A DNA stretch of 64,000 bases from Malacoraja senta (Eukaryota), in contig CM075981.1 in NCBI GenBank assembly GCA_038087875.1, positions 1,674,001 to 1,738,000 on the forward strand, given 5' to 3'. Both the position numbers and the translations under genes were made by a program. The notes beneath the pieces are model-generated. The model had not been told where the DNA came from. It did not search any database and was given only the letters and a program-made list of their open reading frames with translations. This document shows positions 1 to 64,000 of this stretch, piece after piece (position 1 is the stretch's first letter; each line of letters begins with the position of its first letter).

Positions 1-86
1 TAAAAATTCCGTACATCCGTAGTCAGGATCGAACCCGGGTCTCTGGCGTTGTAAGGCAGCAACTCTACCGCTGCGCTACTGTGCCG
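1..86 (-). mobile_element. tRNA-derived SINE 5' part (also ~23105-23222 and ~47436-47553)
   Basis: Reverse complement has A-box-like agcgcagcggtag and B-box-like gggttcgatcc. Confidence 0.75.
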
Positions 87-277
87 TCGACACCTGGCGC
101 CAGAGTTGTTACCAGCCCGCCTGCTTGTCGTAACATCTCCCATTTACTCAACTCACACTGAAGAAACATTATCCTGTCTGTTAAGCCTATCAACTACTTA
201 CATCGGAAAACCATACTCCTTTGTTCAACTGCAAGTGAAAAGCAGTGAAACTGACTTTTATTTCCTTGTTCCAACAG

Positions 278-326
278 GTCATGAATATTCTTGTGAAAAT
301 TCGATAACATCCAATTACTCTGCAAG
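278..326 (+). CDS. Copy 0 stalk exon (G)HEYSCENSITSNYSA, 49 nt, phase 1 to 2
   Basis: Acceptor tttccttgttccaacag and donor AG|gtaaac; joins in frame to the C2b exon end INGT-G seen in copies 1 and 2. Confidence 0.75.
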
Positions 327-458
327 GTAAACCACTTTATTTCCAATGGAAGTTACAATATAGTAATTGCTGGTGTTTTGGTTGGGAATGCTTTATTTGG
401 GAGAAATTTGTGCCTGCCTTTCACTGGCATTAAATGCCCTGAGAGTATTGATCTGAAT

Positions 459-820
459 GCACAGTGGCACAGCCGATAGAATCACAGCCTCACAACACCA
501 CGACCCTGGTTCATTAGGTGCTGTCTGTGCGTGGTCTGCATGTTTTGCCTTTTATTGTGTTGGTTTCATTTAAGTGCTCCAGTTTCCTCCCAGCTCCCAA
601 AGATGTGCCAGTTGTAAATTGCCCCGTGTGTACAGGACAGCGGTTGAATCTGTGGATAGGGGATGGGGCGGGGAGGGAGGGAGGGTGTTGGACGGTAGTG
701 CTAGTTGATGAGGAAGTGGGGAAAATAAAAATGGGATTGACAGAGGATCCGTGTGAATGTAGTTGACTGTCGGCACAGACCAGAAGGGCCAAATGGCCTG
801 TTTCAATACTGTGTTTCTCC
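459..820 (+). mobile_element. Degenerate V-SINE (also in units 2 and 3)
   Basis: gcacagtggcacag head, gtttcctcccagctcccaaagatgtgc V-domain-like core, gaagggccaaatggcctgttt CR1-like tail; approximate bounds. Confidence 0.55.
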
Positions 821-876
821 ATGGGTCTTTTATCCAATGAAACCAAATATCGAAGCATAATCAAATTTTGTACGTC

Positions 877-966
877 CAGCCATGATCACATTGAATGGCG
901 GTGCTGGCTCAAAGGGCCGAATGGCCTACCCCTGCACCTCTTGTCTATTGTCTATTGTCTATTGTT
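877..966 (+). mobile_element. CR1 LINE 3' tip with (ctattgt)n tail
   Basis: cagccatgatcacattgaatggcggtgctggctc-aagggccgaatggccta matches the CR1 3' ends elsewhere in the window. Confidence 0.7.
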
Positions 967-1430
967 TCAAGCCTGACACCAAATATAAATGTATCTCTTA
1001 AATATTCGTTAATAATATGTATATAACTTGCAAACCAATTATTAGTTAACTCTTCAGAAGGGGAATTACACTGGGTTTACATCTCATTGTGTTGTGTACA
1101 TGCTTGGATGATAAGAACAAGTTCTTCCATTTGCTGCTTTTCAGAGAGCGCTTCCTGCAGTATTCACCATGACTTCTCCTTCACTAACCTCATCCCATGC
1201 TGTGAGATGAATATAGTTGCCAAACCCAAGTCTTGCAGTTTAGCTTGGTTGACACTTGCTCTGGTGTGGTGCTGATAGGTAAATGCATTATGAATTATGG
1301 GCTAAGACACCCCCCCTTGATATCACTTATGGCAACACCTTGCCATTGATGGGGTCACGCACCAACAATTCGCTGGCGCAGAATGTGAGAAAAGTCTTGA
1401 ATCAGACCGAATACAGCGAACTGAGTTAAC

Positions 1431-1454
1431 TCAATCAATCAATCAATCAATCAA
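1431..1454 (+). repeat. (CAAT)n microsatellite, probably the tail of a minus-strand AT-rich LINE remnant (~1431-1640)
   Basis: Direct reading; flanked by a possible taact duplication. Confidence 0.6.
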
Positions 1455-2137
1455 CCGTTATTGTCATTTTAAACATTTCACACATAAATAAAAACAATAA
1501 AAACACTCCAAAATAATAATAATCAATAAATAAATATATAAATAAAACAATCCAGTCCCTGATAAAAACAATACGAATAGCTAAAAAGTGCAGGTAAAAA
1601 AACAGCAACATTAAAATACAAGTAAAAACATTCATAAATAACTGACGCTCCCTTACACATTGAACCTTGAAAACATTGTTTTTTTAAATTATCCCTGAAT
1701 ATTCCATCATAATACAGTCATGAAAGTGGGAACACTTTGTTATTTATCTTGTTACAATTGAAATAGGTCTGGCTTTCTATCACACTCTTGCGATAGGAAA
1801 TAAGAATATTAATAAAACGCACGCCGCTATTAGCGAACCTTTAACCGATTTTTCGAACACACACCATCTACACACCTACCGCGTTAATCCAAGTAATATC
1901 GAGGGGGCGAGATTAAGCATTAACATTTTTAATTTATTTTATTACTTGGCCTCATCCGTTTCCATATTTATTGTCCCACCTCCCTTCCACCATTAGAATT
2001 GATCCCTTTTAATTAATCTATCCATATGGATTTTATTATAATCTTCCTTGCAGCTGCATTTTCTTTCTTCCAGGGTATTACACTGTTCTTTGTATCTTTC
2101 ACACATCCACAGTGTTCCCTTTCCCGTGACTCCCAGT

Positions 2138-2165
2138 CTGAAGAAGGGTCTCGACCCGAAACGTC
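2138..2165 (+). ncRNA. Minimal hammerhead ribozyme core in a Penelope terminus; copies at 25274-25301 and 49605-49632
   Basis: CTGAAGA-A-GGGT(CTCG)ACCC-GAAA-CGTC. Confidence 0.55.
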
Positions 2166-2405
2166 ACACATGGGGTCATGCAGCAAAGATTCGGTGGCGC
2201 AGAAAGTGAGAAACCAGCCTTGAATTCAACCGAATACACCGAACTGTCTTAACTGACGCTCCCTTACACATTGAACCTTGAAACCTCTCCCGCTGTGTTT
2301 CGCCAGCATTGTGTGTCACTGAATTCACTGCTCCATCTGCTGACTTATTTCTCTGTCTTCTCCGAATCCATTTAACCGTCTAATCTCTGATACCCAGTAT
2401 TGTAG

Positions 2406-2423
2406 ATATGCTCCAGCAAAGAG
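2406..2423 (+). CDS. Copy 0 candidate 18-nt micro-exon (R)YAPAK(S), phase 2 symmetric
   Basis: tgtag|ATATGCTCCAGCAAAGAG|gtcagt with a pyrimidine tract upstream; frame-compatible with both neighbours. Confidence 0.5.
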
Positions 2424-2622
2424 GTCAGTAATTGGTGATCATAGGTTGTCCCCCCCCCCCCCAGTCCAACACCCGTTCTTTCTCCAAGATGATCTCCATT
2501 GGCTCTGCTGCTTCGCCCCGCTCCACTTCACTAAGATTATGAAGCAAATAACAGGTAAATGTTTCAAAGATAAATCGTCACGTTTCCTCCCATTGATTCT
2601 GTATCTCTTGCCCTTTGCCCAG

Positions 2623-2713
2623 TTACATCTCATGGAATGTGGGGCGCTGGTTGTTCTTTCTCCTGCTTGTGCTCTGGAGTATCTCAACCGCGGTGTTCAC
2701 AAGAGGCTGTAAG
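2623..2713 (+). CDS. Copy 0 transmembrane exon SYISWNVGRWLFFLLLVLWSISTAVFTRGCK
   Basis: Acceptor ccctttgcccag, donor AAG|gtaggt; hydrophobic stretch with an Arg near its N-terminal end. Confidence 0.8.
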
Positions 2714-3331
2714 GTAGGTTTTATTATCATCATGTTCATAAATTATAGGAGCAGAATTGGTCCATTCAGCCCATTATATATAATCCGCCCCCAATCACGA
2801 CTATTCTAGCCTTCGCTCCCGATCCATCCTCCTGCCTTCACCCTATAACCCTTGACATCCTTATTTATGAGGAATATGAAAATCTCCGGCTTAAAAATAT
2901 CAATTGATTTGGATAGGTACAAAAATACTGGAGTAACTCAGCGGGACAGGCAGTATCTCCGGAGTGGATTGATATGGCCTCCACAGCCTCCTATGGTAAT
3001 GAAATCCATTGATTCACCACCCTCTGCCCAAAACAATCCATTCTCTTCGCCGAATGTATCCAAACGGTTTCCATTAATGCTTTCAAATATCCTGTCCATT
3101 GATATAAACAAAAGTCGTGCACGTTTTCATAACCTGAAGTTAAACCAAATCACTATGTAGATGATATCATGTGGTTTTGTCAGGTTGTACGTGTGCTGGG
3201 TGGATTTCTGTGCGCGGTGTGGATTCGTTGGGGTCCATCTTCCAGACAGCCATGTGTTGGGGGTGGTCGGGTCAAATAAAGCGTGGTTCCCACTGTCAGT
3301 GAGTCTGATGACTTCACATTGTCTTTTGCAG

Positions 3332-3379
3332 AGACGCGATGAATCAGAACCTCGCCACTCGACACACGAATTAGAATGA
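3332..3379 (+). CDS. Copy 0 terminal cytoplasmic exon RRDESEPRHSTHELE*
   Basis: Acceptor gtcttttgcag, phase 0 matches the TM donor; AATAAA at 3763 and 3780 downstream. Confidence 0.6.
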   Translation, partial: RRDESEPRHSTHELE

Positions 3380-3762
3380 AGACTCCTAGCTTGCACCAAC
3401 AGTGAGGGAATTCTGCACCGCGATGAAATATTTATGCATCATCCTGCTTTGTCAACTGATACCAATTGGACGAATATATGTATCTTGCAATTCAACGAAC
3501 GGTTTCATGAAAGTGACTTCAAAGCAATGTTCCAAACTTTCCAAACCATATCTGTTTCCAAAACTCATTTACCGCACTGGTCTTAATGTTTGTCACCTCT
3601 TCCAAGGTTTCTTTCATCACCTTCGAACTATTGTTTTAACCTCTGCGTGGTTTCTGCTGCTCAAAAGTCTTATACCCTGTTAAAATATATTATATGCATT
3701 CAACTTCCTGGAAAAAAATGTTTTCGCTGACAAATGAATAATTATGCATCAGGATGCTTCTT

Positions 3763-3785
3763 AATAAATTTTTGTTGTCAATAAA
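3763..3785 (+). terminator. Candidate polyadenylation signals (two AATAAA) for copy 0
   Basis: AATAAA at 3763-3768 and 3780-3785, followed by GT/T-rich sequence; conserved in the other units. Confidence 0.4.
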
Positions 3786-4044
3786 TGGTTTGTCTAATTT
3801 GTTTTGTTTAGACTGTAAATTTAGTGTTGAAGAACAGACTGAAATCAGATTGCTGGAGATTTCTCCTGTTGCCAAACGTTAAAGGCGTTAAGGAATGGCA
3901 ATGATTAATCTTTCAGACCATGCTATCCCATCAGAACAAAACTCCAGATGCTGGTTTAAACTGAAGATAGACATAAATTGCTGGGGTAACTCAGAGTGAC
4001 AGGCGGCATCTGTGGATATATGAGGTAAGTTTAGGCGGACTCAG

Positions 4045-4960
4045 CGGCGGTATTCAACGAATTGATCGCCGATCCTGCGCTTGTTCTCGCTTCTCGGCGA
4101 TCGCTTCGCTGAACAGCTCCGCTCAGTCGGCCTAAACCTACCTGACATCCCGGTCAATAGACAATAGACAATAGACAATAGGTGCAGGAGTAGGCCATTT
4201 GGCCCTTCGAGCCAGCACCTCCATTCAATGTGATCATGGCTGATCATCCCCAATCAGTACCCCGTTCCAGCCTTCTCCCTATATCCCCTGACTCCGCAAT
4301 TTTTAAAAGCCCTATCTATCTCTCTCTTGAAAGCATCCAGAGAACCTGCCTCCACCGCCCTCTGAGGCATAGAATTCCACAGACTCACCACTCTCTGTGA
4401 GAAAAAGTGTTTCCTCGTCTCCGTTCTAAATGGCTTACTCCTTATTCTTAAACTATCGCTCCTGGTTCTGAACTCCCCGAATATCGGGAACACGTTTCGC
4501 TAAACAGTTTAACTCCCCCTCCCATTCCCACACTGACATTTCTATCCTGGGCATCCTCCATTGTCAGAGTGAGTCCCAGCGCAAATAGGTGGAACAGCAC
4601 CTGATATTTCGCTAGGGCAGCTTACACCCCAGCGGTGTGAACATTGACTTCTCTAACTTCAAGTAACCCTTGCTTTCCCTCTCAATCCAGCCCCCCAATT
4701 ACCAGCTCTCCGATCAGTCTGACAGTCTCCGACTACATTTTACCTCTCATTGCTTTGTTGTTATCTTCTCCCAGCTAACAATGATCTATTCTACATTTTC
4801 CTTGAGCTTCACCCCCTTTGTCCCGTTTTCACACCTTACAATTCCTAATCTAATTATCTCCACCTCCCTTGACCAGTCTGAATAAGGGTCTCGATCCGAA
4901 ACGTCACCCATTCCTTTCATCCATAGATGCTACCTGTCCCAATGAGATACTCCAGCATGT
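4045..4960 (+). mobile_element. Penelope-like (GIY-YIG) 3' fragment interrupted by a minus-strand CR1 3' end (4155-4494)
   Basis: PLE segments cgatcgcttcgctgaacagctccg and aactccccctcccattcccacac flank the CR1 fragment (ORF 4254-4493, RKHFFSQRVVSLWN); repeated in units 2 and 3. Confidence 0.75.
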
Positions 4961-5144
4961 TGTACAACAATATTTTTTTGATTAAATGATTGAAAGAAAC
5001 AGCATGGATACTGACCATTTGGCCCACTGAGTCCACGTCAACCAGCAATCAACCCTTTCACAGTAATGTTGATAAACATTTTATTGCTGCAACGAGTTAT
5101 TCATTTTGTCCACCGTACAAAAGAGTTAATGGACTATAAATAAT

Positions 5145-5468
5145 GGCCAAGGTGGCGCAACGGTAGAGTTGCTGCCTTACAACGCTTGCAGTGCGGGAGA
5201 CCCAGGTTCGATCCCGACTACGGGAGCTGTGTGTACGGAGTTTTTACGTTCCACCGTGACCGCGTGATATTTCTCACAGATCTTCGATTTCCTCCCACAC
5301 TACAAAGACGTACAGGTATGTAGGTTAATTGGCTTGCTATAAATGTAAATTGTCCACAGTGTGTGTGGGATAGCGTTATTGTGCGGGGATCGCTGGTCAG
5401 TGTGGACTCGGTGGGCCGAAGGGCCTGTTTCCGCGCTGTATCTCCAAACTAAACTAAACTAAACTAAA
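5145..5468 (+). mobile_element. Full-length tRNA-derived V-SINE (HE1-like) with (ctaaa)n tail; copies at 28285-28608 and 52616-52939
   Basis: tRNA head (ggtggcgcaacggtag...ggttcgatccc), central tttcctcccacactacaaagacgtacaggt core, CR1-like 3' end gggccgaagggcctgtttcc. Confidence 0.85.
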
Positions 5469-7732
5469 TTAGTGGAAAGTCTATTCTTGTGCCGAACAAA
5501 ATGGTTGAGTTGCAGCTTGCAAAGCCCGGGGTGTGAAACTGCAAATACATTGTGTTGCTTTCTTCAGTCTGACTTGTGACTGTAACCCCGCCCATGAAAG
5601 AACTGTGAAGGATGTTGTTTGAATATAAGAAATGGTGACCTGCAAAACGGAGTAACCACCATAAAGTTCCGAAAGAGTCAAGGATTGCTTTGGGTAAAAT
5701 GTCCCACTTATAAAGATAAATATTATCCACACAGTAAGCAGGGAGACGAGGAAATGAGACCAGAGGCTGCTTTGAACTCATAAACCCCCATGTTAGGGAT
5801 ATCCGAGGAGTGCTGAATAGCCAGAGCAGATTCTGTGGTCACATTGATGCTGCCTGGCCCCTTTCAACTCGAGCTTGTTGATGGTCTAATGGGAGGAATG
5901 AACTTGAATTGGATCTTACCCCACTGCTAGACATCCCAAAGTGCCTCATAGATAGTGAGAGGTAAACAGTCTGAGATGCGACAGATAGACACAAAATACT
6001 GGAACAACTCAGCGGATAGGCAGCATCACAGCAGGGAAAGAACGGGTGACATTTCGGGTCGATGCCACTATTGTGTTTAGTGATGGGTACTGGCTTGCAA
6101 TGTACTTTAATCTAATATGTTCAAACAGTCATTTATTTCTTTACACTGATTTGTTCTGCAGTGCTGACACTTTGCTCGCGCTGCTGAAAAAAAGGGTGTG
6201 TAGATTCGTAACTCTGAACAGCATCTTGCGAGCAGCTCGCTGTAAAACTGTTTGCTGAGAAGTGTTTGCAGTAGTCATGGGTCAAAGGCGAATGTAGACA
6301 GAATTCAATTGTTCTGCTGCATCGTCCGTTCCTCTCTGCAGTGTTTTTAGGGGGGCAAGTATGCAGGAAATAGCTCCTAACAAAAGATCCTTTACTGAGG
6401 GTCGCCAACGCTCAGCTAACACCAGTGGCGGACTCATCAGTGTGTTACACCCATACTACGTGATACACAACATTGCCACAGATGTACACAACCAGAATAA
6501 ACGACACTGTTCCACTAAAAGTGACACACCAGAACGATAGACGGCAGCAGATATTAGGTTATATTATAATGCAACTAGTTGCCTACAGAATGAATTCGTT
6601 GCAAGCAGATGTACAAAATCAGCCAATGGAATGTACACGAACACAACCCTGATAATGTATTCGCTCTGCATTGTAAAGAAGACAAGTTAATAATTCAATT
6701 CGCCGTGCATATTCTACCTTGCTTTAACTTCACTAAGTGTATCACTTCGCCCTTGTTGAGTTACATTACACATGTCAGTTACATTCCACATCCCGCTTTC
6801 CCAGCTGATCTCCATCCTGTGGTAATTCTAGACAAACTTCTTCACAGTCCTCCAGACCGTTAATTTTCTATTTTCAAAATGTGAATACCATGACAATAGT
6901 GTTTCAAATTTGAATTGAAGAGTTGAAGCAGAGAGGAGAGGGTCAAACTCCAATTAACCTCAGCTGATTTCAGATGAAAATCCCCTACTTCCTAACGCCA
7001 GCTTCCTGTTTTGCCCCTTGTCAACAGTAATAAGCAAAAACAAAAGTTCCAATTATTATATTTTTGATCTGCCGGTCCACTTACAAAATCATCAAGAGGG
7101 AATGATCGGGAAGTGTACACATCTTAGGCGTTTCTACAATTCTAAATCGTCATATTTTATCCAATGTATCATTGTTTACATGAAGGGGCCCGACCCGAAA
7201 CGTCACCTAACCATTTTCTCCAGAGGTGCTGCCTGGCCCGCAGAGTTCCTTATGAATTTTTTTGTCTATCATTATTTCCACCACTTTTCAGTGTTAACAG
7301 ACTCTGAGTACAGAGATAATCGCCGCTGCATCCTAACGGATACATCACACTTGACGAAGTGGTTGAAGCAGCTGCAATAACAACATGTAACGAGCACTTG
7401 GACAGTTCCACGTATGGGGAAGGTTTGGGGAGTTTCGGGTTGAACGTGGGAAAATCTGACTAACTTAGATGAGCACATTGGTCTAACGCGTTGGGGGGAA
7501 GGGCCTGTTTCCGTGACGTATGACTGTGATCATCCGACCCAACCATTTGTTAAATATAACCCTGATCCTTTCACACTGTAACGTGTCGAGCTGCTGCTGG
7601 CTCGCTGTGGTTCACGATCTGAAGTCCTGTTCCCTTCTTCGTCGTTGCTATTCGAGAGATGAGGTTGTATCTGAGAGCTACGAGCTGAGCGACAGACAGA
7701 CAAGTGCTGGCCTCGTCACTGTGGATAAAACA

Positions 7733-7769
7733 ATGTGGATTCCCATTCTTCTCATCTCCTCGCTGCCGG
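7733..7769 (+). CDS. Copy 1 leader exon MWIPILLISSLP(G)
   Basis: aaacaATGT start, hydrophobic peptide, G|gtgagt phase-1 donor; completed by AVWA from the V exon. Confidence 0.85.
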
Positions 7770-10700
7770 GTGAGTGAAAGCCAGATCCGGATATTCCAAT
7801 GATCAATGTTATTTGGGGTCTCATGCACCCTTTCCACAGCAGAGATAGTTAAGTATGTGTAGACATGTAATGGGGGAGATGCAACTCAGTGCATTGTGGT
7901 GATGGATCTGAAATCACATTTGAATATCTAGACTATGTTCGTAGTTTAACCACTGTTGACACGGTCTAATTGCATCCTGGTGATAGTTTATAGGCATAAA
8001 ATAGCAAATGAATTTGGAGCAGATACTCCAAGATACCTGGACCGAAGGACAGAGGTTACAACATCACCAGGAAGTTAATTCTACACCTTTTAAATGTGTT
8101 TACAACTGAGGGGGGGGGGTGGTCGGGATTGTGGACTCATTGTATCAGTTCAAATATTCCCTGCATTTGTCCAACTCAACTCTGTCGCAAACCCAACAAT
8201 TCCCCGCAGTCTGAGACTGAACCACTGTTCTCGCTCTATCCACCCACCCCCAACTCTCTCTCCATCCTCTTTCCAATCCGCAACCCAGTCGCGCTAAAAT
8301 GCAAGTTCAGGTTATTGTCACGTGTACCGAGGTACAGTGAAAAGCTTTTTGTTGCGTGCTAATCAGACAGATACATGATTATAATCGATCCTCTTACAGT
8401 GCATAGATACATGAAAGGGAAATAAAGTGTAAGGTAAAGCCAGCGAAGTCCGATCAAGGGTATTCCGAGGGTCACCAAAGAGGTAGATAGTTCAGCACTG
8501 CTCTCTGGTTGTGGTAGGATGATACTGATGTGTGAGTGCAACTGGAAAGGAACTGTCCCCGAATCTGGCGGTGTGCGTTTTCACGCTAGTAACGCTCTCC
8601 GGTAATATACCCGCATTATTGTAACTCGTCCGTCCTCAGTGTCCTCAGTCAGGGCTTTATAAAGGCAGTGGCGGCGGTGAATGTCTAAACACGGGTCCGG
8701 CCCAGTGTCGGTTGAGAGATAAATGTTTCCGGGACATCTGGGCACCGCCTGGGGTTGAATACATCCTTGACAAGTATTGTAACATAGTTGTATAGTTGTT
8801 TATTTCGTTTATTTGTTTGTCTTGTATTATGGTGGTGGGTTCTGTTTTGTTTTATTGTATCGTCAATATTATTTTCAATAATTAAATAAATTATTTGATA
8901 ATATTTTTTTTTTAAACACGTGTCCGGCCCAGTGTCGGTTGAGAGATGAATGTTGGCAGCGCAGCCGGCGGCACCGCCAATTAAATAGCAAAGTGGGGTC
9001 TTTCTTTAGGGTGAGAGGCCGGGCACCGCCTGGGATTGTTGGAAGGCAGCTCCTGCAACACTGCCGCGCTCCCTCAGAACCGCACTGCGATCCCAGCCCA
9101 GTTTCTGCTCAGGGATCTGGAGTGGGAAGTGAACCCAAATTGTACTGAGCCGCGGACAGAACATTGACACAACTGGTACAATAACAGCACTGTCTGCACT
9201 TCAGACCGGAGACATTGGTCGTGAAGCAATATGACACATTATGGAACGTTTTACGTTTTCTTTCATGTAATCTTCAAAATGTATCAATTACCATTAAACA
9301 GTTAATTTGCTCTCCATCTGAAAGTTTCTCCGCTCAGTTTCAGGTGCAGTGTGGGCAGAGTGGGAAGTAAAAGGAGTTGTGGGAAGAGAGATCACAATCG
9401 ATTGTCACTATGCAGCAGAGTACCGCTCACACACAAAATACTGGTGCCGTGGGAGGAGTCGATCGTGTAGAGTTTTAGTGGAAACAAATGGGCAACACGG
9501 ACGGAGTGGAAGAGTGTCAATCACAGATAACCCGGCACGAGGAATATTTATTGTGACTGTGGAGGATCTTCACTCGGGAAGATACAGGATGGTACAGCTG
9601 TGGAATTTCAACATCAGCCGACCATCCAATATTTAACGTTTTACTCGAAGTATCTGACGGTATGTTTCGCAGCGAATGACTTGACGTCTCCAGCAGAAAG
9701 ACAATACAGGATTACAATCGATCCTCTTACAGTGCATAGATACATGAAAAGGAAATTACGTTTAGTGTAAGGCGAATCCAGCAAAGTCCGATCAAGGGTA
9801 GTCCGAGGGTCATCAAAGAGATAGATAGTTCCGCACTACTCTCTGGATGTGGTAGGATGATTCAGATGCCTGACAACAGCTGTGAAGAAATTGTCCCCGA
9901 ATCTGGCGGTGTGCGTGTTCACGCTAGTAACGCTCTCCGGTAAGGGACCTGGAGGTGGGTGGTGAGTGGGCGAGTGGTGAGTGGGTGAGTGGTTGGGTGA
10001 GTGGGCAGATGCATGGCAGATGAAGTTTAATGTGGATAAATGTGAGTTTATCCACTTTAGTAGCAAAATCAGGAAGGCAGATTATTATCTGAATGTTGTC
10101 AGGTTGGGAAAAGGGGAAGTACAAAGAGATCTGGGGGTCCTTGTTCATCACTCACTGAAAGTAAGCATGCAGGTACAGCAGGCAGTGAAGAAAGCTAGTG
10201 GCATGTTGACCTTAATAACAAGAGGAGTTGAGTACAGGAGCAAAGAAGTCCTTCTGCAGTTGTACATGGCCCCAGTGAGACCACACCTGGATTATTGTTT
10301 GCAGTTTTGATCTCCAAATTTGAGGAAGGACCTTCTTGCTATCGAGGGAGTGCAGTGTATGTTGAGGGAGTGCAACAAGGTTAATTCCCGGGATGGCGGG
10401 ACTGTCATCTGTTGATTGAATGGTGCGGGTGCGCTTGTATACTCAGGAATTTAGAAGGATGAGATGGGATCTTATTGAAAAATATAAGATTATTAAGGGA
10501 TTGGACACGCGAGAGGCAGGAAACTTTTTCCCGATATTAAGAATAATGGATAGGCCATTTAGAACGGAGATGAGGAAAAACGTTTTCACCCAGAGAGTTG
10601 TGAATCTGTGGAATCATCTGCCTCAGAAGGCAGTGGGGGCCGATTCACTGGATGCATTCAAAAGAGAGTTAGATAGAGCGCTTTGGGCTAGCGGAATCAA

Positions 10701-13700
10701 GGGGTATGGGGAAAGGCAGGAACGGGGTACTGATTGTGGATGATCAGCCATGAACACATTGAATAGCGGTGCTGGCTCGAAGGGCTGTATGGCCTACACC
10801 TGCACCTATTGCCTATGTATCTATGTATCTCTTTATCTATGTCTGTATCTACAGTTCCTTGTGTCTCCACCTCTGATATTGAAAAGCAAGACCAATCAAA
10901 TATTCAGCAAGAGAACACTATACCCGTTAGAGTAACTGGGCGCAGTGGTTTCCTGCTGATTGTTATCGGGTGTTACATTTGTATTTGAAGTGAACCCTAC
11001 TGATGTTAACGACTCACGAATAGATTTAGGTTCTGTTGAGATAAGGAAATAAAAGACAATTAAAGATAGACAAAAAAATGCTGGATTAACTCAGCGAGAC
11101 AGGCAGCATCGCTGGAGAGAATGAATGGGTAACGTTTCGGGTCTGAGCATGGGTCTCGACCCGAAACGTCAGAGCGAGAGAGTTAGATGGAGCTCTAAAA
11201 GATAGCGGCGCTATGGGATATGGTGAGAAGGTAGGAACGGGGTACTGATTGTGGATAATCAGCCATGATCATAGTGAATGTCGGTGCTGGCTCGAAGGGC
11301 CGAATGGCCTACTCCTACCACTGTTGTCTCTTATCTCTTGACCAGCTTTATTGTAACCCGTCTGTCCTCCGTTCTCAGTCAGGGCTATGTAAAAGCAGTG
11401 GCGGCGGTGAATGCCTAAACACGGGTCCGGCCCAGTGTCTGTTGAGAGATGAATGTTGGCAGCGTAGCCGGCGGCACCGCCAATGAAATAGCAAAGTGAG
11501 GTATTTCTGCAGGGTGAGAGGCCGGGCACCGCCTGGGATTGTTGAAAGGCAGCTCCTGCAACACTGCCGCGCTCCCTCAGTACCGCACTGCGATCCCAGC
11601 CCAGTTTCTGTTCAGGGATCTGGAGTAGGAAGTGAACCCTAATTGTACTGACCCGGCGACAGAACACTGACACAACAGGTACAATAACAGCACTGGCTGC
11701 ACTTCAGACCGGAGACATTGGCCGTGAAGCAATATGACACATCGTGGAACGATTTAAGTTTTCTTTCATGTAATCTTCAAAATGTATCTATTTCCATTAA
11801 ACAGTTCATTTGCTCTCCATCTGAAAGTTTCTCCCCTCCATTTCAGCTGCAGTGTGGGGAGAGACGTATGTAAGAGGAGTTGTGGCAAGAGCGATCACAA
11901 TCGATTGCCACTATGCAGCAGAGTACCGCTCACACACAAAATACTGGTGCCGTGTGCAGAGTCGCCAATGTACGGATGTGGTGGACACAAATGGGCAACA
12001 AGGACGGAGTGGAAGAGTGTCAATCACCGATAACCCGGCACGAGGAATATTTACTTTGACTGTGGAGGATCTTCACTCTGGAGATACAGGATGGTACAGG
12101 TGTGGAATTACTACATCTAACGGCCGTCCAATGTTAAACGTAGAACTCCAAGTATCTGACGGTACGTTTCGCAGCGATTGACTTGTCGTCTCCACTGAAG
12201 TGCCTGATCAATGTTTTCTCCGGGAATGGTCAGGGCAGCACCGATATCCCGAGGCTCGGCAGCAGTGCAGAGACCTGTGGGGAGCGGGCGGGGGTCGGGA
12301 AACCGCACTCATTTTGCTCTCACCCTGTGCGGGGTCTGCCCCATTGAGCGGCCACCCACTTAGAAACATAGAAACATAGAAAATAGGTGCAGGAGGAGGC
12401 CATTCGGCCCTTCGAGCCAGCACCGCCATTCATTGCCATCATGGCTGATCGTCCCCAATCAATAACCTATGCCTGCCTTCTCCCCATATCCCTTGATTAC
12501 ACTACACCCTGGAGCTCTATCTGACTCTCTCTTAAATCCATCCAGTGATTTGGCCTCCACTGTCCTCTGTGGTAGTGAATGCCACAAATTCACAACTCTC
12601 TGGGTGAAAACGTTTTTTCTCACCTCTGCCTTAAATGGCCTCCCCTTTATTCTAAGACTGTGGCCCCTGGTTCTGGACTCGCCCAACATTGGGAACACTT
12701 TTCCTGCATCTAGCTTGTCTAGTTCTTTTATAATTGTATGTCTTTCTATAAGATCCCCTCTCATCCTTCTAAACTCCAGTGAATACAAGCCTAGTCTTTT
12801 CAATCTCTCCTCATAAGACAGACCCGCCATCCCAGGGATCAATCTCGTGAACCTATGCTGCACTGCCTCAATCACAAGGATGTCCTTCCACAATTAGGAG
12901 ACCAAAACTGTACGCAATACTCCAGATATGGTCTTTCCAGAGCCCTATACAACTGCAGAAGAACCTCTCTACTATATTGAAATCCTCTTGTTATGAAGGC
13001 CAAAATTCCATTAGCTTTCTTCACTGCCTGCTGTACCTGCAAGCCAACTTTCAGTGACCAGTGCACAAGGAAACCCAGGTCTCGCTGCGCCACCCCCTTA
13101 CCTAACCTAACCCCGTTGTGATAATAATCTGCCGCCTTGTTTTTGCCACCAAAGTGGATAACCTCACATTTATCTATATTATACTTCCACGCATCTGCCC
13201 ACTCACTCAACCTGTCCTGGTCACCCTGCAACCTCCTAACATCCTCTTCACAGTTCACACTGCCATCCAGCTTTGTGTCATCCGCAAACTTGCTAGTGTT
13301 GCTCCTAATTCCCTCTTCCAAATCATTAATATATATGGTAAACAGTTGCGGCCCCAACACCGAGCCTTGCGGCACTCCACTCGCCACTGCCTGCCATTCT
13401 GAAAAGGACCCGTTCACTCCTACTCTTTACTTCCTGTCTGCCAACCAATTTTCTATCCACGTCAACACCCTACTCCCAATACCAATCGCTCTAATTTAAG
13501 TCACCAGTCTCTCGGGCGGGTCCTTATCAAAGGCTTTCTGAAAGTCTAGATATACTATATCCACTGGCACCACTTCATCCATTTTACTTGTCACATCTTC
13601 AAAAAATCCAGAAGATTAGTCAAGCATGATTTTCATAAATCCATGCTGACTTGGACTAATCCTTTTACTGTTATCGAAATGCCCCATTATTACCTCTTTA

Positions 13701-16700
13701 ATAATTGACACCAGCATCTTTCCCACCACCAAAGTCAGGCTCACTGGTCTATAATTCCCCGTTTTTTCTATCGCTCCTTTTTTGAAAAGTGGAATTTAAC
13801 TTCTCATTCACTTCACTTTTCACTTAAAGTGGAATGCTCAGCACATTTCCCTTCCTCTGAACTGTATGAAATGTCACCCTGTCAGAAGTTTGCATTTCGA
13901 CTCAAACTAATAATCCGACAGATCAGTGAGAAACAAGTGTTGCTCGCGGTCTGAATACCCCGAGAGTTTAAAAAAACAGTCCCCAGAGCTCAATAGACTG
14001 CGATCAGTCCTCCCGTGGTAGGCCATCCCGCTTCCCGCCCCCACCTCAGGGATCAGTCATTCCCTCCCAAACCCCGCGCTCTCTCTCTCTCCCTCTGCCC
14101 CATCAATGCGCCCCCATCTCCAGCAGCCAACGTCCACCCACCGCCCGGCAGTCAGCCAATCTCTCCACCCGGACATTTCTCCGGTGTTAAGCAGAATAAA
14201 CTCATCTTTCACCCCATCAGCCGTCGCACACAACACATAATCCTCCAACATTTTCGCCACCTCCAACGGGATCCCACTACTAGACACATCTTTCCATCTC
14301 CACCGCTTTCTGCTTTCCGAAGAGACCGTTCCTTCCGTAACTCCCTGGTCAACGTCCATCCCCCCCCCACCCCAAAAAAAACCCCATCCCCTCCCCAAGT
14401 ACCGTCCCCGACAACTGCAGGAGATAGATCACCTGTCTCGATACCTCCTACCTCTACTCCGTCCAAGGTCTCCAACAATCTTTTCGGGTGAGGATTGACC
14501 AGCATCTCCTCCAAGCTCACCTACTACATCCGCTGTTCCAGGTGTGAACTACTATATATCGGCTAGACCAAGCGCAGACTCGTCGATCGTTTCGCTGAAT
14601 AACTCCGCTCAGTCTGCTTCGGCCGACGCTACTTCCCGATTGCTAAACACTTTAATTCCCCCTCCCATCCCCAAACTCAACTTTCTGTCCTGGACCTCCT
14701 CCACTATCCAACGTAAATAGGAGGAAAAGCACCTGGGAAACTTACAACCCATCGGTTTGAATATTGACTTCTCTAACTTCAAGGAACCCTTGCTTTACTC
14801 CTGTCCCCAACCCGCCACCATCCTAGCTCTCCAATTAGTTGCACAGTCAAACTGATTTTCTTTTACTTATTGTATGCCTCGTTGTCACCTTCCCTTCAGC
14901 TCACAATGATCCATTGTCCATTTTCTTTTCACCTTTGATCACTTGTTTTCACACCTTACCTTTCCATTTATCTTCTGTCTCCCTGTCCCATGATTCTCAG
15001 GCTGAAGATGGGTCTCGACAGGAAACGTCACCCATTCCGTCTTTCGAGAGATGCTGCCTGCTCCGTTGCGTTACTCCAGAATTTTGTGTCTATCTTAAAG
15101 GGATCGTAAATTCGTTTTCCACAGCAGAGATGGTTAAGTATGTGTAGACATGTAAAGGGGGAAATGGAACTCGGTGCATTGTGGTGATGGATCTGAAATC
15201 ACACTTGAATATCTACACAATGTTCGTAGTTTAACCACTGTTGACACATGGTCGAATTGCATCCTGATGATAAATGAAAGGCTTAAAATAGCGAATGAAT
15301 TTGAAGCAGATACTGCAAGACACCTGGACCGAAGGCGAGAGGTTCCAACGTCATCAGGAAGTTAATTCTACACTTTTAAAATGTGTTTACCAAGGAGGTG
15401 GAAGTCAGGATTGTGGACTCGTTGTGTCAGTTCAAACATTCCCAGCATTTGTCCGGCTCAACTCTGTCGCAAACCCAACAATTCCCCGGTGTCTGAGACT
15501 GAACCACTGTCCTCGCTCTATCCACCCACCCCAACTCTTTCTCCATCATCTCTCCAATCCGCGGCCCAGTCGTGCTGAATTGTCCAGGGCGAGCCGGGGT
15601 CATCGGGAATAAAACCTGTCCCAGATGAGCAGCGGGACATTGGGCTCACAATTCAGTTTAGTTTATTGTCACGAGTACCGAGGTACAGTGAATCTGGCGG
15701 TGTGTGTTTTCACGCTAGTAGCGCTCTCCAGCAAGGGACCCGCTTTATTTTAACCGGTCCGTACTCTGTCTTCAGTCAGGGCGTTGTAAAGACAGTGGCT
15801 GCGGTGAATTTCTAAACACGGGTCCGGCCCAGTGTCGGTTGAGAGATGAATGCTGGCAGCGCCGACACTGAAATAGCAAAGTGGGGTATTTCTGTGGGTT
15901 GAGAGGCCGGGCACCGCCTGGGATTGTTGAAAGGCAGCTCCTGCAACACTGCCGCGCTCCCTCAGTACCGCACTGCGATCCCAGCCCAGTTTCTGCGCAG
16001 GGATCTGGAGTGGGAAGTGAACCCTAATGGTACTGACCCGGGGACAGAACACTGACACAACTGGTACAATAACAGCACTGCCTGCACTTCAGACCGGAGA
16101 CATTGGCCGTGAAGCAAAATGACACATCATGGAACGATTATGTTTTTCATGTAATCTTCAAAATGTATATATTTCCATTAAACAGTTCATTTGCTCTCCA
16201 TCTGAAAGTTTTTCCCCTCCCTTTCAGCTGCAGTGTGGGGAGAGAGGAATTTAACAGGAGTTGTGGGAAGAGCCATCACAATCGATTGTCACTATGCAGC
16301 AGAGTTCCGCTCACAGGCTAAATACTGGTGCCGTGGGCAGAGTCGCCAATGTACAGATATGGTGGAAACAAATGGGCAACACGGACGGAGTGGAAGAGTG
16401 TCAATCACCGATATACCGGCACTAAGAATATTTACTATGACTGTGGAAGATCTTCACTCTGGAGATACAGGATGGTACAGCTGTGGAATCACAGCACCTG
16501 CCGACCATTCAATGTTTAACGTATATCTCCAAGTATCTGACGGTACGTTTCGCAGCGATTGACTTAATGTCTCCACTGAAAAGCTTGATCCATGTTTTCT
16601 CCGGGAAGGGTCAGGGCAGCACCGATATCTCGAGGCTCCGCAGCAGTGCAGAGGCCTGCGGGGAGCGGGCGAGGGTCGGGAAACCCCACTCATGTTTGCT

Positions 16701-19700
16701 CTCACCCAGTGCGGGCTCTGTCCCATTGAGCGGCCACCCACTTCAAGACACTCAACACATTACCCTGCCTCTGAATTGTATGAAATATCACCCTGTCAGA
16801 GGTTTGCATTCCGACAAACTAATAACCCGACAGATCAGTGAGAAACAAGTGTTGCTCGCCGTCTGAATACCCGGAGAATCATAAACAGGGAATCAGTCCC
16901 CAGAGCTCCACAGACTGCGTTCAGTCCCCAGGTACCTTCCCCTACAACTGCAGGAGATGCAACACCAGTCACTATATATCCCCCCCTTTACTCCATCCAT
17001 GGGCCTCAACAGTCTTTTCGGGTGAGGCAGACGTTCACTTGCATCTCCTCTAACCTCATCTACTCTATCCGCTGTTCCAGGTGTGAACAAGCGGATATAG
17101 TAGATGGGAGACCAAGCGCAGACTCGGCGATCGTTTCGCTGAACAACTCCGCTCAGTCTGCCTCGGCCTACGCTACATCCCGATTGCTAAACACTTTTAT
17201 TCCCCCTCCCATTCCCAAACTGAACTTTCCGTCCTGGACCTCCTCCAGTGCCAGAGTGAGGCCAAAGGCAAATTGGAAAATCAGCGCCTCATATTTCGCT
17301 TGGGCAGCTTACAACCCAGCGGTTTGAATATTGACATCTCTAACTTCAAGTAACCCTTGCTTTACTCCTTTCCATCCCGCCCCCATCCGAAACCTCCAAT
17401 TAGATTCACCTGATAATATTTTACTGATTGTATGCCTCGTTGTCACCTTCCCTTCAGCTGACAATGATTCATTCTACATTTCCCTTTAACATTGTCACCT
17501 TTGATCACTTGTTTTAACATCTTACCCTTCCATTTCTCTTCTGTCACCCAGAACATGACTGTCAGGCTGGAGAAGGGTCTCGATCCGAAACTTCACCCAC
17601 TCCTTCTCTCGAGAGATGCTGCCTGCTCCGCTGAGTTCCCCCAGTATTTTGTGTCTCTCTTAAAGCGATCGTAATTAGTTTTCGCGATTAAATTACAAGG
17701 CATTGAATTGTGTTTTTGGCACGCTGGTCTTCATCAGTGAGAACATTCAGAATATAATTTGAGATAATATGCTTCAGACGTGCAGATGTTCAGTCCACAC
17801 TTTGGGAATTGTGTTCAGCTTCAGTCACTCAGCTCCAAGAAAAGTTGAGATGGACAGCGTGCAGAAAGGTTTAAGGGCGACGTTGCCTGGACAGGATGGG
17901 ATTGACGCAGGGAGCGATTGGACAAACTCAGACTTCATTCCTTAGTGTGGAAATGATTGAGAGAGGAACTTATAGAAATGTATCAATCACGAGAAGCATG
18001 TTCATTTTCCCACGATGTGTGGAATCAAAAAGTGGAGGACAGAGGTAATGGGAACTATTTAAAGAGGGAGGAATAGTAAGGTGCAATTGACCATAATGTC
18101 ATGTTTTGTACAGATGAGTGGCCGAAGCTGAACACAATTCGCACAAGTTCGACCTCAACAACATATGTACAACTGAAACATAACATCCCAACATATGTTC
18201 TGAGGAACAACATTTTCCACACATTGGGTAATATGTACATGGAACCTGCTGCCAGGGGAAGTTGTTGAGGCAGTTAGAATAGCAGCATTTAAAATAAATT
18301 TTGGATATTTGCGTAGATTGGGATCATTGCGAGTGATAAATGAGAAACGCGGACATATGGAAATGTCATAGAAAGACATGTTGGTCGGCATTAATGAGCT
18401 GTTGTGATGGGCATCTTTCGGTTCTCTATAACTCTAACCTTCTTCGGTTTCTGCGCTTCGCACACTCCCAGAGATGTAGATGAGCCGGTGAGGTATCAAC
18501 CGGACGGTTCGGGCTGAGATAAAGTGCTGCTGAGATTTAGCAAGTGTTTGGTTTTTAACAATTCATACAGGTGACTGAATATTTGCTCCATTCCCACAGA
18601 ACCCATTTCTGCTCCTGTGCTCAGTTATCTGTCAGCAGCAAATGCCTCACGTCTTGGAGGCTCAGTGTCAGTGTCCTGTGAGTCTCTCCGTGGATCCCTT
18701 CCCATCCATTACACGTGGTTTGAGAAGAAGGAGCATCGGGTGTCAACGATCTTGAAAGGCAATCAACTGGATCTGAGTTGTGACATCCTCAGAGGTGAAC
18801 ACCTTCGATATTACTGCACAGCCGCAAATAATCGTGGGACAAAACCCAGTGAAATAGTCAAGGTGAAAGTCTTCAAAGGAGCAGGAACGTGCAGTTATGT
18901 GACAGAAATGAACAATGCAGGTGAGTGTTCCTCTCGTGTCCCTGAACCTGCTGCTATTCACCTTGTGGTGATGTTCATGGATTTCTTGTTATTTGCAGAC
19001 GGCATCATTGCAGCCACCGTGAGCTCATGCTGTAAAATGCGAGAGTTTGTTTGGGGGACTGGCAAATAATTGCCCGTAGCTTCCACCATGGAGGTGTTGC
19101 GCAATTTCAGCAAAGGAGAGAAAGACATGCACTTGTCACAAAGGGTTGAGTGCACTCCATCAAATTTCTGCCTTCTGCCTTAAAAAATGCCGCTTGGCTG
19201 CCGCTTAAGGTCTCACAGTCACTTTGAGACATTGAAAGCAACCAAATGCATCCTGTTTGGATCCGCCATCATTTACAATCAAGGATGTGAGACCAAGCGG
19301 AGGCTTGGCGATCGTTTCGCCGAACACCTCCGGTCGGTCCGCAATAACCAACCTGAACTCCCGGTGGCTCAGCACTTCAACTCCCCCTCCCATTCCGTAT
19401 CTGACCTCTCTGCCCTGGGTCTCCTCCATGGCCACAGCGAGCAACGCCGTAAATTGGAGGAAATGCACCTCATATTCCGCTTGGGCAGTCTACATCCTGG
19501 TGGCCTGAACGTTGAATTCTCCCAATTCTGCTAGCCCTGGCTGTCCCCTCCCCTTCATCAGCCATCTGGTTGTCTCCTCCCCTCCCCCAGCCCTCGGGCT
19601 CCTCCTCCGCCTTTTCCTTTTTTCCTTTCTTCTCCCCACCCCCTATCAGTCTGAAGAAGGGTTTCGGCCCGAAACGTTACCTATTTCCTTCGCTCCATAG

Positions 19701-22700
19701 ATGCTGCTGCACCCGCTGAGTTTCTCCAGCATTTTTGTGTACCTATGTACAATTTCATGATCATGTTCATGATTTTAACTGTTAATTTGTGTTAAACTCC
19801 AGTAATATCACTAAATTAAATTGTAATCTACTTGGCCGTCACTCCATCAAGTATAACCCTTACTTTTGTCAAAGAGAATTTTGAAATGAACTCCCAGTAG
19901 TCGTGGAGACGTTCAGATTGGAAGTCCAGAATAGAGTGTGAATGGTTTACATCAGACAGACCAAGCTTATACAATGCCAGCGTTTCTTAAACTATTTCAG
20001 TGCCATTCACCCTTGAGTCTTTATTACAAGATTTAATTCACCCTCCACTAAATATTCTTATGTTTTTTTGGTTATTATCATCTTATTTTCACGTGTGCAT
20101 AATTTTATATATAATTTATTTTGTCACATGAGCAAAAAACATGAATTAACTCATTCACCCCAAAATAATTTCATTCGCCCTTGGGTAAACCATTCATCAG
20201 TTTAAGAAGCACTGGCCGAGGCTACAATTTCGCCGAACACTTGTGTTTGGTCTGTCATGACCCAGAGTCGTACTTGATAGACACCCCGTTGATGCAGAGC
20301 AGCAGCAGTTTGCACCATCTGCACGATGCACTGCAGCAACTCACCAAGACTCCCAAGACATTACCTTCCAATTGCAACAGGCTCCGTGTTCAATGCATCA
20401 TTAGTCACCATTCACACCCACATTGGCTGGGAAGCGCTTTGGAACGATGTGCAGATGGTGAGGGACGGTGTACAGTATCTGTCTCTCATCGCAATCTAGG
20501 TGGAATTCAACAGAGTTAAGAAAATCATTGGGCGGACTCCCCTGTATATATTGATGTATACTATAATGTATATGTTTGTGAAAGACTAATTTTGCTCTTC
20601 AATCTATGAAAGAATTTCCTTCAGTTTCAGGTGCACTGTGGGCAGAGGGCGAAGTACGAGGGGTTGTGGGAAGAGCGATCTCAATCGATTGTCACTATGC
20701 AGCAGTGTACCGCTCACACACAAAATGCTGGTGCCCTGGGACAAGTCGCCAATGTACACATATAGTGGAAACAAATGGGAAACATGGACAGAGCGGAAGA
20801 GTGTCAATCACAGATAACCCGGCACGAGGAATATTTACTGTGACTGTGGAGGATCTTCACTCTGGAGTTACAGGATGGTACAGATGTGGAATTATTACAC
20901 CTGGCGAACCAACATTTAAAGTACATCTCCAAGTATCTGAAGGTAGGTTTCTCAGTGAGTGACTTCATGTCTCGACTTTGGCATCTGCATAAAACATTTG
21001 TTGGGTCACATATGGGAGCCTGGTGCACAGTTCTGGTCGCCGCTTTATAAAACAAAAGATGTGAAAGGTTTGGAGAGGTTACAGAAAAATGTCACCGGGA
21101 TATTTAGTTGTAGTTTACAAATGCAACATGGAAACGGATCCTTCGGCCCACCGAGTCCACACCGACTAGCGATCACCGGTCACACTAGTTCTATGTTATT
21201 CCACTTTCCCATTCGCTCCCTACACACAATTCTACAATACCGCCATTCACACACCTCATTAGTGCAACATTATCACTATCAACAATTGTATACAAGGAAA
21301 TTTAAAAGTTGTTGATAATGATACTGTTGCACTAATGAAGTGTTTGAATGTTGGTATTGTAGAATTGTGGCAGAGTTTCAGATTAAAAGAAGATTAACTG
21401 CAGATGCTGGAAATATAAAACAAAGACAGATGGTGCTGCTGTGTATTGGTGCAGTGGCAGACATGGTAGTTCTGCCAGCTGGGTGGATGGAGAGACACAG
21501 AGATGTTCAAATCTGTTAAATTGTGAGGAGAAGGTACAGGGAAGACTTACAAGGATGTTGCGAGGGATTGAGCAGATTAGGACTTTATTTCTTGGAGCAC
21601 AAGAGGATGAGGGATGATCTTATGGCAGGTAAAAAATAATGCGAGGAATAGATCGAGTTAATACACAGCCTTTTGCTCAGAGTAGGGGAATCGAGAACCG
21701 GAGGACATGGTTTTAATATGAGGGGGGAATGATTTAACAGGAACCTGGGGAGTAACGTTTTTACACAATGGTTGGTAGGCACATGAAACGAACTGCCGAC
21801 AGAAGTAGTTATGGCAGGTACTATCGTAACATTTAATAAAATATTGGACATGTACATGAATATGATATGTTTAGTGGGTTAAGGGCCAAGAAAGGGCAGG
21901 TGGAACTAGTGTAGATTGGGCGTGTTGGTCAGCGAGGGCAAGTTAGACCGAAGGGCCGGTTTCTATGCTGTATGACTCTATGATTCTATGTAGATGGATG
22001 GGTCAGATTCCAAAATGGCGGCTCTGGCTAAGATACATGGTGGATATTGGCGAGTGTTTGATTTTCAGATGTTCACTCAGTTGTCTGACTGTTTGCTCCT
22101 TTCCCACAGACCCCGTGTCTGTTCCTGTGCTTGGCTTTCTGTCACCAGCCAATGTCTCCTGTCTCGGGGGCTCAGTGACAGTGTCCTGTGAGTCGGTCAG
22201 TGGATCCCTTCCCATTAGCTACACATGGTATGAAAAGACCCCATCTGTGGATTCAAAGATCTCAGACCAAAATGCCCTGGATCTGCATTGTCAATCATTC
22301 AAACACCAGCACCATCAATATTATTGCACAGCCTCCAATAATAATGGAACAAAATCCAGTGAAATGGTCAATGTGTCCATCTCCAGCAGTGACGTGCCCT
22401 GCAGTTTTCTAGTGAAAATCAACGGCACTGGTAAGTAGTGGGGGGAATGAGGAGAAGAAGGGGAAGTGCGGGTGGGGGTTTCATCAGATTACAAGTGATA
22501 GAAGCAGAAATAGACCATTCAATCATGGCTGATCTATCTTCCCCATTCTCCTGCTTTCTCCTCATAACGTCCGTCACCCTGAAATCCCTGCACGTTATTT
22601 AATTAATTTATCAAGATTAATATATGGAATTATGGCTCATTTGTCAGTACTTGGTTGTTGGGCTCCAGAAATAGAATTCCTAGTGCTGGTGTAGGCTAAC

Positions 22701-25700
22701 ATCCTGTATAGAATTGTCTCTTCCATTTACACAGCTTTAAACTAGGTTTGCAGTGACATCAGTCCATGCACATTCACTTTCCCACCACATGATCCACACA
22801 CAGATATGGTAAGGGATCAGACATTATCAGTAAATGTGGCCACAGTTAAATCCTTGACGACGGTATCCCATTTACCAGCACCTCGTCCATTGCAGCAATT
22901 CAGGTACCTCCACCTTCTGGGTTTAAAAATATGTCTTGATACCCTTGAAACATCCTGCTCCTTAACTTAACCATGTGTTCTCCACATTTACACATATCTG
23001 TCGTGCAACATTTCCCAAAAATCCACTGTCTATGCAGCTCAGAGTTTTTGCACACCTGTAATTGGTTTCCCCTTCCTCACCTGGGGGAGGCGGACAGGAG
23101 CACTTGGAGAAAACCCACACGGTCACAGGGAGGTGGTAAAAATTCCGTACATCCGTAGTCAGGATCGAACCCGGGTCTCTGGCGTTGTAAGGCAGCAACT
23201 CTACCGCTGCGCTACTGTGCCGTCGACACCTGGCGCCAGAGTTGTTACCAGCCCGCCTGCTTGTCGTAACATCTCCCATTTACTCAACTCACACTGAAGA
23301 AACATTATCCTGTCTGTTAAGCCTATCAACTACTTACATCGGAAAACCATACTCCTTTGTTCAACTGCAAGTGAAAAGCAGTGAAACTGACTTTTATTTC
23401 CTTGTTCCAACAGGTCATGAATATTCTTGTGAAAATTCGATAACATCCAATTACTCTGCAAGGTAAACCACTTTATTTCCAATGGAAGTTACAATATAGT
23501 AATTGCTGGTGTTTTGGTTGGGAATGCTTTATTTGGGAGAAATTTGTGCCTGCCTTTCACTGGCATTAAATGCCCTGAGAGTATTGATCTGAATGCACAG
23601 TGGCACAGCCGATAGAATCACAGCCTCACAACACCACGACCCTGGTTCATTAGGTGCTGTCTGTGCGTGGTCTGCATGTTTTGCCTTTTATTGTGTTGGT
23701 TTCATTTAAGTGCTCCAGTTTCCTCCCAGCTCCCAAAGATGTGCCAGTTGTAAATTGCCCCGTGTGTACAGGACAGCGGTTGAATCTGTGGATAGGGGAT
23801 GGGGCGGGGAGGGAGGGAGGGTGTTGGACGGTAGTGCTAGTTGATGAGGAAGTGGGGAAAATAAAAATGGGATTGACAGAGGATCCGTGTGAATGTAGTT
23901 GACTGTCGGCACAGACCAGAAGGGCCAAATGGCCTGTTTCAATACTGTGTTTCTCCATGGGTCTTTGATCCAATGAAACCAAATATCGAAGCATAATCAA
24001 ATTTTGTACGTCCAGCCATGATCACATTGAATGGCGGTGCTGGCTCAAAGGGCCGAATGGCCTACCCCTGCACCTCTTGTCTATTGTCTATTGTCTATTG
24101 TTTCAAGCCTGACACCAAATATAAATGTATCTCTTAAATATTCGTTAATAATATGTATATAACTTGCAAACCAATTATTAGTTAACTCTTCAGAAGGGGA
24201 ATTACACTGGGTTTACATCTCATTGTGTTGTGTACATGCTTGGATGATAAGAACAAGTTCTTCCATTTGCTGCTTTTCAGAGAGCGCTTCCTGCAGTATT
24301 CACCATGACTTCTCCTTCACTAACCTCATCCCATGCTGTGAGATGAATATAGTTGCCAAACCCAAGTCTTGCAGTTTAGCTTGGTTGACACTTGCTCTGG
24401 TGTGGTGCTGATAGGTAAATGCATTATGAATTATGGGCTAAGACACCCCCCCTTGATATCACTTATGGCAACACCTTGCCATTGATGGGGTCACGCACCA
24501 ACAATTCGCTGGCGCAGAATGTGAGAAAAGTCTTGAATCAGACCGAATACAGCGAACTGAGTTAACTCAATCAATCAATCAATCAATCAACCGTTATTGT
24601 CATTTTAAACATTTCACACATAAATAAAAACAATAAAAACACTCCAAAATAATAATAATCAATAAATAAATATATAAATAAAACAATCCAGTCCCTGATA
24701 AAAACAATACAAATAGCTAAAAAGTGCAGGTAAAAAAACAGCAACATTAAAATACAAGTAAAAACATTCATAAATAACTGACGCTCCCTTACACATTGAA
24801 CCTTGAAAACATTGTTTTTTTAAATTATCCCTGAATATTCCATCATAATACAGTCATGAAAGTGGGAACACTTTGTTATTTATCTTGTTACAATTGAAAT
24901 AGGTCTGGCTTTCTATCACACTCTTGCGATAGGAAATAAGAATATTAATAAAACGCACGCCGCTATTAGCGAACCTTTAACCGATTTTTCGAACACACAC
25001 CATCCACACACCTACCGCGTTAATCCAAGTAATATCGAGGGGGCGAGATTAAGCATTAACATTTTTAATTTATTTTATTACTTGGCCTCATCCGTTTCCA
25101 TATTTATTGTCCCACCTCCCTTCCACCATTAGAATTGATCCCTTTTAATTAATCTATCCATATGGATTTTATTATAATCTTCCTTGCAGCTGCATTTTCT
25201 TTCTTCCAGGGTATTACACTGTTCTTTGTATCTTTCACACATCCACAGTGTTCCCTTTCCCGTGACTCCCAGTCTGAAGAAGGGTCTCGACCCGAAACGT
25301 CACACATGGGGTCATGCAGCAAAGATTCGGTGGCGCAGAAAGTGAGAAACCAGCCTTGAATTCAACCGAATACACCGAACTGTCTTAACTGACGCTCCCT
25401 TACACATTGAACCTTGAAACCTCTCCCGCTGTGTTTCGCCAGCATTGTGTGTCACTGAATTCACTGCTCCATCTGCTGACTTATTTCTCTGTCTTCTCCG
25501 AATCCATTTAACCGTCTAATCTCTGATACCCAGTATTGTAGATATGCTCCAGCAAAGAGGTCAGTAATTGGTGATCATAGGTTGTCCCCCCCCCCCCCCC
25601 AGTCCAACACCCGTTCTTTCTCCAAGATGATCTCCATTGGCTCTGCTGCTTCGCCCCGCTCCACTTCACTAAGATTATGAAGCAAATAACAGGTAAATGT

Positions 25701-26517
25701 TTCAAAGATAAATCGTCACGTTTCCTCCCATTGATTCTGTATCTCTTGCCCTTTGCCCAGTTACATCTCATGGAATGTGGGGCGCTGGTTGTTCTTTCTC
25801 CTGCTTGTGCTCTGGAGTATCTCAACCGCGGTGTTCACAAGAGGCTGTAAGGTAGGTTTTATTATCATCATGTTCATAAATTATAGGAGCAGAATTGGTC
25901 CATTCAGCCCATTATATATAATCCGCCCCCAATCACGACTATTCTAGCCTTCGCTCCCGATCCATCCTCCTGCCTTCACCCTATAACCCTTGACATCCTT
26001 ATTTATGAGGAATATGAAAATCTCCGGCTTAAAAATATCAATTGATTTGGATAGGTACAAAAATACTGGAGTAACTCAGCGGGACAGGCAGTATCTCCGG
26101 AGTGGATTGATATGGCCTCCACAGCCTCCTATGGTAATGAAATCCATTGATTCACCACCCTCTGCCCAAAACAATCCATTCTCTTCGCCGAATGTATCCA
26201 AACGGTTTCCATTAATGCTTTCAAATATCCTGTCCATTGATATAAACAAAAGTCGTGCACGTTTTCATAACCTGAAGTTAAACCAAATCACTATGTAGAT
26301 GATATCATGTGGTTTTGTCAGGTTGTACGTGTGCTGGGTGGATTTCTGTGCGCGGTGTGGATTCGTTGGGGTCCATCTTCCAGACAGCCATGTGTTGGGG
26401 GTGGTCGGGTCAAATAAAGCGTGGTTCCCACTGTCAGTGAGTCTGATGACTTCACATTGTCTTTTGCAGAGACGCGATGAATCAGAACCTCGCCACTCGA
26501 CACACGAATTAGAATGA
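7733..26517 (+). CDS. Gene copy 1: six-Ig MDIR-like (CD300/pIgR-like V plus FcR-like C2) receptor, L-V1-V2-V3-C2a-V4-C2b-stalk-TM(R)-short tail; V1 carries a +1 frameshift
   Basis: Exons 7733-7769, 9344-9659, 11847-12161, 16228-16542, 18600-18920, 20631-20942, 22110-22430, 23414-23462, 25542-25559, 25761-25851, 26470-26517; all GT-AG and phase-compatible. Confidence 0.8.
9344..9659 (+). pseudogene. Copy 1 V1 exon (CD300/pIgR-like IgV) with a 1-nt insertion
   Basis: 316 nt versus 315 nt in copies 2 and 3; cactcGGGaagat at 9571-9583 versus cactcGGaagat in copy 2; motifs ITIDCHY, KYWC..C and RVSITD are intact. Confidence 0.75.
9990..10850 (+). mobile_element. CR1 LINE 3' fragment (RT C-terminus), decayed; copies at ~33873-34730 and ~60387-61250
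   Basis: WADAWQMKFNVDKCE...QRDLGVLV...RPHLDYC and KNVFTQRVVNLWN motifs. Confidence 0.85.
11847..12161 (+). CDS. Copy 1 V2 exon (IgV, CD300/pIgR-like)
   Basis: tttcag|CT GCA GTG TGG ... GAC G|gtacgt, 315 nt; B- and F-strand Cys, KYWC plus second Cys, DTGWYRC. Confidence 0.9.
12361..13790 (-). mobile_element. CR1 LINE 3' fragment (RT) in the V2-V3 intron; copies at ~36240-38215 and ~62759-64000
   Basis: SGVPQGSVLGPQLFTIYINDL, SKFADDTKL and FTQRVVNLW motifs; (tctatgtt)n tail. Confidence 0.9.
14010..15100 (+). mobile_element. Penelope-like retroelement 3' fragment; copy at ~38420-39435
   Basis: PPLSAFRRDRSFRNSLV, followed by decayed GIY-YIG sequence (YYIRCSRC..YIG.TKRRL..RFAE) and a hammerhead-type terminus; bounds approximate. 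Confidence 0.75.
16228..16542 (+). CDS. Copy 1 V3 exon (IgV)
   Basis: 315 nt, phase 1-1, same motifs; NLT sequon near the N-terminus. Confidence 0.9.
16880..17660 (+). mobile_element. Penelope-like 3' fragment downstream of V3; copy at ~41210-41990
   Basis: QTFTCISSNLIYSIRCSRC and the same terminus as 14010-15100. Confidence 0.75.
17700..18390 (+). mobile_element. Old degenerate CR1 fragment (also in unit 2)
   Basis: cacactttgggaattgtgttcagcttc and gcgtgcagaaaggttta..acgttgcctggac remnants; bounds approximate. Confidence 0.5.
18600..18920 (+). CDS. Copy 1 C2a exon (FcR/FCRL-like C2/I-set Ig) EPISAPVL...VSCES..GSLPIHYTWF...YYCTAANN...TCSYVTEMNNA
   Basis: ttcccacag acceptor, G|gtgagt donor, 321 nt; canonical Cys, Trp and YxC. 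Confidence 0.88.
19280..19745 (+). mobile_element. Penelope-like GIY-YIG C-terminus plus terminal repeat; copy at ~43610-44075
   Basis: ETKRRLGDRFAEHLRSVR...VAQHFNSPSH...RKLEEMHLIFRLGSLHPGGLNVEF. Confidence 0.82.
19651..19678 (+). ncRNA. Minimal hammerhead ribozyme core in a Penelope terminus; copy at 43982-44009
   Basis: CTGAAGA-A-GGGT(TTCG)GCCC-GAAA-CGTT. Confidence 0.55.
20631..20942 (+). CDS. Copy 1 V4 exon (IgV, more diverged)
   Basis: tttcag|GT GCA CTG TGG ... GAA G|gtaggt, 312 nt; KCWC and GVTGWYRC variants. Confidence 0.88.
21225..21369. repeat. Ungapped inverted repeat with 61-bp arms and a 23-nt spacer; copy at 45556-45700
   Basis: Arms 21225-21285 and 21309-21369 match at 55 of 61 positions by my manual alignment. 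Confidence 0.85.
21520..21985 (+). mobile_element. Degenerate CR1 3' fragment (also in unit 2)
   Basis: ttacaaggatgttg...gaggggggaatgattt...ttttacacaatggttggt remnants of the FTQRVV region; bounds approximate. Confidence 0.55.
22110..22430 (+). CDS. Copy 1 C2b exon DPVSVPVL...VSCES..GSLPISYTWY...YYCTASNN...PCSFLVKINGT
   Basis: ttcccacag acceptor, G|gtaagt donor, 321 nt; paralogous to C2a. Confidence 0.88.
23414..26517 (+). CDS. Copy 1 membrane-proximal exons: stalk 23414-23462, micro-exon 25542-25559, TM 25761-25851, tail 26470-26517
   Basis: Same splice signals and peptide as in copy 0. Confidence 0.72.
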
Positions 26518-29500
26518 AGACTCCTAGCTTGCACCAACAGTGAGGGAATTCTGCACCGCGATGAAATATTTATGCATCATCCTGCTTTGTCAACTGATAC
26601 CAATTGGACGAATATATGTATCTTGCAATTCAACGAACGGTTTCATGAAAGTGACTTCAAAGCAATGTTCCAAACTTTCCAAACCATATCTGTTTCCAAA
26701 ACTCATTTACCGCACTGGTCTTAATGTTTGTCACCTCTTCCAAGGTTTCTTTCATCACCTTCGAACTATTGTTTTAACCTCTGCGTGGTTTCTGCTGCTC
26801 AAAAGTCTTATACCCTGTTAAAATATATTATATGCATTCAACTTCCTGGAAAAAAATGTTTTCGCTGACAAATGAATAATTATGCATCAGGATGCTTCTT
26901 AATAAATTTTTGTTGTCAATAAATGGTTTGTCTAATTTGTTTTGTTTAGACTGTAAATTTAGTGTTGAAGAACAGACTGAAATCAGATTGCTGGAGATTT
27001 CTCCTGTTGCCAAACGTTAAAGGCGTTAAGGAATGGCAATGATTAATCTTTCAGACCATGCTATCCCATCAGAACAAAACTCCAGATGCTGGTTTAAACT
27101 GAAGATAGACATAAATTGCTGGGGTAACTCAGAGTGACAGGCGGCATCTGTGGATATATGAGGTAAGTTTAGGCGGACTCAGCGGCGGTATTCAACGAAT
27201 TGATCGCCGATCCTGCGCTTGTTCTCGCTTCTCGGCGATCGCTTCGCTGAACAGCTCCGCTCAGTCGGCCTAAACCTACCTGACATCCCGGTCAATAGAC
27301 AATAGACAATAGACAATAGGTGCAGGAGTAGGCCATTTGGCCCTTCGAGCCAGCACCTCAATTCAATGTGATCATGGCTGATCATCCCCAATCAGTACCC
27401 CGTTCCAGCCTTCTCCCTATATCCCCTGACTCCGCAATTTTTAAAAGCCCTATCTATCTCTCTCTTGAAAGCATCCAGAGAACCTGCCTCCACCGCCCTC
27501 TGAGGCATAGAATTCCACAGACTCACCACTCTCTGTGAGAAAAAGTGTTTCCTCGTCTCCGTTCTAAATGGCTTACTCCTTATTCTTAAACTATCGCTCC
27601 TGGTTCTGAACTCCCCGAATATCGGGAACACGTTTCGCTAAACAGTTTAACTCCCCCTCCCATTCCCACACTGACATTTCTATCCTGGGCATCCTCCATT
27701 GTCAGAGTGAGTCCCAGCGCAAATAGGAGGAACAGCACCTGATATTTCGCTAGGGCAGCTTACACCCCAGCGGTGTGAACATTGACTTCTCTAACTTCAA
27801 GTAACCCTTGCTTTCCCTCTCAATCCAGCCCCCCAATTACCAGCTCTCCGATCAGTCTGACAGTCTCCGACTACATTTTACCTCTCATTGCTTTGTTGTT
27901 ATCTTCTCCCAGCTAACAATGATCTATTCTACATTTTCCTTGAGCTTCACCCCCTTTGTCCCGTTTTCACACCTTACAATTCCTAATCTAATTATCTCCA
28001 CCTCCCTTGACTTCAGTCTGAATAAGGGTCTCGATCCGAAACGTCACCCATTCCTTTCATCCATAGATGCTACCTGTCCCAATGAGATACTCCAGCATGT
28101 TGTACAACAATATTTTTTTGATTAAATGATTGAAAGAAACAGCATGGATACTGACCATTTGGCCCACTGAGTCCACGTCAACCAGCAATCAACCCTTTCA
28201 CAGTAATGTTGATAAACATTTTATTGCTGCAACGAGTTATTCATTTTGTCCACCGTACAAAAGAGTTAATGGACTATAAATAATGGCCAAGGTGGCGCAA
28301 CGGTAGAGTTGCTGCCTTACAACGCTTGCAGTGCGGGAGACCCAGGTTCGATCCCGACTACGGGAGCTGTGTGTACGGAGTTTTTACGTTCCACCGTGAC
28401 CGCGTGATATTTCTCACAGATCTTCGATTTCCTCCCACACTACAAAGACGTACAGGTATGTAGGTTAATTGGCTTGCTATAAATGTAAATTGTCCACAGT
28501 GTGTGTGGGATAGCGTTATTGTGCGGGGATCGCTGGTCAGTGTGGACTCGGTGGGCCGAAGGGCCTGTTTCCGCGATGTATCTCCAAACTAAACTAAACT
28601 AAACTAAATTAGTGGAAAGTCTATTCTTGTGCCGAACAAAATGGTTGAGTTGCAGCTTGCAAAGCCCGGGGTGTGAAACTGCAAATACATTGTGTTGCTT
28701 TCTTCAGTCTGACTTGTGACTGTAACCCCGCCCATGAAAGAACTGTGAAGGATGTTGTTTGAATATAAGAAATGGTGACCTGCAAAAACGGAGTAACCAC
28801 CATAAAGTTCCGAAAGAGTCAAGGATTGCTTTGGGTAAAATGTCCCACTTACAAAGATAAATATTATCCACACAGTAAGCAGGGAGACGAGGAAATGAGA
28901 CCAGAGGCTGCTTTGAACTCATAAACCCCCATGTTAGGGATATCCGAGGAGTGCTGAATAGCCAGAGATACTTGCAGATTCTGTGGTCACATTGATGCTG
29001 CCTGGCCCCTTTCAACTCGAGCTTGTTGATGGTCTAATGGGAGGAATGAACTTGAATTGGATCTTACCCCACTGCTAGACATCCCAAAGTGCCTCATAGA
29101 TAGTGAGAGGTAAACAGTCTGAGATGCGACAGATAGACACAAAATACTGGAACAACTCAGCGGGATAGGCAGCATCACAGCAGGGAAAGAACGGGTGACA
29201 TTTCGGGTCGATGCCACTATTGTGTTTAGTGATGGGTACTGGCTTGCAATGTACTTTAATCTAATATGTTCAAACAGTCATTTATTTCTTTACACTGATT
29301 TGTTCTGCAGTGCTGACACTTTGCTCGCGCTGCTGAAAAAAAGGGTGTGTAGATTCGTAACTCTGAACAGCATCTTGCGAGCAGCTCGCTGTAAAACTGT
29401 TTGTTGAGAAGTGTTTGCAGTAGTCATGGGTCAAAGGCGAATGTAGACAGAATTCAATTGTTCTGCTGCATCGTCCGTTCCTCTCTGCAGTGTTTTTAGG

Positions 29501-30880
29501 GGGCAAGTATGCAGGAAATAGCTCCTAACAAAAGATCCTTTACTGAGGGTCGCCAACGCTCAGCTAACACCAGTGGCGGACTCATCAGTGTGTTACACCC
29601 ATACTACGTGATACACAACATTGCCACAGATGTACACAACCAGAATAAACGACACTGTTCCACTAAAAGTGACACACCAGAACGATAGACGGCAGCAGAT
29701 ATTAGGTTATATTATAATGCAACTAGTTGCCTACAGAATGAATTCGTTGCAAGCAGATGTACAAAATCAGCCAATGGAATGTACACGAACACAACCCTGA
29801 TAATGTATTCGCTCTGCATTGTAAAGAAGACAAGTTAATAATTCAATTCGCCGTGCATATTCTACCTTGCTTTAACTTCACTAAGTGTATCACTTCGCCC
29901 TTGTTGAGTTACATTACACATGTCAGTTACATTCCACATCCCGCTTTCCCAGCTGATCTCCATCCTGTGGTAATTCTAGACAAACTTCTTCACAGTCCTC
30001 CAGACCGTTAATTTTCTATTTTCAAAACGTGAATACCATGACAATAGTGTTTCAAATTTGAATTGAAGAGTTGAAGCAGAGAGGAGAGGGTCAAACTCCA
30101 ATTAACCTCAGCTGATTTCAGATGAAAATCCCCTACTTCCTAACGCCAGCTTCCTGTTTTGCCCCTTGTCAACAGTAATAAGCAAAAACAAAAGTTCCAA
30201 TTATTATATTTTTGATCTGCCGGTCCACTTACAAAATCATCTCAAGAGGGAATGATCGGAAGTGTACACATCTTAGGCGTTTCTACAATTCTAAATCGTC
30301 ATATTTTATCCAATGTATCATTGTTTACATGAAGGGCCCGACCCAAACGTCACCTAACCATTTTCTCCAGAGGTGCTGCCTGGCCCGCAGAGTTCCTTAT
30401 GAATTTTTTTGTCTATCATTATTTCCACCACTTTTCAGTGTTAACAGACTCTGAGTACAGAGATAATCGCCGCTGCATCCTAACGGCATACATCACACTT
30501 GACGAAGTGGTTGAAGCAGCTGCAATAACAACATGTAACGAGCACTTGGACAGTTCCACGTATGGGGAAGGTTTGGGGAGTTTCGGGTTGAACGTGGGAA
30601 AATCTGACTAACTTAGATGAGCACATTGGTCTAACGCGTTGGGGAGAAGGGCCTGTTTCCGTGACGTATGACTGTGATCATCCGACCCAACCATTTGTTA
30701 AATATAACCCTGATCCTTTCACACTGTAACGTGTCGAGCTGCTGCTGGCTCGCTGTGGTTCACGATCTGAAGTCCTGTTCCCTTCTTCGTCGTTGCTATT
30801 CGAGAGATGAGGTTGTATCTGAGAGCTACGAGCTGAGCGACAGACTGACAAGTGCTGACCTCGTCACTGTGGATAAAACA

Positions 30881-33800
30881 ATGTGGATTCCCATTCTTCT
30901 CATCTCCTCGCTGCCGGGTGAGTGAAAGCCAGATCCTGATATTCCAATGATCAATGTTATTTGGCGTCCCATGCACCCTTTTCACAGCAGAGATAGTTAA
31001 GTATGTGTAGACATGTAATGGGGGAGGTGCAACTCAGTGCATTGTGGTGATGGATCTGAAATCACATTTGAATATCTAGACTATGTTCGTAGTTTAATCA
31101 CTGTTGGCACTTGGTCTAATAGCATCCTGATGATAGTTTATAGGCATAAAATAGCAAATGAATTTGGAGCAGATACTCCAAGATACCTGGACCGGACATA
31201 GGTTGCAGCATCACCAGGAAGTTAATTCTACACTTTTGAAATGTGTTTACAACTTAGGGGGGAGTCGGGATTGTGGACTCATTGTGTCAGTTCAAATATT
31301 CCCTGCATTTGTCCAACTCAACTCTGTCGCAAACCCAACAATCCCCCGGAGTCTGAGACTGAACCACTGTCCTCGCCCTATCCACCTACCCCCAACTCTC
31401 TCTCCATCCTCTTTCCAATCCGCAACCAAGTCGCGCTGAAATGCAAGTTCAGTTTATTGTCACGTGTACCGAGGTACAGTGAAAAGCTTTTTCTTGCGTG
31501 CTAACCAGCCAGATACATGATTATAATCGATCCTCTTACAGTGCATAGATACATGAAAGGGAAATAAAGTTTAGTGTAAGGTAAAGCCAGCGAAGTCCGA
31601 TCAAGGGTAGTCCGAGGGTCTCCAAAGAGGTAGATAGTTCAGCACTGCTCTCTGGTTGTGGTAGGATGATTCCGATGTCTGAGTACAACTGCGAAGGAAC
31701 TGTCCCCGAATCTGGCGGTGTGCGTTTTCACGCTAATAACGCTCTCCGATAATGTACCCGCTTTATTGTAGTTCGTCCGTCCTCTGTGTCCTCAGTCAGG
31801 GCTTTGTAAAGGCAGTGAATGTCTAAACACGGGTCCGCCTTTCCGCGGCCGGGTGGGACTACAGGGGTACCAGGCGCTGTTCGCGGGCACCTGGGGGATT
31901 TCCGGGACATCTGGGCACCGCCTGGGGTTGAATACATCCTTGACAAGTATTGTAACATAGTTGTATAGTTGTTTATTTCGTTTATTTGTTTCTCTTGTAT
32001 TATGGTGGTGGGTTCTGTTTTGTTTTATTGTATCGTAAGTATTATTTTCAATAATTAAATTAATTATTTGATAATATTTTTAAAAAAACACGGGTCCGGC
32101 CCAGTGTCGGTTGAGAGATGAATGTTGGCAGCGCAGCCGGCGGCACCGCCAATTAAATAGCAAAGTGGGTGCTATTTAATTAAATAGCCTGTGATTGTTG
32201 GAAGGCAGCTCCTGCAACACTGCCGCGCTCCCTCAGAACCGCACTGCGATCCCAGCCCAGTTTCTGCTCAGGGATCTGGAGTGGGAAGTGAACCCAAATT
32301 GTACTGACCCGCGGACAGAACATTGACACAACTGGTACAATAACAGCACTGTCTGCACTTCAGACCGGAGACATTGGTCGTGAAGCAATATGACACATTA
32401 TGGAACGTTTTACGTTTTCTTTCATGTAATCTTCAAAATGTATCAATTCTGGGTAAATATTTTTAGTATAATATCTAAAGTGACCAGCACACAAGTGGAC
32501 CCGGATCCAAAATTTATAATACTCGGAACATCAGAATTAAATCAAACATTTACAACAACACAAAGAAACTTTATTGATTATAGTATAATAACAGGAAAAA
32601 ATTTAATTCTAAAATTTTGGAAAGGCCCTACGGCCCCCACAATCAAAATGTGGATTATAGAAATGACGGTGACCTTAAACGTGGAAAGAATCAGATTTTC
32701 CCTGTTGGACAAACAGGAATTATTCGTTGGAACATGGTCTCCCTTTATTGATTATTTAAAGGGTCAGAATGGTTCAGCACGGGAACCTGACTAATGCTCG
32801 GGCTAAAGAATGGATGAAATGTTATACTCTGAAATGTACGAATATATCTCGAATTAAGTTTTTTATTTTAATAATTTTTTCCATTCTTCTTTAACTATCT
32901 TTCTCTTTTTTTTTTTGTTTTTTGTTTTGTTTTTTGTTTTTTTTGTTTGTTTTTTTCTCTTTTTCTTCTCTCTCTTTTCTTTCTTTACTTCATCTATCTT
33001 TTTAGTTCTATCTAGTTAAAAAAAAAAAAAAAAAAGACAAAAGGTATTGGAGACAATGTAATAATAATGGATAATATTATCAATTCAAAAATGTAAGCCT
33101 GTAATGATGTTAATAGGTTATGTACTTATCTCCAATAAAAAATATTTTCCAAAAAAAACAAAATGTATCAATTACCATTAAACAGTTAATTTGCTCTCCA
33201 TCTGAAAGTTTCTCCGCTCAGTTTCAGGTGCAGTGTGGGCAAAGTGGGAAGTAAAAGGAGTTGTGGGAAGAGAGATCACAATCGATTGTCACTATGCAGC
33301 AGAGTACCGCTCACACACAAAATACTGGTGCCGTGGGAGGAGTCGATCGTGTAGAGTTTTAGTGGAAACAAATGGGCAACACGGACGGAGTGGAAGAGTG
33401 TCAATCACAGATAACCCGGCACGAGGAATATTTATTGTGACTGTGGAGGATCTTCACTCGGAAGATACAGGATGGTACAGCTGTGGAATTTCAACATCAG
33501 CCGACCATCCAATATTTAACGTTTTACTCGAAGTATCTGACGGTATGTTTCGCAGCGAATGACTTGACGTCTCCAGCAGAAAGACAATACAGGATTACAA
33601 TCGATCCTCTTACAGTGCATAGATACATGAAAAGGAAATTACGTTTAGTGTAAGGCGAATCCAGCAAAGTCCGATCAAGGGTAGTCCGAGGGTCATCAAA
33701 GAGATAGATAGTTCCGCACTACTCTCTGGATGTGGTAGGATGATTCAGATGCCTGACAACAGCTGTGAAGAAATTGTCCCCGAATCTGGCGGTGTGCGTG

Positions 33801-36800
33801 TTCACGCTAGTAACGCTCTCCGGTAAGGGACCTGGAGGTGGGTGGTGAGTGGGCGAGTGGTGAGTGGGTGAGTGGTTGGGTGAGTGGGCAGATGCATGGC
33901 AGATGAAGTTTAATGTGGATAAATGTGAGTTTATCCACTTTAGTAGCAAAATCAGGAAGGCAGATTATTATCTGAATGTTGTCAGGTTGGGAGAAGGGGA
34001 AGTACAAAGAGATCTGGGGGTCCTTGTTCATCACTCACTGAAAGTAAGCATGCAGGTACAGCAGGCAGTGAAGAAAGCTAGTGGCATGTTGACCTTAATA
34101 ACAAGAGGAGTTGAGTACAGGAGCAAAGAAGTCCTTCTGCAGTTGTACATGGCCCCAGTGAGACCACACCTGGATTATTGTTTGCAGTTTTGATCTCCAA
34201 ATTTGAGGAAGGACCTTCTTGCTATCGAGGGAGTGCAGTGTATGTTGAGGGAGTGCAACAAGGTTAATTCCCGGGATGGCGGGACTGTCATCTGTTGATT
34301 GAATGGTGCGGCTGCGCTTGTATACTCAGGAATTTAGAAGGATGAGATGGGATGTTATTGAAAAATATAAGATTATTAAGGGATTGGACACGCGAGAGGC
34401 AGGAAACATTTTCCCGATATTAAGAATAATGGATAGGCCATTTAGAACGGAGATGAGGAAAAACGTTTTCACCCAGAGAGTTGTGAATCTGTGGAATTAT
34501 CTGCCTCAGAAGGCAGTGGAGGCCGATTCACTGGATGCATTGAAAAGAGAGTTAGATAGAGCGCTTTGGGCTTGCGGAATCAAGGGGCTATGCGGAAAGG
34601 CAGGAACGGGGTACTGATTGTGGATGATCAGCCATGAACACAGTGATTAGCGGTGCTGGCTCGAAGGGCTGAATGGCCTACACCTGCACCTATTGCCTAT
34701 GTATCTATGTATCTCTTATCTATGTCTGTATCTACAGTTCCTTGTGTCTCCACCTCTGAATATTGAAAGCAAGACCAATCAAATATTCAGCAAGAGAACA
34801 CTATACCCTGCTTGGAGTAACTGGGCGCAGTGGTTTCCTGATGATTGTTATCGGGTGTTACATTTGTATTTGAAGTGAACCCTACTGATGTTAAGACTCA
34901 CGAATAGATTTAGGTTCTGTTGATATAAGGAAATAAAGGACAATTAAAGATAGACAAAAAATGCTGGTTAACTCAGCGAGACAGGCAGCATCGCTGGAGA
35001 GAATGAATGGGTAACGGTTCGGGTCTGAGCAGGGTCTCGACCCGAAACGTCAGAGCGAGAGAGTAGATGGAGCTTAAAAGATAGCGGCGCCATGGGATGG
35101 GTGAGAAGGTATGAACGGGGTACTGATTGTGGATAATCAGCCATGGTCATAGTGAATGTCGGTGCTGGCTCGAAGGGCCGAATGGCCTACTCCTACCACA
35201 GTTGTCTCTTATCTCTTGACCAGCTTTATTGTAACCCGTCTGTCCTCCGTTCTCAGTCAGGGCTATGTAAAAGCAGTGGCGGCGGTGAATGCCTAAACAC
35301 GGGTCCGGCCCAGTGTCCGTTGAGAGATGAATGTTGGCAGCGTAGCCGGCGGCACCGCCAATGAAATAGCAAAGTGAGGTCTTTCTGCAGGGTGAGAGGC
35401 CGGGCACCGCCTGAGATTGTTGAAAGGCAGCTCCTGCAACACTGCCGCGCTCCCTCAGTACCGCACTGCGATCCCAGCCCAGTTTCTGCTCAGGGATCTG
35501 GAGTAGGAAGTGAACCCTAATTGTACTGACCAGGGGACAGAACACTGACACAACAGGTACAATAACAGCACTGCCTGCACTTCATACCGGAGACATTGGC
35601 CGTGAAGCAATATGACACATCATGGAACGATTTAAGTTTTCTTGCATGTTTTCTTCAAAATGTATCTATTTCCATTAAACAGTTCATTTGTTCTCCATCT
35701 GAAAGTTTCTCCCCTCCAATTCAGCTGCAGTGTGGGGAGAGACGTATGTAACAGGAGTTGTGGGAAGAGCGATCACAATCTATTGTCACTATGAAGCAGA
35801 GTACCGCTCACACACAAAATACTGGTGCCGTGTGCAGAATCGGCAATGTACAGATATGATGGAAACAAATGGGCAACACGGACGGAGTGGAAGAGTGTCA
35901 ATCACAAATAACCCGGCACGAGGAATATTTACTTTGACTGTGGAGGATCTTCACTCTGGAGATACAGGATGGTACAGGTGTGGAATTACAACATCTAACG
36001 GCCGTTCAATGTTAAACGTAGAACTCCAAGTATCTGACGGTACGTTTCTCAGCGATTGACTTGTCGTCTGCACTGAAAGGCCTGATCTATGTTTTCTCCG
36101 GGAAGGGTCAGGGCAGCACCGATATCCCGAGGCTCCGCAGCAGTGCAGAGACCTGCGGGGAGCGGGCGGGGGTCGGGAAACCGCACTCATTTTGCTCTCA
36201 CCCTGAGCGGGCTCTGCCCCACTGAGCGGCCACCCACTTAGAAACATAGAAACATAGAAAATAGGTGCAGGAGGAGGCCATTCGGCCTTTCGAGCCAGCA
36301 CCGCCATTTGTTGCTATCATGGCTGATCGTCCCCAATCAATGACCTGTGCCAGCCTTCTCCCCATATCCCTTGATTCCACTAGACCCTGGAGCTCTATCT
36401 GACTCTCTCTTAAATCCATCCAGTGATTTGGCCTCCACTGTCCTCTGTGGCAGGGAATGCCACAAATTCACAACTCTCTGGGTGAAAACGTTTTTTCTCA
36501 CCTCAGTCTTAAATGGCCTCCCCTTTATTCTAAGTGTGGCCCCTGGTTCTGGACTCGCCCAACATTGGGAACATTTTTCCTGCATCTAGCTTGTCCAGTC
36601 CTTTTATAATGTTATGTGTTTCTATAAGACCCCCCTCAAACTTCTAAACTCCAGTGAATACAAGCCTAGTCTTTTCAATCTTTCCTCATAAGACAGTCCC
36701 GCCATCCCAGGGATCAATCTCGTGAACCTATGCTGCACTGCCTCAATCACAAGGATGTCCTTCCACAAATTAGGAGACCAAAACTGTACGCAATACTCCA

Positions 36801-39800
36801 GATGTGGTCTTTCCAGAGCCCTATACAACTGCAGAAGAACCTCTGTACTCCTATACTGAAATTCTCTTGTTATGAAGGCCAACATTCCATTAGCTTTCTT
36901 CACTGCCTGCTGTACCTGCAAGCCAACTTTCAGTGACCGGTGTACAAGGACACCTAGGTCTCGCTGCGCCTCCCCCTTACCTAACCTAACCCCGTTTTGA
37001 TAATAATCTGCCCCCTTGTTTTTGCCACCAAAGTGGATAACCTCACATTTATCTATATTATACTGCCACGCATCTGCCCACTCACTCAACCTGGTCACCC
37101 TGCAACCTGCTAACATCCTCTTCATAGTTCACACTGCCATCCAGCTTTGTGTCATCCGCAAACTTGCTAGTGTTGCTCCTAATTCCCTCTTCCAAATCAT
37201 TAATATAAATGGTAAACAGTTGCGGCCCCAACACCGAGCCTAGCGGCACTCCATTCGCCACTGCCTGCCATTCTGAAAAGGACCCGTTCACTCCTACTCT
37301 TTACTTCCTGTCTGCCAACCAATCTTCTATCCACGTCAACACCCTACCCCCAATACCATGCGCTCTAATTGTAGTCACCAGTCTCCCGGGCGGGTACTTA
37401 TCAAAGGCTTTCTGAAAGTCTAGATACACTACATCCACTGGCTCCCCTTCATCCATTTTACTTGTCACATCCTCAAAAAAATCCAGAAGATTACATAGAT
37501 ACATAGAAAATAGGTGCAGGAGTAGGCCATTCGGCCCTCCGAGCCTGCACCGCCATTCAATATGATCATGGCTGATCATCCAACTCAGTATCCCGTACCT
37601 GCCTTCTCTCCATACCCCCTGATCCCTTTAGCCACAAGGGCCACATCTAACTCCCTCTTAAATATAGCCAATGAACTGGCCTCAACTACCCTCTGTGGCA
37701 GAGAGTTCCAGAGATTCACCACTCTCTGTGTGAAAAAGTTTTTCCTCATCTCGGTCTTAAAGGATTTCCCCCTTATCCTTAAGCTGTGACCCCTTGTCCT
37801 GGACTTCCCCAACATCGGGAACAATCTTCCTGCATCTAGCCTGTCCAACCCCATAAGAATTTTGTACGTTTCTATAAGATCCCCTCTCAATCTCCTAAAT
37901 TCTAGCGAGTATAAGCCAAGTCTATCCAGTCTTTCTTCATATGAAAGTCCTGACATCCCAGGAATCAGTCTGGTGAACCTTCTCTGCACTCCGTCTATGG
38001 CTATAATGTCCTTCCACTTGAAGTGTGTCGAGCATGATTTTCCTTTCATAAATCCATGCTGACTTGGACTAATCCTTTTACTGCTATCCAAATGCCCCAT
38101 TATTACCTCTTTAATAATTGACACCAGCATCTTTCCCACCACCGAAGTCAGGCTAACTGGTCTGTAATTCCCCGTTTTCTCTCTCGCTCCTTTTTTGAAA
38201 AGTGGAATTTAACTTCTCTTTCACTTCACTTTTCACTTCAAGTGGAATGCTCAGCACATTTCCCTTCCTCTGAACTGTATGAAATGTCACCCTGTCAGAA
38301 GTTTGCATTCCGACTCAAAATAATAATCCGACAGATCAGTGAGAACAAGTGTTGCTCGCGGACTGAATACCCCGAGAGTTTTTAAAAAATCAGTCCCCAG
38401 AGCTCAATAGAGTGCGTTCAGTCCTCCCGGGGTAGGCCATCCCTCTTCCCGCCCCCATCTCAGGGACCAGTCATTCCCTCCCAAACCCCGCGCTCTCTCT
38501 CTCTCCCTCTGCCCCGTCAATGCGCCCCCATCCCCAGCAGCCACTGTCCACCCACCGCCCGGCAGTCAGCCAACCTCTCCACCCGGACATTTCCCCGATG
38601 TTAAGCAGAATAAACTCATCTTTCACCACATCAGCCGTCGCACACAACACATAATCATCCAACATTATCGCCACCTGCAACGGGATCCCACTACTAGACA
38701 TATATTTCCATCTCCACCGCTTTCTGCTTTCCGAAGAGACCGTTCCTTCCGTAACTCCCTGGTCAACGTCCACCCTCCCCCCCCCAAAAAAAAAACATCC
38801 CCTCCCCAAGTACCTTCCCCGACAACTGCAGGAGATAGATCACCTGTCTCGATACCTCCTTCCTCTATTCCGTCCAAGGTCTCCAACAATCTTTTCGGGT
38901 GAGGATTGACTTGCATCTCCTCCAAGCTCACCTACTACATCCGCTGTTGCAGGTGTGAACTACTATATATCGGCTAGACCAAGCGCAGACTCGTCGATCG
39001 TTTCGCTGACTAACTCCGCTCAGTCTGCTCCTGGACCTCCTCCACTATCCAACGTAAATAGGAGGAAAAGCACCTGGGCAACTTACAACCCATCGTTTGA
39101 ATATTGACTTCTCTAACTTCAAGGAACCCTTGCTTTACTCCTGTCCCCATCCCGCCACCATCCTAGCTCTCCAGTTAGTTGCACAGTCAAACTGATTTTC
39201 TTTTACTTATTGTATGCCTCGTTGTCACCTTCCCTTCAGCTCACAATGATCCATTGTCCATTTTATTTTCACCTTTGATCAGTTGTTTTCACACCTTACC
39301 TGTCCATTTATCTTCTGTCTCCCTGTCCCATGATTCTCAGGCTGAAGGTGGGTCTCGACCCGAAACGTCACCCATTCCTTCTTTCGAGAGATGCTGCCTG
39401 CTCCGTTGCGTTACTCCAGCATTTTGTGTCTATCTTAAAGGGATCGTAATTCGTTTTCCACAGCAGAGATGGTTAAGTGTGTGTAGACATGTAATGGGGG
39501 AAATGGAACTCGGTGCATTGTGGTGATGGATCTGAAATCACACTTGAATATCTACACAATGTTCGTAGTTTAACCACTGTTGACACATGGTCGAATTGCA
39601 TCCTGATGATAAATGAAAGGCTTAAAATAGCGAATGAATTTGAAGCAGATACTGCAAGACACCTGGACCGAAGGTTCCAACGTCATCAGTAAGTTAATTC
39701 TACACTTTTAAAATGTGTTTACCAAGGAGGTGGAAGTCAGGATTGTGGACTCATTGTGTCAGTTCAAACATTCCCAGCATTTGTCCGGCTCAACTCTGTC

Positions 39801-42800
39801 GCAAACCCAACAATTCCCCGGTGTCTGAGACTGAACCACTGTCCTCGCTCTATCCACCCACCCCAACTCTTTCTCCATCATCTCTCCAATCCGCGGCCCA
39901 GTCGTGCTGAATTGTCCAGGGCGAGCCGGGGTCATCGGGAATAAAACCTGTCCCAGATGAGCAGCGGGACATTGGGCTCACAATTCAGTTTAGTTTATTG
40001 TCACGAGTACCGAGGTACAGTGAATCTGGCGGAGTGTGTTTTCACGCTAATAGCGTTCTCCAGCAAGGGACCCGCTTTATTGTAACCCGTCCGTACTCTG
40101 TACTCAGTCAGGGCGTTGTAAACACAGTGGCTGCGGTGAATTTCTAAACACGGGTCCGGCCCAGTGTCGGTTGAGAGATGAATGCTGGCAGCGCCGACAC
40201 TGAAATAGCAAAGTGAGGTATTTCTGTAGGGTGAGAGGCCGGGCACCGCCTGGGATTGTTGAAAGGCAGCTCCTGCAACACTGCCGCGCTCCCTCAGTAC
40301 CGCACTGCGATCCCAGCCCAGTTTCTGCGCAGGGATCTGGAGTGGGAAGTGAACCCTAATTGTACTGACCCGGGGACAGAACACTGACACAACTGGTACA
40401 ATAACAGCACTGCCTGCACTTCAGACCGGAGACATTGGCCGTGAAGCAAAATGACACATCATGGAACGATAATGTTTTTCATGTAATCTTCAAAATGTAT
40501 ATATTTCCATTAAACAGTTCATTTGCTCTCCATCTGAAAGTTTTTCCCCTCCCTTTCAGCTGCAGTGTGGGGAGAGAGGAATTTAACAGGAGTTGTGGGA
40601 AGAGCCATCACAATCGATTGTCACTATGCAGCAGAGTTCCGCTCACAGGCTAAATACTGGTGCCGTGGGCAGAGTCGCCAATGTACAGATATGGTGGAAA
40701 CAAATGGGCAACACGGACGGAGTGGAAGAGTGTCAATCACCGATATACCGGCACTAAGAATATTTACTATGACTGTGGAAGATCTTCACTCTGGAGATAC
40801 AGGATGGTACAGCTGTGGAATCACAGCACCTGCCGACCATTCAATGTTTAACGTATATCTCCAAGTATCTGACGGTACGTTTCGCAGCGATTGACTTAAT
40901 GTCTCCACTGAAAAGCCTGATCCATGTTTTCTCCGGGAAGGGTCAGGGCAGCACCGATATCTCGAGGCTCCGCAGCAGTGCAGAGGCCTGCGGGGAGCGG
41001 GCGAGGGTCGGGAAACCCCACTCATGTTTGCTCTCACCCAGTGCGGGCTCTGTCCCATTGAGCGGCCACCCACTTCAAGACACTCAACACATTACCCTGC
41101 CTCTGAATTGTATGAAATATCACCCTGTCAGAGGTTTGCATTCCGACAAACTAATAACCCGACAGATCAGTGAGAAACAAGTGTTGCTCGCCGTCTGAAT
41201 ACCCGGAGAATCATAAACAGGGAATCAGTCCCCAGAGCTCCACAGACTGCGTTCAGTCCCCAGGTACCTTCCCCTACAACTGCAGGAGATGCAACACCAG
41301 TCACTATATATCCCCCCTTTACTCCATCCATGGGCCTCAACAGTCTTTTCGGGTGAGGCAGACGTTCACTTGCATCTCCTCTAACCTCATCTACTCTATC
41401 CGCTGTTCCAGGTGTGAACAAGCGGATATAGTAGATGGGAGACCAAGCGCAGACTCGGCGATCGTTTCGCTGAACAACTCCGCTCAGTCTGCCTCGGCCT
41501 ACGCTACATCCCGATTGCTAAACACTTTTATTCCCCCTCCCATTCCCAAACTGAACTTTCCGTCCTGGACCTCCTCCAGTGCCAGAGTGAGGCCAAAGGC
41601 AAATTGGAAAATCAGCGCCTCATATTTCGCTTGGGCAGCTTACAACCCAGCGGTTTGAATATTGACATCTCTAACTTCAAGTAACCCTTGCTTTACTCCT
41701 TTCCATCCCGCCCCCATCCGAAACCTCCAATTAGATTCACCTGATAATATTTTACTGATTGTATGCCTCGTTGTCACCTTCCCTTCAGCTGACAATGATT
41801 CATTCTACATTTCCCTTTAACATTGTCACCTTTGATCACTTGTTTTAACATCTTACCCTTCCATTTCTCTTCTGTCACCCAGAACATGACTGTCAGGCTG
41901 GAGAAGGGTCTCGATCCGAAACTTCACCCACTCCTTCTCTCGAGAGATGCTGCCTGCTCCGCTGAGTTCCCCCAGTATTTTGTGTCTCTCTTAAAGCGAT
42001 CGTAATTAGTTTTCGCGATTAAATTACAAGGCATTGAATTGTGTTTTTGGCACGCTGGTCTTCATCAGTGAGAACATTCAGAATATAATTTGAGATAATA
42101 TGCTTCAGACGTGCAGATGTTCAGTCCACACTTTGGGAATTGTGTTCAGCTTCAGTCACTCAGCTCCAAGAAAAGTTGAGATGGACAGCGTGCAGAAAGG
42201 TTTAAGGGCGACGTTGCCTGGACAGGATGGGATTGACGCAGGGAGCGATTGGACAAACTCAGACTTCATTCCTTAGTGTGGAAATGATTGAGAGAGGAAC
42301 TTATAGAAATGTATCAATCACGAGAAGCATGTTCATTTTCCCACGATGTGTGGAATCAAAAAGTGGAGGACAGAGGTAATGGGAACTATTTAAAGAGGGA
42401 GGAATAGTAAGGTGCAATTGACCATAATGTCATGTTTTGTACAGATGAGTGGCCGAAGCTGAACACAATTCGCACAAGTTCGACCTCAACAACATATGTA
42501 CAACTGAAACATAACATCCCAACATATGTTCTGAGGAACAACATTTTCCACACATTGGGTAATATGTACATGGAACCTGCTGCCAGGGGAAGTTGTTGAG
42601 GCAGTTAGAATAGCAGCATTTAAAATAAATTTTGGATATTTGCGTAGATTGGGATCATTGCGAGTGATAAATGAGAAACGCGGACATATGGAAATGTCAT
42701 AGAAAGACATGTTGGTCGGCATTAATGAGCTGTTGTGATGGGCATCTTTCGGTTCTCTATAACTCTAACCTTCTTCGGTTTCTGCGCTTCGCACACTCCC

Positions 42801-45800
42801 AGAGATGTAGATGAGCCGGTGAGGTATCAACCGGACGGTTCGGGCTGAGATAAAGTGCTGCTGAGATTTAGCAAGTGTTTGGTTTTTAACAATTCATACA
42901 GGTGACTGAATATTTGCTCCATTCCCACAGAACCCATTTCTGCTCCTGTGCTCAGTTATCTGTCAGCAGCAAATGCCTCACGTCTTGGAGGCTCAGTGTC
43001 AGTGTCCTGTGAGTCTCTCCGTGGATCCCTTCCCATCCATTACACGTGGTTTGAGAAGAAGGAGCATCGGGTGTCAACGATCTTGAAAGGCAATCAACTG
43101 GATCTGAGTTGTGACATCCTCAGAGGTGAACACCTTCGATATTACTGCACAGCCGCAAATAATCGTGGGACAAAACCCAGTGAAATAGTCAAGGTGAAAG
43201 TCTTCAAAGGAGCAGGAACGTGCAGTTATGTGACAGAAATGAACAATGCAGGTGAGTGTTCCTCTCGTGTCCCTGAACCTGCTGCTATTCACCTTGTGGT
43301 GATGTTCATGGATTTCTTGTTATTTGCAGACGGCATCATTGCAGCCACCGTGAGCTCATGCTGTAAAATGCGAGAGTTTGTTTGGGGGACTGGCAAATAA
43401 TTGCCCGTAGCTTCCACCATGGAGGTGTTGCGCAATTTCAGCAAAGGAGAGAAAGACATGCACTTGTCACAAAGGGTTGAGTGCACTCCATCAAATTTCT
43501 GCCTTCTGCCTTAAAAAATGCCGTTTGGCTGCCGCTTAAGGTCTCACAGTCACTTTGAGACATTGAAAGCAACCAAATGCATCCTGTTTGGATCCGCCAT
43601 CATTTACAATCAAGGATGTGAGACCAAGCGGAGGCTTGGCGATCGTTTCGCCGAACACCTCCGGTCGGTCCGCAATAACCAACCTGAACTCCCGGTGGCT
43701 CAGCACTTCAACTCCCCCTCCCATTCCGTATCTGACCTCTCTGCCCTGGGTCTCCTCCATGGCCACAGCGAGCAACGCCGTAAATTGGAGGAAATGCACC
43801 TCATATTCCGCTTGGGCAGTCTACATCCTGGTGGCCTGAACGTTGAATTCTCCCAATTCTGCTAGCCCTGGCTGTCCCCTCCCCTTCATCAGCCATCTGG
43901 TTGTCTCCTCCCCTCCCCCAGCGCTCGGGCTCCTCCTCCGCCTTTTCCTTTTTTCCTTTCTTCTCCCCACCCCCTATCAGTCTGAAGAAGGGTTTCGGCC
44001 CGAAACGTTACCTATTTCCTTCGCTCCATAGATGCTGCTGCACCCGCTGAGTTTCTCCAGCATTTTTGTGTACCTATGTACAATTTCATGATCATGTTCA
44101 TGATTTTAACTGTTAATTTGTGTTAAACTCCAGTAATATCACTAAATTAAATTGTAATCTACTTGGCCGTCACTCCATCAAGTATAACCCTTACTTTTGT
44201 CAAAGAGAATTTTGAAATGAACTCCCAGTAGTCGTGGAGACGTTCAGATTGGAAGTCCAGAATAGAGTGTGAATGGTTTACATCAGACAGACCAAGCTTA
44301 TACAATGCCAGCGTTTCTTAAACTATTTCAGTGCCATTCACCCTTGAGTCTTTATTACAAGATTTAATTCACCCTCCACTAAATATTCTTATGTTTTTTT
44401 GGTTATTATCATCTTATTTTCACGTGTGCATAATTTTATATATAATTTATTTTGTCACATGAGCAAAAAACATGAATTAACTTATTCACCCCAAAATAAT
44501 TTCATTCGCCCTTGGGTAAACCATTCATCAGTTTAAGAAGCACTGGCCGAGGCTACAATTTCGCCGAACACTTGTGTTTGGTCTGTCATGACCCAGAGTC
44601 GTACTTGATAGACACCCCGTTGATGCAGAGCAGCAGCAGTTTGCACCATCTGCACGATGCACTGCAGCAACTCACCAAGACTCCCAAGACATTACCTTCC
44701 AATTGCAACAGGCTCCGTGTTCAATGCATCATTAGTCACCATTCACACCCACATTGGCTGGGAAGCGCTTTGGAACGATGTGCAGATGGTGAGGGACGGT
44801 GTACAGTATCTGTCTCTCATCGCAATCTAGGTGGAATTCAACAGAGTTAAGAAAATCATTGGGCGGACTCCCCTGTATATATTGATGTATACTATAATGT
44901 ATATGTTTGTGAAAGACTAATTTTGCTCTTCAATCTATGAAAGAATTTCCTTCAGTTTCAGGTGCACTGTGGGCAGAGAGCGAAGTACGAGGGGTTGTGG
45001 GAAGAGCGATCTCAATCGATTGTCACTATGCAGCAGTGTACCGCTCACACACAAAATGCTGGTGCCCTGGGACAAGTCGCCAATGTACACATATAGTGGA
45101 AACAAATGGGAAACATGGACAGAGCGGAAGAGTGTCAATCACAGATAACCCGGCACGAGGAATATTTACTGTGACTGTGGAGGATCTTCACTCTGGAGTT
45201 ACAGGATGGTACAGATGTGGAATTATTACACCTGGCGAACCAACATTTAAAGTACATCTCCAAGTATCTGAAGGTAGGTTTCTCAGTGAGTGACTTCATG
45301 TCTCGACTTTGGCATCTGCATAAAACATTTGTTGGGTCACATATGGGAGCCTGGTGCACAGTTCTGGTCGCCGCTTTATAAAACAAAAGATGTGAAAGGT
45401 TTGGAGAGGTTACAGAAAAATGTCACCGGGATATTTAGTTGTAGTTTACAAATGCAACATGGAAACGGATCCTTCGGCCCACCGAGTCCACACCGACTAG
45501 CGATCACCGGTCACACTAGTTCTATGTTATTCCACTTTCCCATTCGCTCCCTACACACAATTCTACAATACCGCCATTCACACACCTCATTAGTGCAACA
45601 TTATCACTATCAACAATTGTATACAAGGAAATTTAAAAGTTGTTGATAATGATACTGTTGCACTAATGAAGTGTTTGAATGTTGGTATTGTAGAATTGTG
45701 GCAGAGTTTCAGATTAAAAGAAGATTAACTGCAGATGCTGGAAATATAAAACAAAGACAGATGGTGCTGCTGTGTATTGGTGCAGTGGCAGACATGGTAG

Positions 45801-48800
45801 TTCTGCCAGCTGGGTGGATGGAGAGACACAGAGATGTTCAAATCTGTTAAATTGTGAGGAGAAGGTACAGGGAAGACTTACAAGGATGTTGCGAGGGATT
45901 GAGCAGATTAGGACTTTATTTCTTGGAGCACAAGAGGATGAGGGATGATCTTATGGCAGGTAAAAAATAATGCGAGGAATAGATCGAGTTAATACACAGC
46001 CTTTTGCTCAGAGTAGGGGAATCGAGAACCGGAGGACATGGTTTTAATATGAGGGGGGAATGATTTAACAGGAACCTGGGGAGTAACGTTTTTACACAAT
46101 GGTTGGTAGGCACATGAAACGAACTGCCGACAGAAGTAGTTATGGCAGGTACTATCGTAACATTTAATAAAATATTGGACATGTACATGAATATGATATG
46201 TTTAGTGGGTTAAGGGCCAAGAAAGGGCAGGTGGAACTAGTGTAGATTGGGCGTGTTGGTCAGCGAGGGCAAGTTAGACCGAAGGGCCGGTTTCTATGCT
46301 GTATGACTCTATGATTCTATGTAGATGGATGGGTCAGATTCCAAAATGGCGGCTCTGGCTAAGATACATGGTGGATATTGGCGAGTGTTTGATTTTCAGA
46401 TGTTCACTCAGTTGTCTGACTGTTTGCTCCTTTCCCACAGACCCCGTGTCTGTTCCTGTGCTTGGCTTTCTGTCACCAGCCAATGTCTCCTGTCTCGGGG
46501 GCTCAGTGACAGTGTCCTGTGAGTCGGTCAGTGGATCCCTTCCCATTAGCTACACATGGTATGAAAAGACCCCATCTGTGGATTCAAAGATCTCAGACCA
46601 AAATGCCCTGGATCTGCATTGTCAATCATTCAAACACCAGCACCATCAATATTATTGCACAGCCTCCAATAATAATGGAACAAAATCCAGTGAAATGGTC
46701 AATGTGTCCATCTCCAGCAGTGACGTGCCCTGCAGTTTTCTAGTGAAAATCAACGGCACTGGTAAGTAGTGGGGGGAATGAGGAGAAGAAGGGGAAGTGC
46801 GGGTGGGGGTTTCATCAGATTACAAGTGATAGAAGCAGAAATAGACCATTCAATCATGGCTGATCTATCTTCCCCATTCTCCTGCTTTCTCCTCATAACG
46901 TCCGTCACCCTGAAATCCCTGCACGTTATTTAATTAATTTATCAAGATTAATATATGGAATTATGGCTCATTTGTCAGTACTTGGTTGTTGGGCTCCAGA
47001 AATAGAATTCCTAGTGCTGGTGTAGGCTAACATCCTGTATAGAATTGTCTCTTCCATTTACACAGCTTTAAACTAGGTTTGCAGTGACATCAGTCCATGC
47101 ACATTCACTTTCCCACCACATGATCCACACACAGATATGGTAAGGGATCAGACATTATCAGTAAATGTGGCCACAGTTAAATCCTTGACGACGGTATCCC
47201 ATTTACCAGCACCTCGTCCATTGCAGCAATTCAGGTACCTCCACCTTCTGGGTTTAAAAATATGTCTTGATACCCTTGAAACATCCTGCTCCTTAACTTA
47301 ACCATGTGTTCTCCACATTTACACATATCTGTCGTGCAACATTTCCCAAAAATCCACTGTCTATGCAGCTCAGAGTTTTTGCACACCTGTAATTGGTTTC
47401 CCCTTCCTCACCTGGGGGAGGCGGACAGGAGCACTTGGAGAAAACCCACACGGTCACAGGGAGGTGGTAAAAATTCCGTACATCCGTAGTCAGGATCGAA
47501 CCCGGGTCTCTGGCGTTGTAAGGCAGCAACTCTACCGCTGCGCTACTGTGCCGTCGACACCTGGCGCCAGAGTTGTTACCAGCCCGCCTGCTTGTCGTAA
47601 CATCTCCCATTTACTCAACTCACACTGAAGAAACATTATCCTGTCTGTTAAGCCTATCAACTACTTACATCGGAAAACCATACTCCTTTGTTCAACTGCA
47701 AGTGAAAAGCAGTGAAACTGACTTTTATTTCCTTGTTCCAACAGGTCATGAATATTCTTGTGAAAATTCGATAACATCCAATTACTCTGCAAGGTAAACC
47801 ACTTTATTTCCAATGGAAGTTACAATATAGTAATTGCTGGTGTTTTGGTTGGGAATGCTTTATTTGGGAGAAATTTGTGCCTGCCTTTCACTGGCATTAA
47901 ATGCCCTGAGAGTATTGATCTGAATGCACAGTGGCACAGCCGATAGAATCACAGCCTCACAACACCACGACCCTGGTTCATTAGGTGCTGTCTGTGCGTG
48001 GTCTGCATGTTTTGCCTTTTATTGTGTTGGTTTCATTTAAGTGCTCCAGTTTCCTCCCAGCTCCCAAAGATGTGCCAGTTGTAAATTGCCCCGTGTGTAC
48101 AGGACAGCGGTTGAATCTGTGGATAGGGGATGGGGCGGGGAGGGAGGGAGGGTGTTGGACGGTAGTGCTAGTTGATGAGGAAGTGGGGAAAATAAAAATG
48201 GGATTGACAGAGGATCCGTGTGAATGTAGTTGACTGTCGGCACAGACCAGAAGGGCCAAATGGCCTGTTTCAATACTGTGTTTCTCCATGGGTCTTTGAT
48301 CCAATGAAACCAAATATCGAAGCATAATCAAATTTTGTACGTCCAGCCATGATCACATTGAATGGCGGTGCTGGCTCAAAGGGCCGAATGGCCTACCCCT
48401 GCACCTCTTGTCTATTGTCTATTGTCTATTGTTTCAAGCCTGACACCAAATATAAATGTATCTCTTAAATATTCGTTAATAATATGTATATAACTTGCAA
48501 ACCAATTATTAGTTAACTCTTCAGAAGGGGAATTACACTGGGTTTACATCTCATTGTGTTGTGTACATGCTTGGATGATAAGAACAAGTTCTTCCATTTG
48601 CTGCTTTTCAGAGAGCGCTTCCTGCAGTATTCACCATGACTTCTCCTTCACTAACCTCATCCCATGCTGTGAGATGAATATAGTTGCCAAACCCAAGTCT
48701 TGCAGTTTAGCTTGGTTGACACTTGCTCTGGTGTGGTGCTGATAGGTAAATGCATTATGAATTATGGGCTAAGACACCCCCCCTTGATATCACTTATGGC

Positions 48801-50848
48801 AACACCTTGCCATTGATGGGGTCACGCACCAACAATTCGCTGGCGCAGAATGTGAGAAAAGTCTTGAATCAGACCGAAAACAGCGAACTGAGTTAACTCA
48901 ATCAATCAATCAATCAATCAACCGTTATTGTCATTTTAAACATTTCACACATAAATAAAAACAATAAAAACACTCCAAAATAATAATAATCAATAAATAA
49001 ATATATAAATAAAACAATCCAGTCCCTGATAAAAACAATACGAATAGCTAAAAAGTGCAGGTAAAAAAACAGCAACATTAAAATACAAGTAAACACATTC
49101 ATAAATAACTGACGCTCCCTTACACATTGAACCTTGAAAACATTGTTTTTTTAAATTATCCCTGAATATTCCATCATAATACAGTCATGAAAGTGGGAAC
49201 ACTTTGTTATTTATCTTGTTACAATTGAAATAGGTCTGGCTTTCTATCACACTCTTGCGATAGGAAATAAGAATATTAATAAAACGCACGCCGCTATTAG
49301 CGAACCTTTAACCGATTTTTCGAACACACACCATCCACACACCTACCGCGTTAATCCAAGTAATATCGAGGGGGCGAGATTAAGCATTAACATTTTTAAT
49401 TTATTTTATTACTTGGCCTCATCCGTTTCCATATTTATTGTCCCACCTCCCTTCCACCATTAGAATTGATCCCTTTTAATTAATCTATCCATATGGATTT
49501 TATTATAATCTTCCTTGCAGCTGCATTTTCTTTCTTCCAGGGTATTACACTGTTCTTTGTATCTTTCACACATCCACAGTGTTCCCTTTCCCGTGACTCC
49601 CAGTCTGAAGAAGGGTCTCGACCCGAAACGTCACACATGGGGTCATGCAGCAAAGATTCGGTGGCGCAGAAAGTGAGAAACCAGCCTTGAATTCAACCGA
49701 ATACACCGAACTGTCTTAACTGACGCTCCCTTACACATTGAACCTTGAAACCTCTCCCGCTGTGTTTCGCCAGCATTGTGTGTCACTGAATTCACTGCTC
49801 CATCTGCTGACTTATTTCTCTGTCTTCTCCGAATCCATTTAACCGTCTAATCTCTGATACCCAGTATTGTAGATATGCTCCAGCAAAGAGGTCAGTAATT
49901 GGTGATCATAGGTTGTCCCCCCCCCCCCCCCAGTCCAACACCCGTTCTTTCTCCAAGATGATCTCCATTGGCTCTGCTGCTTCGCCCCGCTCCACTTCAC
50001 TAAGATTATGAAGCAAATAACAGGTAAATGTTTCAAAGATAAATCGTCACGTTTCCTCCCATTGATTCTGTATCTCTTGCCCTTTGCCCAGTTACATCTC
50101 ATGGAATGTGGGGCGCTGGTTGTTCTTTCTCCTGCTTGTGCTCTGGAGTATCTCAACCGCGGTGTTCACAAGAGGCTGTAAGGTAGGTTTTATTATCATC
50201 ATGTTCATAAATTATAGGAGCAGAATTGGTCCATTCAGCCCATTATATATAATCCGCCCCCAATCACGACTATTCTAGCCTTCGCTCCCGATCCATCCTC
50301 CTGCCTTCACCCTATAACCCTTGACATCCTTATTTATGAGGAATATGAAAATCTCCGGCTTAAAAATATCAATTGATTTGGATAGGTACAAAAATACTGG
50401 AGTAACTCAGCGGGACAGGCAGTATCTCCGGAGTGGATTGATATGGCCTCCACAGCCTCCTATGGTAATGAAATCCATTGATTCACCACCCTCTGCCCAA
50501 AACAATCCATTCTCTTCGCCGAATGTATCCAAACGGTTTCCATTAATGCTTTCAAATATCCTGTCCATTGATATAAACAAAAGTCGTGCACGTTTTCATA
50601 ACCTGAAGTTAAACCAAATCACTATGTAGATGATATCATGTGGTTTTGTCAGGTTGTACGTGTGCTGGGTGGATTTCTGTGCGCGGTGTGGATTCGTTGG
50701 GGTCCATCTTCCAGACAGCCATGTGTTGGGGGTGGTCGGGTCAAATAAAGCGTGGTTCCCACTGTCAGTGAGTCTGATGACTTCACATTGTCTTTTGCAG
50801 AGACGCGATGAATCAGAACCTCGCCACTCGACACACGAATTAGAATGA
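30881..50848 (+). CDS. Gene copy 2: apparently intact six-Ig MDIR-like activating receptor
   Basis: Exons 30881-30917, 33228-33542, 35725-36039, 40560-40874, 42931-43251, 44962-45273, 46441-46761, 47745-47793, 49873-49890, 50092-50182, 50801-50848; open frame throughout. Confidence 0.82.
32449..33158 (+). mobile_element. 5'-truncated L1-clade LINE (ORF2 C-terminus, T-rich 3' UTR, AATAAA, A tail) in intron 1 of copy 2
   Basis: 15-bp TSD caaaatgtatcaatt (32434-32448, 33159-33173); peptide KNLILKFWK..APTIKMW..ERIRF..WSPFIDYL resembles fish L1 ORF2 ends; empty site in copy 1 near 9277-9291. Confidence 0.85.
33228..33542 (+). CDS. Copy 2 V1 exon
   Basis: 315 nt open, GAVWAKWEV...DTGWYSC...VSD. 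Confidence 0.9.
35725..36039 (+). CDS. Copy 2 V2 exon
   Basis: 315 nt open; 11 amino-acid differences from copy 1 V2. Confidence 0.9.
37494..38026 (-). mobile_element. Second CR1 3' end nested inside the older CR1 of copy 2
   Basis: Copy 1 reads gaagatta|gtcaagcatg; copy 2 has 533 bp inserted at that point (ORF 37585-38142). Confidence 0.85.
40560..40874 (+). CDS. Copy 2 V3 exon
   Basis: 315 nt; same peptide as copy 1 V3. Confidence 0.9.
42931..43251 (+). CDS. Copy 2 C2a exon
   Basis: 321 nt; same peptide as copy 1. Confidence 0.88.
44962..45273 (+). CDS. Copy 2 V4 exon
   Basis: 312 nt; one G-to-S change versus copy 1. Confidence 0.88.
46441..46761 (+). CDS. Copy 2 C2b exon
   Basis: 321 nt; same peptide as copy 1. 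Confidence 0.88.
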
Positions 50849-53800
50849 AGACTCCTAGCTTGCACCAACAGTGAGGGAATTCTGCACCGCGATGAAATAT
50901 TTATGCATCATCCTGCTTTGTCAACTGATACCAATTGGACGAATATATGTATCTTGCAATTCAACGAACGGTTTCATGAAAGTGACTTCAAAGCAATGTT
51001 CCAAACTTTCCAAACCATATCTGTTTCCAAAACTCATTTACCGCACTGGTCTTAATGTTTGTCACCTCTTCCAAGGTTTCTTTCATCACCTTCGAACTAT
51101 TGTTTTAACCTCTGCGTGGTTTCTGCTGCTCAAAAGTCTTATACCCTGTTAAAATATATTATATGCATTCAACGTCCTGGAAAAAAATGTTTTCGCTGAC
51201 AAATGAATAATCATGCATCAGGATGCTTCTTAATAAATTTTTGTTGTCAATAAATGGTTTGTCTAATTTGTTTTGTTTAGACTGTAAATTTAGTGTTGAA
51301 GAACAGACTGAAATCAGATTGCTGGAGATTTCTCCTGTTGCCAAACGTTAAAGGCGTTAAGGAATGGCAATGATTAATCTTTCAGACCATGCTATCCCAT
51401 CAGAACAAAACTCCAGATGCTGGTTTAAACTGAAGATAGACATAAATTGCTGGGGTAACTCAGAGTGACAGGCGGCATCTGTGGATATATGAGGTAAGTT
51501 TAGGCGGACTCAGCGGCGGTATTCAACGAATTGATCGCCGATCCTGCGCTTGTTCTCGCTTCTCGGCGATCGCTTCGCTGAACAGCTCCGCTCAGTCGGC
51601 CTAAACCTACCTGACATCCCGGTCAATAGACAATAGACAATAGACAATAGGTGCAGGAGTAGGCCATTTGGCCCTTCGAGCCAGCACCTCCATTCAATGT
51701 GATCATGGCTGATCATCCCCAATCAGTACCCCGTTCCAGCCTTCTCCCTATATCCCCTGACTCCGCAATTTTTAAAAGCCCTATCTATCTCTCTCTTGAA
51801 AGCATCCAGAGAACCTGCCTCCACCGCCCTCTGAGGCATAGAATTCCACAGACTCACCACTCTCTGTGAGAAAAAGTGTTTCCTCGTCTCCGTTCTAAAT
51901 GGCTTACTCCTTATTCTTAAACTATCGCTCCTGGTTCTGAACTCCCCGAATATCGGGAACACGTTTCGCTAAACAGTTTAACTCCCCCTCCCATTCCCAC
52001 ACTGACATTTCTATCCTGGGCATCCTCCATTGTCAGAGTGAGTCCCAGCGCAAATAGGAGGAACAGCACCTGATATTTCGCTAGGGCAGCTTACACCCCA
52101 GCGGTGTGAACATTGACTTCTCTAACTTCAAGTAACCCTTGCTTTCCCTCTCAATCCAGCCCCCCAATTACCAGCTCTCCGATCAGTCTGACAGTCTCCG
52201 ACTACATTTTACCTCTCATTGCTTTGTTGTTATCTTCTCCCAGCTAACAATGATCTATTCTACATTTTCCTTGAGCTTCACCCCCTTTGTCCCGTTTTCA
52301 CACCTTACAATTCCTAATCTAATTATCTCCACCTCCCTTGACTTCAGTCTGAATAAGGGTCTCGATCCGAAACGTCACCCATTCCTTTCATCCATAGATG
52401 CTACCTGTCCCAATGAGATACTCCAGCATGTTGTACAACAATATTTTTTTGATTAAATGATTGAAAGAAACAGCATGGATACTGACCATTTGGCCCACTG
52501 AGTCCACGTCAACCAGCAATCAACCCTTTCACAGTAATGTTGATAAACATTTTATTGCTGCAACGAGTTATTCATTTTGTCCACCGTACAAAAGAGTTAA
52601 TGGACTATAAATAATGGCCAAGGTGGCGCAACGGTAGAGTTGCTGCCTTACAACGCTTGCAGTGCGGGAGACCCAGGTTCGATCCCGACTACGGGAGCTG
52701 TGTGTACGGAGTTTTTACGTTCCACCGTGACCGCGTGATATTTCTCACAGATCTTCGATTTCCTCCCACACTACAAAGACGTACAGGTATGTAGGTTAAT
52801 TGGCTTGCTATAAATGTAAATTGTCCACAGTGTGTGTGGGATAGCGTTATTGTGCGGGGATCGCTGGTCAGTGTGGACTCGGTGGGCCGAAGGGCCTGTT
52901 TCCGCGCTGTATCTCCAAACTAAACTAAACTAAACTAAATTAGTGGAAAGTCTATTCTTGTGCCGAACAAAATGGTTGAGTTGCAGCTTGCAAAGCCCGG
53001 GGTGTGAAACTGCAAATACATTGTGTTGCTTTCTTCAGTCTGACTTGTGACTGTAACCCCGCCCATGAAAGAACTGTGAAGGATGTTGTTTGAATATAAG
53101 AAATGGTGACCTGCAAAAACGGAGTAACCACCATAAAGTTCCGAAAGAGTCAAGGATTGCTTTGGGTAAAATGTCCCACTTACAAAGATAAATATTATCC
53201 ACACAGTAAGCAGGGAGACGAGGAAATGAGACCAGAGGCTGCTTTGAACTCATAAACCCCCATGTTAGGGATATCCGAGGAGTGCTGAATAGCCAGAGAT
53301 ACTTGCAGATTCTGTGTTCACATTGATGCTGCCTGGCCCCTTTCAACTCGAGCTTGTTGATGGTCTAATGGGAGGAATGAACTTGAATTGGATCTTACCC
53401 CACTGCTAGACATCCCAAAGTGCCTCATAGATAGTGAGAGGTAAACAGTCTGAGATGCGACAGATAGACACAAAATACTGGAACAACTCAGCGGGATAGG
53501 CAGCATCACAGCAGGGAAAGAACGGGTGACATTTCGGGTCGATGCCACTATTGTGTTTAGTGATGGGTACTGGCTTGCAATGTACTTTAATCTAATATGT
53601 TCAAACAGTCATTTATTTCTTTACACTGATTTGTTCTGCAGTGCTGACACTTTGCTCGCGCTGCTGAAAAAAAGGGTGTGTAGATTCGTAACTCTGAACA
53701 GCATCTTGCGAGCAGCTCGCTGTAAAACTGTTTGTTGAGAAGTGTTTGCAGTAGTCATGGGTCAAAGGCGAATGTAGACAGAATTCAATTGTTCTGCTGC

Positions 53801-55211
53801 ATCGTCCGTTCCTCTCTGCAGTGTTTTTAGGGGGCAAGTATGCAGGAAATAGCTCCTAACAAAAGATCCTTTACTGAGGGTCGCCAACGCTCAGCTAACA
53901 CCAGTGGCGGACTCATCAGTGTGTTACACCCATACTACGTGATACACAACATTGCCACAGATGTACACAACCAGAATAAACGACACTGTTCCACTAAAAG
54001 TGACACACCAGAACGATAGACGGCAGCAGATATTAGGTTATATTATAATGCAACTAGTTGCCTACAGAATGAATTCGTTGCAAGCAGATGTACAAAATCA
54101 GCCAATGGAATGTACACGAACACAACCCTGATAATGTATTCGCTCTGCATTGTAAAGAAGACAAGTTAATAATTCAATTCGCCGTGCATATTCTACCTTG
54201 CTTTAACTTCACTAAGTGTATCACTTCGCCCTTGTTGAGTTACATTACACATGTCAGTTACACTCCACATCCCGCTTTCCCAGCTGATCTCCATCCTGTG
54301 GTAATTCTAGACAAACTTCTTCACAGTCCTCCAGACCGTTAATTTTCTATTTTCAAAATGTGAATACCATGACAATAGTGTTTCAAATTTGAATTGAAGA
54401 GTTGAAGCAGAGAGGAGAGGGTCAAACTCCAATTAACCTCAGCTGATTTCAGATGAAAATCCCCTACTTCCTAACGCCAGCTTCCTGTTTTGCCCCTTGT
54501 CAACAGTAATAAGCAAAAACAAAAGTTCCAATTATTATATTTTTGATCTGCCGGTCCACTTACAAAATCATCAAGAGGGAATGATCGGGAAGTGTACACA
54601 TCTTAGGCGTTTCTACAATTCTAAATCGTCATATTTTATCCAATGTATCATTGTTTACATGAAGGGGCCCGACCCGAAACGTCACCTAACCATTTTCTCC
54701 AGAGGTGCTGCCTGGCCCGCAGAGTTCCTTATGAATTTTTTTGTCTATCATTATTTCCACCACTTTTCAGTGTTAACAGACTCTGAGTACAGAGATAATC
54801 GCCGCTGCATCCTAACGGATACATCACACTTGACGAAGTGGTTGAAGCAGCTGCAATAACAACATGTAACGAGCACTTGGACAGTTCCACGTATGGGGAA
54901 GGTTTGGGGAGTTTCGGGTTGAACGTGGGAAAATCTGACTAACTTAGATGAGCACATTGGTCTAACGCGTTGGGGAGAAGGGCCTGTTTCCGTGACGTAT
55001 GACTGTGATCATCCGACCCAACCATTTGTTAAATATAACCCTGATCCTTTCACACTGTAACGTGTCGAGCTGCTGCTGGCTCGCTGTGGTTCACGATCTG
55101 AAGTCCTGTTCCCTTCTTCGTCGTTGCTATTCGAGAGATGAGGTTGTATCTGAGAGCTACGAGCTGAGCGACAGACTGACAAGTGCTGACCTCGTCACTG
55201 TGGATAAAACA

Positions 55212-58200
55212 ATGTGGATTCCCATTCTTCTCATCTCCTCGCTGCCGGGTGAGTGAAAGCCAGATCCTGATATTCCAATGATCAATGTTATTTGGCGTCC
55301 CATGCACCCTTTTCACAGCAGAGATAGTTAAGTATGTGTAGACATGTAATGGGGGAGGTGCAACTCAGTGCATTGTGGTGATGGATCTGAAATCACATTT
55401 GAATATCTAGACTATGTTCGTAGTTTAATCACTGTTGACACTTGGTCTAATAGCATCCTGATGATAGTTTATAGGCATAAAATAGCAAATGAATTTGGAG
55501 CAGATACTCCAAGATACCTGGACCGGACATAGGTTGCAGCATCACCAGGAAGTTAATTCTACACTTTTGAAATGTGTTTACAACTTAGGGGGGAGTCGGG
55601 ATTGTGGACTCATTGTGTCAGTTCAAATATTCCCTGCATTTGTCCAACTCAACTCTGTCGCAAACCCAACAATCCCCCGGAGTCTGAGACTGAACCACTG
55701 TCCTCGCCCTATCCACCTACCCCCAACTCTCTCTCCATCCTCTTTCCAATCCGCAACCAAGTCGCGCTGAAATGCAAGTTCAGTTTATTGTCACGTGTAC
55801 CGAGGTACAGTGAAAAGCTTTTTCTTGCGTGCTAACCAGCCAGATACATGATTATAATCGATCCTCTTACAGTGCATAGATACATGAAAGGGAAATAAAG
55901 TTTAGTGTAAGGTAAAGCCAGCGAAGTCCGATCAAGGGTAGTCCGAGGGTCTCCAAAGAGGTAGATGTAGAGCCGTGCATGTTCCTTTAACATGGTGACC
56001 TCACTTCTACTAACCACTCCCCATTAGCTTCAGTATAAATGTAACCTTCCCACCCCTAGCTCGCTCTCTAGCTCCGGTAATGGACCACGAACAGCTAGGG
56101 CAATATGTGTGTATACGAATGCAATGCATGCAATAAACTAGAGTGAAGACACCCTGTGTTTGGACAGTCTTTACATGGTGTCAGAAGTGGGATCAATTCT
56201 CCCGTTTGCAGCGCATGATGCTGCAACTCCAACGCTTCACGTTTCAAATCGTGTACCGCAAGGGCAAGGACATGTTTGTGGCAGACACGCTGTCCCGCGC
56301 ACCGCTGGCTTCTACAGCCCGCCACCCGTACGAGTCATCCGACCTGATGGTGCTAAACGTCAACTTCATGCCCTCCCAGCAGTTGCAGTCCCTGATTCAC
56401 CACACCGCCAATGATCCTGCCCTGCAACAGCTCATAGACGTCATCCGTCGCGGCTGGCCTGACCGTCGCTCACCCTTGCCGGCTGGTGCTGCGCCCTACT
56501 TCCTAGTCCGGGACGAACTTGTGCTGCAGGGAGGCGTGGTGGTGAAGGGCCACAAGGTTGTGGTGCCTGCCGCTCTGCGGGACCACTATTTCCAAACTGC
56601 CCACAACGGCCATCCCGGTGCCGATGCCACCCTGTCCCAGGCCCAGAGCCAATTTTATTGGCCCAGCATGGCACAGGACATCCGGGAGAGGGTCTCTGCC
56701 TGCTCCACCTGCAATACCCTCTCTCCCCACCAGCAACGCCAGCCACTCCTGCAACAGCCTGCCCCCGCCCTGGCGTGGATGGCGGTCGCTACGGACATAT
56801 TTGAGTGGCGTGGCAAACATTTCCTGGTCCTGGTCGACTCTTACTCCAGCTGGTTCGAGATTAAGCGTCTGCACTCCCTCACTTCTGCTGCGGTCATCGG
56901 GACGTTGCAACCCCTCTTTGCAACCTTTGGCATTCCTGTGACTGTGCAGTCTGACAACGGGGGCCAGTTCACGAGTGCTGAGTTCCGCGCATTCGCCGCC
57001 GCCTACAACTTTCGCCACATCACCAGCAGCCCGGAGTACCCGCAGGGCAACGGCCTTGCTGAGCGCGCCGTCCGCAGTGCCAAGGAGCTGCTGGAACATT
57101 GCAGACTGTCGCATTCGGATTTTTATCTCGCTCTACTGAATCTCCGAAATATTAGTCGCGACCCTGCCATGGGCTCACCGGCTCAACGGCTCATGTCCCG
57201 CACCACTCGCCCTCCAATCCCTGTCTCCCAGCGGTCGCTACGGCCCGCAATCCGCAGCCCTGCTGCTGTCCAGAAGCGTATTACCCAGAAACAGGTCGTC
57301 CAGAAGCGCTCCCACGACAAGTCATGCCGTCCCCTTCAGCCCCTCTTCGAGGGCCAGGTCGTCCGGATGCAGTCCCCCTCCGGACACCACCGCTTGGCTG
57401 TTGTCGTCGGCTTTGCCGACTCTCCGCGCTCTTACCTGGTTGACTACGAGGGCACAATCTACCGCCGGTCCCGCCAGCATTTGCTGCCGGTCAACGAGCC
57501 CGCTCCGCCTCCCGCAGCCCCTTTTGCTCCCCCGGTTGCCGCCTCGTTGCCTCCCGCTCCTCTGCCCTCGCAACCCTTGGCGCCCCGTTCTCCGGCTGCT
57601 CCTCCTGCCCCCCCCCCATCAGCCATCTCCCGCTCGCGTGCCCGTTGCGGTGCCATTGTCTCCTCCCCGGTCTCCTCGTTCTCCCCCTCCTGCTCACTCC
57701 CCTTTCGGTTCACCTATCGCCGCTCCTGCCCCGGTGCCCACTCTACCTTCGAAGGGGGGGGGGAGGCGGGCTGCATACCCGCTTCGGGCGTCTGGTCAAG
57801 CCGCCTGAACGTTACGGGGAGTTTGCTTGAATGTTTTAAGTTTTTTCCTGACGATGTACGCGCGGGTTTGTGCCTAGCGTATGAGTCGTGGTCTCACTGT
57901 CATCATTGCTGTTTCCCTTTTCAAGGGGAAGGATGTAGAGCCGTGCATGTTCCTTTAACATGGTGACCTCACTTCTACTAACCACTCCCCATTAGCTTCA
58001 GTATAAATGTAACCTTCCCACCCCTAGCTCGCTCTCTAGCTCCGGTAATGGACCACGAACAGCTAGGGCAATATGTGTGTATACGAATGCAATGCATGCA
58101 ATAAACTAGAGTGAAGACACCCTGTGTTTGGACAGTCTTTACAGTAGATAGTTCAGCACTGCTCTCTGGTTGTGGTAGGATGATTCCGATGTCTGAGTAC

Positions 58201-61200
58201 AACTGCGAAGGAACTGTCCCCGAATCTGGCGGTGTGCGTTTTCACGCTAATAACGCTCTCCGATAATGTACCCGCTTTATTGTAGTTCGTCCGTCCTCTG
58301 TGTCCTCAGTCAGGGCTTTGTAAAGGCAGTGAATGTCTAAACACGGGTCCGCCTTTCCGCGGCCGGGTGGGACTACAGGGGTACCAGGCGCTGTTCGCGG
58401 GCACCTGGGGGATTTCCGGGACATCTGGGCACCGCCTCTGGTTGAATACATCCTTGACAAGTATTGTTACATAGTTGTATAGTTGTTTATTTCGTTTATT
58501 TGTTTCTCTTGTATTATGGTGGTGGGTTCTGTTTTGTTTTATTGTATCGTAAGTATTATTTTCAATAATTAAATTAATTATTTGATAATATTTTTAAAAA
58601 AACACGGGTCCGGCCCAGTGTCGGTTGAGAGATGAATGTTGGCAGCGCAGCCGGCGGCACCGCCAATTAAATAGCAAAGTGGGTGCTATTTAATTAAATA
58701 GCCTGTGATTGTTGGAAGGCAGCTCCTGCAACACTGCCGCGCTCCCTCAGAACCGCACTGCGATCCCAGCCCAGTTTCTGCTCAGGGATCTGGAGTGGGA
58801 AGTGAACCCAAATTGTACTGACCCGCGGACAGAACATTGACACAACTGGTACAATAACAGCACTGTCTGCACTTCAGACCGGAGACATTGGTCGTGAAGC
58901 AATATGACACATTATGGAACGTTTTACGTTTTCTTTCATGTAATCTTCAAAATGTATCAATTCTGGGTAAATATTTTTAGTATAATATCTAAAGTGACCA
59001 GCACACAAGTGGACCCGGATCCAAAATTTATAATACTCGGAACATCAGAATTAAATCAAACATTTACAACAACACAAAGAAACTTTATTGATTATAGTAT
59101 AATAACAGGAAAAAATTTAATTCTAAAATTTTGGAAAGGCCCTACGGCCCCCACAATCAAAATGTGGATTATAGAAATGACGGTGACCTTAAACGTGGAA
59201 AGAATCAGATTTTCCCTGTTGGACAAACAGGAATTATTCGTTGGAACATGGTCTCCCTTTATTGATTATTTAAAGGGTCAGAATGGTTCAGCACGGGAAC
59301 CTGACTAATGCTCGGGCTAAAGAATGGATGAAATGTTATACTCTGAAATGTACGAATATATCTCGAATTAAGTTTTTTATTTTAATAATTTTTTCCATTC
59401 TTCTTTAACTATCTTTCTCTTTTTTTTTTTGTTTTTTGTTTTGTTTTTTGTTTTTTTTGTTTGTTTTTTTCTCTTTTTCTTCTCTCTCTTTTCTTTCTTT
59501 ACTTCATCTATCTTTTTAGTTCTATCTAGTTAAAAAAAAAAAAAAAAAAGACAAAAGGTATTGGAGACAATGTAATAATAATGGATAATATTATCAATTC
59601 AAAAATGTAAGCCTGTAATGATGTTAATAGGTTATGTACTTATCTCCAATAAAAAATATTTTCCAAAAAAAACAAAATGTATCAATTACCATTAAACAGT
59701 TAATTTGCTCTCCATCTGAAAGTTTCTCCGCTCAGTTTCAGGTGCAGTGTGGGCAAAGTGGGAAGTAAAAGGAGTTGTGGGAAGAGAGATCACAATCGAT
59801 TGTCACTATGCAGCAGAGTACCGCTCACACACAAAATACTGGTGCCGTGGGAGGAGTCGATCGTGTAGAGTTTTAGTGGAAACAAATGGGCAACACGGAC
59901 GGAGTGGAAGAGTGTCAATCACAGATAACCCGGCTCGAGGAATATTTACTGTGACTGTGGAGGATCTTCACTCTGAAGATACAGGATGGTACAGCTGTGG
60001 AATTTCAACATCAGCCGACCATCCAATATTTAACGTTTTACTCGAAGTATCTGACGGTATGTTTCGCAGCGAATGACTTGACGTCTCCAGCAGAAAGACA
60101 ATACAGGATTACAATCGATCCTCTTACAGTGCATAGATACATGAAAAGGAAATTACGTTTAGTGTAAGGCGAATCCAGCAAAGTCCGATCAAGGGTAGTC
60201 CGAGGGTCATCAAAGAGATAGATAGTTCCGCACTACTCTCTGGATGTGGTAGGATGATTCAGATGCCTGACAACAGCTGTGAAGAAATTGTCCCCGAATC
60301 TGGCGGTGTGCGTGTTCACGCTAGTAACGCTCTCCGGTAAGGGACCTGGAGGTGGGTGGTGAGTGGGCGAGTGGTGAGTGGGTGAGTGGTTGGGTGAGTG
60401 GGCAGATGCATGGCAGATGAAGTTTAATGTGGATAAATGTGAGTTTATCCACTTTAGTAGCAAAATCAGGAAGGCAGATTATTATCTGAATGTTGTCAGG
60501 TTGGGAGAAGGGGAAGTACAAAGAGATCTGGGGGTCCTTGTTCATCACTCACTGAAAGTAAGCATGCAGGTACAGCAGGCAGTGAAGAAAGCTAGTGGCA
60601 TGTTGACCTTAATAACAAGAGGAGTTGAGTACAGGAGCAAAGAAGTCCTTCTGCAGTTGTACATGGCCCCAGTGAGACCACACCTGGATTATTGTTTGCA
60701 GTTTTGATCTCCAAATTTGAGGAAGGACCTTCTTGCTATCGAGGGAGTGCAGTGTATGTTGAGGGAGTGCAACAAGGTTAATTCCCGGGATGGCGGGACT
60801 GTCATCTGTTGATTGAATGGTGCGGCTGCGCTTGTATACTCAGGAATTTAGAAGGATGAGATGGGATGTTATTGAAAAATATAAGATTATTAAGGGATTG
60901 GACACGCGAGAGGCAGGAAACATTTTCCCGATATTAAGAATAATGGATAGGCCATTTAGAACGGAGATGAGGAAAAACGTTTTCACCCAGAGAGTTGTGA
61001 ATCTGTGGAATTATCTGCCTCAGAAGGCAGTGGAGGCCGATTCACTGGATGCATTGAAAAGAGAGTTAGATAGAGCGCTTTGGGCTTGCGGAATCAAGGG
61101 GTATGCGGAAAGGCAGGAACGGGGTACTGATTGTGGATGATCAGCCATGAACACATTGAATAGCGGTGCTGGCTCGAAGGGCTGAATGGCCTACACCTGC

Positions 61201-62558
61201 ACCTATTGCCTATGTATCTATGTATCTCTTTATCTATGTCTGTATCTACAGTTCCTTGTGTCTCCACCTCTGATATTGAAAAGCAAGACCAATCAAATAT
61301 TCAGCAAGAGAACACTATACCCGTTGGAGTAACTGGGCGCAGTGGTTTCCTGATGATTGTTATCGGGTGTTACATTTGTATTTGAAGTGAACCCTACTGA
61401 TGTTAACGACTCACGAATAGATTTAGGTTCTGTTGATATAAGGAAATAAAGGACAATTAAAGATAGACAAAAAAATGCTGGATTAACTCAGCGAGACAGG
61501 CAGCATCGCTGGAGAGAATGAATGGGTAACGTTTCGGGTCTGAGCATGGGTCTCGACCCGAAACGTCAGAGCGAGAGAGTTAGATGGAGCTCTAAAAGAT
61601 AGCGGCGCCATGGGATATGGTGAGAAGGTATGAACGGGGTACTGATTGTGGATAATCAGCCATGGTCATAGTGAATGTCGGTGCTGGCTCGAAGGGCCGA
61701 ATGGCCTACTCCTACCACAGTTGTCTCTTATCTCTTGACCAGCTTTATTGTAACCCGTCTGTCCTCCGTTCTCAGTCAGGGCTATGTAAAAGCAGTGGCG
61801 GCGGTGAATGCCTAAACACGGGTCCGGCCCAGTGTCGGTTGAGAGATGAATGTTGGCAGCGTAGCCGGCGGCACCGCCAATGAAATAGCAAAGTGAGGTC
61901 TTTCTGCAGGGTGAGAGGCCGGGCACCGCCTGAGATTGTTGAAAGGCAGCTCCTGCAACACTGCCGCGCTCCCTCAGTACCGCACTGCGATCCCAGCCCA
62001 GTTTCTGCTCAGGGATCTGGAGTAGGAAGTGAACCCTAATTGTACTGACCAGGGGACAGAACACTGACACAACAGGTACAATAACAGCACTGCCTGCACT
62101 TCATACCGGAGACATTGGCCGTGAAGCAATATGACACATCATGGAACGATTTAAGTTTTCTTGCATGTTTTCTTCAAAATGTATCTATTTCCATTAAACA
62201 GTTCATTTGTTCTCCATCTGAAAGTTTCTCCCCTCCAATTCAGCTGCAGTGTGGGGAGAGACGTATGTAACAGGAGTTGTGGGAAGAGCGATCACAATCT
62301 ATTGTCACTATGAAGCAGAGTACCGCTCACACACAAAATACTGGTGCCGTGTGCAGAATCGGCAATGTACAGATATGATGGAAACAAATGGGCAACACGG
62401 ACGGAGTGGAAGAGTGTCAATCACAAATAACCCGGCACGAGGAATATTTACTTTGACTGTGGAGGATCTTCACTCTGGAGATACAGGATGGTACAGGTGT
62501 GGAATTACAACATCTAACGGCCGTTCAATGTTAAACGTAGAACTCCAAGTATCTGACG
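55212..62558 (+). CDS. Gene copy 3, 5' part: leader 55212-55248, V1 59742-60056, V2 62244-62558 (continues beyond the window)
   Basis: Same splice sites and open frames as copy 2. Confidence 0.85.
56176..56193 (+). promoter_or_regulatory. Primer-binding site complementary to the 3' end of tRNA-Leu
   Basis: TGGTGTCAGAAGTGGGAT is the reverse complement of ATCCCACTTCTGACACCA, as I recall the vertebrate tRNA-Leu(CAA) 3' end. Confidence 0.85.
56215..57966 (+). CDS. Gypsy integrase (RNase H C-terminal remnant, HHCC zinc finger, DDE core, Pro-rich tail)
   Basis: IVYRKGKDMFVADTLSR; AHNGH...CSTC; VATDIF / QSDNGGQF / NGLAERAVR catalytic motifs. The first internal ATG at 56215 lies within ORF 56143-57966. 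Confidence 0.88.
   Translation: MMLQLQRFTFQIVYRKGKDMFVADTLSRAPLASTARHPYESSDLMVLNVNFMPSQQLQSLIHHTANDPALQQLIDVIRRGWPDRRSPLPAGAAPYFLVRDELVLQGGVVVKGHKVVVPAALRDHYFQTAHNGHPGADATLSQAQSQFYWPSMAQDIRERVSACSTCNTLSPHQQRQPLLQQPAPALAWMAVATDIFEWRGKHFLVLVDSYSSWFEIKRLHSLTSAAVIGTLQPLFATFGIPVTVQSDNGGQFTSAEFRAFAAAYNFRHITSSPEYPQGNGLAERAVRSAKELLEHCRLSHSDFYLALLNLRNISRDPAMGSPAQRLMSRTTRPPIPVSQRSLRPAIRSPAAVQKRITQKQVVQKRSHDKSCRPLQPLFEGQVVRMQSPSGHHRLAVVVGFADSPRSYLVDYEGTIYRRSRQHLLPVNEPAPPPAAPFAPPVAASLPPAPLPSQPLAPRSPAAPPAPPPSAISRSRARCGAIVSSPVSSFSPSCSLPFRFTYRRSCPGAHSTFEGGGEAGCIPASGVWSSRLNVTGSLLECFKFFPDDVRAGLCLAYESWSHCHHCCFPFQGEGCRAVHVPLTW
58963..59672 (+). mobile_element. Same truncated L1 insertion in copy 3
   Basis: TSD at 58948-58962 and 59673-59687; same sequence as in copy 2. 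Confidence 0.85.
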
Positions 62559-64000
62559 GTACGTTTCTCAGCGATTGACTTGTCGTCTGCACTGAAAGGC
62601 CTGATCTATGTTTTCTCCGGGAAGGGTCAGGGCAGCACCGATATCCCGAGGCTCCGCAGCAGTGCAGAGACCTGCGGGGAGCGAGCGGGGGTCGGGAAAC
62701 CGCACTCATTTTGCTCTCACCCTGAGCGGGCTCTGCCCCACTGAGCGGCCACCCACTTAGAAACATAGAAACATAGAAAATAGGTGCAGGAGGAGGCCAT
62801 TCGGCCTTTCGAGCCAGCACCGCCATTTGTTGCTATCATGGCTGATCGTCCCCAATCAATGACCTGTGCCAGCCTTCTCCCCATATCCCTTGATTCCACT
62901 AGACCCTGGAGCTCTATCTGACTCTCTCTTAAATCCATCCAGTGATTTGGCCTCCACTGTCCTCGGTGGCAGGGAATGCCACAAATTCACAACTCTCTGG
63001 GTGAAAACGTTTTTTCTCACCTCAGTCTTAAATGGCCTCCCCTTTATTCTAAGTGTGGCCCCTGGTTCTGGACTCGCCCAACATTGGGAACATTTTTCCT
63101 GCATCTAGCTTGTCCAGTCCTTTTATAATGTTATGTGTTTCTATAAGACCCCCCTCAAACTTCTAAACTCCAGTGAATACAAGCCTAGTCTTTTCAATCT
63201 TTCCTCATAAGACAGTCCCGCCATCCCAGGGATCAATCTCGTGAACCTATGCTGCACTGCCTCAATCACAAGGATGTCCTTCCACAAATTAGGAGACCAA
63301 AACTGTACGCAATACTCCAGATGTGGTCTTTCCAGAGCCCTATACAACTGCAGAAGAACCTCTGTACTCCTATACTGAAATTCTCTTGTTATGAAGGCCA
63401 ACATTCCATTAGCTTTCTTCACTGCCTGCTGTACCTGCAAGCCAACTTTCAGTGACCGGTGTACAAGGACACCTAGGTCTCGCTGCGCCTCCCCCCTACC
63501 TAACCTAACCCCGTTTTGATAATAATCTGCCCCCTTGTTTTTGCCACCAAAGTGGATAACCTCACATTTATCTATATTATACTGCCACGCATCTGCCCAC
63601 TCACTCAACCTGGTCACCCTGCAACCTGCTAACATCCTCTTCATAGTTCACACTGCCATCCAGCTTTGTGTCATCCGCAAACTTGCTAGTGTTGCTCCTA
63701 ATTCCCTCTTCCAAATCATTAATATAAATGGTAAACAGTTGCGGCCCCAACACCGAGCCTAGCGGCACTCCATTCGCCACTGCCTGCCATTCTGAAAAGG
63801 ACCCGTTCACTCCTACTCTTTACTTCCTGTCTGCCAACCAATCTTCTATCCACGTCAACACCCTACCCCCAATACCATGCGCTCTAATTGTAGTCACCAG
63901 TCTCCCGGGCGGGTACTTATCAAAGGCTTTCTGAAAGTCTAGATACACTACATCCACTGGCTCCCCTTCATCCATTTTACTTGTCACATCCTCAAAAAAA

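Follow-up and report, generated by a model that had tools for sequence, protein, structure and literature searches.

A tandem array of MDIR-family genes with a six-domain, putatively activating member in a skate genome

The 64-kb stretch of Malacoraja senta DNA analysed here (the window) most probably carries a real tandem array of genes of the modular domain immune-type receptor (MDIR) family in a skate genome; as part of the whole explanation set out below, we give this reading a probability of about 80%. The nearest named proteins are MDIR5 and MDIR3 of the clearnose skate, and the amino acid comparisons place the encoded receptor within the MDIR family as a new member with six Ig domains. 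Such a finding is fairly ordinary and not surprising, since the family was first described in 2006 and its members had already been named by automatic annotation. The analysis provides coordinate-level gene models of an activating-type MDIR and a probable mode of family growth, in which V exons would have been added singly by unequal recombination carrying the 3' part of intron 1, and whole 24-kb units would then have been duplicated and homogenised in patches.

Repeat units and gene models

Self-comparison by blastn revealed a tandem unit of ~23-24 kb, present in ~2.6 copies in the 64-kb window and repeated head-to-tail in gapless sequence (zero runs of N). Each unit contains one gene on the + strand for a V-V-V-C2-V-C2 receptor, the Ig exons of which were placed on this strand by tblastn and motif searches, with the first leader ATG at 7733 and the last V exon ending at 62558. 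The gene was modelled with 10 coding exons (leader, V1, V2, V3, C2a, V4, C2b, stalk, TM and tail), GT-AG splice sites throughout and every Ig exon in phase 1-1; the earlier note had counted 11 exons, and an eleventh would be possible solely as an untranslated one. As to the four consecutive reconstructable copies proposed in that note, the tandem array is real and occupies the range 7733-62558, but only one copy, g2, is both complete and open.

The sole complete intact copy, g2 (30881-50848, +), has an open frame of 707-711 amino acids; each of its 10 exons is open, and it has lost none of its splice sites, none of its 28 cysteines and no part of the conserved TM motif. Its leader exon (30881-30917, +) encodes MWIPILLISSLP and, ending at a phase 1 donor, supplies one base to the codon that follows; it is matched by the N-termini of MDIR5 and MDIR3. 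The pIgR/CD300-type V1 exon (33222-33542, +; Pfam V-set, 1e-13) possesses two acceptors 6 nt apart, 33222 and 33228, of which the relatives take the upstream one, adding 'VS'. The V2 (35725-36039, +; V-set, 7.6e-14) and V3 (40560-40874, +; V-set, 1.1e-12; PDB sequence matches to pIgR and CD300) exons are followed by two FCRL-type C2 exons, C2a (42931-43251, +) and C2b (46441-46761, +), both recognised by the Pfam families Ig_C17orf99/Ig_3/Ig_2; between them lies V4 (44956-45273, +; V-set, 3.5e-10), of the membrane-proximal V subtype, which again has two acceptors (44956 and 44962). The stalk exon (47745-47793, +; GHEYSCENSITSNYSA; phase 1 in, phase 2 out), collinear with MDIR5, and the TM exon (50092-50182, +; SYISWNVGRWLFFLLLVLWSISTAVFTRGCK) were located by tblastn with the relatives' tails, the latter at E 6e-13. 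The last coding exon (50801-50848, +) encodes RRDESEPRHSTHELE followed by the stop; it is short, contains no tyrosine and is near-identical to the C-terminus of MDIR5. Two hydrophobic open reading frames, 23616-23750 and 25153-25356, had been considered as TM segments and were dropped, the TM exon having been located via the relatives' tails (tblastn).

The copy g1 (7733-26517, +) has a complete body, with AG/GT at all exon boundaries, and is frameshifted as assembled. It comprises, all on the + strand, the leader (7733-7769), V1 (9338/9344-9659), V2 (11847-12161), V3 (16228-16542), C2a (18600-18920), V4 (20625/20631-20942), C2b (22110-22430), stalk (23414-23462), TM (25761-25851) and tail (26470-26517) exons. 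Counted from the acceptor at 9344, V1 has 316 nt, one more than in g2; the 1-nt frameshift is due to an extra G at 9576 (GGG against GG in g2) within 1.2 kb of otherwise identical sequence. A second leader exon near 15018, suspected from the resemblance of 15116-15576 to the post-leader intron, was ruled out, as only three leader copies were found by tblastn; two genes per unit were ruled out as well, since the homology at 15116-15576 starts 62 nt after the leader, which leaves one gene per unit.

The window start cuts off g0, of which a 3' remnant remains (278-3379, +; stalk 278-326, TM 2623-2713, tail with stop 3332-3379). Its translation is identical to the tail of g2, its region shows 99% identity to both 23137-31817 and 47468-55966, and it lies outside the range given in the earlier note. 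At the other end, the 5' part of g3 (55212-62558, +) contains the leader (55212-55248), V1 (59736/59742-60056) and V2 (62244-62558), all open, and matches unit 2 at 99.5% identity; the remaining exons would be found past the end of the window. Intron 1 of g3, and of g3 only, harbours an LTR retroelement (55967-58143, +) detected by repeat search, with 212-nt LTRs that are 100% identical and a 5-bp target duplication, GTAGA, established by comparing filled and empty sites; its open reading frame encodes integrase domains only (Pfam Integrase_H2C2, 3e-15; rve, 8.5e-14).

Over 15 kb, 17 substitutions separate units 1 and 2, and the 5' parts of units 2 and 3 are 99.5% identical by self-blastn, which agrees with the recent amplification that had been suspected. 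In the 5' half, the divergence of unit 1 from units 2 and 3 amounts to 2-6%, with indels of ~0.5-0.7 kb, and unit 0 differs from units 1 and 2 by ~1% in the tail region. Since identity among the units ranges over 95-99.9% in a mosaic pattern, the array appears to be either young or homogenised by gene conversion; probably the units were recently duplicated and their similarity was maintained by gene conversion. The unit-specific LTR insertion and unit-specific indels mark the copies as physically distinct.

Domain types and origin of the additional V exons

All four V exons were recognised as Pfam V-set (E 3.5e-10 to 7.6e-14), and their PDB sequence matches are pIgR, CD300 and NKp44. The V1 domain of g2 matches pIgR D1 with a per-domain E of 6e-15 and CLM-1 (CD300f) with 3e-19, and its four cysteines align with those of pIgR D1; the extra cysteine pair read earlier from the KYWC...C pattern is present and coincides with the pair in that domain. 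The C2 exons gave PDB sequence matches to FCRL5, FCRL4 and CD22. For C2a, FCRL5 reached E 4.5e-38 summed over six domains, FCRL4 and CD22 d6-7 being weaker, and for C2b the summed E for FCRL5 was 1.4e-42 with the best single domain at 4e-8, the common motifs being PVS.PVL, GS.PI.Y and YYCTA.N. The described mixture of CD300/pIgR-type V with FcR-like C2 domains was thereby upheld, with four V-set exons and C2 exons nearest to FCRL5.

In domain clustering, V1 and V2 of g2 group with domains 1 and 2, respectively, of A. radiata P0164, and V3 with d3 of L. erinacea P0152 and d2 of A. radiata P0167; V4 falls into a separate well-supported V clade together with MDIR5 d3 and MDIR3 d4. Positive selection on the V domains was rejected as an interpretation: pN/pS is 0.66 for V2 of g1 against V2 of g2 and 1.2-1.8 among V1, V2 and V3 within g2, with counts too small for significance.

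In a scan of ~260 relatives by means of V and C2 profiles, the order V-V-V-C2-V-C2 was seen in g2 only, the usual layouts being (V-C2)n or V-V-C2-V-C2; the architecture is thus as unusual as had been supposed. The V1-V2 join is confirmed by A. radiata P0164, and the V2-to-V3 join, on which the six-domain product depends, was seen in none of the proteins retrieved. All six Ig exons would be joined in one mRNA, and isoforms with five domains are just as possible, given that every Ig exon is in phase 1-1.

The intron anatomy indicates that the extra V exons arose by unequal recombination. The V1-V2 intron contains a junction at 33576-33587, where ~40 nt of post-V flank pass into intron-1 sequence from ~596 nt after the leader exon; when this intron was compared with the unit by blastn, 33587-33832 aligned to 31513-31758 at 88.6% and 35219-35724 to the 3' portion of intron 1. 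The V2-V3 intron has its blastn junction at 39455-39458 (15116 in unit 1), where ~1.1 kb of V-to-C2-type intron with TE insertions gives way to intron-1 sequence from 62 nt after the leader exon: 38234-39458 matches 41071-42014 at 80-84%, and 39455-39914 matches 30979-31443 at 87%, the homology running on to the V acceptor. The C-terminal four domains and the tail of g2 correspond to the layout of skate MDIR5, to which two additional N-terminal V exons would have been gained by unequal recombination or segmental duplication. Each such event would have moved a V exon and the 3' portion of intron 1 together; this would explain why every V exon still starts with the codons of the signal-peptide end.

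Signalling, copy status and alternative explanations

The product would be a type I membrane protein, presumably expressed on the cell surface, with a signal peptide, six Ig domains and a short Cys-containing stalk, a TM helix opening with the conserved Arg-Trp and a tail of ~20 residues without tyrosine. In g2, the arginine stands at the outer end of the hydrophobic run. The segment W.V.RW..F...S.S..FTR is present in 43 relatives, sharks included, and both the Arg-Trp pair and the Ser/Thr positions in mid-helix have been retained in skates and sharks alike. Placed at the very edge of the run, this arginine might be a membrane-boundary residue only. A tblastn search for ITIM-type tail exons found nothing significant in 46.7-55.3 kb, and all copies here are of the Arg-TM type. 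The term 'activating' is suggested by the conserved TM arginine and the short motif-less tail: the ectodomain would bind a putative ligand, and the arginine would signal activation by pairing with an acidic residue of an ITAM adaptor of the FcR-gamma, CD3-zeta or DAP12 class, with inhibitory MDIRs of near-identical ectodomains and ITIM-like tails as counterparts. Pairing of Arg-TM receptors with FcR-gamma is established for KIR2DL4 and macaque activating KIR (PMC8102735). No FcR-gamma homologue was found in sharks by Akula et al. 2014 (PMC4016189).

Alternatively, these receptors may be adhesion or decoy molecules, or ligand-capture (polymeric-Ig/Fc) receptors, with the arginine as a membrane anchor only. 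We consider this unlikely. The position of the arginine at the TM edge would fit such a role, as would V domains about equally near to pIgR D1 and CD300, C2 domains nearest to the Ig-binding FCRL5, and the statement in reviews that no pIgR or FcR is known in cartilaginous fish (PMC4016189, PMC13337447), but the conservation of Arg-Trp together with mid-helix Ser/Thr is as expected of a helix that pairs with that of a partner chain, and the tail has no recognisable sorting or transcytosis signals. Moreover, the same ectodomain types also occur on long tails with several ITIM-like tyrosine motifs (MDIR3, P0153, P0002), a pairing of tails that is the hallmark of paired activating/inhibitory families. 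Decidedly improbable, in our estimate, is that these are recent duplicates without function (pseudogenes or genes that are not expressed) in a birth-and-death family, the intact frame of g2 reflecting its youth only. The frameshift in V1 of g1 comes from one G within a short stretch of G and may have arisen in assembly, and V1 could be skipped in frame; similarly, the fresh LTR insertion in g3 is intronic and need not damage the gene. The near-neutral pN/pS between the V2 exons of g1 and g2 and the failure of the read comparison to reveal a transcript of these copies speak for non-function, but against it stands g2, with its open exons, splice sites, cysteines and TM motif all preserved.

That read comparison involved runs X1 and X2 from a related species, in which exon bins were covered and unique intron bins were not, a pattern that intron divergence between species would also produce, the runs being possibly DNA; it was swamped by repeats and listed no exon-exon joints. 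Contigs from DNA of the window's own species also match the units; their word depth has no single-copy baseline. Part of the array could also be an assembly artefact, in which both haplotypes of a single unit, or a wrongly resolved repeat, were set in tandem and the true copy number is lower, as the differences between units 1 and 2 and between units 2 and 3 are within the allelic range and the LTR of unit 3 may be an insertion polymorphism carried by one of two haplotypes. However, the four units stand in continuous sequence without gaps and in differing pairwise relations, and duplication of one haplotype cannot yield the divergence and indels separating unit 1 from units 2 and 3 together with the ~1% of unit 0; we therefore regard an artefact as very improbable and retain the interpretation as a real array of putatively activating MDIRs.

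It may further be asked whether MDIRs could fill the place of the missing Fc or polymeric-Ig receptors in cartilaginous fish, because they join two Ig-binding domain types of other vertebrates; on our analysis this is a long shot. The two types are pIgR/Fc-alpha-mu-R/Fc-mu-R-type V and FCRL-type C2. If it were true, skate IgM, IgW or IgNAR would be bound by the six-domain form, which with its Arg-TM would act as an activating receptor. Reviews as late as 2026 describe cartilaginous fish as lacking pIgR and FcRL homologues altogether (PMC4016189, PMC13337447). The window adds to the evidence that these fish are rich in genes combining pIgR-type V with FCRL-type C2 domains, an abundance at odds with the Fc-receptor literature on absent homologues (PMC4016189, PMC13337447).

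Relation to MDIRs and other known receptors

In the protein comparison that had been suggested for these genes, MDIR5, MDIR3 and MDIR2 of Rostroraja (Raja) eglanteria were retrieved by name, and the proposed MDIR-type identity is supported by 77.5% identity of MDIR5 (P0186, 501 aa) over g2 residues 213-707, with no gaps at exon joins, and 72.8% of MDIR3 (P0166, 701 aa) over residues 107-679. No protein above 80% identity was found in the searched protein collections, so the species of the window apparently has no annotation there. The relatives are spread over skates, rays, sawfish, sharks and a chimaera, and automatic annotation names them 'polymeric immunoglobulin receptor-like' or 'Fc receptor-like 5'. 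According to the 2006 paper of Cannon et al., MDIR ectodomains are reportedly modular sets of one to six CMRF35/pIgR/TREM-like and FcR-homologue-like Ig domains, and MDIR5 is said to be listed there as having no signalling motifs. MDIRs form a large, clustered multigene family of type I membrane receptors, reportedly with spliced mRNA in haematopoietic or immune tissues, and combine either a charged TM residue with a short tail or carry ITIMs in the tail. The locus studied here shows four tandem copies in 64 kb, as a multigene cluster, a modular ectodomain of six domains of pIgR/CD300-type V and FCRL-type C2, and a membrane type with Arg at the TM start and a 20-21-aa tail without Tyr.

MDIR5 shares with g2 the V-C2-V-C2 core and stalk as well as a near-identical TM (SYISWKVGRWLLFLLLVIWSISTAVFTRG) and tail (KKRDESEPRHSAHELQ), but g2 has two more N-terminal V domains, and the linkers of its V2 and V3 are 2 residues shorter than those of MDIR5 because the upstream acceptor AG was lost. 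MDIR3 and the A. radiata 'pIgR-like' proteins P0164, P0165 and P0167 have V-V-C2-V-C2 ectodomains 73-77% identical to g2, yet they differ in having five Ig domains, an uncharged TM and long tails with 3-5 ITIM-like tyrosine motifs. The six-domain proteins of L. erinacea (P0153), Rhinoraja longicauda (P0002), Pristis (P0171) and Hemitrygon (P0173) align with g2 end to end at 52-65% identity, P0171 and P0173 also sharing its Arg-TM, whereas their layout is (V-C2)x3.

With mammalian pIgR and CD300/CMRF35, g2 has in common the V type, the B-F disulfide, the extra C-C' disulfide ('KYWC...C') and the 'DTGWY.CG' F strand, although neither of them contains FCRL-type C2 domains. The ectodomain of pIgR consists of V-type domains only (five in mammals, at least two in teleosts) and is followed by a long sorting tail serving transcytosis, whereas g2 carries two interleaved FCRL-type C2 domains and a tail of 20-21 residues; CD300 has a single V domain on a mucin-like stalk, as against six Ig domains in g2. 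Finally, FCRL5 and FCRL4 share with g2 the C2 domains with a PVS.PVL start and the GS.PI.Y and YYCTA.N motifs, but FCRL ectodomains consist solely of C2/FcR-type domains, with no pIgR/CD300-type V domains, and FCRL tails bear ITIM and/or ITAM-like motifs, while g2 has V-set domains at four of its six positions and a tail without tyrosine.

Structure of the array and of its genes

Activating-type genes of the modular domain immune-type receptor (MDIR) family form a real, well-defined and young tandem array in the window. Self-comparison of this sequence, which is free of N runs, revealed ~2.6 copies of a tandem unit of ~23-24 kb, with identities of 98.95% (1-8670 versus 23137-31817), 99.64% (14684-31635 versus 39024-55966), 99.54% (31630-37481 versus 58144-64000) and only 96.6% (9275-13618 versus 33159-37493). 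Ig-type exons, detected in the window by stop-to-stop frames and tblastn, lie on the plus strand only and in an order constant across the units: the leaders begin at 7733, 30881 and 55212, V exons are found near 9.3, 11.8, 16.2 and 20.6 kb, near 33.2, 35.7, 40.5 and 44.9 kb, and near 59.7 and 62.2 kb, and C2 exons near 18.6 and 22.1 kb and near 42.9 and 46.4 kb. As delimited in the earlier note (7733 and 62558), the array begins exactly at the ATG of the first leader and ends exactly where the last V exon does.

The boundaries of the Ig exons are AG/GT throughout, with phase 1-1 in every one of them. Hydrophobicity alone left the membrane end of the genes unclear, and the corresponding exons were located with relatives' C-terminal tails as queries against the window: a stalk exon of 49 nt (GHEYSCENSITSNYSA), a transmembrane (TM) exon of 91 nt (SYISWNVGRWLFFLLLVLWSISTAVFTRGCK) and a last coding exon (RRDESEPRHSTHELE) followed by the stop. 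Thus counted, the coding exons number 10, not the 11 proposed earlier. Likewise, the description of four consecutive reconstructable copies holds in full for g2 (30881-50848, plus strand), which is complete and gives an uninterrupted translation of 707 aa. The other three, also on the plus strand, fall short of it: g1 (7733-26517) shares the layout of g2 with V1 frameshifted as assembled, g3 starts at 55212 and has an open leader, V1 and V2 before the window end cuts the remainder, and g0 (278-3379) comprises the stalk, TM and tail alone. The frameshift in g1 is due to one additional G at 9576 (GGG versus GG in g2 and g3), located in a 1.2-kb tract with no other difference from unit 2; it could be a null allele that is real and young, or else an error in the consensus, and V1 of g1 could be skipped in frame.

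Tandem acceptor AGs 6 nt apart (cag|tttcag|) precede V1 (9338/9344, 33222/33228 and 59736/59742) and V4 (20625/20631 and 44956/44962), all on the plus strand. As comparison with cDNA-derived MDIR proteins indicates, relatives use the upstream acceptor at both exons, adding 'VS'; since both AGs are kept here, the g2 product is likely to be 711 aa long rather than 707. At V2 and V3 the upstream AG is gone and the linkers are 2 residues shorter. MDIR3 and two other relatives (P0004 and P0153) begin with 'MDKTMW', the first codon of which is GTG here (VDKTMW at 7721-7735, also at 30869 and 55200), so the second Met (MWIPILL) should be the translation start.

Age of the units and reality of the copies

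Comparison of unit 1 with unit 2 gives a mosaic of divergence: 4-6% plus a ~0.7-kb indel at 7733-9274, almost none around V1 (9275-10463), 2-5% at 10464-15915, and 17 substitutions over the 15 kb of 15916-30880. In the three-way comparison, units 2 and 3 group against unit 1 everywhere but in the ~1.2-kb V1 tract (9275-10463, 33159-34346 and 59673-60860), where all three are near-identical, while in its flanks unit 1 differs from the other two by 2-6%. The V1 tract looks like a gene-conversion tract, and the pattern as a whole fits recent duplication with patchy gene conversion. The most similar pair of units may be an assembly duplication; the four-unit mosaic taken as a whole is nevertheless beyond what such an artefact can explain. 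Unit 3, moreover, is marked as a separate physical copy, at minimum a separate haplotype, by an LTR retroelement at 55967-58143, present in intron 1 of g3 only. Its 212-nt LTRs are 100% identical, with TG...CA ends and a 5-bp GTAGA target-site duplication, and the insertion is very recent; its single ORF encodes integrase domains only (H2C2, rve), RT and gag being absent, and the element is non-autonomous or truncated.

Repeats dominated the comparison with sequencing reads as a whole. DNA runs of the same species (X3 and X4) matched the units closely. The runs of a related species (X1 and X2, possibly DNA) had coverage in exon bins, none in unique intron bins and no listed splice joints. The pN/pS ratio was 0.66 between V2 of g1 and V2 of g2 and 0.9-1.8 among the V domains within g2, the counts being too small for significance in both cases.

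Domain types and origin of the additional V exons

The mixture of pIgR/CD300-type V domains with FcR-like C2 domains, noticed earlier, proved correct in Pfam and PDB sequence searches. All four V exons of g2 were recognized as V-set (E 3.5e-10 to 7.6e-14), and both C2 exons as Ig_C17orf99/Ig_3/Ig_2. Among PDB sequences, the V exons matched D1 of pIgR (per-domain E 6e-15, with four of four Cys aligned, the additional KYWC...C pair among them) and CD300/CMRF35 chains (1e-18 to 3e-19), and more weakly NKp44, TLT-1 and Fc-mu-R. The C2 exons matched human FCRL5 with summed scores of 4.5e-38 and 1.4e-42 (best single domain 4e-8), sharing the motifs PVS.PVL, GS.PI.Y and YYCTA.N, followed by FCRL4 and CD22 d6-7.

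When ~260 relatives were scanned with V and C2 profiles made from g2, the layouts V-C2 (43 proteins), V-C2-V-C2 (32), (V-C2)x3 (16) and V-V-C2-V-C2 (6, MDIR3 among them) were found, and V-V-V-C2-V-C2 in g2 alone. In the V-domain tree, the N-terminal V domains of g2 each pair with a domain of another skate genus and not with their neighbours: V1 with domain 1 of the A. radiata relatives P0164 and P0165, V2 with domain 2 of P0164, and V3 with domain 3 of L. erinacea P0152 and domain 2 of A. radiata P0167, V4 falling into a separate membrane-proximal clade (starred support in each case). The three N-terminal V subtypes therefore predate the skate genera; the unusual feature is their combination in one gene.

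The V1-V2 intron comprises ~40 nt of post-V flank and then, from a junction near 33576-33587, intron-1 sequence beginning ~596 nt past the leader. The V2-V3 intron starts as a V-to-C2-type intron for ~1.1 kb, with LINE fragments interposed, and at 39455 (unit 2) and 15116 (unit 1) changes to intron-1 sequence, 62 nt past the leader, which runs on to the V3 acceptor. Both introns thus bear the marks of unequal recombination, which took place inside a single gene or else involved adjacent paralogues; for V2|V3 the V-domain tree favours paralogues. Such events also account for the signal-peptide-end codons (AVWGE/ALWAE) opening each V exon. The gene models and junctions show how V exons are gained in MDIR genes. 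Both introns are filled by the same LINE element, in several copies and both orientations within one unit, with reverse-transcriptase fragments (Pfam RVT_1, 5e-9) at 12875-13426 (minus strand), 36240-38017 and 33874-34714.

Predicted function and relation to known receptors

The best functional clue is the TM exon. Its segment W.V.RW[LV][LF]F...S.S..FTR is shared by 43 relatives, distributed from skates to sharks, all with a short tail. Ectodomains of these types are also found on proteins whose TM is uncharged and whose long tail bears several ITIM-like motifs, as is characteristic of receptor families with paired activating and inhibitory members. Arg-TM receptors such as KIR2DL4 and macaque activating KIR associate with FcR-gamma (PMC8102735). 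From this precedent and the conservation of the Arg-TM we infer an adaptor-coupled activating receptor, with the caveat that the hydrophobic run carries this Arg at its edge.

PIGR and FcRL homologues were stated to be missing from cartilaginous fish by Akula et al. (2014; PMC4016189) and again in a 2026 review of Fc receptors (PMC13337447). NCBI annotation and domain matches, however, reveal a large elasmobranch family built from PIGR-type and FcRL-type domains, and these matches, together with the distribution of the family over elasmobranchs and a chimaera, do not fit the absence statement. The similarity of MDIRs to pIgR-type and FcRL-type domains was already noted in the 2006 MDIR paper (cited in PMC3031540).

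An exhaustive search returned 506 matches to C2a. Relatives named through word-index searches, seeded with two full-length relatives, include 'Modular domain immune-type receptor' 2, 3 and 5 of Rostroraja (Raja) eglanteria, along with many annotated as 'polymeric immunoglobulin receptor-like' or 'Fc receptor-like protein 5', and come from skates (Amblyraja, Leucoraja, Rhinoraja), rays, sawfish, electric ray, many sharks and the chimaera Callorhinchus. No relative more than 80% identical was retrieved from the protein collections searched, so the Malacoraja senta copies are apparently absent from them. One relative, P0005 of Rhinoraja longicauda ('TRIM69-like', 760 aa), carries a TRIM RING/B-box N-terminus fused to a C2-V-C2 Arg-TM MDIR C-terminus, this public gene model being probably a mis-joined prediction spanning neighbouring genes.

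The MDIR-type membership suggested in the earlier note is established by identity to two named members. MDIR5 (V-C2-V-C2) is 77.5% identical to residues 213-707 of g2, the alignment being ungapped where exons meet and the two proteins nearly the same in stalk, TM and tail; in the 2006 description it was reportedly not counted among the members with signalling motifs, a second caveat to the predicted activating role. MDIR3 (V-V-C2-V-C2, with an ITIM-like tail) is 72.8% identical to residues 107-679. The array is therefore a further member of a known family, and its V-V-V-C2-V-C2 domain order an unlisted yet unsurprising variant.
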